DNA from: the human T2T-CHM13v2.0 reference genome, Homo sapiens
Strand: one strand, 5' to 3'
Assembly: GCF_009914755.1 (NCBI RefSeq)
Contig: NC_060928.1
Length of the DNA stretch: 64,000 nt
Part shown: positions 1-64,000 of the stretch, one piece after another
How positions within the stretch are numbered: the stretch's first letter is position 1
How the letters are laid out: each line of letters starts with the position of its first letter
Translations under genes and position numbers: made by a program
The notes under the pieces: model-generated
What the model was told of the DNA's origin: nothing
Seen by the model: only the letters and a program-made list of their open reading frames with translations
Databases searched by the model: none

Positions 1-1386
1 AGAGCAATTAGGCAAGACAAAGAAATAAAAGGCATCTAAATTAGAAATAAAAAATAGGTGTAAAATTATATCTACACATGATCTTGTAGGTATAAAGCTC
101 CAAACAAAACACAAAACCGATTATAACTAATAAAAGAGGCAGGATGCAAACAAACATAGGCAAATGAGCTATATTTCTATATAGTTGTAAAGAACTATGA
201 AAACATTTTAAAAATTCCATTTATAATGACATCAAAGAATACGTTATTCAGGCATAAATCTAACCATGGTGGTATACACAAAACATTGCTGCAAAAAACT
301 AAAGAGAGTGGAAATAAGTGGAAAGACATTCTGTGTTCACGGGTTGTAAGACAATATTGTTAAGATGACAATACCATCTAAAGTAATCTACAGATTCAAT
401 GCAATACCATCAAAATCCCAAAGGCATTTTTGCAGAAACAAAGAAACTCATTCTAAAATCATACAAAAATTCAAAGGATCTGACAGACAAAACAGTCTTG
501 AAAAAGAACATTGGAAAACTCACATTTTTCAGTTTCACAGCCTACTACAAATCTACAGTAATCAAGAGAGTGTGGTACTGGAATAAGACCAATAGACTTT
601 CAGACAAATACAATAGAACAGATTTGAGATCCTACAAGTTAGTCCTCACATATATGGTCAATGACTGTTCAACAAGGTGGCCAAGTCTAGTCAAGGGAGG
701 AAAGAACAGTCTCTTCAACAGCTGGATGTCAGTGCACAAGAGAGAAGTTAGACCCCTACCTTGCAGTATATACAAAAATTAATTCTAAATTAATAAAAGA
801 CTTAAATGTAAGGACTAAAAATATGTAACTCTTAGAAGAAAACACACGGTAAACCTTTATGACCTTTGAGTTTTAAGTGTATTTTGAAATATGACAGAAA
901 AGCACAGATAACAAAAGAAAATACACGAAAATTAGATTTAATCAAAATAAAAAAACCCTTTATGCATCAAAGGATACTATCAAGGGAGTGAAAAGACAAC
1001 CCATAATATGTGAGAAAATATGTATCTGATAAAATCAAAATGTGTATCTGATAAAAGCTTAATATCCCACAACTCAACAACAGAATTTCTAAGATCCCAA
1101 TTAAAAAAATAGGCAAAGGACTTGAACAGACATTTCTCCAAAGAAGATACACAAATGTCTAAGAAGGAAAAGAAAAGATGCTAAACACCATTATTCATTA
1201 ATAAAATGCAAGGCAAAACCCAAATGAGACGCCACTTTGCATCCACTAGTAAGGCTTTCATAACAACGACACAGAAAATCAATGTTGCTAAGGAGGTGGA
1301 GAAACTGGAGCCCTCATGAACTGGCTGCTAGGAATAGAAAATGATGCACTTGCTGTGGAAAAGAGTTTGGTGGTTCCTCAAAGAAT
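1..1386 (+). mobile_element. Old, degraded LINE-1 (L1M-type) fragment: ORF2 RT/C-terminal remnant running toward the 3' region
   Basis: A-rich sequence with L1 ORF2-like translations in shifting frames (IPSKVIYRFNAIP, FTAYYKSTVIKRVWYWNK); many frameshifts and stops. Subfamily not determined. Confidence 0.8.
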
Positions 1387-1389
1387 CAC

Positions 1390-2480
1390 ACAGAGAAACA
1401 GGCGCCGCTGGCTTGCAGGTTCTCCTGGGCTGGCGCGGGACGTCCCGGAATCGCAGGCGCGCATTCCTTCCCGCCTGAGGGCCCGCCTGGCCGTGACTCC
1501 TGCCCCTCTCCTCCTCCGAAGAGAGATCGGGGCCGCCCCAGCGGCCGTCTGCAGCCACCGGGGATGGGGCTGAGGGTCGGTTCCTGCCCCGGTGCAGCCG
1601 CCCCTGGGCAGACCGCCTGGCTTGGTCGCAGCCACGGCGACATCTAGCCCCAGTTCTGCGAGGCTGGGCGCGCCAGCCAGCTTGGGAGTCGCCCGGCGCC
1701 TGTAGCTGGGTGCCCAGGTGGTGGAGCATGCCCTGGGCCGCCTCTGGATCGCGGGTGCCCCTGGCCTGAGAGCCTGCCAGACCCTGCCCCGGCCCGGCTC
1801 CTCCTCTGTCAGAGCTCCAGGTCTCTATCCAGGGGCCCTCTGCAGCCACCGGGGATGGGGCTGAGGGCCGGTTCCCGCCCCTGTGCAGCTGCTGCAGGAC
1901 AGACCGCCTGGCTTGGCCACAGCCACAGGGACATTTGGCCCTGCTTCCGAGATGTGGGGAGTGTGGGCGAGCTCGGGAGTTGCCTGGAGGCTGCTGCCTG
2001 CACGCAGAAGGCGGCTGCAGCTCGGGTGCCCAGGCGGGCTGGAAGTGCATGGCCTGGTCGGCCTTGGGATCGCCAGCGCGCCCAGCCTCAGGGCCCCCAG
2101 GCCGTGCCTCCCGACCACTCCTCCACCTGAGGGAGATCGGAGCCGTTTGTATGGGCACTCGGCAGTCACCTCGTGTGGGGTTGAGCGGTGGGTTCTCAGT
2201 TCTCGCTCCTGTGCAGCTGCTGCCGCAGGGCAGAATGCCTGGCTTGGCTGCAGCCACTGGGACACGTGGCCCTGCTTCTGTGATGCTAGGAGCGCGAGCG
2301 GGCTCGGGGGTTGCCAGGCAGCTGCTGCCTGCACACAGAGGGCGACGGCAGCTTGGGCGCCCAGATGGCGGAGCATGGTTTGGGTGGCCTCTGGAATGCG
2401 TGCGCGCCAGGCCTGAGGGTCACCCTGGTGGGGCCACATACCCCGGTCTTCCTCTGCTGGAGCCTGGAGCAGCTGGAATG
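1390..2480. repeat. GC/CpG-rich degenerate tandem repeat, about three copies of a ~290-330 bp unit
   Basis: Anchor gcctggcttgg with similar flanks at 1615, 1906 and 2237; block gcagccaccggggatggggctgaggg recurs at ~1551 and ~1842. Confidence 0.65.
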
Positions 2481-2588
2481 GCCACTACTCCGTCACAGGG
2501 GATAGAGTTAAGTTTTCTTATCCCACCCATGCACACAAAAAGGTGACGATTCTGTGAGGTAATAAACGTGTTAATTGACTACATTCAT

Positions 2589-2744
2589 GCCACTCTGCAC
2601 CCACAAGTAAGGCTTTCATAACAATGACACAGAAAATAAATGTTGCTAAGGAGGTGGAGAAGTTGGAGCCCTCATGATTTGGCTGCTAGGAATAGAAAAT
2701 GATGCCCTTGCTGCGGAAAACAATTTGGTTGTTCCTCACAGAAT
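2589..2744 (+). repeat. Second copy of the ~155 bp L1-derived segment at 1231-1386 (direct repeat flanking the GC-rich block)
   Basis: aaggctttcataacaa..gacacagaaaat..aatgttgctaaggaggtggaga..ctggctgctaggaatagaaaatgatgc..gttcctca occurs at both positions. Confidence 0.8.
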
Positions 2745-5315
<2,571 letters not shown>

Positions 5316-5319
5316 TGGG

Positions 5320-5612
5320 ACCCCTGAACCTGACCCTGACCCCTGACCCTGATCCCTAACCCCTGACCCTGACCCCTAACCCCTGACCCTAACCCTAACC
5401 CTTAACCGTAACCCCTAAGCCTAACCCCTAACCACAACCCTCACCCTCACACTAATCCAACCCTAACCCCTTATCCCTAACCCCTAACCTCTCTTAACCT
5501 CTAACTCTAAACGTTGACTCTTAACTCTTAACTCTGACCCCAACCCCTATCTCCAACCCCTAACCCTAAACTTAACCCCTAACCCCTAACCCTAACACCA
5601 ACCTTAACCCTA
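5320..5612 (+). repeat. Interstitial degenerate telomeric repeat (CCCTAA/CCCTGA)n
   Basis: Runs of ccctaa, ccctga and cccctaa variants over ~290 bp. Confidence 0.95.
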
Positions 5613-6385
5613 GGTTCGTTACTACGTTTGTACTATGTCAATGTTGATTATTATGATCTCTGTCTTAGGACTGCATGGCAGCAAGGGGATTGCGGATCTT
5701 ATATTAATATTTTTGTATTGAGGCAGTGCATTAGCATTACAGGTGCTTGTTACATGAGCAATGGGAGTGTCATAATTTGGGTGTCATGTCTGCATTAGGA
5801 ATGCTGCATTTGTCTTCCGAGTCTGCGGTGTGGATCTCGCACTGTGGCCGCCTCGGCTTGGCTGGGGAGAACCTCGGTTGGCAGGATTCAGAGGGGCTTT
5901 TGGTTTCCCTTTTCCACACTGAGCCCTTCTAACTGGTCTCTGGCCCTGATTATTCAGGGCTGCAAAAGGGAAGGATTTTATTCACCGTCTATGCGGTCCC
6001 GAGTTGTCCCAAAGCGAGGCAGTGCCCCAAAGGTCTGTGCTGAGGAGAACGCTGCTCTGCCTTAGCGGTGTCCCCCGGGTCTGTGCTGAGCAGAACGCAG
6101 CTCCGCCCTCGCGGTGCCCCCGGCCCGCCTGGGTCTGTGCTGAGGAGAACACTGCTCCGCCTTCGCTGTATCTCTGAAGTCTGTGCAGAGGAGAACTCAG
6201 CTCCGCCCTGGCGATGCTCTCCTTGGCTGTGCTGGGAAGAACGCAGCTCCGCCCTCGCAAAGGCGCACAGCGCGGGCGAAAGGCGCAGAGAGGCCCACAG
6301 CGCCGGGGCAGGCGCAGAGAGGCCCACAGCGCCGGGGCAGGCGCAGAGAGGCCCACAGCGCCGGCGCAGGCGCAGAGAGGCAGAA
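5613..6385 (+). repeat. TAR1 telomere-associated repeat, including ~29-bp GC-rich minisatellite copies (~6275-6385)
   Basis: Directly adjoins (CCCTAA)n; typical tctgtgctgaggagaacgcagctccgccctcgc and gcaggcgcagagaggcccacagcgccgg motifs. Confidence 0.85.
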
Positions 6386-9300
6386 GGCCCATGAGGGGAA
6401 GGTGAGACACCTGGGGCAAAGAAGAAAAAAAAATGCGCCGCGAAGCAGTGTCTGGGTCATCCAGGGACGAAAGTTTTTTCCCATCAGGCCTTGCGCTGGG
6501 CCCCAGGGACCCTGGCATCCCTGGTTCACGCCCGGGGTGTGCCTCAGGCGACTAGGGGTACCCCAACTTGGACAGAAGGCCCATGAGTGGAAGTTGAAGT
6601 TTGTGGGAGGAGAGGTGAGGCACCAGGGGCAGAAAAAATAAAAAAAGAGGACCGCGTCTCAGAGAAGCGGGGCCTGGGTCCCCCACGGATGAAAGTGCCT
6701 TCCCATCAGGCCCTATGCTGGGCCTGGTGGACCCTGGCGACCCTGGTTCGAGCCCAGGGTGCGCCTCGGGACAGCTTGGGGTACCACAAAGCAAAGAAAA
6801 GGTCCATGAGGGGAAGGTGAGGCACCTGAGGCAGAGAAAAAAAAAATGCTCAGCCGAGAAGCAGTGCCTGGGTCCCCCACGGATGAAAGTGCCATCCCAT
6901 CAGCCCCTTCGCTGGGCCCTGGGGACCCTGGCGTCCCTGGTTTGACCCTGGGGTACGCCTCGGGACAGTAGGGGTACCCCAAGGTGGGCAGAAAGCCCCT
7001 AAGGGGAAGGTGAGGCACCTAGGGCAGAGAAAAAAAAAAACTTCACCACGGAGAAACACGGCCTGGGAGCCCCACAGACGAAAGTGTCTTCCCATCAGTC
7101 CCTGCACTGGGACCCAGGGACCCTGGTGTCCCTCGTTCGAGCTCAGGGTGTGCCTCGGCCGCTAAGTGCACCCCAAGGGGGCTTTGGGGACACAAAACCC
7201 GTGAGGGGAAGGTGAGTTTTGAGGGAGGAGAGGTGAGGCACCTGTCACAGAAAAAGAAAAAAAAGAAACCCGCACCGCGGAGAGGTGGGGCCTGGGTACC
7301 CCACGGATGAAAGTGCCTTCCCATCAGCCCCTGCGCTGGGCCCCGGGGAACCTAGAGTCCCTGGTTGGAGCTCAGGGAGAGTCTCGGGCCACTAGGGATA
7401 CCCCAACACGGTGGAAAGCCCATGAGAGGAAGGTGAGCTGTGAGGGAGGAGAGGTGAGGCACTTGTGGCAGAAAAGAAAAAGAAACCGCGCCACGGAAAA
7501 GTGGGGCCTGGGTCTCCCATGGAAAAAAAGTGCCTTCCCATCAGTCCCTGAGCTGGGCCACGTGGACCCAGGCGACCCTGGTTCTAGGCCTGGGTGCACC
7601 TCGGGCCCGCTAGGTGTACCCCAAAACGGGCAGAAGGCCCATGAGGGGAAGGTGAGGTTTGAGGGAAGAGAGGTGAGGCACCTGCGGCAGAAAAAAAAAA
7701 AAACCGTGCGGAAGAGAAGCGGGGCCTGGGTCTCCCACGGACGAAAGTGCCTTCTCATCAGCCCCTGCGCTGGGCCCCCTGGACTCTGGCGACCCTAGTT
7801 CAAGGACCAGAAGAGACTCCGGCATGCTAGGGTACCCTAAGGAAGCCAGAAAGCCCATGAGGGGAAGGCGAGATTTAAGGGAGGAGAGGTGAGTCACCTG
7901 TGGCAGAAAAATATATATATATATATATATATATCAGCACCTCGGAGAAGCCGGGCCTGGGTCCCCACTGATGAAAGTGCCTTCCCATCAGCCCCTGCGC
8001 TAGCCCCGAGAACCTGGCGACCCTGATTGGAGACCCGGGAGCGCCTCGGGCCTGCTCGTGGTACCCCAAAGCAGGCAGAAGGCCAGTGAGGGGAAGGTGA
8101 GGCACCAGGGGCGGAGAAAAAAAACCGCAGCTTTGAGAAGCGGGGCCTGGGTACCCACGGATGAAGGTACATTCCCATCAGCCCCTGCGCTAGGCCCCGG
8201 CGACCCTGGCATCCATGGTTCGAGTCCAGGGAGAGCCTTGGGCCGGAAGGGGTACCCCAAGTAGAGCAGAAAGCCCATGATGGGAAGTTGACGTTTGAGG
8301 GAGGAGAGGTGAGGAAACTGTGGCAGAAAAAAAAAAAGAAAACAAGCCGCGCCTAGGAGAAGCTGGGCCTGGGTACCCCAAGGATGAAAATGCCTTCCCA
8401 TCAGTCCCTGCGCTGGGCCCTGTGGACGCTGGAGACCCCAGTTCGAGCCCCGGGTGCGCCCCGGGCCTGCTAGGGGTATCACAAGGAGGGCAGAAATCCC
8501 ATGAGGGGCAGTTGAGGTTTGAGGAAGGAGAGGTGAGGCACCTGTGGCAGAAAAAAAAAAACTGCACCACGGAGAAGCGGAGCCTGGATCCCCAACGGAA
8601 GAAAGTGTCTTCCCATCAGCCCTTGCGCTGGGCACAGGGGACCCTGGCATTCCTGGTTCGAGACCAGGGTGCGATTCAGGCCGCTAGGGGTACCCCAAGA
8701 CAGACAGAAGGCCCATGAGGGAAAGGTGAGACACCTGGGGCAGAGAACAAAATAAAAAACTGCGCCCACCAGAAGTGGGGCCTGGGTTCCCCATGGACGA
8801 ACGTCCCTACCCATAAGCCCTACACTGGGCCCCGGAGACCCTAGCATCCCTGGCTCAAAACAAGGGTGCGCCTCGGGCCGGCTAGGGGTACCTCAAGGCG
8901 GGCAGAAAGCCCATGACGGGAAAGTGAGGCACCTGTGGAAAAGAAAAGAAAAAAAAACGCCACAGAGAAGCAGAGCCTGGGTCCCCGAGGAAGAACGTGT
9001 CTTATCATCAGCCACTGCGCTTGACCCTGTGGAACCTGGCTTCCATGGTTCAAGCCCAGGGTATGCCTTGGGCCGCTAGGGGTACCCCAAAGCTTGCAAA
9101 AAGCACAAGAGGGGAAGGTGAGGCACCTGGGGCAGAGAAAAACAAACACAGCCGCGGAGAAGCGGGGACTGGGTCCTCCAAACGGACGAAAGTATCTTCC
9201 CATCAGGCCTCGTGCTGGGCCTCAGGGACCCTGGAGTCCCTGGTTCGATCCCACAGTGCACCTCGGGCCGCTAGGTGTACCCCAAGGCAGACAGAAGCCA

Positions 9301-9430
9301 CATGAGGGGAAGGTGAGATTTGAGGAAGGAGAGGAAAGGCATCTATCGTAGCAAAAAAAAAAAAAACCGCGCAAAGGAGAAGCAGGGAATGGGTCCCCCA
9401 CAGACGAAAGTGCCTTCCCATCAGGCCCTG
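6386..9430 (+). repeat. GC-rich satellite, ~15 monomers of ~190-228 bp, probably gamma-satellite GSATII
   Basis: Anchor ccatgaggggaaggtgag recurs at ~6389, 6581, 6804, 6998, 7199, 7419, 7639, 7855, 8083, 8275, 8499, 8713, 8911, 9106 and 9300; each monomer has an A-tract. The family name is recalled from memory, not from a search. Confidence 0.7.
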
Positions 9431-9805
9431 AGGGATTGAAACAGAATGAGGAGTGACTAATGTCTACAGAGTTTTTCTCTGGTCGGGGGTGATAAGACGT
9501 TCTACAATGGATTGCGAATTAAAATTGAATGTGCACAACCACAGGTATACTAAAAGCCACTCAATTCATGACTTTTAATGGGGGAATCTTATGTGGCGCA
9601 CTCTCATGGAGACCACGGCAGACATAGTGAGAGAGAAAAAGGTGAGTAAATATCTGAAACGGAGGCAGAAACAGAGAGAATGAAAAGCCCTGTGAATGGA
9701 AGGGAGAGCGAAAAGGGAAAATGGTCCTATTTACAAATGACAGATGTGAAACTGGGGTTCACATCAACAGTGTCAATGCCAGGAAGGAGGGTGATGCTAG
9801 CCATG

Positions 9806-12496
9806 TCACGGGCAGTGTGTCCCACAGGGACGCCGACCTGCTGGAGCGTCTTGCCAGCATGGGCTCTGGCAGCCACGTGGGCCAGCAGGAGGGTCCCGCT
9901 GCACAGCTGTGGGGTGAGGATAGACTGGGTGGTGATATCGGCCATGACAGGGGCCTCTTCTGCTGGCAAGAGTGTGCCAGTAGCAAGTAGATGGACAGGC
10001 CTGCGTGTGAGGACGGAATGCAGGAGGGGCTCTTGTGAGGCTGGGTGTGGGGCCCTCACGGGAACCGTGGAGTAATGGCCAGGTAACTGCGTCATGTGGG
10101 CTAGTAGATTGGCCAGGACTTCGAACTGAAGGACAATAACGGGGAGTAGCTGTCAGGCCCTGGGAGTGTCTGAGTGTAAGTGGAGATGGGTTTTGTGTCA
10201 CTGAGGGATGCGTGGGAGCCATCCCTGTATAGGTACAGGTCATAGGGAGATACTCTCGTGAGGCCTGTGAGTGTCTAGGGTTGTCCTGGGTGCCTGGGGC
10301 TGACTGTGGCAGAAATCTGGGGAAGGCTGGAGAGAAGCTGGGAGACCCAGGAGAGTCCCTGAAGGCAGGGGGTGAAGAGGTGAAAGAAATGGTGGAGGGT
10401 TGCAGTAAGGTCCGTGAGTTTGTAGGTGATTCCTGGGTGCAGGAAGCTGACTCCAGGTGATATCTGGAGATGGTTGGAGAGTAGCTGAGAGAGACAGAAG
10501 AGTCCCTGAGGGCTGGGGGTGAGAACATGAGGGAGACTGGGGAGTAAGTCAGTGAAATTCGTGAGTTCGGTGGTGTATCGTGGGTGCCTGGAACTGACTC
10601 CAGCTGGAATCTAGAGAAGTTTTGAGAGTAGCTGAAAGAGACACGAGAGTCCCTGTGGGCTGAGGGCAAAGACCTGAGAGAGACCAGGGAGGACCTCAGT
10701 GAAGTCTGTGAGTCCGTAGGTGATTCTGGAGTGTGGGAGGCTGACTCCCGCTGAAATCTGGGCGTGGTGGGAGAGTAGCTGGGACAGACAGGAGAGTCCC
10801 AGGGGGCTGGGGGTGAAGACATGAGAGAGACTGGAGAGTAACTCAGTGAAACTGCTGAGTTTGTAGGTGATACCTGGGTGCCTGGAACTGACTCCCGCTG
10901 AAATCTGGGCATGGTTGGAGAGTAGCTGGGACCCACCGGAGAGTCCCTGAGGGCTGGGGGTGAAGACATGAGAGAGACCGGGGAGTAACTGAGTGAAACT
11001 GGTGAGTTTGGTGGTGACTCCGGGGTGTCTGGAACTGACTCCAGCTGCAATGTGGGCGTGGTTGGAGAGTAGCTGGGACAGATGGGAGAGTCCCTGAGGG
11101 ATGGTGAAGACATGAGAGAGACTGGGGAGTAACGCAGTGAAATTGGTGAGTTTGGTGGTGATTTCTGGGTGCCTGCAACGGACTCCCACTGAAGTGTGGG
11201 CGTGTTTGGAGAGTAGCTGGGACAGACAGGCGAGTCCCTGAGGGTTGGAGATAAAGACGTGCTAGAGACTGGGGAGTAACTCAGTGAAAGTGGTGGGCTT
11301 GGCGGTGATCCCTGGGTTCCTGGAACTGACCCGCGCTGAAATGTGGGCGTGGTTGGAGAGTAGCTGGGACAGACTGGAGGGTCCGTAAGGGCTGGGGGTG
11401 AAGACGTGAGAGAGACTGGCCAGGATCTCACTGAGGTCTGTGAGTTTGTAGGTGTTTCTGGGGTGTGGGGTACAGACTCCCGCTGAAATGTGGGCGTGGT
11501 TGGAGAGTAGCTGGGACAGACAGGAGAGTCATGGGTGGCTGGGGGTGAGCTGCTGGATGATGGCAGTAAGAACATATGGTATATTATTGATGAATGAGGT
11601 GACTGTGAAGAATCTCCAGAGGAGGACACGGGAGAACACAATGACATGAGTGACTGTCCTGCTTGGTTAGGAAATGGAAACGTAAAGCTGTGGAATTCTG
11701 TTGATGATGGATGTGAGAGTGGTGAAGCCCTGCGGGATGATGTAGAGTACTTCCACATCCCTGGTGAGGAGCTGCCCCTTGGGTCTGAGTTTCTGGGAGG
11801 GGAGAGGGAGAAGCTGGGTGAGGCAGGCATGAATCTTGAGGAGTCAGGGCTGGGGGACCGCTCATATTCTCCCGAGACCTGTGAGTCTCTGGGGGACTCC
11901 TGGGTGCATGCGACTGAATCCCGCAGGAACCTGGGGATGGCTGGATAGTAACTGGGAGCCACGGGAGAGTCCCTGAGGCCTGGGGGTGAAGAGATGAAAG
12001 ACACAGGGGTGGAGCACCGTGAGGCTCGTGAGTTTGTAGGTGATTCCTGGGTGTGGGGGGCTGACTCCAGCTGAAATCTGGGGTTGTTTGGAGAGTAGCT
12101 GGGAGACACAGGAGACCCCCCGAGAGCTGGGGGTGAGCTGCTGGGTGATGGCAGTAAGAACATGTGGTATATTATTGATGAACCTGGGGACTCTGAGGAA
12201 TCCTCAGAGGAGGACAGAGGAGAGCCCGATGACTTCATTGATTGCCCATCACGGTCAGGACAGGGAAATGGGAGCTTGTGGGATTCTGGTGATGACAGAG
12301 GTGAGTGTGGTGAAGCCCTAGGGGATGGTGAATGGTAGCTCCGGATCCCTGGTGAGGAGCTTCCCCTTAAGCCTGAGTTTCTGAGATGGGAGAGGGAGAA
12401 GCTGGGTGAGGCTCGCATGGACCTTGGGGAGTCCGGGCTGTGGGACCGTTCATAAGAAGAGCCAGACAAGACCCTACTGTTCTTAGGAGCAGACAT
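9806..12496 (-). CDS. Putative Ser/Pro-rich Pol II CTD-like repeat protein, copy 1 (896 aa, intact ORF)
   Basis: Uninterrupted 2.7 kb ORF with 49-aa repeats containing SYSPTTP; TATA/Inr upstream. Translation is not demonstrated. Confidence 0.55.
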   Translation of the reverse strand: MSAPKNSRVLSGSSYERSHSPDSPRSMRASPSFSLSHLRNSGLRGSSSPGIRSYHSPSPRASPHSPLSSPESHKLPFPCPDRDGQSMKSSGSPLSSSEDSSESPGSSIIYHMFLLPSPSSSPPALGGSPVSPSYSPNNPRFQLESAPHTQESPTNSRASRCSTPVSFISSPPGLRDSPVAPSYYPAIPRFLRDSVACTQESPRDSQVSGEYERSPSPDSSRFMPASPSFSLSPPRNSDPRGSSSPGMWKYSTSSRRASPLSHPSSTEFHSFTFPFPNQAGQSLMSLCSPVSSSGDSSQSPHSSIIYHMFLLPSSSSSPPATHDSPVCPSYSPTTPTFQRESVPHTPETPTNSQTSVRSWPVSLTSSPPALTDPPVCPSYSPTTPTFQRGSVPGTQGSPPSPPLSLSYSPVSSTSLSPTLRDSPVCPSYSPNTPTLQWESVAGTQKSPPNSPISLRYSPVSLMSSPSLRDSPICPSYSPTTPTLQLESVPDTPESPPNSPVSLSYSPVSLMSSPPALRDSPVGPSYSPTMPRFQRESVPGTQVSPTNSAVSLSYSPVSLMSSPPAPWDSPVCPSYSPTTPRFQRESASHTPESPTDSQTSLRSSLVSLRSLPSAHRDSRVSFSYSQNFSRFQLESVPGTHDTPPNSRISLTYSPVSLMFSPPALRDSSVSLSYSPTISRYHLESASCTQESPTNSRTLLQPSTISFTSSPPAFRDSPGSPSFSPAFPRFLPQSAPGTQDNPRHSQASREYLPMTCTYTGMAPTHPSVTQNPSPLTLRHSQGLTATPRYCPSVRSPGQSTSPHDAVTWPLLHGSREGPTPSLTRAPPAFRPHTQACPSTCYWHTLASRRGPCHGRYHHPVYPHPTAVQRDPPAGPRGCQSPCWQDAPAGRRPCGTHCP
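10250..12460 (-). repeat. ACRO1-type 147-bp satellite array (unit 1)
   Basis: gagagtagctggga recurs at exactly 147 bp spacing (10771 to 10918); some monomers are 144 bp. Confidence 0.85.
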
Positions 12497-12557
12497 GATT
12501 AGGAAACCTGCAGCTCCCAGGGGCCCCTACTAATTTTCTAACTCGCAGAAGGAAGGA

Positions 12558-12677
12558 GTGTGTGTGCGTGTGTGTGAGCGTGTGCGTGTGTGTGCGTGTG
12601 TGTGTGTCTGTGTGTGTGCGGTGTGAGGTATGTGCCCCTTAAGAAAATGGAAATCAACCAACCAATGGGACAGACAC

Positions 12678-12718
<41 letters not shown>

Positions 12719-12720
12719 GA
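12558..12720. repeat. (TG)n and (CAGA)n microsatellites in the leader; present in all nine units
   Basis: Visible tgtgtg and cagacaga runs, length-variable between units. Confidence 0.9.
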
Positions 12721-12839
12721 TTCACTTGCCCAAGTGTTCTGTCCTGTCCTCGGAATCCGCTTCCAAGTCGCAAGACGCCGTGAGCTCCAAGTCGACGCAG
12801 AGTCCGCCAAAGGCTCCGGCCGCCGATCCCCTCCGCGAA

Positions 12840-12935
12840 GATCTGAGTACAGGCCAGCCAGGGTGGGTTTAAATAGCCTCCTGCGCAGCCTAGCAGCAGA
12901 AAGGGCGGAGCTTCACTCCTCCTTTCCGTCAGTCA
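12840..12935 (-). promoter_or_regulatory. Candidate core promoter of copy 1: TATTTAAA (12875-12868), Inr TCAGATC (+1 at 12844), GC box, TGACG half-CRE
   Basis: TATA to Inr spacing 31 bp; Inr fits YYANWYY exactly. Confidence 0.6.
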
Positions 12936-13365
12936 CCCCCAACTTTCCCAGGCGTAGGAAACTGTTCTCCTGCTTTGATTTCATGCGCCACCTTTGGGAC
13001 AATCTAAGAACTTCCAAGTTTTCTTGGCCAGATATATTAGGAATTGTATGCACTGAAACACTGTAAACCAACTAGTGGTTCTGTGGTTCTCCACGTTGTG
13101 TTTTTGACACCAGCAGCATCCTTGCCACAATCAAACCCCGGAGATCCACAGATCTGTGTTGTAACAAGACCTCCCCCTGACCCTGATGCATGGCAGTTTA
13201 AGAAGTCTTTCCGTGTAAGCGAAAAGACTTTGAAGAAAAGGTGGAGATATGCGTTGTATAAACATTCTTTTGCTCTGGAACCACGTGGAGACTTGGGAGC
13301 CAGTTGGGTGGAGCATTCGTTGGATGAGGGTGCTCGGGTTCGGAATATCAAGGTGTGGCTCCAGA

Positions 13366-13376
13366 TAATCCAATCA
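13366..13376 (+). promoter_or_regulatory. DUX4-type double-homeodomain motif TAATCCAATCA (copy 1)
   Basis: Exact match to the TAAYYBAATCA consensus, ~525 bp upstream of the predicted TSS. Confidence 0.55.
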
Positions 13377-13439
13377 TCTAATTAAGATTCCAGTTGTGCT
13401 CATCTGTTTTAAAATTCCGTTTGGGTAAATTCTTTTATT

Positions 13440-13915
13440 CAGACTGAGAATGGCAAAGCCTCAACCCCAATTTCCAGGGAGGGTTGAGAGCCTCAGGTGG
13501 AGTTGATCACCAATAGCCTATGGTTTAACCCATCATGCCTATAGAATGAGGTCTCCATAAAAACCCAAAAGGACTGGGTTCAGAGAGGTTCTGGATAACA
13601 CTTCCTGGAAGGTAGTGCGCCCCTCCCCACATGCCGGGCCCCACATTTATTTCTGAACTTTTTGCAATGTCCGCTAAAATACAACGGCAAATGTAAGTGT
13701 TTCCCTGAGTGCCGTGAGCTCTTCCAGCAAATGAATGCAACTGAATCTGGGAGTGGTGGCAACCTGATTTATAGCCAGTTGCTGAGAAGCACAGGTAAAA
13801 CAACGTAGGGCTTCCCGTTGTTATTAGTGTGGGAGGCCTGCCTGGCGGGACTCGGCCCTTTGGAATCTAATGCTATGTCCCGGTAGATAGCGTCACCATT
13901 GAATTAGAAGACACA
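13440..13915 (+). mobile_element. LTR fragment, MER21-like; repeated in each complete spacer
   Basis: gagttgatcaccaatagcctatggtttaacccatcatgcctatagaatgaggtctccataaaaacccaaaaggactgggttcagagag resembles MER21 as recalled from memory. Confidence 0.6.
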
Positions 13916-14089
13916 CATATGTTGAGAATAATCTTTCTGGTCATTTGCTGCATGTCTTATTTACAATATGTAATCAAATTCTTTATCCTGACCTTATGGC
14001 ACCTGGGTTGAGAACCATGATTTGAACCAAACATTGGTCTGTCACTTTCTGAGTTTGAAACTTTATTTTGCCTTTAGCGTTTTGCTATT

Positions 14090-14392
14090 GCTTTTTCGTT
14101 TTCTTTTGTTTCGTTTCGTTTCTAAGTTCTGGGGTGTATGTGCAGGATGGGCAGATTTGTTACTAAGGTAAACGTGTGCCATGGTGGTTTGCTGCACCTG
14201 TCAACCCATCACCTAGGTATTAAGCCAAGCATGCAGTAGCTGTTTTCCTTAAGGCTCCGCCTCCCGAAAGGCCCCAGTGTGTGTTGTTCCCCTTCCTGTG
14301 TCCATGTGATCTCATTCTTCAGCTCCCATTATAAGTGAGAATGTGGCGTTTGGTTTTCTTTCCCTGGATTAGTTTGCTGAGGATAATGACCA
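14090..14392 (-). mobile_element. L1PA 3'-end fragment with decayed A-tail; repeated in each complete spacer
   Basis: gtaaacgtgtgccatggtggtttgctgcacc..aacccatcacctaggtattaagc is a typical L1PA 3' UTR end. Confidence 0.85.
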
Positions 14393-15129
14393 CACGTCAC
14401 CTCTGTTTTTGTTTTTTAGTATAGAGTAGCATTTTATTGAATAAGATTTGCTCACAGAAAAATAGGCTTAAATCTACAATGAATGCCAGACTCTACAGCA
14501 GAAAGCAATTTTCTCACTTTTCCACACACAATGGTTCCTACTAAGTGAAAAAAAGCCATAAAATTTCATTCACAAATGTACTAATCTGTCTCAAAACATC
14601 TCACATAATCATGCACTGCACTAAAGCCATTAGATCAGTTCTTCAGTGAGGTTAAAGAAGTATCCCTCTAATAACTGACTTTTATAATGCTATCAATATC
14701 CACTCCCAATCAGTATGCCATTGTTAATGGTGTACAGCATTACTGTATACAATGGAATTGATGACACCCATATCCACGGACAAACCGTGACTTATGATGG
14801 TTTGATTCATGATTTTTCAACGTTATGATGGGTTTATTGGAATATGAGATGCGGTTCTGAGTTACACTGGGTTTATGAGTATGCGACCCTATACTCCAGA
14901 AACAGCTGTATAAGGAAAAACAGGTGTACCTAATAAAAATATGCTTAGTGACTTGGGATAAACCAATAGATGTTCACAACTGATGGAGAGCCGTGAAAGA
15001 GAGATAGCGGTAAATAGTTACAATAACACAATTTTCCTGCACCTGTCGAGGATTTCCCCAAAAAAACGCAGAATGTGTGATGCACCTAAGGCATATGAAA
15101 GAGAGAGGGCAGAAGGAGTAAGAGAGTAA

Positions 15130-15225
15130 TAGGAGGAAGGAAGGAAGGAAGGAAAGAAGGAAGGTAGGAAGGAAGGAAGGAAGGAAGGAAGGAAGGAAGG
15201 AAGGAAAGAAGGACGAAAGGAAGGA
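15130..15225 (+). repeat. (GGAA)n microsatellite; one per spacer (also ~22170, 28325, 32375, 38670, 44950, 51100, 57110)
   Basis: Visible ggaa or ttcc runs. Confidence 0.9.
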
Positions 15226-15279
15226 TAAAACACCCGGTGTTACTAAAACCCCCCAAAAATATGGTTTTCCCCTGTGGGT

Positions 15280-15620
15280 AAGCCTACAATGTGGATGAAT
15301 CTTGAAAATATTGTGCTACGTGTTATGTCAGTCATAACAGCTCACCTATTGTGCAATTCTGTTTATAGGACATGTCCACAATATGGAAATCTATGCATAT
15401 GGGGTTGATCGCACTAGGTAGTTGCTACCTAGGGCTGAGGGTCAGGGAGAGGGTTTGAGACAGAATGAGGAGTGACTAATGCCTACAGGGTTTTTCTCTG
15501 GTCGGGGGTGATAAGACGTTCTACAACGGATTGCTAATTAAAATTGAATGTGCACAACCACTGGTATACTAAAAGCCACTCAATTCATGACTTTTAATGG
15601 GGGAATCTTATGTGGCGCAC
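15280..15620 (+). mobile_element. Old L1M 3'-UTR fragment, antisense to the ORF; repeated in each unit and truncated at 9431-9600
   Basis: gaggagtgactaatg..cagggtttttctctggtcgggggtgataaga..gtatactaaaagccact resembles L1MB/ME 3' ends. Confidence 0.6.
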
Positions 15621-15823
15621 TCTCATGGAGACCACGGCAGACATAGTGAGAGAGAAAAAGGTGAGTAAATATCTGAAACGGAGGCAGAAACAGAGAGAAT
15701 GAAAAGCCCTGTGAATGGAAGGGAGAGCGAAAAGGGAAAATGGTCCATTTACAAATGACAGATGTGAAACTGGGGTTCACATCAACAGTGTCACTGCCAG
15801 GAAGGAGGGTGATGCTAGCCATG

Positions 15824-18800
15824 TCACCGGTAGTGTGTCCCGCAGGGACGCCGACTTGCTGGAGCGTCTTGCCAGCATGGGCTCTGGCAGCCACGTGGGC
15901 CAGCAGGAGGGTCCCGCTGCACAGCTGTGGGGTGAGGATAGACTGGGTGGTGATATCGGAAATGACAGGGGCCTCTTCTGCTGGCAAGAGTGTGACAGTA
16001 GCAAGTAGGTGGACAGGCCTGCGTGTGAGGACGGAATGCAGGAGCGGGTCTTGTGCGGCTGGGTGTGGGGCCCTCACGGGAACCGTGGAGTAATGGCCAG
16101 GTAACTGCGTCATGTGGGCTACTAGACTGGCCAGGGCTTCGTGCTGAAGGACAATAACGGGGAGTAGCTGTCAGGCCCTCGGAGTGTCTGAGTGTAAGTG
16201 GAGATGGGTTTGGGGTCACTGAGGGATGCGTGGGAGCCATCCCTGTATAGGTACAGGTCATAGGGAGATAGTCTCGTGTGGCCTGTGAGTTTCTAGGGTT
16301 ATCCTGGGTGCCTGGGGCTGACTGTGGCAGAAATCTGGGGAAGGCGGGAGAGAAGCTGGGAGACCCAGGAGAGTCCCTGAAGGCAGGGGGTGAAGAGGTG
16401 AAAGAAATGGTGGAGGGTTGCAGTAAGGTCCGTGAGTTTGTAGGTGATTCCTGGGTGCGGGAAGCTGACTCCAGGTGAAATCTGGAGATGTTTGGAGAGT
16501 AGCTGAGAGAGACAGAAGAGTCCCTGAGGGCTGGGGGTGAGAACATGAGGGAGACTGGGGTGTAAGTCAGTGAAATTCGTGAGTTCGGTGGTGTATCGTG
16601 GGTGCCTGGAACTGACTCCAGCTGGAATCTAGAGAAGTTTTGAGAGTAGCTGAAAGAGACACGAGAGTCCCTGTGGGCTGAGGGCAAAGACCTGAGAGAG
16701 ACCAGGGAGGACTTCAGTGAAGTCTGTGAGTCCGTAGGTGATTCTGGAGTGTGGGAGGCTGACTCCCGCTGAAATCTGGGCGTGGTGGGGGAGTAGCTGG
16801 GACAGACAGGAGAGTCCCAGGGGGCTGGGGCTGAAGACATGAGAGAGACTGGGGAGTAACTCAGTGAAACTGCTGAGTTTGTAGGTGATACATGGGTGCC
16901 TGGGACTGACGCCCGCCGAAATCTGGGCATGGTTGGAGAGTAGCTGCGACACACAGGAGAGTCCCTGAGGGTTGAAGATAAAGACGTGCTAGAGACTGAG
17001 GTGTAACTGAGTGAAATAGGTGAGTTTGGTGGTGATTCCGGGGTGCCTGGAACTGACTCCAGCTGCAATGTGGGCGTGGTTGGAGAGTAGCTGGGACAGA
17101 TGGGAGAGTCCCTGAGGGATGGTGAAGACATGAGAGAGACTGGGGAGTAACGCAGTGAAATTGGTGAGTTTGGTGGTGATTTCTGGGTGCCTGCAACGGA
17201 CTCCCACTGAAGTGTGGGCGTGTTTGGAGAGTAGCTGGGACAGACAGGCGAGTCCCTGAGGGTTGGAGATAAAGACGTGCTAGAGACTGGGGAGTAACTC
17301 AGTGAAAGTGGTGGGCTTGGCGGTGATCCCTGGGTTCCTGGAACTGACCCTCGCTGAAATGTGGGCGTGGTTGGAGAGTAGCTGGGACAGACTGGAGGGT
17401 CCCTGAGGGCTGGGGGTGAAGACATGAGAGAGACCGGGGAGTAACTGAGTGAAACTGGTGAGTTTGGTGGTGACTCCGGGGTGCCTGGAACTGACTGCAG
17501 CTGAAATGTGGGCATGGTTGGAGAGTAGCTGGGACAGACAGGAGAGTCCCTGAGGGCTGGTGAAGACATGAGAGAGACTGGAGAGTAATTGAGTGAAATT
17601 GGGGAGTTTGGTGGTGATTCCTGGGTGCCTGGAACTGACTCCTGCTGAAATCTGGGCATGGTCGGAGAGTAGCTGGGACCCACAGGAGAGTCCCTGAGGG
17701 CTGGGGGTGCAGACATGAGAGAGACCGGGGAGTAACTGAGTGAAACTGGTGAGTTTGGTGGTGACACTGGGGTGCCTGGAACTGACTCCAGCTGAAATGT
17801 GGGCGTGGTTGGAGAGTAGCTGGGACAGACAGGAGAGTCCTTGAGGGCTGGGGGTGCAGACATGAGAGAGACCGGGGAGTAACTGAGTGAAACTGGTGAG
17901 TTAGGTGGTGACTCCGGGGTGCCTGGAACTGACTCCAGCTGAAATGTGGGCGTGGTTGGAGAGTAGCTGGGACAGACAGGAGAGTCCCTGAGGGTTGGAG
18001 ATAAAGACGTGCTAGAGACTGGGGAGTAATGGAGTGAAATTGGTGAGTTTGGAGGTGATTCCGGGGTGCCTGTAACTGACTCCAGATGCAAAGTGGGCGT
18101 GGTTGGAGAGTAGCTGGGACAGACGGGAGAGTCCCTGAGGGATGGTGAAGACATGAGAGAGACTGGGGAGTAACGCAGTGAAATTGGTGAGTTTGGTGGT
18201 GATTTCTGGGTGCCTGCAACGGACTCCCGCTGAAGTGTGGGCGTGTTTGGAGAGTAGCTGGGACAGTCAGGCGAGTCCCTGAGGGTTGGAGATAAAGACG
18301 TGCTAGAGACTGGGGAGTAACTCAGTGAAAGTGGTGGGCTTGGCGGTGATCCCTGGGTTCCTGGAACTGACCCGCGCTGAAATGTGGGCGTGGTTGGAGA
18401 GTAGCTGGGACAGACTAGAGGGTCCGTAAGGGCTGGGGGTGAAGACGTGAGAGAGACTGGCCAGGATCTCATTGAGGTCTGAGAGTTTGTAGGTGTTTCT
18501 GGGGTGTGGGGTACAGACTCCCGCTGAAATGTGGGCGTGGTTGGAGAGTAGCTGGGACAGACAGGAGAGTCATGGGTTGCTGGGGGTGAGCTGCTGTATG
18601 ATGGCAGTAAGAACATATGGTATATTATTGATGAATGAGGTGACTGTGAAGAATCTCCAGAGGAGGACACGGGAGAACACAATGACATGAGTGACTGTCC
18701 TGCTTGGTTAGGAAAGGGAAACGTAAAGCTGTGGAATTCTGTTGATGATGGATGTGAGAGTGGTGAAGCCCTGCGGGATGATGTAGAGTACTTCCACATC

Positions 18801-19537
18801 CCTGGTGAGGAGCTGCCCCTTGGGTCTGAGTTTCTGGGAGGGGAGAGGGAGAAGCTGGGTGAGGCAGGCATGAATCTTGAGGAGTCAGGGCTGGGGGACC
18901 GCTCATATTATCCCGAGACCTGTGATTCCCTGGGGGACTCCTGGGTGCATGGGGCTGACTCCCGCAGGAACCTGGGGATGGCTGGAGAGTAACTGGGAGC
19001 CACAGGAGAGTCCCTGAGGCCTGGGGGTGAAGAGATGAAAGACACAGGGGTGGAGCACCGCGAGGCTCGTGAGTTTGTAGGTGATTCCTGGGTGTGGGGG
19101 ACTGACTCCAGCTGAAATCTGGGGTTGTTTGGAGAGTAGCTGGGAGACACAGGAGACCCCCCGAGAGCTGGGGGTGAGCTGCTGGGTGATGGCAGTAAGA
19201 ACATGTGGTATATTATTGATGAACCTGGGGACTCTGAGGAATCCTCAGAGGAGGACACGAGAGAGCCCGATGGCTTCATTGATTGCCCATCACGGTGAGG
19301 ACAGGGAAATGGGAGCTTGTGGGATTCTGGTGATGACAGAGATGAGTGTGGTGAAGCCCTAGGGGATGGTGAATGGTAGCTCCGGATCCCTGGTGAGGAG
19401 CTTCCCCTTAAGCCTGAGATTCTGAGAGGGGAGGGGGAGAAGCTGGGTGAGGCTAGCATGGACCTTGGGGAGTCCAGGCTGGGGGACCGTTCATAAGAAG
19501 AGCCAGACAAGACCCTACTGTTCTTAGGTGCAGACAT
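15824..19537 (-). pseudogene. Copy 2: longest allele (would be 1237 aa) with in-frame nonsense E210*
   Basis: ORFs 18908-19537 (209 aa) and 15824-18871 (1015 aa) share one frame, separated by a GAA>TAA change; TATA reads AATTTAAA; DUX4 motif mutated. Confidence 0.65.
16270..19500 (-). repeat. ACRO1-type array (unit 2, expanded by ~7 monomers)
   Basis: 341 extra codons relative to the 896-aa copies. Confidence 0.8.
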
Positions 19538-19702
19538 GATTAGGAAACCTGCAGCTCCCAGGGGCCCCTACTAATTTTCTAACTCGCAGAAGGAAGGAGT
19601 GTGTGTGCGTGTGTGTGCGTGTGTGTGTGTGCGTGTGTGTGTTTCTGTGTGTGCGGTGTGAGGTATGTGCCCCTTAAGAAAATGGAAATCAACCAACCAA
19701 TG

Positions 19703-19749
<47 letters not shown>

Positions 19750-22700
19750 GATTCACTTGCCCAAGTGTTCTGTCCTGTCCTCTGAATCCGCCTCCAAGTC
19801 GCAAGACGCCGTGAGCTCCAAGTCCACGCAGAGTCCGCCAAACGCTCCGGCCGCTGATCCGCTCCGCGAAGATCTGAGTATAGGCCAGCCAGGGTGGGTT
19901 TAAATTGCCTCGGGCGCAGCCTAGCAGCAGAAAGGGCGGAGCTTCACTCCTCCTTTCCATCAGTCACCCCTAACTTTCCCAGGCTACACCTGGTAGGAAA
20001 CTGTTCTCCTGCTTTGATTTCATGCGCCAACTTTGGGACAATCTAAGAACTTCCAAGTTTTCTTGGCCAGATATATTAGGAATTGTATGCACTGAAACAC
20101 TGAAAACCAACCAGTGGTTCTGTGGTTCCCACGTTGTGGTTTCGACACCAGCAGCATCCTTGCCACAATCAAATCCCGGAGATCCACAGATCTGTGTTGC
20201 AACAAGACCTCCCCCTGACCCTGATGCATGGCAGTTTAAGAAGTCTTTCCGTGTAAGCGAAAAGACTTTGAAGAAAAGGTGGAGATATGCGTTGTATAAA
20301 CATTCTTTTGCTCTGGAACCACGTGGAGACTTGGGAGCCAGTTGGGTGGAGCATTCGTTGGATGAGGGTGCTCGGGTTCGGAATATCAAGGTGTGTGTCC
20401 AGACGATCCAATCATCTAATTAAGATTCCAGTTTTGCTCATCTGTTTTAAAATTCCGTTTGGGTAACTTCTTTTATTCAGACTGAGAATGGCAAAGCCTC
20501 AACCCCAATTTCCAGGGAGGGTTGAGAGCCTCAGGTGGAGTTGATCACCAATAGCCTATGGTTTAACCCATCATGCCTATAGAATGAGGTCTCCATAAAA
20601 ACCCAAAAGGACTGGGTTCAGAGAGCTTCTGGATAACACTTCCTGGGAGGTAGTGCGCCCCTCCCCACATGCCGGGCCCCACATTTATTTCTGAACTTTT
20701 TGCAATGTCCGCTAAAATACAACGGCAAATGTAAGTGTTTCCCTGAGTGCCGTGAGCTCTTCCAGCAAATGAATGCAACTAAATCTGGGAGTGGTGGCAA
20801 CCTGATTTATAGCCAGTTGCTGAGAAGCACAGGTAAAACAACGTAGGGCTTCCCGTTGTTACTAGTGTGGGAGGCCTGCCTGGCAGGACTCGGCCCTTTG
20901 GAATCTAATGCTATGTCCCGGTAGATAGCGTCACCATTGAATTAGAAGACACACATATGTTGAGAATAATCTTTCTGGTCATTTGCTGCATGTCTTATTT
21001 ACAATATGTAATCAAATTCCTTATCCTGACCTTATGGCACCTGGGTTGAGAACCATGATTTGAACCAAACATTGGTCTGTCACTTTCTGAGTTTGAAACT
21101 TTATTTTGCCTTTAGCGTTTTGCTACTGCTTTTTCGTTTTCTTTTGTTTCGTTTCGATTCTAAGTTGTGGGGTATATGTGCAGGATGGGCAGATTTGTTA
21201 CTAAGGTAAACGTGTGCCATGGTGGTTTGCTGCACCTGTCAACCCATCACCTAGGTATTAAGCCCAGCATGCAGTAGCTGTTTTTCTTAACGCTCTGCCT
21301 CCCGAAAGGCCCCAGTGTGTGTTGTTCCCCTTCCTGTGTCCATGTGATCTCATTTTTCAGCTCCCATTATAAGTGAGAATGTGGCGTTTGGTTTTCTTTC
21401 CCTGGATTAGTTTGCTGAGGATAATGACCACACATCACCACTGTTTTCGTTTTTTAGTATAAAGAGTAGCGTTTTATTCAATAAGATTTGCTCACAGAAA
21501 AATAATCTTAAATCTACAATGAATGCCAGACTCTACAGCAGAAAGGAATTTTCTCACTTTTCCACACACAATGGTTCCTACTAAGTGAAAAAAAGCCATA
21601 AAATTTCATTCACAAATGTACTACTCTGTCTCAAAACATCTCACATAATCATACACTGTACTAAAGCCATTAGATCAGTGCTTCAGTCAGGTTAAAGAAG
21701 TATCCCTCTAATAACTGACTTTTATAATGCTATCAATATGCACTCCCCATCAGTCTGCCATTGTTAATGGTGTACAGCATTACTGTATACAATGGAATTG
21801 ATGACACCCATATCCACGGACAAACCGTGACTTATGATGGTTTGATTCATGATTTTTCAACGTTATGATGGGTTTATTGGAATATTAGATGCGTTTCTGA
21901 GTTACACTGGGTTTATGAGTATGCGACCCTCTACTCCAGAAACAGCTGTATAAGGAAAAACATGTGTACCTAATAAAAATATGCTTAGTGACTTGCGATA
22001 CACCAATAGATGTTCACAACTGATGGATAGCCGTGAAAGAGAGATAGCGGTAAATAGTTACAATAACACAATTTTCCTGCACCTGTTGAGGATTTCCCCA
22101 AGAAAACGCAGAATGTGGGATGCACCTAAGGCATGTGAAAGTGAGAGGGCAGAAGGAGTAAGAGAGAAATAGGAGGAAGGAAGGAAGGAAGGAAAGAAGG
22201 AAGGTAGGAAGGAAGGAAGGAAGGAAGGAAAGAAGGAAGGAAGGACGGAAAGCAGGACGAAAGGAAGGAGAAAACACCCGGTGTTACTAAAACCCCCCAA
22301 AAATATGGTTTCCCCCTGTGGGTAAGCCTACAATGTGGAGGAATCTTGAAAATATTGTGCTACGTGTTATGTCAGTCATAACAGCTCACCTATTGTGCAA
22401 TTCCGTTTAAAGGAAATGTCCACAATATGGAAATCTCTGCATATGTGGTTGATCGCACTAGCTAGTTGCTACCTAGGGCTGAGGGTCAGGGAGAGGGTTT
22501 GAGACAGAATGAGGAGTGACTAATGTCTACAGGGTTTTTCTCTGGTCGGGGGTGATAAGACATTCTACAATGGATTGCGAATTAAAATTGAATGTGCACA
22601 ACCACAGGTGTACTAAAAGCCACTCAATTCATGACTTTTAATGGGGGAATCTTATGTGGCGCACTCTCATGGAGACCACGGCAGACATAGTGAGAGAGAA

Positions 22701-22931
22701 AAAGGTGAGTGAATATCTGAAACGGAGGCAGAAACAGAGAGAATGAAAAGCCCTGTGAATGGAAGGGAGAGCGAAAAGGGAAAATGGTCCTATTTCCAAA
22801 TGACAGATGTGAAACTGGGGTTCACATCAACAGTGTCACTGCCAGGAAGGAGGGTGATGCTAGCCATGTCACCGGTAGTGCGTCCCGCAGGGACGCCGAC
22901 CTGCTGGAGCGTCGTGCCAGCATGGGCTCTG

Positions 22932-25703
22932 TCAGCCACGTGGGCCAGCAGGAGGGTCCCGCTGCACAGCTGTGGGGTGAGGATAGACTGGGTGGTGATA
23001 TCGGCCATGACGGGGGCCTCTTCTGCTGGCAAGAGTGTGACAGTAGCAAGTAGATGGACAGGCCTGCGTGTGAGGACGGAATGCAGGAGCGGCTCTTGTG
23101 CGGCTGGGTGTGGGGCCCTCACGGGAACCGTGGAGTAATGGCCAGGTAACTGCGTCATGTGGGCTAGTAGATTGGCCAGGGCTTCGAACTGAAGGACAAT
23201 AACGGGGAGTAGCTGTCAGGCCCTGGGAGTGTCTGAGTGTAAGTGGAGATGGGTTTGGGATCACTGAGGGATGCGTGGGAGCCATCCCTGTATAGGTACA
23301 GGTCATAGGGAGATACTCTCGTGAGGCCTGTGAGTGTCTAGGGTTGTCCTGGGTGCCTGGGGCTGACTGTGGCAGAAATCTGGGGAAGGCTGGAGAGAAG
23401 CTGGGAGACCCAGGAGAGTCCCTGAAGGCAGGGGGTGAAGAGGTGAAAGAAATGGGGGAGGGTTGCAGTAAGGTCCGTGAGTTTGTAGGTGATTCCTGGG
23501 TGCGGGAAGCTGACTCCAGGTGAAATCTGGAGATGGTTGGAGAGTAGCTGAGAGAGGCAGAAGAGTCCCTGAGGGCTGGGGGTGAGAACATGAGGGAGAC
23601 TGGGGAGTAAGTCAGTGAAATTCGTGAGTTCGGTGTTGTATCGTGGGTGCCTGGAACTGACTCCAGCTGGAATCTAGAGAAGTTTTGAGAGTAGCTGAAA
23701 GAGACACAAGAGTCCCTGTGGGCTGAGGGCAAAGACCTGAGAGAGACCAGGGAGGACCTCAGTGAAGTCTGTGAGTCCGTAGGTGATTCTGGAGTGTGGG
23801 AGGCTGACTCCCGCTGAAATCTGGGCGTGGTGGGGGAGTAGCTGGGACAGACAGGAGAGTCCCAGGGGGCTGGGGGTGAAGACATGAGAGAGACTGGGGA
23901 GTAACTCAGTGAAACTGCTGAGTTTGTAGGTGATACCTGGGTGCCTGGAACTGACTCCCGCTGAAATCTGGGCATGGTTGGAGAGTATCTGGGACACACA
24001 GGAGAGTCCCTGAGGGCTGGGGGTGAAGACATGAGAGAGTCCGGGGAGTAACTGAGTGAAACTGGTGAGTTTGGTGGTGACTCCGGGTTGCCTGGAACTG
24101 ACTCCAGCTGAAATGTGGGCGTGGTTGGAGAGTAGCTGGGACAGACAGGAGAGTCCCTGAGGGCTGGTGAAGACATGAGAGAGACTGGAGAGTAATTGAG
24201 TGAAATTGGTGAGTTTGGTGGTGATTCCTGGGTGCCTGGAACTGACTCCCGCTGAAGTGTGGGCGTGGTTGGAGAGTAGCTGGGACACACAGGAGAGTCC
24301 CTGAGGGTTGGAGATAAAGACGTGCTAGAGACTGAGGAGTAACTGAGTGAAACTGGTGAGTTTGGTGGTGATTCCGGGGTGCCTGGAACTGACTCCAGCT
24401 GCAATGTGGGCGTCGTTGGAGAGTAGCTGGGACAGACGGGAGAGTCCCTGAGGGATGGTGAAGACATGAGAGAGACTGCGGAGTAACGCAGTGAAATTGA
24501 TGAGTTTGGTGGTGATTTCTGGGTGCCTGCAACGGACTCCGGCTGAAGTGTGGGCGTGTTTGGAGAGTAGCTGGGACAGACAGGCGAGTCCCTGAGGGTT
24601 GGAGATAAAGACGTGCTAGAGACTGGGGAGTAACTCAGTGAAAGTGGTGGGCTTGGCGGTGATCCCTGGGTTCCTGGAACTGACCCGCGCTGAAATGTGG
24701 GCGTGGTTGGAGAGTACCTGGGACAGACAGGAGAGTCATGGGTGGCTGGTGGTGAGCTGCTGGATGATGGCAGGAAGAACATGTGGTATATTATTGATGA
24801 ATGAGGTGACTGTGAAGAATCTCCAGAGGAGGACACGGGAGAACACAATGACATGAGTGACTGTCCTGCTTGGTTAGGAAAGGGAAACGTAAAGCTGTGG
24901 AATTCTGTTGATGATGGATGTGAGAGTGGTGAAGCCCTGCGGGATGATGTAGAGTACTTCCATATCCCTGGTGAGGAGCTGCCCCTTGGGTCTGAGTTTC
25001 TGGGAGGGGAGAGGGAGAAGCTGGGTGAGGCAGGCATGAATCTTGAGGAGTCAGGCCTGGGGGACCGCTCATATTCTCCCGAGACCTGTGAGTCTCTGGG
25101 GGACTCCTGGGTGCATGTGGCTGACTCCCGCAGGAACCTGGGGATGGCTGGAGAGTAACTGGGAGCCACAGGAGAGTCCCTGAGGCCTGGGGGTGAAGAG
25201 ATGAAAGACACAGGGGTGGAGCACCGTGAGGCTCGTGAGTTTGTAGGTGATTCCTGGGTTTGGGGGGCTGACTCCAGCTGAAATCTGGGGTTGTTTGGAG
25301 AGTAGCTGGGAGACACAGGACACCCCCTGAGAGCTGGGGGTGAGCTGCTGGGTGATGGCAGTAAGAACATGTGGTATATTATTGATGAACCTGGGGACTC
25401 TGAGGAATCCTCAGAGGAGGACAGAGGAGAGCCCGATGGCTTCATTGATTGCCCATCACGGTGAGGACAGGGAAATGGGAGCTTCTGGGATTCTGGTGAT
25501 GACAGAGGTGAGTGTGGTGAAGCCCTAGAGGATGGTGAATGGTAGCTCCGGATCCCTGGTGAGGAGCTTCCCCTTAAGCCTGAGTTTCTGAGATGGGAGA
25601 GGGAGAAGCTGGGTGAGGCTCACATGGACCTTGGGGAGTCCAGGCTTGGGGACCGTTCATAAGAAGAGTCAGACAAGTCCCTACGGTTCTTTGGTGCAGA
25701 CAT
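22932..25703 (-). pseudogene. Copy 3: nonsense at codon 28 (CGA>TGA); residual 837-aa ORF from Met87
   Basis: Homologous ATG at 25703, then ATG TGA at ~25625-25620 where intact copies read ATG CGA; DUX4 motif mutated. Confidence 0.6.
23315..25665 (-). repeat. ACRO1-type array (unit 3)
   Basis: 147/144-bp periodicity. Confidence 0.8.
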
Positions 25704-28700
25704 GATTAGGAAACCTGCAGCTCCCAGGGGCCCCTACTAATTTTCTAACTCGCAGAAGGAAGGAGTGTGTGTGCGTGTGTGTGCGTGTGTGTGTGTGTGC
25801 GTGTGTGTGTTTCTGTGTGTGCGGTGTTAGGAATGTGCCCCTTAAGAAAATGGAAATCAACCAACCAATGAGACAGACACACAGACAGACAGACAGACAG
25901 ACAGAGATTCACTTGCCCAAGTGTTCTGTCCTGTCCTCTGAATCCGCTTCCAAGTCGCAAGACGCCGTGAGCTCCAAGCCCACGCAGAGTCCGCCAAACG
26001 CTCCGGCCGCTGATCCGCTCCGCGAAGATCTGAGTACAGGCCAGCCAGGGTGGGTTTAAATAGCCTCGGGCGCAGCCTAGCAGCGGAAAGGGCGGAGCTT
26101 CACTCCTCCTTTCCATCAGTCACCCCCAACTTTCCCAGGCTACACCTCTAGGAAACTGTTCTCCTGCTTTGATTTCATGCGCCACCTTTGGGACAATCTA
26201 AGAACTTCGAAGTTTTCTTGGCCAGATATATTAGGAATTGTATGCACTGAAACACTGAAAACCAACCAGTGGTTCTGTGGTTCCCACGTTGTGGTTTCGA
26301 CACCAGCAGCATCCTTGCCACAATCAAACCCCGGAGATCCACAGATCTGTGTTGCAACAAGACCTCCCCCTGACCCTGATGCATGGCAGTTTAAGAAGTC
26401 TTTCCGTGTAAGCGAAAAGACTTTGAAGAAAAAGTAGAGATATGCGTTATATAAACATTCTTTTGCTCTGGAACCAGGTGGAGACTTGGGAGTCAGTTGG
26501 GTGGAGCATTCGTTGGATGAGGGTGCTCCGGTTTGGAATATCAAGGTGTGTGTCCAGACGATCCAATCATCTAATTAAGAGTCCAGTTATGCTCATCTGT
26601 TTTAAAATTCCGTTTGGGTAAATTCTTTTAGTCAGACTGAGAATGGCAAAGCCTCAACCCCAATTTCCAGGGAGGGTTGAGAGCCTCAGGTGGAGTTGAT
26701 CACCAATAGCCTATGGTTTAACCCATCATGCCTATAGAATGAGGTCTCCATAAAAACCCAAAAGGACTGGGTTCAGAGAGCTTCTGGAAAACACTTCCTG
26801 GAAGGCAGTGCGCCCCTCCCCACATGCTGGTCCCCACATTTATTTCTGAACTTCTTGCAATGTCCGCTAAAATACAACGGCAAATGTAAGTGTTTCCCTG
26901 CGTGCTGTGAGCTCTTCCAGCCAATGAATGCAACTAAATCTGGGAGTGGTGGCAACCTGATTTATAGCCAGGTGCTGAGAAGCACAGGTAAAACAACGTA
27001 GGGCTTCCCGTTGTTATTAGTGTGGGAGGCCTGTCTGGCGGGACTCGGCCCTTTGGAATCTAATGCTATGTCCCGGTAGATAGCGTCACCATTGAATTAG
27101 AAGACACACATATGTTGAGAATAATCTTTCTGGTCATTTGCTGCATGTCTTATTTACAATATGTAATCAAATTCTTTATCCTGACTTTATGGCACCTGGG
27201 TTGAGAACCATGATTTGAACCAAACATTGGTCTGTCACTTTCTGAGTTGGAAACTTTATTTTGCCTTTAGCGTTTTGCTATTGCTTTTTCGTTTTCTTTT
27301 GTGTCGTTTCGTTTCTAAGTTCTGGGGTAGATGTGCAGGATGTGCAGATTTGTTACTAAGGTAAACGTGTGCCATGGTGGTTTGCTGCACCTGTCAACCC
27401 ATCACCTAGGTATTAAGCCCAGCATGCAGTAGCTGTTTTTCTTAACGCTCTGCCTCCAGAAAGGCCCCAGTGTGTGTTGTTCCCTTTCCAGTGTCCATGT
27501 GATCTCATTCTTCAGCTCCCATTATAAGTGAGAATGTGGCGTTTGGTTTCCTTTCCCTGGATTAGTTTGCTGAGGATAATGACCACACATCACCACTGTT
27601 TTTGTTTTTTAGTATAAAGAGTAGTATTTTATTGAATAAGATTTGCTCACAGAAAAATAAGCTTAAATCTACAATGAATGCCATACTCTACAGCAGAAAG
27701 CAATTTTCTCACTTTTCCACACACAATGGTTCCTACTAAGTGAAAAAAAGCCATAAAATTTCATTCACAAATGTACTACTCTGTCTCAAAACATCTCACA
27801 TAATCATGCACTGTACTAAAGCTATTAGATCAGTTCTTCAGTCAGGTTAAAGAAGTATCCCTCTAATAAATGACTTTTATAATGCTATCAACATCCACTC
27901 CCAATCAGTCTGCCATTGTTAATGGTGTACAGCATTACTGAATACAATGAAATTGATGACACCCATATCCACGGACAAACCGTGACTTATGATGGTTTGA
28001 TTCATGATTTTTGAACGTTATGATGGGTTTATTGGAATATTAGATGCGTCTCTGAGTTACACTGGGTTTATGAGTATGCGACCCTATACTCCAGAAACAG
28101 CTGTATAAGGAAAAACAGGTGTACCTAATAAAAATATGCTTAGTGACTTGCGATAAACCAATAGATGTTCACAACTGACGGAGAGCCGTGAAAGAGAGAT
28201 AGCGGTAAATAGTTACAATAACACAATTTTCCTGCACCTTTCGAGGATTTCCCCCAAAAAACGCAGAATGTGGGATGCACCTAAGGCATATGAAAGAGAG
28301 AGGGCAGGAGTAAGAGAGAAATAGGAGGAAGGAAGGAAGGAAGGAAAGAAGGAAGGTAGCAAGGAAGGAAGGAAGGAAGGAAGGAAGGAAAGAAGGACGA
28401 AAAGAAGGAGAAAACACCCGGTATTACTAAAAGACCCCAAAAACATGGTTTCCCCCTGTGGGTCAGCCTACAATGTGGATGAATCTTGAAAATATTGTGC
28501 TACGTGTTATGTCAGTCATAACAGCTCACCAATTGTGCAATTCCGTTTGTAGGAAATGTCCACAATATGGAAATCTGTGCATATGGGGTTAATCGCACTA
28601 GCTAGTTGCTACCTAGGGCTGAGGGTCAGGAAGAGGGTTTGAGAGGGAATGAGGAGTGACTAATGTCTACAGGGTTTTTCTCTGGTCGGGGGTGATAAGA

Positions 28701-29008
28701 CGTTCTACAATGGATTGCGAATTAAAATTGAATGTGCACAACCACAGGTATACTAAAAGCCACTCAATTCATGACTTTTAATGGGGGAATCTTATGTGGC
28801 GCACTCTCATGGAGACCACGGCAGACATAGTGAGAGAGAAAAAGGTGAGTGAATATCTGAAACGGAGGCAGAAACAGAGAGAATGAAAAGCCCTGTGAAT
28901 GGAAGGGAGAGCGAAAAGGGAAAATGGTCCTATTTACAAATGACAGATGTGAAACTGGGGTTCACATCAACAGTGTCACTTCCAGGAAGGAGGGTGATGC
29001 TAGCCATG

Positions 29009-31992
29009 TCACGGGTAGTGTGTCCCGCAGGGACGCCGACCTGCTGGAGCGTCGTGCCAGCATGGGCTCTGGCAGCCACGTGGGCCAGCAGGAGGGTCCC
29101 GCTGCACAGCTGTGGGGTGAGGATAGACTGGGTGGTGATATCGGCCATGACAGGGGCCTCTTCTGCTGGCAAGAGTGTGACAGTAGCAAGTAGATGGACA
29201 GGCCTGCGTGTGAGGACGGAATGCAGGAGGGGCTCTTGTGCGGCTGGGTGTAGGGCCCTCACGGGAACCGTGGAGTAATGGCCAGGTAACTGCGTCATGT
29301 GGACTAGTAGATTGGCCAGAGCTTCGAACTGAAGGACAATAACGGGGAGTAGCTGTCAGGCCCTGGGAGTGTCTGAGTGTAAGTGGATATGGCTTTGGGG
29401 TCACTGAGGGATGCGTGGGAGCCATCCCTGTATAGGTACAGGTCATAGGGAGATAGTCTCATGAGGCCTGTGAGTGTCTAGGGTTGTCCTGGGTGCCTGG
29501 GGCTGACTGTGGCAGATATCTGGGGAAGGTTGGAGAGAAGCTGGGAGACACAGGGGAGTCACTGAAGGCAGGGGGTGAAGAGGTGGAAGAAACGGGGGAG
29601 GTTTGCAGTAAGTTCCGTGAGTTCGTAGGTGATTCCTGGGTGCGGGAAGCTGACTCCAGGTGAAATCTGGAGATGGTTGGAGAGTAGCTGAGAGAGACAG
29701 AAGAGTACCTGAGGGCTGGGGGTGAGAACATGAGGGAGACTGGGGAGTAAGTCAGTGAAATTCGTGAGTTCGGGGGTGTATCGTGGTTGCCTGGAACTGA
29801 CACCAGCTGGAATCTAGAGAAGTTTTGAGAGTAGCTGAAAGAGACACAAGAGTCCCTATGGGCTGAGGGCAAAGACCTGAGAGAAACCAGGGAGGACCTC
29901 AGTGAAGTCTGTGAGTCCGTAGGTGATTCTGGAGTGTGGGAGGCTGACTCCGGCTGAAATCTGAGCGTGGTGGGAGAGTAGCTTGGAGAGACAGGAGAGT
30001 CCCAGGGGGCTGTGGGTGAAGACATGAGAGAGACTGGGGAGTAACTCAGTGAAACTGCTGAGTTTGTAGGTGATACCAGGGTGCCTGGAACTGACTCCCG
30101 CTGAAGTCTGGGCATGGTTGGAGAGTAGCTGGGACCCATAGGAGACTCCCTGAGGGCTGGGGGTGAAGATATGAGAGAGACCGTGGAGTAACTGAGTGAA
30201 ACTGGTGAGTTTGGTGGTGACTCCGCGGTGCCTGGAACTGACTCCAGCTGAAATGTGGGCGTGGTTGGAGAGTAGCTGGGACAGACAGGAGAGTCCCTGA
30301 GGGCTGGAGATAAAGACGTGCTAGAGACTGAGGAGTAACTGAGTGAAATTGGTGAGTTTGGTGGTGATTCCGGGGTGCCTGGACCTGACTCCCTCTGAAG
30401 TGTGGGGGTGGTTGGAGAGTAGCTGGGACACACAGGAGAGTCCTGAGGGTTGGAGATAAAGACGTGCTAGAGACTGAGGAGTAACTGTGTGAAATTGGTG
30501 AGTTTGGTGGTGATTCCGGGGTGCCTGGAACTGACTCCAGCTGCAATGTGGGCGTGGTTGGAGAGTAGCTGGGACAGACGGGAAAGTCCCTGAGGGATGG
30601 TGAAGACATGAGAGAGACTGGGGAGTAACGCAGTGAAATTGGTGAGTTTGGTGGTGATTTCTGGGTGCCTGCAACGGACTCCGGCTGAAGTGTGGGCGTG
30701 TTTGGAGAGTAGCTGGGACAGACAGGCGAGTCCCTGAGGGTTGGAGATAAAGACGTGCTAGAGACTGGGGAGTAACTCAGTGAAAGTGGTGGGCTTGGCG
30801 GTGATCCCTGGGTTCCTGGAACTGACCCGCGCTGAAATGTGGGCGTGGTTGGAGAGTAGCTGGGACAGACTGGAGGGTCCGTAAGGGCTGGGGGTGAAGA
30901 CGTGAGAGAGACTGGCCAGGATCTCATTGAGGTCTGAGAGTTTGTAGGTGTTTCTGGGGTGTGGGGTACAGACTCCCGCTGAAATGTGGGCGTGGTTGGA
31001 GAGTAGCTGGGACAGACAGGAGAGTCATGGGTGGCTGGGGGTGAGCTGCTGGATGATGGCAGTAAGAACATATGGTATGTTAATGATGAATGAGGTGACT
31101 GTGAAGAATCTCCAGAGGAGGACACGGGAGAACACAATGACATGAGTGACTGTCCTGCTTGGTTAGGAAAGGGAAACGTAAAGCTGTGGAATTTTGTTGA
31201 TGATGGATGTGAGAGTGGTGAAGCCCTGCGGGATGATGTAGAGTACTTCCACATCCCTGGTGAGGAGCTGCCCCTGGGGTCTGAGTTTCTGGGAGGGGAG
31301 AGGGAGAAGCTGGGTGAGGCAAGCATGAATCTTGAGGAGTCAGGGCTGGGGGACCGCTCATATTCTCCCGAGACCTGTGAGTCTCTGGGGGACTCCTGGG
31401 TGCATGGGGCTGACTCCTGCTGGAACCTGGGGATGGCTGGAGAGTAACTGGGAGCCACAGGAGAGTCCCTGAGGCCTGGGGGTGAAGAGATGAAAGACAC
31501 AGGGGTGGAGCACCGTGAGGCTCGTGAGTTTGTAGGTGATTCCTGGGTTTGGGGGGCTGACTCCAGCTGAAATCTGGGGTTGTTTGGAGAGTAGCTGGGA
31601 GACACAGGACACCCCCCGAGAGCTGGGGGTGAGCTGCTGGGTGATGGCAGTAAGAACATGTGGTATATTATTGATGAACCTGGGGACTCTGAGGAATCCT
31701 CAGAGGAGGACAGAGGAGAGCCCGATGGCTTCATTGATTGCCCATCACGGTGAGGACAGGGAAATGGGAGCTTGTGGGATTCTGGTGATGACAGAGGCGA
31801 GTGTGGTGAAGCCCTAGGAGATGGTGAATGGTAGCTCCGGATCCCTGGTGAGGAGCTTCCCCTTAAGCCTGAGTTTCTGAGAGGGGAGAAGGAGAAGCTG
31901 GGTGAGGCTCGCATGGACCTTGGGGAGTCCGGGCTGGGGGACCGTTCATAAGAAGAGCCAGACAAGACCCTACTGTTCTTAGGTGCAGACAT
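29009..31992 (-). pseudogene. Copy 4: 1-bp deletion frameshift (~30442), second nonsense (~29459), promoter truncated by the inversion
   Basis: gagagtcctgaggg versus consensus gagagtccctgaggg; ORF split into 648, 324 and 145 aa pieces. Confidence 0.75.
29455..31955 (-). repeat. ACRO1-type array (unit 4)
   Basis: 147/144-bp periodicity. Confidence 0.8.
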
Positions 31993-32344
31993 GATTAGGA
32001 AACCTGCAGCTCCCAGGGGCCCCTACTAATTTTCTAACTCGCAGAAGGAAGGAGTGTGTGTGCGTGTGTGTGAGTGTGTGCGTGTGTGTGCGTGTGTGTG
32101 TGTCTGTGTGTGTGTGGTGTGAGGTATTTGCCCCTTAAGAAAATGGAAATCAACCAACCAATGAGACAGACACACAGACAGACAGACAGACAGACAGACA
32201 GAGATTCACTTGCCCAAGTGTTCTGTCCTGTCCTCTGAATCCGCCTCCAAGTCGCAAGACGCCGTGAGCTCCAAGTCCACGCAGAGTCCGCCAAAGGCTC
32301 TGGCCGCTGATCCCCTCCGCGAAGATCTGAGTACAGGCCAGCCA

Positions 32345-32370
32345 GGGTGGGTTTAACACCGGGTGTTTTC
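32345..32370. other. Inversion junction where unit orientation switches
   Basis: cagggtgggtt-TAA-caccgggtgtt joins the TATA region of a minus unit to the mid-spacer of a plus unit through TAA microhomology (32354-32356). Confidence 0.9.
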
Positions 32371-33204
32371 TACTTCCTTTCGTCCTTCTTTCCTTCCTTC
32401 CTTCCTTCCTTCTTTCCTTCCTTCCTTCCTACCTTCCTTCTTTCCTTCCTTCCTTCCTTCCTCCAATTTCTCTCTTACTCCTTCTGCCCTCTCTCTTTCA
32501 TATGCCTTAGGTGCATCCCACATTCTGCGTTTTTTTGGGGAAATCCTCCACAGGTGCAGGAAAATTGTGTTATTGTAACTATTTACCGCTATCTCTGTTT
32601 CACGGCTCTCCATCAGTTGTGAACATGTATTGGTTTATCGCAAGTCACTAAGCATATTTTTATTAGGTACACATGTTTTTCCTTATACAGCTGTTTCTGG
32701 AGTAGAGGGTCGCATACTCATAAACCCAGTGTAACTCAGAAACGCATCTAATATTCCAATAAACCCATCATAACGTTGAAAAATCTTGAATCAAACCATC
32801 ATAAGTCACGGTTTGTCCGTGGATATGGGTGTCATCAATTCCATTGTATACAGTAATGCTGTACACCATTAACAATGGCAGACTGATTGGGAGTGCATAT
32901 TGATAGCATTATAAAAGTCAGTTATTAGAGGGATACTTCTTTAACCTGACTGAAGCAGTGATCTAATGGCTTTAGTACAGTGCATGATTATGTGAGATGT
33001 TTTGATACAGAGTAGCACATTTGTGAATGAAATTTTATGGCTTTTTTTCACTTAGTAGGAACCATTGTGTGTGGAAAAGTGAGAAAATTCCTTTCTTCTG
33101 TAAGGTCTGGCATTCATTGTAGATTTAAGCTTATTTTTCTGTGAGCAAATCTTATTCAATAAAATACTACTCTTTATACTAAAAAACAAAAACAGTGGTG
33201 ATGT

Positions 33205-33510
33205 GTGGTCATTATCCTCAGCAAACTAATCCAGGGAAAGAAAACCAAACGCCACATTTTCACTTATAATGGGAGCTGAAGAATGAGATCACATGGACAC
33301 AGGAAGGGGAACAACACACACTGGGGCCTTTCGGGAGGCAGAGCATTAAGAAAAACAGCTACTGCATGCTGGGCTTAATACCTAGGTGATGGGTTGACAG
33401 GTGCAGCAAACCACCATGGCACACGTTTACCTTAGTAACAAATCTGCCCATCCTGCACATATACCCAACAACCTAGAATCGAAACGAAACAAAAGAAAAC
33501 GAAAAAGCAG
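33205..33510 (+). mobile_element. L1PA 3'-end fragment (unit 5 spacer)
   Basis: Inverted homologue of 14090-14392. Confidence 0.8.
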
Positions 33511-33684
33511 TAGCAAAACGCTAAAGGCAAAATAAAGTTTCCAACTCAGAAAGTGACAGACCAATGTTTGGTTCAAATCATGGTTCTCAACCCAGGTGCC
33601 ATAAGGTCAGGATAAAGAATTTGATTACATATTGTAAATAAGACATGCAGCAAATGACCAGAAAGATTATTCTCAACATATGTG

Positions 33685-34150
33685 TGTCTTCTAATTCAAT
33701 GGTGACGCTATCTACCGGGACATAGCATTAGATTCCAAAGGGCCGAGTCCCGCCAGGCAGGCCTCCCACACTAGTAACAACGGGAAGCCCTACGTTGTTT
33801 TACCTGTGCTTCTCAGCAACTGGCTATAAATCAGGTTGCCACCACTCCCAGATTTAGTTGCATTCATTTGCTGGAAGAGCTCACGGCACTCAGAGAAACA
33901 CTTACATTTGCCGTTGTATTTTAGCGGACATTGCAAAAAGTTCAGAAATAAATGTGGGGCCCGGCATGTGGGGAGGGGCGCACTACCTTCCAGGAAGTGT
34001 TATCCAGAAGCTCTCTGAACCCAGTCCTTTTGGGTTTTTATGGAGACCTCATTCTATAGGCATGATGGGTTAAACCATAGGCTATTGGTGATCAACTCCA
34101 CCTGAGGCTCTCAACCCTCCCTGGAAATTGGGGTTGAGGCTTTGCCATTC
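33685..34150 (-). mobile_element. MER21-like LTR fragment (unit 5 spacer)
   Basis: Inverted homologue of 13440-13915. Confidence 0.55.
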
Positions 34151-34221
34151 TCAGTCTGACTAAAAGAAGTTACCCAAACGGAATTTTAAAACAGATGAGT
34201 ACAACTGGAATCTTAATTAGA

Positions 34222-34232
34222 TGATTGGATTA
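34222..34232 (-). promoter_or_regulatory. DUX4-type motif TGATTGGATTA (copy 5); also intact at 40520, 46800, 52955 and 58960
   Basis: Exact consensus match at the same position in each unit. Confidence 0.55.
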
Positions 34233-34669
34233 TCTGGAGCCACACCTTGATATTCCGAACCCGAGCACCCTCATCCAACGAATGCTCCACCCAACTGGCT
34301 CCCAAGTCTCCACCTGGTCCCAGAGCAAAAGAATGTTTATACAACGCATATCTCCACCTTTTCTTCAAAGTCTTTTCGCTTACACGGAAAGACTTCTTAA
34401 ACTGCCATGCATCAGGGTCAGGGGGAGGTCTTGTTACAACACAGATCTGTGGATCTCCGGGGTTTGATTGTGGCAAGGATGCTGCTGGCGTCAAAACCAC
34501 AACGTGGGAACCACAGAACCACTAGTTGGTTTTCAGTGTTTCAGTGCATACAATTCCTAATATATCTGGCCAAGAAAACTTGGAAGTTCTTAGATTGTTC
34601 CAAAGGTGGCGCATAAAATCAAAGTAGGAGAACAGTTTCCTACGAGGTGTAGCCTGGGAAAGTTGGGGG

Positions 34670-34765
34670 TGACTGACGGAAAGGAGGAGTGAAGCTCCAC
34701 CCTTTCCGCTGCTAGGTTGCGCCCGAGGCTATTTAAACCCACCCTGGCTGGCCTATACTCAGATC
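34670..34765 (+). promoter_or_regulatory. Candidate core promoter of copy 5: TATTTAAA 34730-34737, Inr +1 at 34761 (equivalents 41025/41056, 47308/47339, 53463/53494, 59461/59492)
   Basis: 31-bp TATA-Inr spacing in each of these copies; in copy 5 there is no ATG between +1 and the ORF start. Confidence 0.6.
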
Positions 34766-35087
34766 TTCGCGGAGCGGATCAGCGGCCGAGCCTTTGGCGG
34801 ACTCTGCGTGGACTTGGAGCTCACGGCGTCTTGCGACTTGGAGGCGGATTCAGAGGACAGGACAGAACACTTGGGCAAGTGAATCTCTGTCTGTCTGTCT
34901 GTCTGTGTGTCTGTCTCATTGGTTGGTTGATTTCCATTTTCTTAAGGGGCACATACCTCACACCGCACACACACAGACACACACACACGCACACACACGC
35001 ACACACTCACACACACGCACACACACTCCTTCCTTCTGCGAGTTAGAAAATTAGTAGGGGCCCCTGGGAGCTGCAGGTTTCCTAATC

Positions 35088-38006
35088 ATGTCTGCACCTA
35101 AGAACAGTAGGGTCTTGTCTGGCTCTTCTTATGAACGGTCCCCCAGCCCGGACTCCCCAAGGTCCATGCGAGCCTCACCCAGCTTCTCCTTCTCCCCTCT
35201 CAGAAACTCAGGCTTAAGGGGAAGCTCCTCACCAGGGATCCGGAGCTACCATTCACCATCCCCTAGGGCTTCACCACACTCACCTCTGTCATCACCAGAA
35301 TCCCACAAGCTCCCATTTCCCTGTCCTCACCGTGATGGGCAATCAATGAAGCCATCGGGCTCTCCTCTGTCCTCCTCTGAGGATTCCTCAGAGTCCCCAG
35401 GTTCATCAATAATATACCACATGTTCTTACTGCCATCACCCAGCAGCTCACCCCCAGCTCTCGGGGGGTGTCCTGTGTCTCCCAGCTACTCTCCAAACAA
35501 CCCCAGATTTCAGCTGGAGTCAGCTGCCCACACCCAGGAATCACCTACAAACTCACGAGCCTCACGGTGCTCCACCCCTGTGTCTTTCATCTCTTCACCC
35601 CCAGGCCTCAGGGACTCTCCTGTGGCTCCCAGTTACTCTCCAGCCATCCCCAGGTTCCTGCAGGAGTCAGCCCCATGCACCCAGGAGTCCCCCAGAGACT
35701 CACAGGTCTCGGGAGAATATGAGCGGTCCCCCAGCCCTGATTCCTCAAGATTCATGCCTGCCTCACCCAGCTTCTCCCTCTCCCCTCTCAGAAACTCAGA
35801 CCCAAGGGGCAACTCCTCACCAGGGATGTGGAAGTACTCTACATCATCCCACAGGGCTTCACCACTCTCACATCCATCATCAACAGAATTCCACAGCTTT
35901 ACGTTTCCCTTTCCTAACCAAGCAGGACAGTCACTCATGTCATTGTGTTCTCCCGTGTCCTCCTCTGGAGATTCTTCACAGTCACCTCATTCATCAATAA
36001 TATACCATATGTTCTTACTGCCATCATCCAGCAGCTCACCCCCAGCCACCCATGACTCTCCTGTCTGTCCCAGCTACTCTCCAACCACGCCCACATTTCA
36101 GCGGCAGTCTGTACCCCACACCCCAGCAACACCTACAAACTCACAGACCTCAGGGAGATCCTGGCCAGTCTCTCTCACGTCTTCACCCCCAGCCCTTACG
36201 GACCCTCCAGTCTGTCCCAGCTACTCTCCAACCACGCCCACATTTCAGCGCGGGTCAGTTCCAGGAAGCCAGGGATCACCGCCAAGCCCACCACATTCAC
36301 TGAGTTACTCCCCAGTCTCTAGCACGTCTTTATCTCCAACCCTCAGGGACTCGCCTGTCTGTCCCAGCTACTCTCCAAACACGCCCACACTTCAGCCGGA
36401 GTCCGTTGCAGGCACCCAGAAATCACCACCAAACTCACCAATTTCACTGCGTTACTCCCCAGTCTCTCTCATGTCTTCACCATCCCTCAAGGACTCTCCC
36501 GTCTGTCCCAGCTACTCTCCAACCACGCCCACATTGCAGCTGGAGTCAGTTCCAGGCACCCCGGAAACACCACCAAACTCACCAGTTTCACTCAGTTACT
36601 CCTCAGTCTCTAGCACGTCTTTATCTCCAACCCTCAGGGACTCTCCTGTGTTTCCCAGCTACTCTCCAACCACGCCCACACTTCAGCGGGAGTCAGTTCC
36701 AGGCACCCAGGAATCACCACGAAACTCACCAATTTCACTCAATTACTCTCCAGTCTCTGTCATGCCTTCACCAGCCCTCAGGGACTCTCCTGTCTGTCCA
36801 AGCTACTCTCCAACCACGCCCACATTTCAGCTGGAGTCAGTTCCAGGCAACCCGGAGTCACCACCAAACTCACCAGTTTCACTCAGTTACTCCCCGGACT
36901 CTCTCATGTCTTCACCCCCAGCCCTCAGGGACTCTCCTGTGTGTCCCAGATACTCTCCAACCATGCCCAGATTTCAGCGGGAGTCAGTTCCAGGCACCCA
37001 GGTATCACCTACAAACTCAGCAGTTTCACTGAGTTACTCCCCAGTCTCTCTCATGTCTTCACCCCCAGCCCCCTGGGACTCTCCTGTCTGTCCCAGCTAC
37101 TCCCGCACCACGCCCAGATTTCAGCGGGAGTCAGCCTCCCACACTCCAGAGTCACCTACGGACTCACAGACTTCACTGAGGTCCTCCCTGGTCTCTCTCA
37201 GGTCTTTGCCCTCAGCCCACAGGGACTCTTGGGTCTCTTTCAGCTACTCTCAAAACTTCTCTAGATTCCAGCTGGAGTCAGTTCCAGGCACCCACGATAC
37301 AACACCGAACTCACGAATTTCACTGACTTACTCCCCAGTCTCCCTCATGTTCTCACCCCCAGCCCTCAGGGACTCTTCTGTCTCTCTCAGCTACTCTCCA
37401 ACCATCTCTAGATTTCACCTGGAGTCAGCTTCCCGCACCCAGGAATCACCTACAAACTCACGGACCTTACTGCAACCCTCCCCCATTTCTTTCACCTCTT
37501 CACCCCCTGCCTTCAGGGACTCTCCTGGGTCTCCCAGCTTCTCTCCAGCCTTCCCCAGATTTCTGCCACAGTCAGCCCCAGGCACCCAGGACAACCCTAG
37601 ACACTCACGGGCCACACGAGACTATCTCCCTATGACCTGTACCTATACAGGGATGGCTCCCATGCATCCCTCAGTGACCCCAAACCCATCTCCACTTACA
37701 CTCAGACACTCCCAGGGCCTGACAGCTACTCCCCGTTATTGTCCTTCAGTTCGAAGCCCTGGCCAATCTACTAGCCCACATGACGCAGTTACCTGGCCAT
37801 TACTCCACGGTTCCCGTGAGGGCCCCACACCCAGCCGCACAAGAGCCGCTCCTGCATTCCGTCCTCACACGCAGGCCTGTCCATCTACTTGCTACTGTCA
37901 CACTCTTGCCAGCAGAAGAGGCCCCCGTCATGGCCGATATCACCACCCAGTCTATCCTCACCCCACAGCTGTGCAGCGGGACCCTCCTGCTGGCCCACGT
38001 GGCTGA
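35088..38006 (+). CDS. Putative CTD-like repeat protein, copy 5 (972 aa; short C-terminal allele ending AGPRG)
   Basis: Intact 2.9 kb ORF; first AUG after the predicted TSS, with A at -3. Confidence 0.55.
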   Translation: MSAPKNSRVLSGSSYERSPSPDSPRSMRASPSFSFSPLRNSGLRGSSSPGIRSYHSPSPRASPHSPLSSPESHKLPFPCPHRDGQSMKPSGSPLSSSEDSSESPGSSIIYHMFLLPSPSSSPPALGGCPVSPSYSPNNPRFQLESAAHTQESPTNSRASRCSTPVSFISSPPGLRDSPVAPSYSPAIPRFLQESAPCTQESPRDSQVSGEYERSPSPDSSRFMPASPSFSLSPLRNSDPRGNSSPGMWKYSTSSHRASPLSHPSSTEFHSFTFPFPNQAGQSLMSLCSPVSSSGDSSQSPHSSIIYHMFLLPSSSSSPPATHDSPVCPSYSPTTPTFQRQSVPHTPATPTNSQTSGRSWPVSLTSSPPALTDPPVCPSYSPTTPTFQRGSVPGSQGSPPSPPHSLSYSPVSSTSLSPTLRDSPVCPSYSPNTPTLQPESVAGTQKSPPNSPISLRYSPVSLMSSPSLKDSPVCPSYSPTTPTLQLESVPGTPETPPNSPVSLSYSSVSSTSLSPTLRDSPVFPSYSPTTPTLQRESVPGTQESPRNSPISLNYSPVSVMPSPALRDSPVCPSYSPTTPTFQLESVPGNPESPPNSPVSLSYSPDSLMSSPPALRDSPVCPRYSPTMPRFQRESVPGTQVSPTNSAVSLSYSPVSLMSSPPAPWDSPVCPSYSRTTPRFQRESASHTPESPTDSQTSLRSSLVSLRSLPSAHRDSWVSFSYSQNFSRFQLESVPGTHDTTPNSRISLTYSPVSLMFSPPALRDSSVSLSYSPTISRFHLESASRTQESPTNSRTLLQPSPISFTSSPPAFRDSPGSPSFSPAFPRFLPQSAPGTQDNPRHSRATRDYLPMTCTYTGMAPMHPSVTPNPSPLTLRHSQGLTATPRYCPSVRSPGQSTSPHDAVTWPLLHGSREGPTPSRTRAAPAFRPHTQACPSTCYCHTLASRRGPRHGRYHHPVYPHPTAVQRDPPAGPRG
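35125..37620 (+). repeat. ACRO1-type array (unit 5)
   Basis: 147/144-bp periodicity. Confidence 0.8.
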
Positions 38007-38295
38007 CAGAGCCCATGCTGGCACGACGCTCCAGCAGGTCGGCGTCCCTGCGGGACACACTACCGGTGACATGGCTAGCATCACCCTCCTTCCTGGCAGT
38101 GACACTGTTGATGTGAACCCCAGTTTCACATCTGTCATTTGGAAATAGGACCATTTTCCCTTTTCGCTCTCCCTTCCATTCACTGGGCTTTTCATTCTCT
38201 CTGTTTCTGCCTCCGTTTCAGATATTCACTCACCTTTTTCTCTCTCACTATGTCTGCCGTGGTCTCCATGAGAGTGCGCCACATAAGATTCCCCC

Positions 38296-38301
38296 ATTAA
38301 A
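38296..38301 (+). terminator. Candidate polyadenylation signal ATTAAA downstream of the ORF, conserved in the units
   Basis: cccccATTAAAagtcatgaattgagtggctttt..tgtggttgt with a GU-rich downstream element; lies in antisense L1M sequence. Confidence 0.35.
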
Positions 38302-41181
38302 AGTCATGAATTGAGTGGCTTTTAGTACACCTGTGGTTGTGCACATTCAATTTTAATTCGCAATCCATTGTAGAATGTCTTATCACCCCCGACCAGAGAA
38401 AAACCCTGTAGACATTAGTCACTCCTCATTCTGTCTCAAACCCTCTCCCTGACCCTCAGCCCTAGGTAGCAACTACCTAGTGCGATCAACCACATATGCA
38501 GAGATTTCCATATTGTGGACATTTCCTTTAAACGGAATTGCACAATAGGTGAGCTGTTATGACTGACATAACACGTAGCACAATATTTTCAAGATTCCTC
38601 CACATTGTAGGCTTACCCACAGGGGGAAACCATATTTTTGGGGGGTTTTAGTAACACCGGGTGTTTTCTCCTTCCTTTCGTCCTTCTTTCCTTCTTTCCT
38701 TCCTTCTTTCTTTCCTTCCGTCCTTCCTACCTTCCTTCTTTCCTTCCTTCCTTCCTTCCTCCTATTTCTCTCTTACTCCTTCTGCCCTCTCACTTTCACA
38801 TGCCTTAGGTGCATCCCACATTCTGCGTTTTCTTGGGGAAATCCTCGACAGGTGCAGGAAAATTGTGTTATTGTAACTATTTACCGCTATCTCTCTTTCA
38901 CGGCTCTCCATCAGTTGTGAACATCTATTGGTTTATCGCAAGTCACTAAGCATATTTTTATTATGTACACCTGTTTTTCCTTATACAGCTGTTTCTGGAG
39001 TATAGGGTCGCATACTCATAAACCCAGTGTAACTCGGAACCGCATCTAATATTCCAATAAACCCATCATAACGTTGAAAAATCATGAATCAAACCATCAT
39101 AAGTCACGGTTTGTCCATGGATATGGGTGTCATCAATTCCATTGTATACAGTAATGCTGTACACCATTAACAATGGCAGACTGATTGGGAGTGCATATTG
39201 ATCGCATTATAAAAGTCAGTTATTAGAGGGATACTTCTTTAACCTGACTGAAGCAGTGATCTAATGGCTTTAGTACAGTGCATGATTATGTGAGATGTTT
39301 TGAGACAGAGTAATACATTTGTGAATGAAATTTTATGGCTTTTTTTCACTTAGTAGGAACCATTGTGTGTGGAAAAGTGAGAAAATTCCTTTCTGCTGTA
39401 GAGTCTGGCATTCATTGTAGATTTAAGATTATTTTTCTGTGAGCAAATCTTATTCAATAAAATGCTACTCTTTATACTAAAAAACAAAAACAGCGGTGAT
39501 GTGTGGTCATTATCCTCAGCAAACTAATCCAGGGAAAGAAAACCAAACGCCACATTCTCACTTACAATGGGAGCTGAAAAATGAGATGACATGGACACAG
39601 GAAGGGGAACAACACACACTGGGGCCTTTCGGGAGGCAGAGCGTTAAGAAAAACAGCTACTGCATGCTGGGCTTAATACCTAGGTGATGGGTTGACAGGT
39701 GCAGTAAACCACCATGGCACACGTTTACCTTAGTAACAAATCTGCCCATCCTGCACATATACCCCACAACTTAGAATCGAAACGAAACAAAAGAAAACGA
39801 AAAAGCAGTAGCAAAACGCTAAAGGCAAAATAAAGTTTCAAACTCAGAAAGTGACAGACCAATGTTTGGTTCAAATCATGGTTCTCAACCCAGGTGCCAT
39901 AAGGTCAGGATAAGGAATTTGATTACATATTGTAAATAAGACATGCAGCAAATGACCAGAAAGATTATTCTCAACATATGTGTGTCTTCTAATTCAATGG
40001 TGACGCTATCTACCGGGACATAGCATTGGATTCCAAAGGGCCGAGTCCCGCCAGGCAGGCCTCCCACACTAGTAACAACGGGAAGCCCTACGTTGTTTTA
40101 CCTGTGCTTCTCAGCAACTGGCTATAAATCAGGTTGCCACCACTCCCAGATTTAGTTGCATTCATTTGCTGGAAGAGCTCACGGCACTCGGGGAAACACT
40201 TACATTTGCCGTTGTTATTTAGCGGACATTGCAAAAAGTTCAGAAATAAATGTGGGGCCCGGCATGTGGGGAGGGGCGCACTACCTTCCAAGAAGTGTTA
40301 TACAGAAGCTCTCTGATCCCAGTCCTTTTGGGTTTTTATGGAGACCTCATTCTATAGGCATGATGGGTTAAACCATAGGCTATTGGTGATCAACTCCACC
40401 TGAGGCTCTCAACCCTCCCTGGAAATTGGGGTTGAGGCTTTGCCATTCTCAGTCTGAATAAAAGAATTTACCCAAACGGAATTTTAAAACAGATGAGCAC
40501 AACTGGAATCTTAATTAGATGATTGGATTATCTGGAGCCACACCTTGATATTCCGAACCCGAGCACCCTCATCCAACGAATGCTCCACCCAACTGGCTCC
40601 CAAGTCTCCACCTGGTCCCAGAGCAAAAGAATGTTTATACAACGCATATCTCCACCTTTTCTTCAAAGTCTTTTCGCTTACACGGAAAGACTTCTTAAAC
40701 TGCCATGCATCAGGGTCAGGGGGAGGTCTTGTTACAACACAGATCTGTGGATCTCCGGGGTTTGATTGTGGCAAGGATGCTGCTGGCGTCAAAACCACAA
40801 CGTGGGAACCACAGAACCACTAGTTGGTTTTCAGTGTTTCAGTGCATACAATTCCTAATATATCTGGCCAAGAAAACTTGGAAGTTCTTAGATTGTTCCA
40901 AAGGTGGCGCATGAAATCAAAGTAGAACAGTTTCCTACGAGGTGTAGCCTGGGAAAGTTGGGGGTGACTGACGGAAAGGAGGAGTGAAGCTCCGCCCTTT
41001 CCGCTGCTAGGTTGCGCCCGAGGCTATTTAAACCCACGCTGGCTGGCCTGTACTCAGATCTTCGCGGAGCGGATCAGCGGCCGGAGCCTTTGGCGGACTC
41101 TGCGTGGACTTGGAGCTCACGGCGTCTTGCGACTTGGAGGCAGATTCAGAGGACAGGACAGAACACTTGGGCAAGTGACTC

Positions 41182-41214
<33 letters not shown>

Positions 41215-41367
41215 GTGTCTGTCTCATTGGTTGGTTGATTTCCATTTTCTTAAGGGGCACATACCTCACACCGCACACACACAGACACACACACACGCAC
41301 ACACACTCCTTCCTTCTGCGAGTTAGAAAATTAGTAGGGGCCCCTGGGAGCTGCAGGTTTCCTAATC

Positions 41368-44286
41368 ATGTCTGCACCTAAGAACAGTAGGGTCTTGTCT
41401 GGCTCTTCTTATGAACGGTCCCCCAGCCCGGACTCCCCAAGGTCCATGCGAGCCTCACCCAGCTTCTCCTTCTCCGCTCTCAGAAACTCAGGCTTAAGGG
41501 GAAGCTCCTCACCAGGGATCCGGAGCTACCATTCACCATCCCCTAGGGCTTCACCACACTCACCTCTGTCAGCACCAGAATCCCACAAGCTCCCATTTCC
41601 CTGTCCTCACCGTGATGGGCAATCAATGAAGCCATCGGGCTCTCCTCTGTCCTCCTCTGAGGATTCCTCAGAGTCCCCAGGTTCATCAATAATATACCAC
41701 ATGTTCTTACTGCCATCACCCAGCAGCTCACCCCCAGCTCTCAGGGGGTCTCCTGTGTCTCCCTGCTACTCTCCAAACAACCCCAGATTTCAGCTGGAGT
41801 CAGCCCCCCACACCCAGGAATCACCTACAAACTCACGAGCCTCACGGTGCTCCACCCCTGTGTCTTTCATCTCTTCACCCCCAGGCCTCAGGGACTCTCC
41901 TGTGGCTCCCAGTTACTCTCCAGCCATCCCCAGGTTCCTGCGGGAGTCAGGCACATGCACCCAGGAGTCCCCCAGAGACTCACAGGTCTCGGGAGAATAT
42001 GAGCGGTCCCCCAGCCCTGACTCCTCAAGATTCATGCCTGCCTCACCCAGCTTCTCCCTCTCCCCTCCCAGAAACTCAGACCCAAGGAGCAGCTCCTCAC
42101 CAGGGATGTGGAAGTACTCTACATCATCCCGCAGGGCTTCACCACTCTCACATCCACCATCAACAGAATTCCACAGCTTTACGTTTCCATTTCCTAACCA
42201 AGCAGGACAGTCACTCATGTCATTGTGTTCTCCCGTGTCCTCCTCTGGAGGTTCTTCACAGTCACCTCATTCATCAATAATATACCATATGTTCTTACTG
42301 CCATCATCCAGCAGCTCACCCCCAGCCACCCATGACTCTCCTGTCTGTCCCAGCTACTCTCCAAACACGCCCACATTTCAGCGGCTGTCTGTACCCCACA
42401 CCCCAGCAACACCTACAAACTCACAGACCTCAGTGAGATCCTGGCCAGATTCTCTCACGTCTTCACCCCCAGCCCTTACGGACCCTCCAGTCTGTCCCAG
42501 CTACTCTCCAACCACGCCCACATTTCAGCGCGGGTCGGTTCCGGGAACCCAGGGATCACCGCCAAGCCCACCACTTTCACTGAGTTACTCCCCAGTCTCT
42601 AGCACGTCTTTATCTCCAACCCTCAGGGACTCGCCTGTCTGTCCCAGCTACTCTCCAAACACGCCCACACTTCAGCTGGAGTCCGTTGCAGGCACCCAGA
42701 AATCACCACCAAACTCACCAATTTCACTGCGTTACTCCCCAGTCTCTCTCATGTCTTCACCATCCCTCAGGGACTCTCCCGTCTGTCCCAGCTACTCTCC
42801 AACCACGCCCACATTGCAGCTGGAGTCAGTTCCAGACACCCCGGAATCACCACCAAACTCACCTGTTTCACTCAGTTACTCCTCAGTCTCTAGCACGTCT
42901 TTATCTCCAACCCTCAGGGACTCTCCTGTGTGTCCCAGCTACTCTCCAACCACGCCCACACTTCAGCGGGAGTCAGTTCCAGGCACCCAGGAATCACCAC
43001 CAAACTCACCAATTTCACTCAATTACTCTCCAGTCTCTCTCATGTCTTCACCAGCCCTCAGGGACTCTCCTGTCTGTCCCAGCTACTCTCCAACCACGCC
43101 CACATTTCAGCTGGAGTCAGTTCCAGGCAACCCGGAGTCACCACCAAACTCACCAGTTTCACTCAGTTACTCCCCGGACTCTCTCATGTCTTCACCCCCA
43201 GCCCTCAGGGACTCTCCTGTGTGTCCCAGATACTCTCCAACCATGCCCAGATTTCAGCGGGAGTCAGTTCCAGGCACCCAGGTATCACCTACAAACTCAG
43301 CAGTTTCACTGAGTTACTCCCCAGTCTCTCTCATGTCTTCACCCCCAGCCCCCTGGGACTCTCCTGTCTGTCCCAGCTACTCCCGCACCACGCCCAGATT
43401 TCAGCGGGAGTCAGCCTCCCACACTCCAGAATCACCTACGGACTCACAGACTTCACTGAGGTCCTTCCTGGTCTCTCTCAGGTCTTTGCCCTCAGCCCAC
43501 AGGGACTCTTGTGTCTCTTTCAGCTACTCTCAAAACTTCTCTAGATTCCAGCTGGAGTCAGTTCCAGGCACCCACGATACAACACCGAACTCACGAATTT
43601 CACTGACTTACTCCCCAGTCTCCCTCATGTTCTCACCCCCAGCCCTCAGGGACTCTTCTGTCTCTCTCAGCTACTCTCCAACCATCTCCAGATTTCACGT
43701 GGAGTCAGCTTCCCGCACCCAGGAATCACCTACAAACTCACGGACCTTACTGCAACCCTCCCCCATTTCTTTCACCTCTTCACCCCCTGCCTTCAGGGAC
43801 TCTCCTGGGTCTCCCAGCTTCTCTCCAGCCTTCCCCAGATTTCTGCCACAGTCAGCCCCAGGCACCCAGGACAACCCTAGACACTCACGGGCCACACGAG
43901 ACTATCTCCCTATGACCTGTACCTATACAGGGATGGCTCCCACGCATCCCTCAGTGATCCCAAACCCATCTCCACTTACACTCAGACACTCCCAGGGCCT
44001 GACAGCTACTCCCCGTTATTGTCCTTCAGTTCGAAGCCCTGGCCAATCTACTAGCCCACATGACGCAGTTACCTGGCCATTAATCCACGGTTCCCGTGAG
44101 GGCCCCACACCCAGCCGCACAAGAGCCGCTCCTGCATTCCGTCCTCACACGCAGGCCTGTCCATCTACTTGCTACTGTCACACTCTTGCCAGCAGAAGAG
44201 GCCCCCGTCATGGCCGATATCACCACCCAGTCTATCCTCACCCCACAGCTGTGCAGCGGGACCCTCCTGCTGGCCCACGTGGCTGA
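41368..44286 (+). CDS. Putative CTD-like repeat protein, copy 6 (972 aa)
   Basis: Intact ORF with intact promoter motifs. Confidence 0.55.
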   Translation: MSAPKNSRVLSGSSYERSPSPDSPRSMRASPSFSFSALRNSGLRGSSSPGIRSYHSPSPRASPHSPLSAPESHKLPFPCPHRDGQSMKPSGSPLSSSEDSSESPGSSIIYHMFLLPSPSSSPPALRGSPVSPCYSPNNPRFQLESAPHTQESPTNSRASRCSTPVSFISSPPGLRDSPVAPSYSPAIPRFLRESGTCTQESPRDSQVSGEYERSPSPDSSRFMPASPSFSLSPPRNSDPRSSSSPGMWKYSTSSRRASPLSHPPSTEFHSFTFPFPNQAGQSLMSLCSPVSSSGGSSQSPHSSIIYHMFLLPSSSSSPPATHDSPVCPSYSPNTPTFQRLSVPHTPATPTNSQTSVRSWPDSLTSSPPALTDPPVCPSYSPTTPTFQRGSVPGTQGSPPSPPLSLSYSPVSSTSLSPTLRDSPVCPSYSPNTPTLQLESVAGTQKSPPNSPISLRYSPVSLMSSPSLRDSPVCPSYSPTTPTLQLESVPDTPESPPNSPVSLSYSSVSSTSLSPTLRDSPVCPSYSPTTPTLQRESVPGTQESPPNSPISLNYSPVSLMSSPALRDSPVCPSYSPTTPTFQLESVPGNPESPPNSPVSLSYSPDSLMSSPPALRDSPVCPRYSPTMPRFQRESVPGTQVSPTNSAVSLSYSPVSLMSSPPAPWDSPVCPSYSRTTPRFQRESASHTPESPTDSQTSLRSFLVSLRSLPSAHRDSCVSFSYSQNFSRFQLESVPGTHDTTPNSRISLTYSPVSLMFSPPALRDSSVSLSYSPTISRFHVESASRTQESPTNSRTLLQPSPISFTSSPPAFRDSPGSPSFSPAFPRFLPQSAPGTQDNPRHSRATRDYLPMTCTYTGMAPTHPSVIPNPSPLTLRHSQGLTATPRYCPSVRSPGQSTSPHDAVTWPLIHGSREGPTPSRTRAAPAFRPHTQACPSTCYCHTLASRRGPRHGRYHHPVYPHPTAVQRDPPAGPRG
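41405..43900 (+). repeat. ACRO1-type array (unit 6)
   Basis: 147/144-bp periodicity. Confidence 0.8.
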
Positions 44287-47200
44287 CAGAGCCCATGCTG
44301 GCACGACGCTCCAGCAGGTCGGCGTCCCTGCGGGACACACTACCGGTGACATGGCTAGCATCACCCTCCTTCCTGGCAGTGACACTGTTGATGTGAACCC
44401 CAGTTTCACATCTGTCATTTGGAAATAGGACCATTTTCCCTTTTCGCTCTCCCTTCCATTCACTGGGCTTTTCATTCTCTCTGTTTCTGCCTCCGTTTCA
44501 GATATTCACTCACCTTTTTCTCTCTCACTATGTCTGCCGTGGTCTCCATGAGAGTGCGCCACATAAGATTCCCCCATTAAAAGTCATGAATTGAGTGGCT
44601 TTTAGTACACCTGTGGTTGTGCACATTCAATTTTAATTCGCAATCCATTGTAGAATGTCTTATCACCCCCGACCAGAGAAAAACCCTGTAGACATTAGTC
44701 ACTCCTCATTCTGTCTCAAACCCTCTCCCTGACCCTCAGCCCTAGGTAGCAACTACCTAGTGCGATCAACCACATATGCAGAGATTTCCATATTGTGGAC
44801 ATTTCCTTTAAACGGAATTGCACAATAGGTGAGCTGTTATGACTGATATAACACGTAGCACAATATTTTCAAGATTCCTCCACATTGTAGGCTTACCCAC
44901 ATGGGGAAACCATATTTTTGGGGGGTTTTAGTAACACCGGGTGTTTTCTCCTTCCTTTCGTCCTTCTTTCCTTCCTTCCTTCCTTCTTTCCTTCCTTCCT
45001 TCCTTCCTACCTTCCTTCTTTCCTTCCTTCCTTCCTTCCTCCTATTTCTCTCTTACTCCTTCTGCCCTCTCACTTTCACATGCCTTAGGTGCATCCCACA
45101 TTCTGCGTTTTCTTGGGGAAATCCTCGACAGGTGCAGGAAAATTGTGTTATTGTAACTATTTACCGCTATCTCTCTTTCACGGCTCTCCATCAGTTGTGA
45201 ACATCTATTGGTTTATCGCAAGTCACTAAGCATATTTTTATTAGGTACACCTGTTTTTCCTTATACAGCTGTTTCTGGAGTATAGGGTCGCATACTCATA
45301 AACCCAGTGTAACTCAGAAACGCATCTAATATTCCAATAAACCCATCATAACGTTGAAAAATCATGAATCAAACCATCATAAGTCACGGTTTGTCCGTGG
45401 ATATGGGTGTCATCAATTCCATTGTATACAGTAATGCTGTACACCATTAACAATGGCAGACTGATTGGGAGTGCATATTGATAGCATTATAAAAGTCAGT
45501 TATTAGAGGGATACTTCTTTAACCTCACTGAAGAACTGATCTAATGGCTTTAGTACAGTGCATGATTATGTGAGATGTTTTGAGACAGAGTAGTACATTT
45601 GTGAATGAAATTTTATGGCTTTTTTTCACTTAGTAGGAACCATTGTGTGTGGAAAAGTGAGAAAATTGCTTTCTGCTGTAGAGTCTGGCATTCATTGTAG
45701 ATTTAAGATTATTTTTCTGTGAGCAAATCTTATTCAATAAAATGCTACTCTTTATACTAAAAAACAAAAACAGTGGTGATGTGTGGTCATTATCCTCAGC
45801 AAACTAATCCAGGGAAAGAAAACCAAACGCCACATTCTCACTTATAATGGGAGCTGAAAAATGAGATCACATGGACACAGGAAGGGGAACAACACACACT
45901 GGGGCCTTTCGGGAGGCAGAGCGTTAAGAAAAACAGCTACTGCATGCTGGGCTTAATACCTAGGTGATGGGTTGACAGGTGCAGTAAACCACCATGGCAC
46001 ACGTTTACCTTAGTAACAAATCTGCCCATCCTGCACATATACCCCACAACTTAGAATCGAAACGAAACAAAAGAAAACGAAAAAGCAGTAGCAAAACGCT
46101 AAAGGCAAAATAAAGTTTCAAACTCAGAAAGTGACAGACCAATGTTTGGTTCAAATCATGGTTCTCAACCCAGGTGCCATAAGGTCAGGATAAGGAATTT
46201 GATTACATATTGTAAATAAGACATGCAGCAAATGACCAGAAAGATTATTCTCAACATATGTGTGTCTTCTAATTCAATGGTGACGCTATCTACCGGGACA
46301 TAGCATTGGATTCCAAAGGGCCAAGTCCCGCCAGGCAGGCCTCCCACACTAGTAACAACGGGAAGCCCTACGTTGTTTTACCTGTGCTTCTCAGCAACTG
46401 GCTATAAATCAGGTTGCCACCACTCCCAGATTTAGTTGCATTCATTTGCTGGAAGAGCTCACGGCACTCGGGGAAAGACTTACATTTGCCGTTGTAATTT
46501 AGCGGACATTGCAAAAAGTTCAGAAATAAATGTGGGGCCCGGCATGTGGGGAGGGGCGCACTACCTTCCAGGAAGTGTTATCCAGAAGCTCTCTGATCCC
46601 AGTCCTTTTGGGTTTTTATGGAGACCTCATTCTATAGGCATGATGGGTTAAACCATAGGCTATTGGTGATCAACTCCACCTGAGGCTCTCAACCCTCCCT
46701 GGAAATTGGGGTTGAGGCTTTGCCATTCTCAGTCTGAATAAAAGAATTTACCCAAACGGAATTTTAAAACAGATGAGCACAACTGGAATCTTAATTAGAT
46801 GATTGGATTATCTGGAGCCATACCTTGATATTCCGAACCCGAGCACCCTCATCCAACGAATGCTCCACCCAACTGGCTCCCAAGTCTCCACCTGCTTCCA
46901 GAGCAAAAGAATGTTTATACAACGCATATCTCCACCTTTTCTTCAAAGTCTTTTCGCTTACACGGAAAGACTTCTTAAACTGCCATGCATCAGGGTCAGG
47001 GGGAGATCTTGTTACAACACAGATCTGTGGATCTCCGGGGTTTGATTGTGGCAAGGATGCTGCTGGCGTCAAAACCACAACGTGGGAACCACAGAACCAC
47101 TAGTTGGTTTTCAGTGTTTCAGTGCATACAATTCCTAATATATCTGGCCAAGAAAACTTGGAAGTTCTTAGATTGTTCCAAAGGTAGCGCATGAAATCAA

Positions 47201-47666
47201 AGTAGGAGAACAGTTTCCTACGAGGTGTAGCCTGGGAAAGTTGGGGGTGACTGACGGAAAGGAGGAGTGAAGCTCCGCCCTTTCCGCTGCTAGGTTGCGC
47301 CCGAGGCTATTTAAACCCACGCTGGCTGGCCTGTACTCAGATCTTCGCGGAGCGGATCAGCGGCCGGAGCGTTTGGCGGACTCTGCGTGGACTTGGAGCT
47401 CACGGCGTCTTGCGACTTGGAGGCGGATTCAGAGGACAGGACAGAACACTTGGGCAAGTGAATCTCTGTCTGTCTGTCTGTCTGTGTGACTGTCTCATTG
47501 GTTGGTTGATTTCCATTTTCTTAAGGGGCATATACCTCACACCGCACACACACAGACACACACACACGCACACACACGCACACACTCACACACACGCACA
47601 CACACTCCTTCCATCTGCGAGTTAGAAAATTAGTAGGGGCCCCTGGGAGCTGCAGGTTTCCTAATC

Positions 47667-50501
47667 ATGTCTGCACCTAAGAACAGTAGGGTCTTGTCTG
47701 GCTCTTCTTATGAACGGTCCCCCAGCCCGGACTCCCCAAGGTCCATGCGAGCCTCACCCAGCTTCTCCTTCTCCCCTCTCAGAAACTCAGGCTTAATGGG
47801 AAGCTCCTCACCAGGGATCCGGAGCTACCATTCACCATCCCCTAGGGCTTCACCACACTCACCTCTGTCATCACCAGAATCCCACAAGCTCCCATTTCCC
47901 TGTCCTCACCATGATGGGCAATCAATGAAGCCATCGGGCTCTCCTGTGTCCTCCTCTGAGGATTCCTCAGAGTCCCCAGGTTCATCAATAATATACCACA
48001 TGTTCTTACTGCCATCACCCAGCAGCTCACCCCCAGCTCTCGGGGGGTCTCCTGTGTCTCCCAGCTACTCTCCAAACAACCCCAGATTTCAGCTGGAGTC
48101 AGCCCCCCACACCCGGGAATCACCTACAAACTCACGAGCCTCACGGTGCTCCACCCTTGTGTCTTTCATCTCTTCACCCCCAGGCCTCAGGGACTCTCCT
48201 GTGGCTCCCAGTTACTCTCCAGCCATCCCCAGGTTCCTGCGGGAGTCAGCCCCATGCACCCAGGAGTCGCCCAGAGACTCACACGTCTCGGGAGAATATG
48301 AGCGGTCCCCCAGCCCTGACTCCTCAAGATTCATGCCTGCCTCACCCAGCTTCTCCCTCTCCCCTCCCAGAAACTCAGACCGAAGGGGCAGCTCCTCACC
48401 AGGGATGTGGAAGAACTCTACATCATCCCGCAGGGTTTCACCAGTCTCACATCCATCATCAACAGAATTCCACAGCTTTACGTTTCCCTTTCCTAACCAA
48501 GCAGGACAGTCACTCATGTCATTGTGTTCTCCCATGTCCTCCTCTGGAGATTCTTCACAGTCACCTCATTCATCAATAATATACCATATGTTCTTACTGC
48601 CATCATCCAGCAGCTCACCCCCAGCCACCCATGACTCTCCTGTCTGTCCCAGCTACTCTCCAACCACGCCCACATTTCAGCGGCTGTCTGTACCCCACAC
48701 CCCAGCAACACCTACAAACTCACAGACCTCAGTGAGATCCTGGCCAGATTCTCTCACGTCTTCACCCCCAGCCCTTACGGACCCTCCAGTCTGTCCCAGC
48801 TACTCTCCAACCACGCCCACATTTCAGCGCGGGTCGGTTCCGGGAACCCAGGGATCACCGCCAAGCCCACCACTTTCACTGAGTTACTCCCCAGTCTCTA
48901 GCACGTCTTTATCTCCAACCCTCAGGGACTCGCCTGTCTGTCCCAGCTACTCTCCAAACACGCCCACACTTCAGCCGGAGTCCGTTGCAGGCACCCAGAA
49001 ATCACCACCAAACTCACCAATTTCACTGCGTTACTCCCCAGTCTCTCTCATGTCTTCACCATCCCTCAGGGACTCTCCCGTCTGTCCCAGCTACTCTCCA
49101 ACCACGCCCACATTGCAGCTGGAGTCAGTTCCAGGCACCCCGGAATCACCACCAAACTCACCTGTTTCACTCAGTTACTCCTCAGTCTCTAGCACGTCTT
49201 TATCTCCAACCCTCAGGGACTCTCCTGTGTGTCCCAGCTACTCTCCAACCACGCCCACACTTCAGCGGGAGTCAGTTCCAGGCACCCAGGAATCACCACC
49301 AAACTCACCAATTTCACTCAATTACTCTCCAGTCTCTCTCATGTCTTCACCAGCCCTCAGGGACTCTCCTGTGTGTCCCAGATACTCTCCAACCATGCCC
49401 AGATTTCAGCGGGAGTCAGTTCCAGGCACCCAGGTATCACCTACAAACTCAGCAGTTTCACTGAGTTACTCCCCAGTCTCTCTCATGTCTTCACCCCCAG
49501 CCCCCTGGGACTCTCCTGTCTGTCCCAGCTACTCCCCCACCACGCCCAGATTTCAGCGGGAGTCAGCCTCCCACACTCCAGAATCACCTACGGACTCACA
49601 GACTTCACTGAGGTCCTCCCTGGTCTCTCTCAGGTCTTTGCCCTCAGCCCACAGGGACTCTTGTGTCTCTTTCAGCTACTCTCAAAACTTCTCTAGATTC
49701 CAGCTGGAGTCAGTTCCAGGCACCCACGATACACCACCGAACTCACGAATTTCACTGACTTACTCCCCAGTCTCCCTCATGTTCTCACCCCCAGCCCTCA
49801 GGGACTCTTCTGTCTCTCTCAGCTACTCTCCAACCATCTCCAGATTTCACGTGGAGTCAGCTTCACGCACCCAGGAATCACCTACAAACTCACGGACCTT
49901 ACTGCAACCCTCCCCCATTTCTTTCACCTCTTCACCCCCTGCCTTCAGGGACTCTCCTGGGTCTCCCAGCTTCTCTCCAGCCTTCCCCAGATTTCTGCCA
50001 CAGTCAGCCCCAGGCACCCAGGACAACCCTAGACACTCACGGGCCACACGAGACTATCTCCCTATGACCTGTACCTATACAGGGATGGCTCCCACGCATC
50101 CCTCAGTGACCCCAAACCCATCTCCACTTACACTCAGACACTCCCAGGGCCTGACAGCTACTCCCTGTTATTGTCCTTCAGTTCGAAGCCCTGGCCAATC
50201 TACTAGCCCACATGACGCAGTTACCTGGCCATTACTCCACGGTTCCCGTGAGGGCCCCACACCCAGCCTCACAAGAGACCCTCCTGCATTCCGTCCTCAC
50301 ACGCAGGCCTGTCCATCTACTTGCTACTGTCACACTCTTGCCAGCAGAAGAGGCCCCTGTCATGGCCGATATCACCACCCAGTCTATCCTCACCCCACAG
50401 CTGTGCAGCGGGACCCTCCTGCTGGCCCACGTGGCTGCCAGAGCCCATGCTGGCAAGACGCTCCAGCAGGTCGGCGTCCCTGCGGGACACACTGCCGGTG
50501 A
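47667..50501 (+). CDS. Putative CTD-like repeat protein, copy 7 (944 aa)
   Basis: Intact ORF, one monomer fewer than copies 5 and 6, long C-terminal allele. Confidence 0.55.
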   Translation: MSAPKNSRVLSGSSYERSPSPDSPRSMRASPSFSFSPLRNSGLMGSSSPGIRSYHSPSPRASPHSPLSSPESHKLPFPCPHHDGQSMKPSGSPVSSSEDSSESPGSSIIYHMFLLPSPSSSPPALGGSPVSPSYSPNNPRFQLESAPHTRESPTNSRASRCSTLVSFISSPPGLRDSPVAPSYSPAIPRFLRESAPCTQESPRDSHVSGEYERSPSPDSSRFMPASPSFSLSPPRNSDRRGSSSPGMWKNSTSSRRVSPVSHPSSTEFHSFTFPFPNQAGQSLMSLCSPMSSSGDSSQSPHSSIIYHMFLLPSSSSSPPATHDSPVCPSYSPTTPTFQRLSVPHTPATPTNSQTSVRSWPDSLTSSPPALTDPPVCPSYSPTTPTFQRGSVPGTQGSPPSPPLSLSYSPVSSTSLSPTLRDSPVCPSYSPNTPTLQPESVAGTQKSPPNSPISLRYSPVSLMSSPSLRDSPVCPSYSPTTPTLQLESVPGTPESPPNSPVSLSYSSVSSTSLSPTLRDSPVCPSYSPTTPTLQRESVPGTQESPPNSPISLNYSPVSLMSSPALRDSPVCPRYSPTMPRFQRESVPGTQVSPTNSAVSLSYSPVSLMSSPPAPWDSPVCPSYSPTTPRFQRESASHTPESPTDSQTSLRSSLVSLRSLPSAHRDSCVSFSYSQNFSRFQLESVPGTHDTPPNSRISLTYSPVSLMFSPPALRDSSVSLSYSPTISRFHVESASRTQESPTNSRTLLQPSPISFTSSPPAFRDSPGSPSFSPAFPRFLPQSAPGTQDNPRHSRATRDYLPMTCTYTGMAPTHPSVTPNPSPLTLRHSQGLTATPCYCPSVRSPGQSTSPHDAVTWPLLHGSREGPTPSLTRDPPAFRPHTQACPSTCYCHTLASRRGPCHGRYHHPVYPHPTAVQRDPPAGPRGCQSPCWQDAPAGRRPCGTHCR
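47705..50050 (+). repeat. ACRO1-type array (unit 7)
   Basis: 147/144-bp periodicity. Confidence 0.8.
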
Positions 50502-53500
50502 CATGGCTAGCATCACCCTCCTTCCTGGCAGTGACACTGTTGATGTGAACCCCAGTTTCACATCTGTCATTTGTAAATAGGACCATTTCCCCTTTTCGCT
50601 CTCCCTTCCATTCACAGGGCTTTTCATTCTCTCTGTTTCTGCCTCCGTTTCAGATATTTACTCACCTTTTTCTCTCTCACTATGTCTGCCGTGGTCTCCA
50701 TGAGAGTGCGCCACATAAGATTCCCCCATTAAAAGTCATGAATTGAGTGGCTTTTAGTATACCTGTGGTTGTGCACATTCAATTTTAATTCGCAATCCAT
50801 TGTAGAACGTCTTATCACCCCCGACCAGAGAAAAACCTGTAGACATTAGTCACTCCTCATTCTGTCTCAAACCCTCTCCCTGACCCTCAGCCCTAGGTAG
50901 CAACTACCTAGTGCGACCAACCCCATATGTATAGATTTCCACATTGTGGACATTTCCTATAAACAGAATTGCACAATAGGTGAGCTGTTATGACTGACAT
51001 AACACGTAGCACAATATTTTCAAGATTCATCCACATTGTAGGCTTACACACAGGGGGAAACCATATTTTGGGGGGGGTTTGGTAACACCGGGTGTTTTAT
51101 CCTTCCTTTCGTCCTTCTTTCCTTCCTTCCTTCCTTCCTTCCTTCCTTCCTTCCTTCCTTCCTACCTTCCTTCTTTCCTTCCTTCCTTCCTTCCTCCTAT
51201 TTCTCTCTTACTCCTTCTGCCCTCTCTCTTTCATATGCCTTAGGTGCATCACACATTCTGCGTTTTTTTGGGGAAATCCTCGACAGGTGCAGGAAAATTG
51301 TGTTATTGTAACTATTTACCGCTATCTCTCTTTCACGGCTCTCCATCAGTTGTGAACATCTATTGGTTTATCCCAAGTCACTAAGCATATTTTTATTAGG
51401 TACACCTGTTTTTCCTTATACAGCTGTTTCTGGAGTATAGGGTCGCATACTCATAAACCCAGTGTAACTCAGAACCGCATCTCATATTCCAATAAACCCA
51501 TCATAACGTTGAAAAATCATGAATCAAACCATCATAAGTCACGGTTTGTCCGTGGATATGGGTGTCATCAATTCCATTGTATACAGTAATGCTGTACACC
51601 ATTAACAATGGCATACTGATTGGGAGTGGATATTGATAGCATTATAAAATTCAGTTATTAGAGGGATACTTCTTTAACCTCACTGAAGAACTGATCTAAT
51701 GGCTTTAGTGCAGTGCATGATTATGTGAGATGTTTTGAGACAGATTAGTACATTTGTGAATGACATTTTATGGCTTTTTTTCACTTAGTAGGAACCATTG
51801 TGTGTGGAAAAGTGAGAAAATTGCTTTCTGCTGTAGAGTCTGGCATTCATTGTAGATTTAAGCTTATTTTTCTGTGAGCAAATCTTATTCAATAAAATGC
51901 TACTCTTTATACTAAAAAACAAAAACAGTGGTGACGTGTGGTCATTATCCTCAGCAAACTAATCCAGGGAAAGAAAACCAAACGCCACATTCTCACTTAT
52001 AATGGGAGCTGAAGAATGAGATCACATGGACACAGGAAGAAGAACAACACACACTGGGGCCTTTCGGGAGGCGGAGCCTTAAGGAAAACAGCTACTGCAT
52101 GCTTGGCTTAATACCTAGGTGATGGGTTGACAGGTGCAGCAAACCACCATGGCACACGTTTACCTTAGTAACAAATCTGTCCATCCTGCACATATACCCC
52201 AGAACTTAGAAACGAAACGAAACAAAAGAAAACGAAAAAGCAATAGCAAAACGCTAAAGGCAAAATAAAGTTTCAAACTCAGAAAGTGACAGACCAATGT
52301 TTGGTTCAAATCATGGTTCTCAACCCAGGTGCCATAAGGTCAGGATAAACAATTTGATTACATATTGTAAATAAGACATGCAGCAAATGACCAGAAAGAT
52401 TATTCTCAACATATGTGTGTCTTCTAATTCAATGGTGACGCTATCTACCGGGACATAGCATTAGATTCCAAAGGGCCGAGTCCCGCCAGGCAGGCCTCCA
52501 ACACTAATAACAACGGGAAGCCCTACGTTGTTTTACCTGCGCTTCTCAGCAACTGGCTATAAATCAGGTTGCCACCACTCTCAGATTCAGTTGCATTCAT
52601 TTGCTGGAAGAGCTCACAGCACTCAGGGAAGCACTTACATTTGCCGTTGTATTTTAGCGGACATTGCAAAAAGTTCAGAAATAAATGTGGGGCCCGGCAT
52701 GTGGGGAGGGGCGCACTACCTTCCAGGAAGTGTTATCCAGAACCTCTCTGAACCCAGTCCTTTTGGGTTTTTATGGAGACCTCATTCTATAGGCATGATG
52801 GGTTAAACCATAGGCTATTGGTGATCAACTCCACCTGAGGCTCTCAACCCTCCCTGGAAATTGGGGTTGAGGCTTTGCCATTCTCAGTCTGAATAAAAGA
52901 ATTTACCCAAACGGAATTTTAAAACAGATGAGCACAACTGGAATCTTAATTAGATGATTGGATTATCTGGAGCCACACCTTGATATTCCGAACCCGAGCA
53001 CCCTCATCCAACGAATGCTCCACCCAACTGGCTCCCAAGTCTCCACGTGGTTCCAGAGCAAAAGAATGTTTATACAACGCATATCTCCACCTTTTGTTCA
53101 AAGTCTTTTCGCTTACACGGAAAGACTTCTTAAACTGCCATGCATCAGGGTCAGGGGGAGGTCTTGTTACAACACAGATCTGTGGATCTCCGGGGTTTGA
53201 TTGTGGCAAGGATGCTGCTGGCGTCAAAACCACAACGTGGGAACCACAGAACCACTAGTTGGTTTTCAGTGTTTCAGTGCATACAATTCCTAACATATCT
53301 GGCCCAGAAAACTTGGAAGTTCTTAAATTGTTCCAAAGGTGGCGCATGAAATCAATGTAGGAGAACAGTTTCCTAAGAGGTGTAGCCTGGGAAAGTTGGG
53401 GGTGACTGACGGAAAGGAGGAGTGAAGCTCCGCCCTTTCCGCTGCTAGGTTGCGCCCGAGGCTATTTAAACCCACCCTGGCTGGCCTGTACTCAGATCTT

Positions 53501-53821
53501 CGTGGAGCGGATCAGCGGCCGGAGCCTTTGGCGGACTCTGCGTGGACTTGGAGCTCACGGCGTCTTGCGACTTGGAGGCGGATTCAGAGGACAGGACAGA
53601 ACACTTGGGCAAGTGAATCTCTGTCTGTCTGTCTGTCTGTGTGTCTGTCTCATTGGTTGGTTGATTTCCATTTTCTTAAGGGGCACATACCTCACACCGC
53701 ACACACACAGACACACACACACGCACACACACGCACACACTCACACACACGCACACACACTCCTTCCTTCTGCGAGTTAGAAAATTAGTAGGGGCCCCTG
53801 GGAGCTGCAGGTTTCCTAATC

Positions 53822-56512
53822 ATGTCTGCACCTAAGAACAGTAGGGTCTTGTCTGGCTCTTCTTATGAACGGTCCCCCAGCCCGGACTCCCCAAGGTCCA
53901 TGCGAGCCTCACCCAGCTTCTCCTTCTCCCCTCTCAGAAACTCAGGCTTAAGGGGAAGCTCCTCACCAGGGATCCGGAGCTACCATTCACCATCCCCTAG
54001 GGCTTCACCACACTCACCTCTGTCATCACCAGAATCCCACAAGCTCCCATTTCCCTGTCCTCACCGTGATGGGCAATCAATGAAGCCATCGGGCTCTCCT
54101 CTGTCCTCCTCTGAGGATTCCTCAGAGTCCCCAGGTTCATCAATAATATACCACATGTTCTTACTGCCATCACCCAGCAGCTCACCCCCAGCTCTCGGGG
54201 GGTGTCCTGTGTCTCCCAGCTACTCTCCAAACAACCCCAGATTTCAGCTGGAGTCAGCTGCCCACACCCAGGAATCACCTACAAACTCACGAGCCTCACG
54301 GTGCTCCACCCCTGTGTCTTTCATCTCTTCACCCCCAGGCCTCAGGGACTCTCCTGTGGCTCCCAGTTACTCTCCAGCCATCCCCAGGTTCCTGCAGGAG
54401 TCAGCCCCATGCACCCAGGAGTCCCCCAGAGACTCACAGGTCTCGGGAGAATATGAGCGGTCCCCCAGCCCTGATTCCTCAAGATTCATGCCTGCCTCAC
54501 CCAGCTTCTCCCTCTCCCCTCTCAGAAACTCAGACCCAAGGGGCAACTCCTCACCAGGGATGTGGAAGTACTCTACATCATCCCACAGGGCTTCACCACT
54601 CTCACATCCATCATCAACAGAATTCCACAGCTTTACGTTTCCCTTTCCTAACCAAGCAGGACAGTCACTCATGTCATTGTGTTCTCCCGTGTCCTCCTCT
54701 GGAGATTCTTCACAGTCACCTCATTCATCAATAATATACCATATGTTCTTACTGCCATCATCCAGCAGCTCACCCCCAGCCACCCATGACTCTCCTGTCT
54801 GTCCCAGCTACTCTCCAACCACGCCCACATTTCAGCGGGAGTCTGTACCCCACACCCCAGAAACACCTACAAACTCACAGACCTCAGTGAGATCCTGGCC
54901 AGTCTCTCTCACGTCTTCACCCCCAGCCCTTACGGACCCTCCAGTCTGTCCCAGCTACTCTCCAACCACGCCCACATTTCAGCGCGGGTCAGTTCCAGGA
55001 ACCCAGGGATCACCGCCAAGCCCACCACTTTCACTGAGTTACTCCCCAGTCTCTAGCACGTCTTTATCTCCAACCCTCAGGGACTCGCCTGTCTGTCCCA
55101 GCTACTCTCCAAACACGCCCACACTTCAGTGGGAGTCCGTTGCAGGCACCCAGAAATCACCACCAAACTCACCAATTTCACTGCGTTACTCCCCAGTCTC
55201 TCTCATGTCTTCACCATCCCTCAGGGACTCTCCCATCTGTCCCAGCTACTCTCCAACCACGCCCACATTGCAGCTGGAGTCAGTTCCAGGCACCCCGGAA
55301 TCACCACCAAACTCACCAATTTCACTCAGTTACACCTCAGTCTCTAGCACGTCTTTATCTTCAACCCTCAGGGACTCTCCTGTGTGTCCCAGCTACTCTC
55401 CAACCATGCCCAGATTTCGGCGGGCGTCAGTCCCAGGCACCCATGTATCACCTACAAACTCAACAGTTTCACTGAGTTACTCCCCAGTCTCTCTCATGTC
55501 TTCACCCCCAGCCCCCTGGGACTCTCCTGTCTGTCCCAGCTACTCCCCCACCACGCCCAGATTTCAGCGGGAGTCAGCCTCCCACACTCCAGAATCACCT
55601 ACGGACTCACAGACTTCACTGAAGTCCTCCCTGGTCTCTCTCAGGTCTTTGCCCTCAGCCCACAGGGACTCTCGTGTCTCTTTCAGCTACTCTCAAAACT
55701 TCTCTAGATTCCAGCTGGAGTCAGTTCCAGGCACCCACGATACACCACCGAACTCACGAATTTCACTGACTTACACCCCAGTCTCCCTCATGTTCTCACC
55801 CCCAGCCCTCAGGGACTCTTCTGTCTCTCTCAGCTACTCTCCAAACATCTCCAGATTTCACCTGGAGTCAGCTTCCCGCACCCAGGAATCACCTACAAAC
55901 TCACGGACCTTACTGCAACCCTCCACCATTTCTTTCACCTCTTCACCCCCTGCCTTCAGGGACTCTCCTGGGTCTCCCAGCTTCTCTCCAGCCTTCCCCA
56001 GATTTCTGCCACAGTCAGCCGCAGGCACCCAGGATAACCCTAGAAACTCACAGGCCACACGAGACTATCTCCCTATGACCTGTACCTATACAGGGATGGC
56101 TCCCACGCATCCCTCAGTGACCCCAAACCCATCTCCACTTACACTCAGACACTCCGAGGGCCTGACAGCTACTCCCCGTTATTGTCCTTCAGTACGAAGC
56201 CCTGGCCAGTCTAGTAGCCCACATGACGCAGTTACCTGGCCATTACTCCACGGTTCCCGTGAGGGCCCCACACCCAGCCGCACAAGACCCGCTCCTGCAT
56301 TCCGTCCTCACACGCAGGCCTGTCCACCTACTTGCTACTGTCACACTCTTGCCAGCAGAAGAGGCCCCTGTCATTTCCGATATCACCACCCAGTCTATCC
56401 TCACCCCACAGCTGTGCAGCGGGACCCTCCTGCTGGCCCACGTGGCTGCCAGAGCCCATGCTGGCAAGACGCTCCAGCAAGTCGGCGTCCCTGCGGGACA
56501 CACTACCGGTGA
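53822..56512 (+). CDS. Putative CTD-like repeat protein, copy 8 (896 aa; mosaic of copy 5-type and copy 2-type sequence)
   Basis: Intact ORF with intact promoter motifs. Confidence 0.55.
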   Translation: MSAPKNSRVLSGSSYERSPSPDSPRSMRASPSFSFSPLRNSGLRGSSSPGIRSYHSPSPRASPHSPLSSPESHKLPFPCPHRDGQSMKPSGSPLSSSEDSSESPGSSIIYHMFLLPSPSSSPPALGGCPVSPSYSPNNPRFQLESAAHTQESPTNSRASRCSTPVSFISSPPGLRDSPVAPSYSPAIPRFLQESAPCTQESPRDSQVSGEYERSPSPDSSRFMPASPSFSLSPLRNSDPRGNSSPGMWKYSTSSHRASPLSHPSSTEFHSFTFPFPNQAGQSLMSLCSPVSSSGDSSQSPHSSIIYHMFLLPSSSSSPPATHDSPVCPSYSPTTPTFQRESVPHTPETPTNSQTSVRSWPVSLTSSPPALTDPPVCPSYSPTTPTFQRGSVPGTQGSPPSPPLSLSYSPVSSTSLSPTLRDSPVCPSYSPNTPTLQWESVAGTQKSPPNSPISLRYSPVSLMSSPSLRDSPICPSYSPTTPTLQLESVPGTPESPPNSPISLSYTSVSSTSLSSTLRDSPVCPSYSPTMPRFRRASVPGTHVSPTNSTVSLSYSPVSLMSSPPAPWDSPVCPSYSPTTPRFQRESASHTPESPTDSQTSLKSSLVSLRSLPSAHRDSRVSFSYSQNFSRFQLESVPGTHDTPPNSRISLTYTPVSLMFSPPALRDSSVSLSYSPNISRFHLESASRTQESPTNSRTLLQPSTISFTSSPPAFRDSPGSPSFSPAFPRFLPQSAAGTQDNPRNSQATRDYLPMTCTYTGMAPTHPSVTPNPSPLTLRHSEGLTATPRYCPSVRSPGQSSSPHDAVTWPLLHGSREGPTPSRTRPAPAFRPHTQACPPTCYCHTLASRRGPCHFRYHHPVYPHPTAVQRDPPAGPRGCQSPCWQDAPASRRPCGTHYR
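53860..56065 (+). repeat. ACRO1-type array (unit 8)
   Basis: 147/144-bp periodicity. Confidence 0.8.
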
Positions 56513-59500
56513 CATGGCTAGCATCACCCTCCTTCCTGGCAGTGACACTGTTGATGTGAACCCCAGTTTCACATCTGTCATTTGTAAATGGACCATTTTC
56601 CCTTTTCGCTCTCCCTTCCATTCACAGGGCTTTTCATTCTCTCTGTTTCTGCCTCCGTTTCAGATATTTACTCACCTTTTTCTCTCTCACTATGTCTGCC
56701 GTGGTCTCCATGAGAGTGCGCCACATAAGATTCCCCCATTAAAAGTCATGAATTGAGTGGCTTTTAGTATACCAGTGGTTGTGCACATTCAATTTTAATT
56801 AGCAATCCGTTGTAGAACGTCTTATCACCCCCGACCAGAGAAAAACCCTGTAGGCATTAGTCACTCCTCATTCTGTCTCAAACCCTCTCCCTGACCCTCA
56901 GCCCTAGGTAGCAACTACCTAGTGCGATCAACCCCATATGCATAGATTTCCATATTGTGGACATGTCCTATAAACAGAATTGCACAATAGGTGAGCTGTT
57001 ATGACTGACATAACACGTAGCACAATATTTTCAAGATTCATCCACATTGTAGGCTTACCCACAGGGGAAAACCATATTTTTGGGGGGTTTTAGTAACACC
57101 GGGTGTTTTATCCTTCCTTTCGTCCTTCTTTCCTTCCTTCCTTCCTTCCTTCCTTCCTTCCTTCCTTCCTACCTTCCTTCTTTCCTTCCTTCCTTCCTTC
57201 CTCCTATTACTCTCTTACTCCTTCTGCCCTCTCTCTTTCATATGCCTTAGGTGCATCACACATTCTGCGTTTTTTTGGGGAAATCCTCGACAGGTGCAGG
57301 AAAATTGTGTTATTGTAACTATTTACCGCTATCTCTCTTTCACGGCTCTCCATCAGTTGTGAACATCTATTGGTTTATCCCAAGTCACTAAGCATATTTT
57401 TATTAGGTACACCTGTTTTTCCTTATACAGCTGTTTCTGGAGTATAGGGTCGCATACTCATAAACCCAGTGTAACTCAGAACCGCATCTCATATTCCAAT
57501 AAACCCATCATAACGTTGAAAAATCATGAATCAAACCATCATAAGTCACGGTTTGTCCGTGGATATGGGTGTCATCAATTCCATTGTATACAGTAATGCT
57601 GTACACCATTAACAATGGCATACTGATTGGGAGTGGATATTGATAGCATTATAAAAGTCAGTTATTAGAGGGATACTTCTTTAACCTCACTGAAGAACTG
57701 ATCTAATGGCTTTAGTGCAGTGCATGATTATGTGAGATGTTTTGAGACAGATTAGTACATTTGTGAATGAAATTTTATGGCTTTTTTTCACTTAGTAGGA
57801 ACCATTGTGTGTGGAAAAGTGAGAAAATTGCTTTCTGCTGTAGAGTCTGGCATTCATTGTAGATTTAAGCCTATTTTTCTGTGAGCAAATCTTATTCAAT
57901 AAAATGCTACTCTATACTAAAAAACAAAAACAGAGGTGACGTGTGGTCATTATCCTCAGCAAACTAATCCAGGGAAAGAAAACCAAACGCCACATTCTCA
58001 CTTATAATGGGAGCTGAAGAATGAGATCACATGGACACAGGAAGGGGAACAACACACACTGGGGCCTTTCGGGAGGCGGAGCCTTAAGGAAAACAGCTAC
58101 TGCATGCTTGGCTTAATACCTAGGTGATGGGTTGACAGGTGCAGCAAACCACCATGGCACACGTTTACCTTAGTAACAAATCTGCCCATCCTGCACATAC
58201 ACCCCAGAACTTAGAAACGAAACGAAACAAAAGAAAACGAAAAAGCAATAGCAAAACGCTAAAGGCAAAATAAAGTTTCAAACTCAGAAAGTGACAGACC
58301 AATGTTTGGTTCAAATCATGGTTCTCAACCCAGGTGCCATAAGGTCAGGATAAAGAATTTGATTACATATTGTAAATAAGACATGCAGCAAATGACCAGA
58401 AAGATTATTCTCAACATATGTGTGTCTTCTAATTCAATGGTGACGCTATCTACCGGGACATAGCATTAGATTCCAAAGGGCCGAGTCCCGCCAGGCAGGC
58501 CTCCCACACTAATAACAACGGGAAGCCCTACGTTGTTTTACCTGTGCTTCTCAGCAACTGGCTATAAATCAGGTTGCCACCACTCCCAGATTTAGTTGCA
58601 TTCATTTGCTGGAAGAGCTCACGGCACTCAGGGAAACACTTACATTTGCCGTTGTATTTTAGCGGACATTGCAAAAAGTTCAGAAATAAATGTGGGGCCC
58701 GGCATGTGGGGAGGGGCGCACTACCTTCCAGGAAGTGTTATCCAGAACCTCTCTGAACCCAGTCCTTTTGGGTTTTTATGGAGACCTCATTCTATAGGCA
58801 TGATGGGTTAAACCATAGGCTATTGGTGATCAACTCCACCTGAGGCTCTCAACCCTCCCTGGAAATTGGGGTTGAGGCTTTGCCATTCTCAGTCTGAATA
58901 AAAGAATTTACCCAAACGGAATTTTAAAACAGATGAGCACAACTGGAATCTTAATTAGATGATTGGATTATCTGGAGCCACACCTTGATATTCCGAACCC
59001 AAGCACCCTCATCCAACGAATGCTCCACCCAACTGGCTCCCAAGTCTCCACGTGGTTCCAGAGCAAAAGAATGTTTATACAACGCATATCTCCACCTTTT
59101 CTTCAAAGTCTTTTCGCTTACACGGAAAGACTTCTTAAACTGCCATGCATCAGGGTCAGGGGGAGGTCTTGTTACAACACAGATCTGTGGATCTCCGGGG
59201 TTTGATTGTGGCAAGGATGCTGCTGGTGTCAAAAACACAACGTGGAGAACCACAGAACCACTAGTTGGTTTACAGTGTTTCAGTGCATACAATTCCTAAT
59301 ATATCTGGCCAAGAAAACTTGGAAGTTCTTAGATTGTCCCAAAGGTGGCGCATGAAATCAAAGCAGGAGAACAGTTTCCTACGCCTGGGAAAGTTGGGGG
59401 TGACTGACGGAAAGGAGGAGTGAAGCTCCACCCTTTCTGCTGCTAGGCTGCGCAGGAGGCTATTTAAACCCACCCTGGCTGGCCTGTACTCAGATCTTCG

Positions 59501-59617
59501 CGGAGGGGATCGGCGGCCGGAGCCTTTGGCGGACTCTGCGTCGACTTGGAGCTCACGGCGTCTTGCGACTTGGAAGCGGATTCCGAGGACAGGACAGAAC
59601 ACTTGGGCAAGTGAATC

Positions 59618-59658
<41 letters not shown>

Positions 59659-59839
59659 GTGTCTGTCCCATTGGTTGGTTGATTTCCATTTTCTTAAGGG
59701 GCACATACCTCACACCGCACACACACAGACACACACACACGCACACACACGCACATGCTCACACACACGCACACACACTCCTTCCTTCTGCGAGTTAGAA
59801 AATTAGTAGGGGCCCCTGGGAGCTGCAGGTTTCCTAATC

Positions 59840-62530
59840 ATGTCTGCTCCTAAGAACAGTAGGGTCTTGTCTGGCTCTTCTTATGAACGGTCCCACAGCC
59901 CGGACTCCCCAAGGTCCATGCGAGCCTCACCCAGCTTCTCCCTCTCCCATCTCAGAAACTCAGGCTTAAGGGGAAGCTCCTCACCAGGGATCCGGAGCTA
60001 CCATTCACCATCCCCTAGGGCTTCACCACACTCACCTCTGTCATCACCAGAATCCCACAAGCTCCCATTTCCCTGTCCTGACCGTGATGGGCAATCAATG
60101 AAGTCATCGGGCTCTCCTCTGTCCTCCTCTGAGGATTCCTCAGAGTCCCCAGGTTCATCAATAATATACCACATGTTCTTACTGCCATCACCCAGCAGCT
60201 CACCCCCAGCTCTCGGGGGGTCTCCTGTGTCTCCCAGCTACTCTCCAAACAACCCCAGATTTCAGCTGGAGTCAGCCCCCCACACCCAGGAATCACCTAC
60301 AAACTCACGAGCCTCACGGTGCTCCACCCCTGTGTCTTTCATCTCTTCACCCCCAGGCCTCAGGGACTCTCCCGTGGCTCCCAGTTACTATCCAGCCATC
60401 CCCAGGTTCCTGCGGGATTCAGTCGCATGCACCCAGGAGTCCCCCAGAGACTCACAGGTCTCGGGAGAATATGAGCGGTCCCCCAGCCCTGACTCCTCAA
60501 GATTCATGCCTGCCTCACCCAGCTTCTCCCTCTCCCCTCCCAGAAACTCAGACCCAAGGGGCAGCTCCTCACCAGGGATGTGGAAGTACTCTACATCATC
60601 CCGCAGGGCTTCACCACTCTCACATCCATCATCAACAGAATTCCACAGCTTTACGTTTCCATTTCCTAACCAAGCAGGACAGTCACTCATGTCATTGTGT
60701 TCTCCCGTGTCCTCCTCTGGAGATTCTTCACAGTCACCTCATTCATCAATAATATACCATATGTTCTTACTGCCATCATCCAGCAGCTCACCCCCAGCCA
60801 CCCATGACTCTCCTGTCTGTCCCAGCTACTCTCCAACCACGCCCACATTTCAGCGGGAGTCTGTACCCCACACCCCAGAAACACCTACAAACTCACAGAC
60901 CTCAGTGAGATCCTGGCCAGTCTCTCTCACGTCTTCACCCCCAGCCCTTACGGACCCTCCAGTCTGTCCCAGCTACTCTCCAACCACGCCCACATTTCAG
61001 CGCGGGTCAGTTCCAGGAACCCAGGGATCACCGCCAAGCCCACCACTTTCACTGAGTTACTCCCCAGTCTCTAGCACGTCTTTATCTCCAACCCTCAGGG
61101 ACTCGCCTGTCTGTCCCAGCTACTCTCCAAACACGCCCACACTTCAGTGGGAGTCCGTTGCAGGCACCCAGAAATCACCACCAAACTCACCAATTTCACT
61201 GCGTTACTCCCCAGTCTCTCTCATGTCTTCACCATCCCTCAGGGACTCTCCCATCTGTCCCAGCTACTCTCCAACCACGCCCACATTGCAGCTGGAGTCA
61301 GTTCCAGACACCCCGGAGTCACCACCAAACTCACCAGTTTCACTCAGTTACTCCCCGGTCTCTCTCATGTCTTCACCCCCAGCCCTCAGGGACTCTCCTG
61401 TGTGTCCCAGCTACTCTCCAACCATGCCCAGATTTCAGCGGGAGTCAGTTCCAGGCACCCAGGTATCACCTACAAACTCAGCAGTTTCACTGAGTTACTC
61501 TCCAGTCTCTCTCATGTCTTCACCCCCAGCCCCCTGGGACTCTCCTGTCTGTCCCAGCTACTCTCCCACCACGCCCAGATTTCAGCGGGAGTCAGCCTCC
61601 CACACTCCAGAATCACCTACGGACTCACAGACTTCACTGAGGTCCTCCCTGGTCTCTCTCAGGTCTTTGCCCTCAGCCCACAGGGACTCTCGTGTCTCTT
61701 TCAGCTACTCTCAAAACTTCTCTAGATTCCAGCTGGAGTCAGTTCCAGGCACCCACGATACACCACCGAACTCACGAATTTCACTGACTTACTCCCCAGT
61801 CTCCCTCATGTTCTCACCCCCAGCCCTCAGGGACTCTTCTGTCTCTCTCAGCTACTCTCCAACCATCTCCAGATATCACCTGGAGTCAGCTTCCTGCACC
61901 CAGGAATCACCTACAAACTCACGGACCTTACTGCAACCCTCCACCATTTCTTTCACCTCTTCACCCCCTGCCTTCAGGGACTCTCCTGGGTCTCCCAGCT
62001 TCTCTCCAGCCTTCCCCAGATTTCTGCCACAGTCAGCCCCAGGCACCCAGGACAACCCTAGACACTCACAGGCCTCACGAGAGTATCTCCCTATGACCTG
62101 TACCTATACAGGGATGGCTCCCACGCATCCCTCAGTGACACAAAACCCATCTCCACTTACACTCAGACACTCCCAGGGCCTGACAGCTACTCCCCGTTAT
62201 TGTCCTTCAGTTCGAAGTCCTGGCCAATCTACTAGCCCACATGACGCAGTTACCTGGCCATTACTCCACGGTTCCCGTGAGGGCCCCACACCCAGCCTCA
62301 CAAGAGCCCCTCCTGCATTCCGTCCTCACACGCAGGCCTGTCCATCTACTTGCTACTGGCACACTCTTGCCAGCAGAAGAGGCCCCTGTCATGGCCGATA
62401 TCACCACCCAGTCTATCCTCACCCCACAGCTGTGCAGCGGGACCCTCCTGCTGGCCCACGTGGCTGCCAGAGCCCATGCTGGCAAGACGCTCCAGCAGGT
62501 CGGCGTCCCTGTGGGACACACTGCCCGTGA
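59840..62530 (+). CDS. Putative CTD-like repeat protein, copy 9 (896 aa; mirror of copy 1)
   Basis: Intact ORF; differs from copy 1 by one residue that I could see (SPVC versus SPVG). Confidence 0.55.
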   Translation: MSAPKNSRVLSGSSYERSHSPDSPRSMRASPSFSLSHLRNSGLRGSSSPGIRSYHSPSPRASPHSPLSSPESHKLPFPCPDRDGQSMKSSGSPLSSSEDSSESPGSSIIYHMFLLPSPSSSPPALGGSPVSPSYSPNNPRFQLESAPHTQESPTNSRASRCSTPVSFISSPPGLRDSPVAPSYYPAIPRFLRDSVACTQESPRDSQVSGEYERSPSPDSSRFMPASPSFSLSPPRNSDPRGSSSPGMWKYSTSSRRASPLSHPSSTEFHSFTFPFPNQAGQSLMSLCSPVSSSGDSSQSPHSSIIYHMFLLPSSSSSPPATHDSPVCPSYSPTTPTFQRESVPHTPETPTNSQTSVRSWPVSLTSSPPALTDPPVCPSYSPTTPTFQRGSVPGTQGSPPSPPLSLSYSPVSSTSLSPTLRDSPVCPSYSPNTPTLQWESVAGTQKSPPNSPISLRYSPVSLMSSPSLRDSPICPSYSPTTPTLQLESVPDTPESPPNSPVSLSYSPVSLMSSPPALRDSPVCPSYSPTMPRFQRESVPGTQVSPTNSAVSLSYSPVSLMSSPPAPWDSPVCPSYSPTTPRFQRESASHTPESPTDSQTSLRSSLVSLRSLPSAHRDSRVSFSYSQNFSRFQLESVPGTHDTPPNSRISLTYSPVSLMFSPPALRDSSVSLSYSPTISRYHLESASCTQESPTNSRTLLQPSTISFTSSPPAFRDSPGSPSFSPAFPRFLPQSAPGTQDNPRHSQASREYLPMTCTYTGMAPTHPSVTQNPSPLTLRHSQGLTATPRYCPSVRSPGQSTSPHDAVTWPLLHGSREGPTPSLTRAPPAFRPHTQACPSTCYWHTLASRRGPCHGRYHHPVYPHPTAVQRDPPAGPRGCQSPCWQDAPAGRRPCGTHCP
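59875..62085 (+). repeat. ACRO1-type array (unit 9)
   Basis: 147/144-bp periodicity. Confidence 0.8.
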
Positions 62531-62906
62531 CATGGCTAGCATCACCCTCCTTCCTGGCATTGACACTGTTGATGTGAACCCCAGTTTCACATCTGTCATT
62601 TGTAAATAGGACCATTTTCCCTTTTCGCTCTCCCTTCCATTCACAGGGCTTTTCATTCTCTCTGTTTCTGCCTCCGTTTCAGATATTTACTCACCTTTTT
62701 CTCTCTCACTATGTCTGCCGTGGTCTCCATGAGAGTGCGCCACATAAGATTCCCCCATTAAAAGTCATGAATTGAGTGGCTTTTAGTATACCTGTGGTTG
62801 TGCACATTCAATTTTAATTCGCAATCCATTGTAGAACGTCTTATCACCCCCGACCAGAGAAAAACTCTGTAGACATTAGTCACTCCTCATTCTGTTTCAA
62901 TCCCTC

Positions 62907-64000
62907 AGGGCCTGATGGGAAGGCACTTTCGTCTGTGGGGGACCCATTCCCTGCTTCTCCTTTGCGCGGTTTTTTTTTTTTTTGCTACGATAGATGCCTT
63001 TCCTCTCCTTCCTCAAATCTCACCTTCCCCTCATGTGGCTTCTGTCTGCCTTGGGGTACACCTAGCGGCCCGAGGTGCACTGTGGGATCGAACCAGGGAC
63101 TCCAGGGTCCCTGAGGCCCAGCACGAGGCCTGATGGGAAGATACTTTCGTCCGTTTGGAGGACCCAGTCCCCGCTTCTCCGCGGCTGTGTTTGTTTTTCT
63201 CTGCCCCAGGTGCCTCACCTTCCCCTCTTGTGCTTTTTGCAAGCTTTGGGGTACCCCTAGCGGCCCAAGGCATACCCTGGGCTTGAACCATGGAAGCCAG
63301 GTTCCACAGGGTCAAGCGCAGTGGCTGATGATAAGACACGTTCTTCCTCGGGGACCCAGGCTCTGCTTCTCTGTGGCGTTTTTTTTTCTTTTCTTTTCCA
63401 CAGGTGCCTCACTTTCCCGTCATGGGCTTTCTGCCCGCCTTGAGGTACCCCTAGCCGGCCCGAGGCGCACCCTTGTTTTGAGCCAGGGATGCTAGGGTCT
63501 CCGGGGCCCAGTGTAGGGCTTATGGGTAGGGACGTTCGTCCATGGGGAACCCAGGCCCCACTTCTGGTGGGCGCAGTTTTTTATTTTGTTCTCTGCCCCA
63601 GGTGTCTCACCTTTCCCTCATGGGCCTTCTGTCTGTCTTGGGGTACCCCTAGCGGCCTGAATCGCACCCTGGTCTCGAACCAGGAATGCCAGGGTCCCCT
63701 GTGCCCAGCGCAAGGGCTGATGGGAAGACACTTTCTTCCGTTGGGGATCCAGGCTCCGCTTCTCCGTGGTGCAGTTTTTTTTTTTCTGCCACAGGTGCCT
63801 CACCTCTCCTTCCTCAAACCTCAACTGCCCCTCATGGGATTTCTGCCCTCCTTGTGATACCCCTAGCAGGCCCGGGGCGCACCCGGGGCTCGAACTGGGG
63901 TCTCCAGCGTCCACAGGGCCCAGCGCAGGGACTGATGGGAAGGCATTTTCATCCTTGGGGTACCCAGGCCCAGCTTCTCCTAGGCGCGGCTTGTTTTCTT
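62907..64000 (-). repeat. Inverted copy of the GSATII-like satellite (mirror of 8336-9430), running off the window
   Basis: Spurious ORFs mirror exactly, e.g. 9203-9421 versus 62915-63133 (coordinate sum 72336). Confidence 0.85.

What the first reader, a model, noticed from the sequence alone, without database searches (positions are those of the whole stretch)
9806..62530. A 'satellite' array built like a multicopy protein-coding gene family
Seen: in six of nine units the whole 147-bp satellite array lies inside a single 896-972 aa ORF. The ORF also has a non-repetitive start and a unique ~120-140 aa C-terminal tail in the same frame. Length differences among intact copies are whole monomers, 3-bp indels or one stop polymorphism, while the other frames are broken repeatedly. 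The ORF is bracketed by TATA+Inr, a good-context first AUG and a downstream ATTAAA. Known, from memory: ACRO1 is annotated as a non-coding 147-bp satellite within a ~6 kb unit. Inference: each unit is a gene cassette hidden by repeat masking. Caveat: a stop-free monomer whose length is a multiple of 3, plus recent duplication, can give long ORFs without selection.
Basis: partly seen in the sequence, partly recalled or inferred. Interest (0 to 1): 0.9.

Follow-up and report, generated by a model that had tools for sequence, protein, structure and literature searches.

The report
Conserved reading frame inside ACRO satellite units
Each 6-kb unit of the human ACRO satellite carries a long serine- and proline-rich reading frame that has stayed open across primates, so it is probably a hidden many-copy gene, though nothing here shows that it is translated.

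Summary
The window has nine ~6.1-6.3 kb ACRO units, four inverted. Six carry an intact 896-972 codon frame that swallows the whole 147-bp array. Three are broken: two nonsense, one frameshift.

The frame is more than chance. Stops are missing from this frame only: pooled human comparisons give 9 seen vs 22.5 expected, while the two control frames fit (14/15.5, 16/17.9). Seven old, diverged monomers give 0 vs 5.9. A marmoset protein keeps the same start, build and tail at 68% identity, where a neutral simulation gave 8.5 stops and 0 of 300 open runs.

Genome-wide, 89 of 116 scored copies sit in full-length open frames. A solitary compact copy on chromosome 2 keeps a 359-codon frame.

Against: amino-acid changes are fully neutral at every depth tested. 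Published work shows sense ACRO1 RNA blocks its own elongation. No transcript or translation data could be examined.

Best reading (0.6): a primate-specific, intronless, many-copy gene. Its internal 49-residue repeat (seven heptads, like the RNA polymerase II tail) is the "satellite". The unit and the monomer translation are in print; the whole-unit frame and its conservation are not, in the library searched.

The parts
9806..12496 (-). U1 reading frame, intact, 896 codons
   Evidence: mirror copy of U9
15824..19537 (-). U2 reading frame, broken by TAA at codon 210; the residual 1015-codon frame starts at an internal Met (15824-18871)
   Evidence: the same nonsense is on two chr21 copies
22869..25703 (-). 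U3 reading frame, broken by a stop at codon 28; its N-terminal part is 6.7% diverged; early TGA end
29009..31992 (-). U4 reading frame, frameshifted after about codon 520; the shifted frame stays open to codon 648
35088..38006 (+). U5 reading frame, intact, 972 codons (early TGA; the long end would be at 38069)
41368..44286 (+). U6 reading frame, intact, 972 codons (early TGA)
47667..50501 (+). U7 reading frame, intact, 944 codons, long end
53822..56512 (+). U8 reading frame, intact, 896 codons
59840..62530 (+). U9 reading frame, intact, 896 codons
   Evidence: mirror copy of U1
36036..37591 (+). 147-bp ACRO1 array of U5 (10.6 copies; higher-order periods 291 and 438), wholly inside the frame
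34730..34765 (+). TATTTAAA, 20 nt, then CTCAGATC (TATA-like box and initiator-like site) about 330 nt before the U5 ATG. Exact copies also at 12840-12875(-), 26027-26062(-), 41025-41060, 47308-47343, 53463-53498 and 59461-59496
   Evidence: 27 of 30 genome copies keep each motif. Use as a promoter is inferred
34222..34232 (-). TAATCCAATCA, a match to the DUX4 site TAAYBBAATCA (motif recalled), about 860 nt before the ATG. Also at 13366, 40520, 46800, 52955 and 58960; absent from the three broken units
   Evidence: 6 matches, 0.39 expected; 26 of 30 genome copies
38296..38301 (+). ATTAAA, the only poly(A)-signal hexamer within 700 nt after the stop of U5; same place in all nine units
8336..17560 (.). 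Left arm of an inverted duplication (99.5% identical to 54776-64000, which runs to the window's end)

Best explanation
Each ACRO unit carries an intronless, primate-specific gene, and the 147-bp ACRO1 'satellite' is that gene's in-frame internal repeat.

The frame reads, in order:
- a unique ~119-residue head;
- two diverged monomers;
- a second copy of head plus monomers;
- 7 to 13 further 48- or 49-residue monomers;
- a unique 118-140-residue Cys/His-bearing tail.

Each monomer is seven heptads with Ser-Pro in register, like the tail of RNA polymerase II.

Shown here:
- the frame and its build;
- a lack of stops that is specific to this one frame;
- a bias toward in-frame indels;
- the same start-to-tail frame in other primates;
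- promoter-like, DUX4-site-like and poly(A)-signal motifs once per unit.

Taken from print: ACRO1 RNA rises in 4-8-cell embryos and after DUX4 expression, and the arrays are hypomethylated in the male germline.

Inferred: sense transcription from the TATA/initiator pair, and translation into a ~100 kDa basic, disordered Ser/Pro-rich protein with ~90 proline-directed phosphorylation sites. Selection would act on keeping the frame open and on a few tail blocks, not on most residues. A role as a mimic or decoy of the polymerase tail is a guess.
For: 1. Nonsense changes in human copies.
- Across 29 copies' first 1230 nt: 2 seen vs 7.2 expected (P=0.025). The two shifted control frames gave 4 vs 4.1 each.
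- Pooled with the window's C-terminal part and three dispersed copies: 9 vs 22.5 (P=0.0011). Controls: 14 vs 15.5 and 16 vs 17.9.

2. Old divergence inside the frame.
- Seven old monomers are 65-79% identical to the core consensus (263 substitutions counted). They carry 0 stops in this frame against 5.9 simulated (P about 0.002). Frame 2 fits the simulation, at 5 vs 3.9.

3. Other primates.
- The marmoset protein P0003 has the same Met, both heads and the same tail. Identity is 63-74% by region, with one single-codon gap in 413 residues.
- A neutral simulation run down to 68% identity gave a mean of 8.5 stops, and 0 of 300 runs stayed open.
- Titi monkey, baboon and colobus records and unnamed compact forms (P0010, P0123) keep the start and/or the tail. 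CPSTCYCHTLA-type and IIYHMF blocks are conserved.

4. Indels.
- 7 of 14 indels inside the frame are multiples of 3 (P=0.012 against a recalled 20%).
- There are 0 indels in 1230 nt across 28 copies, against 6 non-microsatellite indels in the 1.5-kb spacer.

5. Copies across the genome.
- 89 of 116 scored copies sit in full-length open frames.
- Full frames of 945, 993 and 1090 codons were read on chr22 and chr3.
- The solitary chr2 copy is 7-9% diverged yet keeps an intact 359-codon frame with no indel.

6. Heptad period.
- Ser-Pro spacing is a multiple of 7 in 64 of 154 pairs.
Against: - Amino-acid changes are neutral everywhere tested. Synonymous counts were 38 vs 42.8 expected among 29 copies, with codon-position counts of 47/66/48. 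The same holds in every frequency class, in the window's units, and against copies 8-9% diverged (18/48/40 vs 20.8/45.8/45.0).
- Many copies are broken: 3 of 9 window units, 9 of 22 other fetched copies and 27 of 116 scored copies.
- With a few hundred copies (232-249 first-look candidates), selection on any one copy should be weak.
- Boots et al. 2020 (PMC7714431, passages read) found no stable ACRO1 transcripts in HeLa cells. They showed that 1.1-1.4 kb of sense ACRO1 nearly abolishes reporter RNA in cis.
- Only proteins, not DNA, of the other primates were seen. A gene model could hide a break, and P0003 has an ~80-residue stretch in the shifted frame.
- No Pfam family matches. RefSeq annotates no gene on these frames in this window (hub note).
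- The strand and ends of the embryonic RNA were not given in the passages read.
Confidence: 0.6

Rival explanations
1. Relic frame. An ancestral primate gene with a heptad-repeat exon was captured and amplified as the ACRO unit. The frame was kept open by selection in the past, but the human copies now drift. What the arrays do today is done by the RNA or DNA: self-limiting polymerase II-binding RNA, chromatin near nucleolar organisers, or embryonic satellite transcription.
For: - Substitution is fully neutral at 2-9% divergence.
- About a quarter to a third of copies are broken.
- Dispersed copies carry 1-4 TGA stops in the tail.
- Published reporter data show a sense-RNA effect, and no stable transcript was found in HeLa cells.
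- The arrays are so homogeneous that many open copies descend from a few recent ones.
Against: - Nonsense changes are still under-represented among young human variants: 2 vs 7.2, and 9 vs 22.5 pooled, with control frames on target.
- The human lineage since its split from New World monkeys should by itself have fixed several stops in the first 413 codons.
- The chr2 solitary copy, outside any array, is still open at 7-9% divergence.
- An RNA aptamer role does not explain why only one frame avoids stops.
Confidence: 0.25
2. Chance frame. A 147-bp monomer that happened to lack stops in one frame (its length a multiple of 3) was amplified. Recent duplication of the 6-kb unit then multiplied one lucky long frame.
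For: - Core monomers are nearly stop-free in all three sense frames, and the sense strand is purine-poor at 0.35-0.41.
- The shifted frame also runs open for about 130 codons in U4.
- Units are only 2-3% apart, and two are mirror copies.
- Indels are rare in this sequence generally.
Against: - The frame also runs through about 335 codons of unique heads and tail and through seven old monomers. There the other two sense frames collect stops at about the simulated rate, and this frame has none.
- This frame has the highest, not the lowest, exposure to nonsense mutation: 7.2 vs 4.1 and 4.1.
- The frame is open in monkeys at 58-68% identity.
Confidence: 0.07

Closest known systems
ACRO / ACRE composite repeat (ACRO1 satellite in a 6-kb unit)
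   Same: This is that repeat. It has the 147-bp monomer and the ~6.1-6.3 kb unit, and it sits at the chr4 pericentromere, chr3 and the acrocentric short arms. [quoted passage not shown] The monomer's conceptual translation is reported as ~50% identical to the polymerase II tail (PMC7714431, passages).
   Different: The papers read treat it as non-coding. Boots et al. translate only the monomer and never mention a unit-long frame or stop codons. [quoted passage not shown] No paper found tests the frame.
DUX4 in the D4Z4 macrosatellite (recalled)
   Same: A multi-kb tandem unit in which each copy carries an intronless frame. It is active in cleavage-stage embryos and silenced in somatic cells, and its coding nature was first argued from frame conservation across species. 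ACRO1 RNA is itself reported as DUX4-induced (PMC8990217, PMC11467316 and 10.64898/2025.12.22.696056, passages).
   Different: DUX4 has folded homeodomains under clear amino-acid constraint. Here no domain family matches and residues change neutrally. Here the unit also contains a nested satellite that is itself coding.
RNA polymerase II largest-subunit C-terminal domain
   Same: Heptad period with Ser-Pro in register. YSPTxPx-like heptads are present. The only solved-structure sequence matches are RPB1 tails (E 1e-7 to 0.27, heavy composition bias). Public records name monkey relatives RPB1 or 'RPB1-like'.
   Different: No polymerase core is present. Only about 2 of 7 heptads per monomer keep SYSP. 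The repeat unit is 49 residues, not 7. It is a resemblance, not membership.
Coding minisatellites of mucin-type Pro/Thr/Ser-rich domains (recalled)
   Same: In-frame tandem repeats that vary in copy number by whole units. The frame is kept while residues evolve almost freely.
   Different: Those sit in single-copy, multi-exon secreted proteins. Here the whole gene is repeated several hundred times in satellite arrays. No signal peptide was looked for.

Membership tests
ACRO1 satellite / ACRO (ACRE) composite | 147-bp monomer in tandem arrays | tested here: met
   period 147, 8.6-15.2 copies per unit, 76-81% matches.
ACRO1 satellite / ACRO (ACRE) composite | About 6-kb higher-order unit, on chr4 pericentromere and acrocentric short arms | tested here: met
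   periods of 6018-6299 bp; copies on C3, C4, C13, C14, C15, C21 and C22.
ACRO1 satellite / ACRO (ACRE) composite | Spacer made of L1PA10, MER21B and L1MB8 pieces | not testable with these tools
   No repeat-family library is on hand; taken from PMC12767296 (passage).
Protein-coding gene | Long open frame with a start and a stop shared by copies | tested here: met
Protein-coding gene | Frame-specific lack of nonsense and frameshift changes | tested here: met
   frame 0 gives 9 vs 22.5 while the control frames fit; 7 of 14 indels are in frame; 0 indels in the frame vs 6 in the spacer.
Protein-coding gene | Frame conserved between species | tested here: met
   Protein records only; the DNA was not seen.
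Protein-coding gene | Fewer amino-acid-changing than silent changes (dN/dS below 1) | tested here: not met
   observed counts equal the neutral expectation in all comparisons.
Protein-coding gene | Sense mRNA and translation | not testable with these tools
   Only family-level RNA reports without strand were seen. No paper was found on translation.
RNA polymerase II C-terminal domain (RPB1) | Tandem YSPTSPS heptads attached to the polymerase core | tested here: not met
   A heptad period is present, but there is no core domain. The sequence match is only to the low-complexity tail.
DUX4 target | DUX4 site TAAYBBAATCA (recalled) near the start of transcription | tested here: met
   6 of 9 units, against 0.39 expected; 26 of 30 copies. 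The site lies about 510 nt before the TATA box. Binding was not testable.

The most novel reading that the evidence does not exclude
The ACRO1 satellite arose by runaway in-frame expansion of a heptad-repeat exon of a small primate gene: head, one or two monomers, then tail, as still seen in the compact chr2 copy and in P0123. The expanded gene was then itself amplified to hundreds of copies beside the nucleolar organisers. At embryonic genome activation DUX4 switches these copies on together. The cell is flooded with a ~100 kDa mimic of the polymerase II tail, which competes for tail kinases, phosphatases or condensates and so tunes the first wave of transcription.
Probability: 0.15. Interest if true: 0.9.

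Novelty: new member of a known kind. Interest (0 to 1): 0.7.

Why it matters
If the frame is translated, the human genome holds a few hundred copies of an unannotated ~100 kDa protein gene in regions that were absent from references until 2022. The gene would be switched on at the moment the embryo's genome awakens and in DUX4-driven muscle disease. That would change how 'satellite RNA' signals from ACRO1 in embryos, cancers and FSHD are read. It would add a candidate effector to the DUX4 programme. It would also give a clear case of a satellite born from a coding repeat. The copy number of these arrays changes between generations (PMC12746033, passage), so gene dosage would vary among people.

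Tried and rejected
- Pfam scan of the 972-residue protein: no family.
- Rfam scan of one unit, 33000-41400: no family.
- A signature of amino-acid constraint was looked for and not found: by codon position, by synonymous share, by variant frequency class and by older divergence.
- Head A against head B: the per-position identities of 0.79/0.72/0.69 show no clear third-position excess.
- The heads are not recognisably derived from the monomer: 41-51% identity with many gaps.
- The tail has no relatives outside this family: 14 hits, all of this family, among 1.84 billion representatives.
I worked instead from 30 loci, six small fetches and the own-genome search tables.
- Structure prediction of the tail was not available, nor was the protein atlas or the earlier-findings store.
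- One literature search with loose term matching returned nothing relevant.
- bioRxiv supplements are closed. Supplementary Figure 11 of PMC12746033, which may show a gene model for ACRO, was not seen.
Full report
WHAT IS THERE

The window (T2T-CHM13 chr4:49228001-49292000) holds nine ACRO units of 6.0-6.3 kb. Four are on the minus strand (U1-U4) and five on the plus strand (U5-U9). Each unit has the same 40-nt start region and the same 60-nt end region. Six units carry an uninterrupted frame of 896-972 codons. U2 has a TAA at codon 210, U3 has a stop at codon 28, and U4 has a frameshift. The 147-bp arrays found by Tandem Repeats Finder lie wholly inside these frames.

The other two sense frames have 11-23 stops and the antisense frames 35-113. 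Length differences among intact copies are whole monomers of 48 or 49 codons, plus a TGA/TGC polymorphism 21 codons before the long stop. An exact TATTTAAA-N20-CTCAGATC sits about 330-360 nt before the ATG in 7 of 9 units. The leader read (U5) has no upstream ATG, and the ATG context is CTAATCATGT. ATTAAA lies 226-227 nt after the long stop in all nine units and is the only such hexamer within 700 nt.

THREE CORRECTIONS
- Positions 8336-17560 are a 99.5% inverted copy of 54776-64000. U1 and U9 are identical in the parts compared, and part of U2 mirrors U8, so the nine units are fewer than nine independent samples.
- The 'non-repetitive start' is a 588-nt block, a 98-codon head plus two diverged monomers, present twice at 73% identity and without a single indel. 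The heads themselves are not recognisably monomer-derived.
- Core monomers are almost free of stops in all three sense frames, and U4's shifted frame runs open for about 130 codons. The open frame through the core array therefore carries no information. The test lies in the heads, the old monomers and the tail.

IS IT MORE THAN CHANCE?

Among the window's units, changes split into synonymous, non-synonymous and nonsense as follows:
- N-terminal part: 37/107/2 seen against 40.6/99/6.4 expected.
- C-terminal part: 21/59/2 seen against 21.5/56.6/3.7 expected.

Expectations were conditioned on mutation type and CpG context. The two shifted frames, used as controls, behave the same way for synonymous and non-synonymous changes.

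The window's own genome could be searched. The first 1213 nt of the frame has at least 249 candidate copies, and the best 40 are 97-100% identical, on chromosomes 3, 4, 13, 14, 15, 21 and 22. In 29 of the 30 copies fetched, over 1230 nt, I counted 161 variant alleles:
- synonymous: 38 seen vs 42.8 expected;
- non-synonymous: 121 vs 111;
- nonsense: 2 vs 7.2 (P=0.025);
- codon positions 1, 2 and 3: 47, 66 and 48 changes;
- control frames: 4 nonsense vs 4.1 expected in each.

The neutral ratio holds for singletons, for variants in 2-4 copies and for variants in 5 or more copies. So there is no sign of constraint on residues, but there is a shortage of stops in this one frame.

OLDER DIVERGENCE POINTS THE SAME WAY

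Seven monomers inside the frame are 65-79% identical to the core consensus. They differ from it by 263 substitutions and no indel. A simulation applied the same number and types of substitutions to the consensus:
- frame 0: 5.9 +/- 2.4 stops simulated, 0 observed (about 2 in 1000 runs);
- frame 2: 3.9 simulated, 5 observed;
- frame 1: 7.8 simulated, 3 observed. That consensus already carried a polymorphic stop.

Shared ancestry of some monomers makes this P value somewhat optimistic.

Three dispersed copies, 7-9% diverged from U7, were fetched:
- chr2:161.74 Mb. A compact solitary copy in which head A and two monomers are fused in frame to the last monomer and the tail. Its 359-codon frame is intact, with no indel in 1351 aligned nt. 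Its upstream 832 nt is 90% identical to U7's with 4 gap openings. The TATA and initiator motifs are kept.
- chr19. Its indels are 30, 3 and 3 nt long, and it has one premature TGA.
- chr2:132.72 Mb. It has four premature TGA stops, all in the tail, and looks like a decaying copy.

In all three comparisons the synonymous share is again neutral: 18/48/40 seen vs 20.8/45.8/45.0 expected.

Pooling the human tests, nonsense changes in frame 0 are 9 seen vs 22.5 expected (P=0.0011). The controls give 14 vs 15.5 and 16 vs 17.9. Of 14 indels seen inside the frame, 7 are multiples of 3 (P=0.012 against a recalled ~20% for neutral DNA). In 28 copies the 1230-nt N-terminal part has no indel, while the 1.5-kb spacer has 6 outside its microsatellites.

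OTHER PRIMATES

A search of 5.8 billion proteins found few relatives, and all are of this family.

The marmoset record is 832 residues, and its source names it 'RPB1'. It begins with the same Met, has both heads and ends with the same tail. Identity to U7 by region is 68% (head A), 68%, 73% (head B), 63% and 74% (tail), with one single-codon gap in the first 413 residues.

A neutral simulation started from the human sequence needed 16.6% nucleotide divergence to reach 68% identity. It produced 8.5 stops on average, and none of 300 runs stayed open. Because array copies within a species coalesce recently, choosing an intact copy cannot undo stops fixed on the long shared lineage.

Other relatives:
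- Two titi monkey 'hypothetical proteins' keep the tail, and baboon and red colobus 'RPB1-like' records keep the start.
- Two unnamed compact forms keep both. P0010 is built like the human chr2 copy. P0123 is only 49% identical in the tail.
- A block CPSTCYCHTLA is almost invariant across 11 sequences.

The tail has no relative outside this family among 1.84 billion representatives.

Caveats: I saw proteins, not DNA. The marmoset model contains an ~80-residue stretch in the shifted frame. Records named as Plasmodium ovale are human contamination (compare PMC6581058).

THE FAMILY IN THE HUMAN GENOME
- With the C-terminal 349 residues as query, 89 of 116 scored matches lie in open frames of canonical full length, and 27 do not.
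- With the first 413 residues as query, 87 of 101 lie in open frames of at least 906 codons, and only 2 of 101 have a stop inside the match.
- Full frames of 945, 993 and 1090 codons were read on chr22 and chr3.
- These arrays are nearly identical within themselves, so the high share of open copies is not independent evidence.

THE PRODUCT

U7 would give 944 residues: 100.7 kDa, pI 9.1, 23% Ser, 18% Pro, 0.5% Lys, with 78 Ser-Pro and 14 Thr-Pro sites. Ser-Pro spacings are multiples of 7 in 64 of 154 pairs, so each 49-residue monomer is seven heptads. The only matches among solved structures are the C-terminal tails of RPB1, with heavy composition bias. Pfam finds nothing.

WHAT IS IN PRINT
- The unit is known as 'ACRE' (PMC7714431) and as the ACRO composite of ACRO1, L1PA10, MER21B and L1MB8 (PMC12767296 and its later version; passages read).
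- Boots et al. translated the monomer, noted ~50% identity with the polymerase tail, and read this as an RNA-protein affinity. Their text has no mention of a unit-long frame.
- They also showed that sense ACRO1 RNA binds polymerase II (1029 sense against 1 antisense mappings). In reporters, 1.1-1.4 kb of it nearly abolishes the RNA in cis. They found no stable transcripts in HeLa cells.
- ACRO1 RNA peaks at the 4-cell stage (PMC6545021), or rises after cleavage (PMC12287470).
- It is induced by DUX4 (PMC8990217, PMC11467316, 10.64898/2025.12.22.696056).
- It is hypomethylated in spermatogonial stem cells and sperm (PMC5832720). For all of these papers I read passages only.
[quoted passage not shown] Its supplement was not visible.
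- Searches for ACRO1 with 'open reading frame', 'protein-coding' plus 'embryo', or 'Ribo-seq', and for ACRO with 'composite repeat' and 'open reading frame', found no test of the frame.

A match to the DUX4 site (motif recalled) occurs once per unit in 6 of 9 units, against 0.39 expected. It lies about 510 nt before the TATA box and is missing from the three broken units.

VERDICT

The frame has been kept open by something that reads triplets in this one phase. The simplest reading is translation of a fast-evolving, disordered protein from a many-copy gene.

Three things keep this at about 0.6: the complete lack of residue-level constraint, the published self-attenuation of the sense RNA, and the absence of any transcript-end or ribosome data.

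The main rival (0.25) is a relic of a once-coding gene whose present role, if any, is at the RNA or chromatin level. Pure chance is unlikely (0.07).

As a kind of thing it joins the macrosatellite-embedded gene families such as DUX4 in D4Z4. The twist is that the nested satellite is itself the coding repeat.

Noticed in passing
window 8336-17560 and 54776-64000: A 9.2-kb inverted duplication at 99.5% identity that runs to the window's right end. The ACRO block is therefore flanked by palindrome arms, and the switch of orientation lies between U4 and U5 (about 32.0-34.3 kb).
   Followed up: partly
window 18910 region (U2 codon 210); L017, L018 (chr21:6.54 Mb): The same G-to-T nonsense change (TAA) is carried by a chr4 unit and by two chr21 units, which points to exchange of ACRO units between chromosomes.
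   Followed up: partly
L034 (chr2:161739001-161741300), frame at 833-1912: A solitary compact ACRO gene copy with an intact 359-codon frame and its upstream TATA and initiator motifs. Homology ends about 50 nt after the stop. It matches the build of the unnamed protein P0010.
   Followed up: yes
own genome: chr2:132.72 Mb, chr19:47.23 and 47.28 Mb, chr13:9.35 Mb, chr15:4.71 Mb, chr20:29.99 Mb: Dispersed older copies carry 1-4 TGA stops within the 190-codon tail match, unlike the array copies. Two of them (chr19:47.23 Mb and chr2:132.72 Mb) were fetched and examined.
   Followed up: partly
window 62602-62607 and its mirror near 9730: A GTAAAT splice-donor-like site just after the frame exists only in the two edge units; U5 has GGAAAT there. 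The RefSeq pseudogene models LOC124906467 and LOC124900865 end their first exon at that point.
   Followed up: partly
window 13366, 34222, 40520, 46800, 52955, 58960: The DUX4-site-like motif is present in exactly the six units with intact frames and absent from the three broken ones. Two of the broken units, U2 and U4, also lack the exact TATA string; U3 keeps it.
   Followed up: no
window 34880-35030 and the same place in other units: (TCTG)n and (CA)n microsatellites in the presumed 5' leader vary in length among copies. They account for about 14 of the 20 spacer indel events left after setting aside the 13 alignment-end artefacts.
   Followed up: partly
window 6032-9317 and 63019-63805: GC-rich tandem repeats of 195-224 bp (also 100, 58 and 420) flank the ACRO block on both sides in mirror orientation. 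RefSeq places 'IF-2-like' pseudogene exons and enhancer or silencer marks nearby.
   Followed up: no
proteins P0005, P0017: ACRO frame fragments are deposited as Plasmodium ovale wallikeri proteins, one of them fused to parasite sequence. This is human DNA contamination in that assembly.
   Followed up: no
own genome: Open-frame lengths of 958, 1055 and 1058 occur beside the canonical 955/956 and 1052. This suggests further one- to three-codon in-frame length variants in chr22 and chr15 arrays.
   Followed up: no

What the first reader, a model, noticed from the sequence alone, without database searches (positions are those of the whole stretch)
13366..58970. DUX4-type motif is intact in all six intact-ORF copies and lost in all three broken copies
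Seen: TAATCCAATCA lies ~525-540 bp upstream of the predicted TSS at 13366, 34222, 40520, 46800, 52955 and 58960. It reads CGATCCAATCA in copy 2 (20404) and copy 3 (26559) and is deleted for copy 4. A degenerate second site (TCATCTAATTA) overlaps it. Established: DUX4 binds TAAYYBAATCA and activates cleavage-stage multicopy genes (ZSCAN4, PRAMEF, TRIM43, MBD3L). Inference: the family is a DUX4/zygotic-genome-activation target and possibly relevant to FSHD. Caveat: copies 2 and 3 share a haplotype, so the losses are about two independent events.
Basis: partly seen in the sequence, partly recalled or inferred. Interest (0 to 1): 0.82.

Follow-up and report, generated by a model that had tools for sequence, protein, structure and literature searches.

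The report
DUX4 site in ACRO macrosatellite units
The window is the known chromosome 4 array of ACRO repeat units, each carrying one textbook DUX4 binding site upstream of a gene-like promoter and long open reading frame, but the apparent link between losing that site and breaking the reading frame disappears when the rest of the genome's copies are examined.

Summary
TAATCCAATCA lies at all six stated places, CGATCCAATCA lies at 20404 and 26559, and copy 4 lacks the site. The six site-bearing copies have open frames of 896-972 aa, and the three others are broken.

The array is the published 4p11 ACRO/ACRE macrosatellite: ~6-kb units built around 147-bp ACRO1 satellite. DUX4 induction of ACRO1 RNA and its expression in cleavage-stage embryos are already in print, so the DUX4-target reading is supported but not new.

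What seems new is the likely cis element. It is a single "CC-flavour" DUX4 site about 500 bp upstream of a TATTTAAA box and a small CpG-rich patch. The same site with identical flanks occurs in 171 copies genome-wide.

The site/ORF correlation does not replicate outside the window:
- Site intact: 44 units open, 10 broken.
- Site destroyed (a 25-unit subfamily on chr15/chr21): 18 open, 5 broken.
- Fisher p = 0.76.

dN/dS of the frame is about 0.6-1.2.

The pattern in the window rests on two site-loss events and fits neutral decay of the three inner left-arm copies. The natural allelic series (intact, CG-null, subfamily-null) gives a ready test of DUX4 dependence.

The parts
9700..62600 (.). Palindromic array of nine ~6.0-7.7-kb ACRO/ACRE macrosatellite units. 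Copies 1-4 have their genes on the - strand and copies 5-9 on the + strand.
   Evidence: Start-codon positions, site spacings of 6005-7663 bp, inverted repeats, and published 4p11 primers that match every unit.
13366..13376 (+). Exact DUX4 consensus site TAATCCAATCA of copy 1. It is antisense to the gene.
34222..34232 (-). Exact DUX4 site of copy 5. It also lies about 1.9 kb from the truncated promoter of copy 4, which faces it head to head.
40520..40530 (-). Exact DUX4 site of copy 6.
   Evidence: The spacing to the copy-8 site (12435 bp) equals, within 1 bp, the spacing of two published hg19 ChIP-seq motif calls (12434 bp).
46800..46810 (-). Exact DUX4 site of copy 7.
52955..52965 (-). Exact DUX4 site of copy 8.
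58960..58970 (-). Exact DUX4 site of copy 9, the inverted duplicate of copy 1.
20404..20414 (+). Null allele CGATCCAATCA of copy 2. The first TAAT is destroyed, leaving only a half-site.
   Evidence: The allele occurs only twice in the whole assembly. Half-sites and a motif with the A of the first TAAT substituted were inactive in reporter assays (Zhang 2016 PMC4730607, passages).
26559..26569 (+). Null allele CGATCCAATCA of copy 3, on the same local haplotype as copy 2.
34730..34737 (+). TATTTAAA box of copy 5. Equivalent boxes lie at 41025, 47308, 53463 and 59461 (+) and at 12868-75 and 26055-62 (-). Copy 2 has the variant AATTTAAA at 19899-906 (-).
   Evidence: CpG o/e is 0.80-0.85 and GC 0.58-0.59 over the box and predicted start in copy 6. 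That this is the promoter is inferred.
32330..32480 (.). Inversion junction. Copy 4 homology ends at 32356 inside its TATA box, (GGAA)n follows, and the far upstream region of copy 5 then starts in the opposite orientation.
   Evidence: and (I10: 26149-28310 against 32481-34642).
35088..38006 (+). Open 972-aa Pro/Ser-rich ORF of copy 5, built largely of 49-codon ACRO1 repeats. Other open ORFs are 9806-12496 (-, 896 aa), 41368-44286 (972 aa), 47667-50501 (944 aa), 53822-56512 (896 aa) and 59840-62530 (896 aa).
   Evidence: No Pfam family was found. The only PDB sequence matches are RPB1 C-terminal-domain repeats, E = 1e-7 with heavy compositional bias.
15824..19537 (-). Broken ORF of copy 2. 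It has GAA>TAA at codon 210 and an in-frame 1023-bp expansion of the ACRO1 array.
22932..25703 (-). Broken ORF of copy 3, with CGA>TGA at codon 28. This is the most diverged copy.
   Evidence: Copy 3 has 40 private substitutions, against 12-19 in copies 2 and 5-8.
29459..31992 (-). Broken ORF of copy 4, with a 1-bp deletion at nt 1550 and CGA>TGA at codon 844.
36036..37591 (+). Main 147-bp ACRO1 array of copy 5. The equivalent arrays in the other eight copies are 1.26-2.27 kb long.

Best explanation
The window holds the chromosome 4 (4p11) palindromic array of nine ACRO/ACRE macrosatellite units.

**Unit anatomy.** Each unit is gene-like. It has a TATTTAAA box in a small CpG-rich patch. A predicted ~300-350-nt leader follows, with no upstream ATG, and then a 900-1000-codon Pro/Ser-rich ORF made mostly of 147-bp ACRO1 repeats.

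**The site.** About 500 bp upstream of the TATA box lies one exact DUX4 site of the CC flavour. It is a fixed feature of the main ACRO subfamily genome-wide.

**Most likely function.** This site is probably the element through which DUX4 produces the already published induction of ACRO1 RNA, in DUX4-expressing muscle cells and in cleavage-stage embryos. DUX4 would bind orientation-independently, open chromatin, and drive transcription from the TATA promoter into the ACRO1 array.

**Losses in the window.**
- In copies 2 and 3 a private TA>CG change removes the first TAAT, so the site should be dead.
- In copy 4 the inversion breakpoint removed everything upstream of the TATA box.

**The coincidence with ORF breaks.** The same three copies also carry ORF lesions. 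I read this as neutral decay of the inner left-arm copies and not as a functional coupling.

**Shown here:** the anatomy, the alleles, the genome-wide counts and the lack of association.
**From the literature:** DUX4 binds this 11-mer, and ACRO1 RNA is DUX4-induced.
**Inferred:** this site mediates the induction, and the TSS position.
For: **Identity as ACRO/ACRE**
- Period-147 arrays of 1.26-2.27 kb.
- Unit spacing of 6.0-7.7 kb.
- Warburton 2008's 4p11 FISH primers match; primer bR starts at the last base of the site.
- Related units lie on chr3, 13, 14, 15, 21 and 22.

**The site is a real DUX4 sequence**
- TAATCCAATCA was EMSA-bound (PMC7701011, passage).
- All four flavours bind and activate, independent of orientation. 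Half-sites, and a motif with the A of the first TAAT substituted, were inactive (PMC4730607, passages).

**The site is family-wide**
- 171 copies carry it in an identical 27-nt context.
- The CG allele occurs only in the two chr4 copies.

**Induction and occupancy**
- ACRO1 RNA rises 15.8x with DUX4. ACRO1-annotated DNA itself shows 0 peaks and 1.1x ChIP reads, as expected if the site lies outside the satellite (Young 2013 Supplementary Table 2).
- Three hg19 ChIP peaks lie at chr4:49.296-49.317 Mb. Two carry a motif call, 12434 bp apart. The copy 6 to copy 8 spacing here is 12435 bp.

**Promoter-like features**
- CpG o/e of 0.80-0.85 at the TATA box.
- 0 upstream ATGs in 8 of 8 leaders examined.

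**Neutral reading of the correlation**
- Outside the window, 10 of 54 site-intact units are broken against 5 of 23 site-destroyed units (p = 0.76).
- In the chr14 array alone, 8 of 33 site-intact units carry a stop.
- dN/dS is 0.6-1.2 between the main clades and against subfamily B. The small, low-divergence comparisons scatter from about 0.5 to above 5.
- 3.1% of substitutions would create a stop. About 12-40 private changes per copy therefore predict that roughly a third of copies are broken.
Against: - I could not map any ChIP-seq or RNA-seq reads. Placing the three hg19 peaks in this array rests on a spacing match and on an hg18-to-hg19 offset that I recalled and did not compute.
- The expression changes at those peaks are not significant (log2FC 3.21 and 1.72, FDR 0.967).
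- There is only one site per unit, about 500 bp from the TATA box.
- The site shows no extra conservation. The 40 nt around it differ at 5 positions between subfamilies A and B, against ~89% identity for the whole unit.
- Subfamily B lost the site yet keeps the TATA context and long ORFs.
- The TSS is predicted only. Boots 2020 found no stable ACRO1 transcripts in HeLa cells and showed that ACRO1 RNA blocks Pol II elongation in cis.
- Counting units naively, with the window included, broken units are somewhat commoner without the site: 8 of 26 against 10 of 60 (p = 0.16). A weak coupling cannot be excluded.
Confidence: 0.62

Rival explanations
1. **Functional coupling.** The ORF encodes a protein needed only when DUX4 drives it. 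Copies that lose the DUX4 site are released from selection and then pseudogenise, so site integrity predicts ORF integrity.
For: - In the window the split is 6 of 6 against 0 of 3 (Fisher p = 0.012).
- The three ORF lesions are independent events.
- The ORF frame has 0 stops in 993 codons. The other sense frames have 12 and 17, and the antisense frames 44-91.
- The frame is open in subfamilies about 6-8% apart at synonymous sites and over the first ~220 codons of old chr2 copies.
Against: - It does not replicate outside the window: 44 open and 10 broken with the site, 18 open and 5 broken without it (p = 0.76).
- 18 of 25 site-less subfamily-B units keep open frames of 1145-1387 aa.
- dN/dS is about 1.
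- Site loss in the window amounts to only two events, one of them a structural breakpoint.
- Copy 3 is simply the most diverged copy.
Confidence: 0.1
2. **Another factor uses the site.** The site works, but for another paired-like homeodomain factor of the cleavage stage or germline. Candidates are a K50 factor reading TAATCC/GGATTA (OTX2, PITX, LEUTX class) or DUXA, instead of or alongside DUX4. The adjoining TAATTA would add a generic paired-like half-site.
For: - The 11-mer contains TAATCC and abuts TAATTA.
- That K50 homeodomains read TAATCC, and that DUXA shares DUX4-like motifs, is recalled knowledge and comes from no call.
- The TA>CG change would destroy TAATCC as well.
Against: - The full 11-mer fits the double-homeodomain consensus, which a single-homeodomain site does not require.
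- ACRO1 RNA rises on DUX4 expression alone in myoblasts.
- ChIP peaks with DUX4 motif calls appear to lie in the array.
Confidence: 0.13
3. **A bystander site.** The site is an inherited sequence carried along by repeat amplification, with no regulatory role. ACRO1 RNA rises after DUX4 expression indirectly, through general derepression of pericentromeric and acrocentric heterochromatin (as for HSATII) or through read-through from elsewhere.
For: - The site evolves at the background rate and was lost in subfamily B and in copies 2 and 3.
- ACRO1-annotated DNA shows no ChIP enrichment (1.1x).
- The peaks' expression statistics are non-significant.
- ACRO1 is among the most hypomethylated satellites in FSHD-model cells (PMC12776069, passage).
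Against: - An exact 11-mer of a proven binding sequence sits within about 0.5 kb of a TATA/CpG promoter in 171 copies.
- Old dispersed copies keep a different but still valid flavour, TAATTCAATCA.
- Motif-centred peaks appear to lie in the array.
Confidence: 0.15

Closest known systems
ACRO composite macrosatellite / ACRE (ACRO1-containing repeat element) of 4p11 and the acrocentric short arms
   Same: - 147-bp ACRO1 arrays inside a ~6-kb unit.
- A chr4 pericentromeric array with an internal inversion.
- The published FISH primers match.
- The in-silico translation resembles the Pol II C-terminal domain.
   Different: Nothing differs in kind: this is that array. CHM13 has 9 units, where Warburton 2008 listed 8 in hg18. 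The DUX4 site, the TATA box and the full-length ORF are not mentioned in the passages and section I read.
Direct DUX4 target promoters of cleavage-stage multicopy genes (ZSCAN4, TRIM43, MBD3L2, PRAMEF)
   Same: - A consensus double-homeobox site lies upstream of a promoter.
- The locus is multicopy.
- RNA is induced by DUX4 and present in cleavage-stage embryos.
   Different: - There is a single site per unit, about 500 bp from the TATA box. ZSCAN4 has at least three motifs (three were tested in Zhang 2016, passage).
- The product shows no amino-acid constraint (dN/dS about 1).
- RefSeq lists no gene model over these ORFs in the gene table supplied with the finding.
HSATII, the DUX4-activated pericentromeric satellite
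   Same: It is a satellite-class repeat whose RNA is strongly induced by DUX4 and seen in early embryos. It is cited together with ACRO1.
   Different: - HSATII is bound within the satellite itself and rises 857x.
- ACRO1 satellite DNA has no ChIP enrichment. Its candidate site lies in the non-satellite part of a composite unit that has a discrete TATA promoter and an ORF.
D4Z4, the macrosatellite whose unit carries the DUX4 ORF
   Same: It is a kilobase-scale tandem unit with an embedded ORF and its own promoter. It is primate-specific and has copies on chr4 and on acrocentric short arms.
   Different: - The sequence is unrelated.
- The D4Z4 ORF is a proven protein; the ACRO ORF is not.
- ACRO would lie downstream of DUX4 in the cascade and does not encode it.

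Membership tests
ACRO/ACRE macrosatellite | 147-bp ACRO1 monomers in arrays of about 1.3-2.4 kb | tested here: met
   TRF finds period 147 in arrays of 1.26-2.27 kb in all nine units. The definition comes from Boots 2020, section 7.
ACRO/ACRE macrosatellite | ~6-kb higher-order unit in tandem, with an inversion in the 4p11 array | tested here: met
   Site spacings are 6005-7663 bp. The two arms are on opposite strands. Warburton 2008 Table 2D lists 4p11 as 6.0 kb x 8 with 'inv'.
ACRO/ACRE macrosatellite | The published 4p11 FISH primers anneal in each unit | tested here: met
   Primer bR gives 6 matches at up to 2 mismatches, only in the site-bearing units; the copy 2/3 haplotype falls outside that limit. 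Primer bL gives 18 matches, two per unit.
ACRO/ACRE macrosatellite | Unit also contains L1PA10, MER21B and L1MB8 fragments (Dfam) | not testable with these tools
   No repeat library was available. The feature is stated in PMC12767296 (passage).
Direct DUX4 target | Match to TAAYYBAATCA near the promoter | tested here: met
   Six exact matches, one per intact unit, about 500 bp upstream of the TATA box.
Direct DUX4 target | DUX4 occupancy by ChIP | tested here: inconclusive
   Young 2013 Supplementary Table 1 lists three hg19 peaks at chr4:49.296-49.317 Mb. Two have motif calls 12434 bp apart, against 12435 bp between copies 6 and 8 here. No reads were remapped. Placing these peaks in the array uses a recalled liftover offset.
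Direct DUX4 target | RNA induced by DUX4 expression | not tested
   Literature only. ACRO1 is 15.8x up (Young 2013 Supplementary Table 2). Three papers state the induction, citing Hendrickson 2017.
Direct DUX4 target | Induction depends on the site | not testable with these tools
   This needs reporters or paralog-resolved RNA. The natural null alleles are identified.
Protein-coding gene | Long open frame retained across diverged copies | tested here: met
   - 6 of 9 units in the window are open.
- 44 of 54 subfamily-A units and 18 of 23 subfamily-B units elsewhere are open.
- The ORF frame has 0 stops; the other sense frames have 12 and 17.
Protein-coding gene | Purifying selection on amino acids (dN/dS well below 1) | tested here: not met
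   dN/dS is 0.7-1.2 between the chr3/13/15 and chr14/21/22 clades, similar to the other two frames. It is 0.58-1.0 for A against B. It is 0.8-2.3 against the old chr2 copies. Low-divergence pairs scatter more widely.
Protein-coding gene | Known domain or family | tested here: not met
   Pfam gives 0 families at E up to 1. The only match is a compositional resemblance to RPB1 C-terminal-domain repeats.

The most novel reading that the evidence does not exclude
ACRO units may be real DUX4-switched, cleavage-stage protein-coding genes, present in more than 200 copies.

- They would encode a fast-evolving, disordered protein that mimics the Pol II C-terminal domain. It might act as a CTD decoy or condensate client at genome activation.
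- Selection would act only on keeping the frame open and on dosage.
- The site-less subfamily B on chr15/chr21 would be a DUX4-independent or silenced branch.

What fits this reading:
- a TATA/CpG promoter;
- a leader free of upstream ATGs in 8 of 8 units;
- an A at -3 of the start codon;
- a frame with no stop, while the other sense frames have 12-17;
- openness kept between subfamilies where about 3 stops would be expected in the alignable 590 codons alone (P about 0.04).
Probability: 0.15. Interest if true: 0.8.

Novelty: already known. Interest (0 to 1): 0.33.

Why it matters
ACRO is the repeat class most specific to acrocentric short arms, and its RNA marks the human 4-cell stage. How it is switched on has not been tied to a sequence element in anything my searches found.

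**A testable handle.** Placing one exact DUX4 site at a fixed distance from a TATA promoter gives that handle. The genome also supplies its own controls:
- 171 intact copies.
- 2 chr4 copies with a first-half-site knockout.
- 25 chr15/chr21 units with a second-half-site knockout.

Long-read data from DUX4-expressing cells could settle direct against indirect activation without any cloning.

**Implication for FSHD work.** ACRO RNA, which hinders Pol II in cis according to Boots 2020, may be a direct DUX4 product.

**A caution.** The negative result also matters. A striking 6-to-3 pattern inside one array vanished on replication, which is a warning for reading selection into paralog patterns within a single array.

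Tried and rejected
1. **Does the site derive from the MER21B LTR?** Warburton 2008 places primer bR at the 'left side of mer21 repeat', and that primer abuts the site. However, Young 2013 labels the motif positions of the candidate peaks 'Unique', and I had no repeat library. The question stays open, and I do not claim LTR origin.
2. **Solitary LTR copies.** The dispersed hits with TGATTGAATTA on chr2 and chr14 turned out to be old ACRE copies, 87-92% identical across promoter and ORF.
3. **Coding constraint.** Nei-Gojobori dN/dS in all three frames showed no frame-specific constraint.
4. **Protein family.** Pfam gave nothing. The PDB sequence search gave only biased RPB1 C-terminal-domain matches.
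5. **Orientation of the hg19 array relative to CHM13.**
   - With the same orientation, the motif-less third peak falls inside copy 9's ORF, with no near-site.
   - With the reverse orientation it falls at about 33144, next to TTATTCAATAA at 33152.
   - Neither mapping could be proven.
6. **More subfamily-B DNA.** ORF status then came from search tables instead.
7. **Unavailable sources.** Hendrickson 2017 is not held. Supplements of bioRxiv preprints were not opened, so the ACRO gene figure of PMC12746033 was not seen.
8. **Not run.** I ran no large protein-database search, structure prediction or complex prediction, because the question did not turn on them.
Full report
**1. What is in the sequence**

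The finding's coordinates are exact.
- TAATCCAATCA occurs six times (13366 +; 34222, 40520, 46800, 52955, 58960 -), and these are the only matches to TAAYYBAATCA in the window.
- CGATCCAATCA occurs at 20404 and 26559.

The window holds nine copies of a unit whose ORF begins MSAPKN.
- Copies 1-4 are on the - strand and copies 5-9 on the + strand.
- The outer 9.2 kb of the two arms are 99% identical inverted repeats, so copy 1 and copy 9 are one lineage (0.12% apart).
- Six copies have open frames of 896-972 aa.
- Copy 2 has GAA>TAA at codon 210. Copy 3 has CGA>TGA at codon 28. Copy 4 has a 1-bp deletion and a later CGA>TGA.

In every copy the site is antisense to the ORF.
- It lies 848-880 bp upstream of the ATG and about 500 bp upstream of a TATTTAAA box.
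- Copy 4 loses homology inside that box at 32356, where a (GGAA)n tract and the inverted upstream region of copy 5 begin. Its "deletion" is the inversion breakpoint.
- Copy 5's intact site is only about 1.9 kb from copy 4's truncated promoter.
- The "second site" TCATCTAATTA is present but has two mismatches, including the A of the first TAAT.

**2. What the array is**

The array has been described before.
- TRF finds 147-bp repeats in 1.26-2.27-kb blocks in each unit.
- Warburton 2008 (PMC2588610, passages) lists a 4p11 array of ~6.0-kb "Acro" units with an inversion. The paper gives FISH primers, and both match the window. Primer bR starts at the last base of the DUX4 site.
- Boots 2020 (PMC7714431, section 7 and passages) names the unit ACRE and places a cluster at the chr4 pericentromere. 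It notes that translated ACRO1 resembles the Pol II CTD, and my PDB sequence search returns only RPB1 CTD repeats (E = 1e-7, heavy bias).
- A 2025 preprint (PMC12767296, passages) calls ACRO a 6-kb composite of ACRO1, L1PA10, MER21B and L1MB8.
- Another preprint (PMC12746033, passage) mentions a "putative protein coding gene" in it.

**3. Is it a DUX4 target?**

- Three papers state that DUX4 induces ACRO1 and HSATII transcripts, citing Hendrickson 2017 (PMC8990217, PMC12776069, PMC11467316; passages). Hendrickson 2017 itself is not held.
- Young 2013 Supplementary Table 2 (read with its header; row) gives for ACRO1: 0 ChIP peaks, 1.1x ChIP reads and 15.8x RNA activation in DUX4-transduced myoblasts. 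That pattern is expected if the binding site lies outside the satellite-annotated part.
- ACRO1 RNA peaks at the 4-cell stage (Yandim 2019, abstract and passages) and rises in early embryos (Guo 2017, passage).
- ACRO1 is the most hypomethylated satellite in an FSHD cell model (PMC12776069).

The 11-mer itself is a proven DUX4 sequence.
- It was EMSA-bound (PMC7701011).
- All four flavours bind and activate in either orientation. Half-sites, and a motif lacking the A of the first TAAT, are inactive (Zhang 2016 PMC4730607, passages).
- By those rules CGATCCAATCA should be dead, and the overlapping degenerate site should not count.

Young 2013 Supplementary Table 1 (header) lists three hg19 peaks at chr4:49,296,560-49,316,745.
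- Two have a motif call, 12,434 bp apart. The copy 6 to copy 8 site spacing here is 12,435 bp, and no other pair comes within 100 bp of that value.
- I take this as suggestive occupancy, not proof.
- I could not remap reads. Placing the peaks inside the array uses a liftover offset that I recalled. The associated expression changes are not significant (FDR 0.967).

None of my literature searches found a paper naming this site or the TATA promoter in ACRO. For the six ACRO1+DUX4 papers I saw passages only.

**4. The site across the genome**

The window's own assembly could be searched.
- The site in its 27-nt context occurs 171 times, on chr3, 4, 13, 14, 15 and 21 among the 100 rows shown.
- With the 11-mer left free, the same flanks give 190 hits. 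These include about 4 expected by chance and a few unrelated places.
- The CG allele exists only in chr4 copies 2 and 3.
- Old dispersed ACRE copies on chr2, 87-92% identical to the unit, read TAATTCAATCA. This is a different but valid flavour.
- A second subfamily (B; ~7.3-kb units, ~89% identical) reads TAATTCCGTCA, so its second half-site is destroyed. It has 25 units: 10 on chr15 and 15 on chr21.
- Two sampled 10-kb stretches of subfamily B contain no DUX4 consensus at all but keep the TATA context.
- The 40 nt around the site differ at 5 positions between A and B, against ~89% identity for the whole unit, so the site shows no special conservation.

**5. Does site state track ORF state?**

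Units outside the window with the site intact and the ORF scored over its full length:
- chr14 distal array: 33 units, 25 without a stop and 8 with one.
- chr22: 7 open. chr21: 4 open. chr3: 4 open. chr13: 2 open.
- chr15: 2 open and 1 frameshifted.
- chr22: 1 further unit with a stop at codon 289 (L030).
- Total: 44 open, 10 broken.

I dropped the following before counting:
- one array-edge unit truncated by non-homologous sequence (chr13);
- the chr14 unit at 10335, whose site I did not see;
- chr22 units whose site I had not checked;
- 20 of the 23 partial loci read, known to be open only through 504 codons and not scored over their full length elsewhere.

Subfamily B (site destroyed):
- 18 of 25 units have no stop, with open frames of 1145-1387 aa.
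- 5 are broken. Two of these share a TAG and may be one event.
- 2 were not scored.

Fisher tests:

| Set | Site intact (open / broken) | Site absent (open / broken) | p |
|---|---|---|---|
| Outside the window | 44 / 10 | 18 / 5 | 0.76 |
| Window only | 6 / 0 | 0 / 3 | 0.012 |
| Pooled | 50 / 10 | 18 / 8 | 0.16 |

These counts treat units as independent, which they are not, and they come from one genome.

**6. Why the window shows the pattern**

- About 3.1% of mutation-weighted substitutions in the frame would create a stop.
- Copies carry 12-40 private substitutions in a comparable 3.2-kb stretch. Copy 3 has by far the most (40) and copy 2 has 19.
- Neutral decay from an open ancestor therefore predicts that about a third of copies are broken, as seen here (3 of 9) and, more weakly, elsewhere (about 20%).
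- Site loss amounts to two events: one small haplotype shared by copies 2 and 3, and one breakpoint.
- A reader scanning nine copies for patterns will sometimes see such a coincidence.

**7. Is the ORF a gene?**

Points for:
- A CpG-rich patch at the TATA box (o/e 0.80-0.85).
- A 297-349-nt predicted leader with no ATG in 8 of 8 units, from subfamilies A and B and an old chr2 copy. There is an A at -3.
- 0 stops in 993 codons, against 12 and 17 in the other sense frames and 44-91 in the antisense frames.
- Openness across subfamilies. In the 590 alignable unique codons, A and B differ by about 100 substitutions, which predicts about 3 stops (P about 0.04). Extending this to the whole ORF is extrapolation.

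Points against:
- dN/dS is 0.7-1.2 between the chr3/13/15 and chr14/21/22 clades, no lower than in the other two frames.
- dN/dS is 0.58-1.0 for A against B and 0.8-2.3 against the old chr2 copies.
- No Pfam family was found.
- About 20% of units carry lesions whatever their promoter state.
- The gene table supplied with the finding has no model over these ORFs.
- Boots 2020 found no stable ACRO1 RNA in HeLa cells and showed that ACRO1 RNA blocks elongation in cis.

I leave coding status open, at about 15-25%.

**8. Verdict**

- The identity of the locus and its DUX4/cleavage-stage link are already known.
- The site as the responsible element is a reasonable and apparently unpublished assignment, at about 60%.
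- The site/ORF coupling is not supported.
- The most useful product is the natural allelic series for a direct test.

Noticed in passing
G000 chr15:90.9-155 kb and chr21:106-210 kb (loci L048, L049): A second ACRO subfamily has ~7.3-kb units, about 89% identical to the chr4 units. Its DUX4 site is destroyed (TAATTCCGTCA), but the TATA context is kept and the ORFs are even longer (open frames of 1145-1387 aa in the 18 stop-free units; up to 1641 aa listed elsewhere in the chr21 array). It has 25 units.
   Followed up: partly
locus L046 (G000 chr2:161,737,500-161,740,500): An old dispersed ACRE copy, 92% identical, has the same promoter and ATG, and its ORF runs straight from the N-terminal part into the C-terminal part with no long ACRO1 array. 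It could be a pre-expansion progenitor or a collapsed copy. Its site is the TC flavour, TAATTCAATCA.
   Followed up: partly
window 20404-20405 and L048 (site context): Both independent site-killing changes are adjacent double substitutions that create a CpG: TA>CG in chr4 copies 2 and 3, and TT>CG in subfamily B relative to the old chr2 state. In copies 2 and 3 a second change, GC>CA, lies 8-9 bp further on, which suggests a complex event or a short conversion tract.
   Followed up: no
window 8336-17560 and 54776-64000: The outer arms of the palindrome are 99% identical over 9.2 kb. They continue into GC-rich 195-220-bp tandem repeats (6662-9317 and 63019-63805). The first exon of the RefSeq 'IF-2-like' pseudogene model (9735-10095 and 62241-62601) overlaps the 3' end of the copy 1 and copy 9 ORFs on the same strand.
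   Followed up: no
window 16304-18571 (copy 2): Copy 2's ACRO1 array carries an in-frame 1023-bp expansion. ORF length varies in whole 49-codon steps among units: 896, 944/945, 972, 993 and 1042 aa in subfamily A.
   Followed up: partly
window 19899-19906 and chr14 units (L024-L027, L036/L037): The TATA variant AATTTAAA of chr4 copy 2 is shared with a subset of chr14 units. It is therefore an old polymorphism or a conversion product, not a private lesion.
   Followed up: no
window ~33144-33162 (between copies 4 and 5): If the hg19 array is inverted relative to CHM13, the strongest of the three published DUX4 ChIP peaks (height 207, no motif call) falls here. That is next to a 2-mismatch site, TTATTCAATAA, at 33152, in the only non-repeated stretch of the array.
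   Followed up: partly
window 34760-35087 and equivalents: The predicted leader contains (TCTG)n and (CA)n microsatellites whose lengths differ among copies, yet it has no upstream ATG in any of the 8 units examined.
   Followed up: partly

What the first reader, a model, noticed from the sequence alone, without database searches (positions are those of the whole stretch)
36050..37400. The 49-aa monomer is seven in-phase Pol II CTD-like heptads (7 x 21 bp)
Seen: the monomer parses as DSPVCPS / YSPTTPT / FQLESVP / GTPESPP / NSPVSLS / YSPVSLM / SSPPALR. S/T-P falls at heptad positions 2-3 in six of seven heptads, Ser/Thr often at position 5, and an aromatic at position 1 in three. Established: the POLR2A CTD is (Y1S2P3T4S5P6S7)n, is phosphorylated by CDK7/9/12 and is read by CTD-binding proteins. 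I recall that in-silico similarity of ACRO1 to the CTD has been noted before in Pol II-binding aptamer work, so the resemblance itself is probably not new. The strict heptad register within a promoter-equipped full ORF is the added observation. Inference: a free CTD mimic or decoy (kinase sink, condensate scaffold), possibly derived from CTD-coding DNA.
Basis: partly seen in the sequence, partly recalled or inferred. Interest (0 to 1): 0.85.

Follow-up and report, generated by a model that had tools for sequence, protein, structure and literature searches.

The report
CTD-like heptad satellite inside conserved ORF
The ACRO1 satellite monomer really is seven 21-base units that read as RNA polymerase II tail-like heptads, which was already published, but it sits inside a roughly 1000-codon reading frame that is also open in marmoset, so it may be a real multi-copy early-embryo gene.

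Summary
The core observation holds. The 147-bp ACRO1 monomer has a real 21-nt sub-period (0 of 3000 shuffles reach it). In one frame it gives seven S/P-rich heptads, with S/T-P at heptad positions 2 and 5. It matches the real POLR2A CTD only in phase: 22-23 of 49 residues and 84 of 147 nt.

This is not new. Boots et al. 2020 published the 23/49 match, its heptad nature and a possible CTD-mRNA origin. The register is also not strict: two of the ten monomers here are 48 aa.

The new result concerns the reading frame.
- The 972-codon ORF (35088-38006) is at least 1000 aa open in 97 of 133 scored copies in T2T-CHM13.
- It is collinear, with the same start and C-terminal module, with an 832-aa marmoset predicted protein. 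Neutral drift to that divergence predicts 6.5-7.7 stops in the non-array part alone.
- More distant homologues with one or a few monomers keep a near-invariant C-terminal CPSTCYCHTLA.RR block.

Against coding:
- Among human copies dN/dS is about 1.
- ACRO1 RNA attenuates its own transcription in reporter assays.

A CTD decoy function is untested and poorly supported. The marmoset protein and the compact forms show no detectable CTD similarity.

My reading: a fast-evolving, multi-copy, probably coding gene whose internal heptad module was amplified into a satellite.

The parts
36054..37517 (+). Ten ACRO1 monomers (eight of 147 nt, two of 144 nt). Each is 7 x 21 nt and reads as seven S/P-rich heptads in the ORF frame. 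A partial eleventh monomer follows at 37518-37589.
   Evidence: TRF; monomer starts; heptad layout and [ST]P positions; 21-nt periodicity.
35088..38006 (+). ORF of 972 codons (ATG to TGA, standard code) spanning the N-terminal modules, the ACRO1 array and the C-terminal module.
   Evidence: This frame has 0 internal stops, against 11 and 18 in the other two + frames and 42-91 on the reverse strand. Composition alone predicts 25.7.
35088..36053 (+). N-terminal 322 codons. An N-module plus two degenerate monomers, then a second N-module (a repeat of about 588 nt). Carries the conserved IIYHMF blocks and a weaker 21-nt periodicity.
   Evidence: Layout; lag-21 z 7.5; 228/321 residues identical to marmoset with a single one-residue gap; internal repeat 78.6% identical.
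37590..38003 (+). C-terminal non-array module of 138 codons.
   Evidence: 106/144 identical to marmoset with no gaps; aligned to 14 homologues.
37878..37919 (+). Conserved Cys/His block CPSTCYCHTLASRR.
   Evidence: Near-invariant columns C97 P98 S99 H104 T105 L106 A107 and invariant R109, in a 15-sequence alignment that includes rows only 30-43% identical overall.
38004..38006 (+). The stop codon TGA of this copy. 28 of the 31 sampled copies have Cys (27 TGC, 1 TGT) here and read on for 31 more codons, so this copy is C-terminally truncated relative to the family.
   Evidence: the usual end ...PCGPHYR is seen.
34730..34737 (+). TATA-like TATTTAAA in a CpG-rich stretch (13-16 CpG per 200 nt), 358 nt upstream of the ATG. 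This is a consensus match only.
34760..35087 (+). Putative 5' leader with (TCTG)n at 34886-34916 and (CA)n at 34966-35026. It holds no ATG before the ORF start. Start context CTAATCATGT (A at -3).
   Evidence: 0 upstream ATG in 16 of 16 copies where both anchors were found; 50 of 5000 shuffles of the leader lack ATG.
34222..34232 (-). TAATCCAATCA, which fits the DUX4 site TAAYBBAATCA. It lies about 500 nt upstream of the TATA-like box and occurs once per unit in 6 of the 9 units.
   Evidence: 6 matches against 0.21 expected, but the units are copies of each other, so this is one independent event. The motif string occurs in 3 DUX4 papers (listing only).
39056..39061 (+). First AATAAA on the ORF strand after the stop, about 1 kb downstream.
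   Evidence: Pattern match only.

Best explanation
**What it is**
- The stretch is the ACRO1 satellite array of one roughly 6.3-kb ACRO (ACRE) composite unit.
- Its 147-bp monomer is an old heptamer of a 21-bp unit. In one frame it therefore reads as seven S/P-rich heptads with S/T-P at positions 2 and 5, as in the Pol II CTD.
- The array is the amplified middle of a reading frame of about 970-1100 codons, with its own N-terminal and C-terminal modules.

**Evidence it is coding**
- The frame is open in most human copies.
- It is collinear and open in marmoset.
- More distant homologues with one or a few modules keep a conserved C-terminal Cys/His block.

**Most likely mechanism** (inferred, not shown)
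- ACRO units are a multi-copy, fast-evolving protein-coding gene family.
- A TATA/CpG promoter about 360 nt upstream of the ATG drives them, in response to DUX4 at the 4-cell stage.
- The product is an intrinsically disordered Ser/Pro-rich protein with about 100 proline-directed phosphorylation-type sites.

**On the CTD likeness**
- The heptad phase follows from the 21-bp DNA periodicity.
- The strong CTD likeness belongs to the module type that was amplified in the human lineage. It is not a conserved property of the family.
For: **Periodicity and CTD likeness**
- The 21-nt period is shown. It also appears in the N-module (z 4.2) and the C-terminal part (z 3.2).
- In-phase match to the POLR2A CTD: 22-23/49 aa and 84/147 nt. 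A null that keeps composition and the 21-nt period gives mean 65.7, sd 3.2, max 81, with 0 of 2000 reaching 84.
- PDB search: 13 of 14 hits are RPB1.

**ORF census in human**
- 6 of the 9 units in the window keep the ORF from the same ATG.
- By my count, 97 of 133 scored copies on chr 1, 3, 4, 13, 14, 15, 21 and 22 have an open frame of at least 1000 aa. 3 of the 133 have a stop inside the matched 294 aa.

**Cross-species**
- P0003 is an 832-aa marmoset protein that uniref/nr names 'DNA-directed RNA polymerase II subunit RPB1'.
  - It has the same start (MSASKN against MSAPKN).
  - The N-terminal part is 228/321 identical with one 1-aa gap.
  - The C-terminal part is 106/144 identical with no gap.
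- Neutral simulation: reaching 71-74% aa identity needs 0.14-0.17 substitutions per site. That creates on average 6.5-7.7 stops in the 466 non-array codons. 0 of 300 runs stay open at those divergences under either mutation spectrum.
- Even at the rates seen among human copies (8 stops and 8 frameshifts per 639 substitution events), my estimate is about 5 disruptions in these codons.

**Distant homologues**
- P0098 is 355 aa and 41-48% identical. It has the start, IIYHMF, one module (DSPVSPSYSPTIPRF) and the C-terminal block.
- P0103, P0090 and P0130 keep CPS.CYCHTLA.RR.

**Promoter-like features**

**Literature**
- ACRO1 RNA peaks at the 4-cell stage (PMC6545021, abstract and passages).
- DUX4 induces ACRO1 transcripts (passages in review PMC11467316 and preprint PMC12776069).
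[quoted passage not shown] 2020)' (PMC12746033, passage).
- NCBI names predicted proteins 'RPB1-like' in Piliocolobus and Papio.
Against: **Substitution patterns look neutral**
- Among 31 human copies the non-synonymous to synonymous ratio, relative to mutational opportunity, is 1.01 in the ORF frame. The two control frames give 1.06 and 1.01. It is about 1 in every frequency class.
- Monomer-level differences fall 45/61/55 on codon positions 1/2/3, with omega 0.8-1.0.
- The compact chr2 copy gives omega 0.79 (bootstrap 0.43-1.8). Its ORF is no better conserved than its flanks: 94-96% against 94-95%.

**Copies decay**
- Frameshifts occur freely in single copies: 8 of 10 small indels beyond position 35400 are frameshifts.
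- The apparent deficit of nonsense changes (8 seen against 25.5 expected) lies only in transversions. Transitions give 4 seen against 5.0 expected. The substitution spectrum is odd (ts/tv 0.83), so I do not count this deficit as evidence.
- Other frames of this strand can also stay open for 200-340 aa.
- This very copy carries a premature TGA.

**Cross-species support is thin**
- Only one full-length non-human ORF was found. I cannot check its DNA.
- The two Old World monkey predictions are N-terminal fragments that end in a shifted frame.
- The distant homologues come from unnamed sources.

**No direct sign of a human protein**
- No human protein record of this length appeared in the searches.
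- RefSeq lists no gene here (hub table).
- No Pfam domain matches.

**Boots et al. 2020**
- They detected no stable ACRO1 transcripts in HeLa cells.
- A 1.1-1.4-kb ACRO1 insert, but not its reverse complement, almost abolished reporter RNA. Full-length sense mRNA may therefore be hard to make.
Confidence: 0.55

Rival explanations
1. Non-coding satellite. The heptads and the long open frame are by-products of a C-rich 21-bp/147-bp repeat whose usual indels are whole units (multiples of 3). Any function is at the RNA or chromatin level, for example the published Pol II-binding aptamers that silence the repeat's own transcription.
For: - Omega is about 1 in the ORF frame, as in the control frames.
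- There is no excess of third-position changes.
- The array shows no lag-3 signal: identity 0.228, z -4.1.
- Monomer length variants are 147 or 144 nt in 95 of 96 spacings.
- All + frames have fewer stops than composition predicts: 0, 11 and 18 against 25.7.
- Other frames stay open for 300 aa in a variant unit.
- Within the array, only 2.8-4.2 stops are expected from monomer divergence.
- Boots et al. 2020 report 1029 sense and 1 antisense ACRO1 aptamer mappings, attenuation in cis, and no stable HeLa transcripts.
Against: - It does not explain why 466 non-array codons stay open and gap-free between human and marmoset at 71-74% identity. 0 of 300 neutral runs stay open at the matching divergences, and only one 1-aa indel is seen.
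- It does not explain the near-invariant C-terminal block in homologues only 30-43% identical overall.
- It does not explain the shared start codon and the leader free of upstream ATG.
Confidence: 0.3
2. The ORF encodes a free Pol II CTD mimic that acts as a decoy for CTD kinases, phosphatases or readers, or as a condensate scaffold.
For: - The human ORF has 97 [ST]P sites and 16 YSP.
- 52 of 56 array [ST]P lie at CTD positions 2 or 5.
- RPB1 CTDs are the only meaningful PDB matches.
- The double heptad DSPV.PSYSPT.PR is the best-kept part of the module in marmoset, P0098 and P0103.
- Expression is reported just before the major wave of genome activation.
Against: - No experiment bears on it.
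- Tyr-1 is present in only 2 of 7 heptads, and heptads 3-4 (FQLESVP GTQESPT) are not CTD-like.
- Pfam's CTD repeat model does not match the ORF.
- In the whole-genome scan with that model, no ACRO copy is among the 17 matches. 150 of 629 candidates were scored.
- No RPB1 similarity is detectable in marmoset, in the compact chr2 ORF or in P0098.
- Most marmoset monomers are 14-15/49 identical to (YSPTSPS)7, against 18-23 for eight of the ten human ones.
- So mimicry, if real, is a lineage-specific gain.
Confidence: 0.08
3. Origin claim, independent of function: the ACRO1 module descends from POLR2A CTD-coding DNA, as a copy of part of the last exon or its mRNA.
For: - Gapless nucleotide identity is 84/147 and only in phase. 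0 of 2000 periodicity-preserving permutations reach it.
- The 21-mer consensus TACTCTCCAGTCTCTCTCAGG matches the CTD consensus TACTCCCCCACCTCTCCCAGC at 15/21. Single sub-units reach 15-17/21 against real CTD heptads.
- The Ser codon families agree by position. CTD: S2 and S5 mostly TCN, S7 AGC or AGT in 22 of 25 Ser. ACRO1: TCN at positions 2 and 5, AGC/AGT/AGA/AGG at position 7.
- The whole ORF carries traces of a 21-nt period.
- Boots et al. 2020 proposed this origin.
Against: - 57% identity is far below what a primate-age copy would show under neutral drift (inference).
- Sub-units 3 and 4 match at only 8-12/21.
- The compact and distant forms have no detectable RPB1 similarity.
- The look-elsewhere factor over all tandem repeats and six frames is unknown.
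- The shared Ser codon pattern is weak evidence, by a factor of about 3 (my estimate).
Confidence: 0.3

Closest known systems
RNA polymerase II RPB1 C-terminal domain (YSPTSPS repeats; Pfam PF05001)
   Same: - Both are tandem heptads encoded by 21-nt units.
- Both have S/T-P at positions 2 and 5.
- 22-23/49 residues are identical in phase.
- The Ser codon families at positions 2, 5 and 7 are the same.
- Only RPB1 CTDs are hit in the PDB.
   Different: - The ORF is free-standing and not attached to a polymerase body.
- Tyr-1 is present in 2 of 7 heptads.
- Heptads 3-4 are unrelated to the CTD.
- The repeat unit is 49 aa, not 7.
- PF05001 does not match.
- The likeness is not conserved in marmoset.
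ACRO1 Pol II-binding RNA aptamers in ACRE repeats (Boots et al. 2020, PMC7714431)
   Same: - It is the same sequence family: a 147-bp monomer in a 6-kb higher-order unit, clustered in the chr4 pericentromere.
- That paper already reports the 23/49 CTD identity and its heptapeptide character.
   Different: - That work treats ACRO1 as RNA that stops its own transcription.
- Its main text has 0 occurrences of 'open reading' and 'heptad'. Its one held supplement mentions ORF only for L1.
- It does not describe the roughly 1000-codon ORF, its start, its C-terminal module or its cross-species conservation.
Macrosatellite-encoded, DUX4-linked cleavage-stage genes such as DUX4 in D4Z4 (comparison from my own knowledge)
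   Same: - It is a kilobase-scale tandem unit, each holding one intron-less ORF with its own promoter.
- It lies in primate heterochromatin near acrocentric, pericentromeric or subtelomeric regions.
- Its RNA is reported at the 4-cell stage and after DUX4 induction.
   Different: - It has no recognisable domain.
- The ORF itself contains a satellite array.
- Translation is unproven.
- There are at least 133 copies over eight chromosomes.
NCBI automatic gene models named 'DNA-directed RNA polymerase II subunit RPB1(-like)' in Callithrix, Piliocolobus and Papio
   Same: These are translations of the same ORF family.
   Different: - They were named by similarity only.
- The two Old World monkey models are fragments of 282-291 aa that end in a shifted frame.
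- No paper I could find discusses them (0 papers hold both 'RPB1-like' and 'acrocentric').

Membership tests
Pol II CTD heptad repeat (PF05001, RNA_pol_Rpb1_R) | Tandem heptads matching Y1-S2-P3-T4-S5-P6-S7 | tested here: inconclusive
   - In phase, 22-23/49 residues are identical to real CTD windows, and no other phase exceeds 15/49.
- S/T-P falls at positions 2 and 5 in 7 of 7 consensus sites.
- Y1 is present in only 2 of 7 heptads, and heptads 3-4 are unlike the CTD.
Pol II CTD heptad repeat (PF05001, RNA_pol_Rpb1_R) | Match to the Pfam model above its curated cut-off | tested here: not met
   - No PF05001 hit for the ORF at E up to 10.
- The whole-genome scan with PF05001 gave 17 matches on chr17, chr16 and chr1 and none in ACRO units. 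150 of 629 candidates were scored.
Pol II CTD heptad repeat (PF05001, RNA_pol_Rpb1_R) | C-terminal extension of the RPB1 catalytic subunit | tested here: not met
   The ORF starts at its own ATG (35088), with S/P-rich N-modules and no polymerase domain.
Pol II CTD heptad repeat (PF05001, RNA_pol_Rpb1_R) | Phosphorylation by CDK7/9/12 and binding by CTD readers | not testable with these tools
   Needs experiments.
ACRO1 satellite in the ACRO/ACRE composite repeat | 147-bp monomer in arrays of about 1.3-2.4 kb within a roughly 6-kb higher-order unit | tested here: met
   - Nine arrays of 8.6-15.2 monomers, spaced about 6.2-6.3 kb apart.
- This matches the description in PMC7714431 section 7 and in preprint 10.64898/2025.12.22.696095.
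ACRO1 satellite in the ACRO/ACRE composite repeat | Located in the chr4 pericentromere and on acrocentric short arms | tested here: met
   - The window is chr4:49.2 Mb (hub note).
- Copies are found on chr 13, 14, 15, 21, 22, 3, 1 and 4, and on chr 2, 19 and 20.
ACRO1 satellite in the ACRO/ACRE composite repeat | Match to the Repbase/Dfam ACRO1 consensus | not testable with these tools
   No repeat library is on hand. The identification rests on period, unit structure, location and the published 23/49 CTD match, which I reproduced.
Functional protein-coding gene | Reading frame kept open across species beyond the neutral expectation | tested here: met
   - Human and marmoset are collinear, with 0 frameshifts and 0 stops in 466 non-array codons.
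- 6.5-7.7 stops are expected, and 0 of 300 neutral runs stay open at the matching divergences.
- This rests on a single marmoset model whose DNA I could not see.
Functional protein-coding gene | dN/dS below 1 | tested here: not met
   - Omega is 1.01 among 31 human copies, 0.8-1.0 among monomers and 0.79 (0.43-1.8) against the chr2 copy.
- With more than 130 redundant copies and gene conversion, this test is weak.
Functional protein-coding gene | Locally conserved residues within a diverged protein | tested here: met
   C97, P98, S99, H104, T105, L106, A107 and G115 are at least 90% conserved and R109 is invariant, in 15 sequences down to 30% overall identity.
Functional protein-coding gene | Evidence of translation | not testable with these tools
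   No ribosome-profiling or proteomic data are on hand. Only RNA-level reports were read.
DUX4-responsive cleavage-stage genes | DUX4 site near the promoter and induction by DUX4 | tested here: inconclusive
   - One TAATCCAATCA per unit, in 6 of 9 units, about 500 nt upstream of the TATA-like box.
- Induction is stated in passages of PMC11467316 and PMC12776069 that cite Hendrickson 2017, which I did not read.

The most novel reading that the evidence does not exclude
ACRO arrays are a gene family of more than 130 copies. DUX4 switches them on at the 4-cell stage. Their disordered product carries about 100 CTD-phased S/T-P sites and competes with the Pol II tail for CTD kinases, phosphatases, Pin1-type isomerases or CTD readers. 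It would thereby help to time the major wave of human embryonic genome activation. The human lineage would have raised the dose of the most CTD-like module by turning it into a satellite.
Probability: 0.07. Interest if true: 0.9.

Novelty: new member of a known kind. Interest (0 to 1): 0.58.

Why it matters
ACRO is described as the repeat class most specific to ape acrocentric short arms, and its function is unknown.

If its units are genes, three things follow:
- A large block of 'satellite' DNA next to the rDNA would be coding.
- It would vary in copy number between generations.
- It would be active in the first days of human development.

This would give a concrete, testable protein for a sequence so far discussed only as RNA or heterochromatin. 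It would also be an example of a satellite born by amplification of a coding repeat.

If the frame is not translated, the case is still a useful warning. A 21-bp-periodic satellite can imitate a famous protein motif and yield automatic 'RPB1-like' gene models.

Tried and rejected
1. **Nonsense-depletion test among 31 human copies.**
   - 8 stops seen against 25.5 expected in the ORF frame. Controls gave 10 against 17.5 and 15 against 18.1.
   - Rejected as evidence. The deficit is confined to transversions, and transitions give 4 against 5.0.
   - The spectrum has ts/tv 0.83 even for isolated events.
   - My sample was hand-picked to include short frames.
2. **Templating by other monomers as the cause of the transversion excess.**
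   - 59 of 189 transversion alleles are present at the same phase in another monomer, against 48.5 expected. This is not enough to explain the excess.
3. **Vector-strength test of [ST]P spacing over whole arrays.**
   - Uninformative (R7 0.29, 80 of 2000 shuffles). Positions 2 and 5 nearly cancel, and the 48-aa monomers shift the phase.
   - Replaced by per-monomer counts.
4. **The chr2:161.74 Mb compact copy as an independent test of selection.**
   - It is too young: 94-96% identity in the ORF and flanks alike.
5. **P0129.**
   - Its N-terminal part resembles the ORF weakly. Its C-terminal tail matches loci that encode DUX4-type homeodomains.
   - It is an unnamed, possibly chimeric model and was not used as evidence.
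6. **Pfam scans.** Scans of the ORF and of five homologues gave nothing.
9. **Literature searches.**
   - 'RPB1-like' plus 'acrocentric': 0 papers.
   - 'ACRO', 'composite', 'acrocentric' and 'open reading frame' together: 0 papers.

Full report
**1. What is there**

The window is a palindrome of roughly 6.3-kb units, four on the minus strand and five on the plus strand. Each unit carries an array of 147-bp repeats. The finding covers the array at 36036-37587 (10.6 copies, 78% matches).

The literature identifies this as the ACRO1 satellite inside the 6-kb 'ACRE' or 'ACRO' composite repeat:
- It is clustered in the chr4 pericentromere and on acrocentric short arms (PMC7714431 section 7).
- It is described as ACRO1 plus L1PA10, MER21B and L1MB8 pieces (preprint 10.64898/2025.12.22.696095, passage).

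**2. The observation**

One frame of the plus strand is open from ATG 35088 to TGA 38006, 972 codons. In that frame each monomer reads as seven heptads.

- In the array, lag 21 gives 0.416 identity (z 10.5). Lags 42-126 give 0.374-0.382 (z 6.8-8.4).
- Array copies are not independent, so I repeated the test on the single consensus of 80 monomers.
  - Circular lags 21/42/63 give 0.456/0.408/0.422, against 0.271 elsewhere.
  - 0 of 3000 mononucleotide shuffles and 0 of 3000 codon shuffles reach this at any lag.
- Sub-units 1, 2, 5, 6 and 7 share 8-14 of 21 bases with one another (mostly 10-14). Sub-units 3 and 4 share only 3-10 with the other sub-units.

At protein level the consensus is DSPVCPS YSPTTPR FQLESVP GTQESPT NSPISLS YSPVSLM SSPPALR.
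- All seven [ST]P lie at heptad positions 2 or 5. 0 of 20000 shuffles match this, and 9 of 20000 random placements do.
- In this array, 52 of 56 [ST]P do so (my tally).

- The quoted monomer is a composite. The nearest real one, at 36783, differs at two residues.
- Real monomers have S/T-P at positions 2-3 in at most five heptads, not six.
- The register is not strict. Two of the ten monomers are 48 aa. In the window, 15 of 96 spacings are 144 nt and one is 146 nt.

**3. Likeness to the CTD, tested against the real thing**

- phmmer of the ORF against all PDB chains returns 14 sequences at E up to 10, and 13 are RPB1. The best are 1.2e-7 and 1.8e-6 for a mammalian RPB1, with heavy composition bias already subtracted.
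- I located the POLR2A CTD exon in the same genome with Pfam PF05001 (chr17:7417042-7418238).
  - Sliding the consensus along it gives 22-23/49 identical residues and up to 84/147 identical bases, but only in the Y1 phase.
  - No other phase exceeds 15/49. This reproduces the published 23/49.
- A null that permutes the 21 columns alike in all seven sub-units, keeping composition and periodicity, gives mean 65.7, sd 3.2, max 81. 0 of 2000 permutations reach 84.
- The position-specific Ser codon families agree. In the CTD, S2 and S5 are mostly TCN and S7 is AGC or AGT in 22 of 25 Ser. ACRO1 has TCN at positions 2 and 5 and AGC/AGT/AGA/AGG at position 7.
- The two 21-mer consensuses share 15/21 bases.
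- The likeness therefore goes beyond composition and extends to DNA. Even so, Pfam's CTD model does not match, and Tyr-1 is present in only two heptads.

**4. Already in print**

Boots et al. 2020 (PMC7714431; abstract, section 7, discussion passages and methods read):
- They speculate that ACRO1 derives from CTD mRNA.
- Their interest is RNA.
  - ACRO1 aptamers bind Pol II, with 1029 sense mappings and 1 antisense.
  - A 1.1-1.4-kb insert, but not its reverse complement, nearly abolishes reporter RNA.
  - No stable ACRO1 transcript was seen in HeLa cells.
- Their text has no occurrence of 'open reading' or 'heptad'. Their one held supplement uses ORF only for L1.

Other mentions:
[quoted passage not shown] 2020)' (PMC12746033, passage).
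- Of 38 papers that hold 'ACRO1', I read passages of eight. None analyses the ORF.

**5. The reading frame in the human genome**

- In the window, 6 of 9 units keep the ORF from the same ATG (972, 972, 944, 896, 896 and 896 aa). Three are broken by a stop, a lost start and a frameshift.
- Genome-wide, a search with 294 aa of the array scored 133 copies on chr 1, 3, 4, 13, 14, 15, 21 and 22.
  - By my count of the table, 97 have an open frame of at least 1000 aa.
  - 3 have a stop inside the match.
- Further copies lie on chr 2, 19 and 20.
- The copies are 96-98% identical, so they are not independent witnesses.
- The copy in the finding ends at a TGA where 28 of 31 sampled copies have Cys (27 TGC, 1 TGT). 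Those copies run 31 codons further.

**6. Tests for selection among human copies**

I aligned 31 copies: the 9 in the window and 22 chosen to span chromosomes and frame lengths. I scored 639 substitution events against mutational opportunity.
- Omega is 1.01 in the ORF frame, and 1.06 and 1.01 in the two shifted frames. It is about 1 in singletons and in shared variants.
- Monomer divergence gives omega 0.8-1.0, with changes spread 45/61/55 over codon positions.
- Small indels beyond 35400 are 8 frameshifts, each in one copy, and 2 in-frame.
- Nonsense changes look depleted (8 against 25.5). The deficit lies wholly in transversions, and the spectrum is strange (ts/tv 0.83), so I set it aside.
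- With more than 130 redundant copies and gene conversion, near-neutral patterns within a genome are expected whether or not the family is functional. The acrocentric preprint makes the same point for other arrayed genes.

**7. Cross-species evidence**

The large protein library holds one full-length non-human relative, P0003. It is 832 aa, from Callithrix jacchus, and is named 'DNA-directed RNA polymerase II subunit RPB1' by uniref/nr.
- It begins MSASKN... (human MSAPKN...). It has the same doubled N-module, about eight monomers and the same C-terminal module.
- Outside the array, 228/321 and 106/144 residues are identical, with a single one-residue gap.
- In simulations, reaching that identity by neutral substitution takes 0.14-0.17 changes per site. 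This creates 6.5-7.7 stops in these 466 codons. 0 of 300 runs stay open at those divergences under either mutation spectrum.
- Family-wide fixation of disruptions should proceed at the neutral rate even under concerted evolution (inference). So the frame appears to have been kept open for the roughly 43 My that separate the two lineages (date).
- Inside the marmoset array, a stretch of about 70 aa reads in another ACRO1 frame and then returns to the ORF frame. This looks like a compensated pair of frameshifts.

Old World monkey models named 'RPB1-like' (Piliocolobus 291 aa, Papio 282 aa) share the start but end in a shifted frame.

An exhaustive profile search found 86 relatives, mostly fragments. 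A few are distant long ORFs from unnamed sources.
- P0098 is 355 aa and 41-48% identical. It has the same leader and start, IIYHMF, a single module (DSPVSPS YSPTIPR FPREPAH PPQETPN NSQTSGF CSPIYIA VSPRHPP) and the C-terminal module.
- P0103 has about five diverged modules and the C-terminal block.
- In a 15-sequence alignment, CPS.CYCHTLA.RR is nearly invariant in rows only 30-43% identical overall.
- The ORF architecture therefore looks older than the satellite. ACRO1 looks like an amplified internal module of a gene.
- Traces of the 21-nt period run through the N-module (z 4.2) and the C-terminal part (z 3.2).

**8. Is CTD mimicry the conserved property?**

It does not appear to be.
- The marmoset protein has no PDB match at E up to 10.
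- The compact human chr2 ORF (358 aa, no array) has none.
- P0098 has five weak matches, none of them RPB1.
- YSP occurs 16 times in the human ORF and 5 times in marmoset.
- Most marmoset monomers are 14-15/49 identical to (YSPTSPS)7, against 18-23 for eight of the ten human ones.
- What is shared is the double heptad DSPV.PSYSPT.PR and the 2/5 phasing of the remaining S/T-P sites.

**9. Promoter-like context**

- TATTTAAA lies at 34730 in a CpG-rich stretch.
- The leader runs 319-351 nt, through (TCTG)n and (CA)n.
- It has no upstream ATG in 16 of 16 copies where both anchors were found. 15 of the 31 copies examined failed my strict anchors and were not counted. 1% of shuffles of the leader lack ATG.
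- The start has A at -3.
- A DUX4-type site, TAATCCAATCA, lies about 500 nt further upstream. It occurs in 6 of 9 units. The motif string is found in three DUX4 papers (listing only).
- These are consensus matches in near-identical copies, so they amount to one observation.
- They fit two reports. ACRO1 RNA peaks at the 4-cell stage (PMC6545021). DUX4 induces ACRO1 transcripts (passages citing Hendrickson 2017). I do not know which strand those RNAs come from.

**10. Verdict**

The heptad and CTD likeness is real and statistically solid, but it is already published, and it follows mechanically from a 21-bp DNA period. The new and more interesting point is that the satellite is the middle of a reading frame that appears to be conserved.

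My odds:
- 0.55: a fast-evolving, multi-copy coding gene family with an amplified heptad module.
- 0.30: a non-coding satellite whose frame is a by-product.
- About 0.3: descent from CTD-coding DNA. This is a separate question about origin.

The cross-species case rests on one marmoset model and on unnamed library proteins. The decisive data are complete primate genomes and embryo ribosome profiling, and they are within reach.

Noticed in passing
window 1-64000; junction near 32200-32400: The window is an inverted duplication. Four ACRO units lie on the minus strand (ORF starts 31992, about 25445-25619 (start lost), 19537 and 12496). Five lie on the plus strand (35088, 41368, 47667, 53822 and 59840). 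The outer flanks are mirrored: 195-bp repeat arrays at 6662-9317 and 63019-63805, plus the two IF-2-like pseudogenes. The left arm has one unit fewer. The outermost units of the two arms (ORF starts 12496 and 59840) show nearly the same differences from the reference unit.
   Followed up: partly
window 5319-5612: An interstitial telomere-like (CCCTAA)n tract of about 290 bp lies in the left flank of the ACRO block, in the chr4 pericentromere.
   Followed up: no
ORF region of 31 ACRO copies (alignment): The substitution spectrum among copies is unusual. There are 290 transitions and 349 transversions (ts/tv 0.83). This holds for isolated events (216 against 264) and outside the array. Templating from other monomers explains little of it. 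The cause is unknown.
   Followed up: partly
L049 = chr2:161738834-161742406: A dispersed compact ACRO copy without the main array keeps an intact 358-codon ORF: N-module, two degenerate monomers and the C-module. It has the usual start and end. It is 94-96% identical to the chr4 unit in the ORF and flanks alike. Homology ends about 100 nt after the stop. P0017, from an unnamed NCBI genome, has the same architecture.
   Followed up: partly
chr15:99711-157540 and chr21:115439-221705; L041: A variant ACRO-like array with 6.7-7.4-kb units has open frames of 755-1387 aa (one of 1641 aa contains stops). It is about 89% identical to the chr4 unit. In L041 the frame runs about 300 aa in another ACRO1 frame before joining the S/P frame.
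   Followed up: partly
P0129 (unnamed source); L044 = chr1:128435110-128438412: A 598-aa library protein shares the ORF's start and its IMYHMF...RDSP..SYSP block. It has different repeats. Its tail (LLDELL...EEEFQALLDML) matches human loci that encode DUX4-type homeodomains. It is either a chimeric model or a link between this family and DUX genes.
   Followed up: partly
chr16:30912683-30912931, minus strand: Three PF05001 (CTD repeat) matches outside POLR2A lie in a 536-aa open frame on chr16. I did not identify the gene.
   Followed up: no
window 9735-10095, minus strand: The first exon of the RefSeq pseudogene LOC124900865 ('translation initiation factor IF-2-like') overlaps the 3' end of the outermost ACRO ORF (12496 down to 9806). 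The mirror exon 62241-62601 overlaps the ORF that ends at 62530. The automatic model therefore joins the ORF tail to flanking sequence.
   Followed up: no
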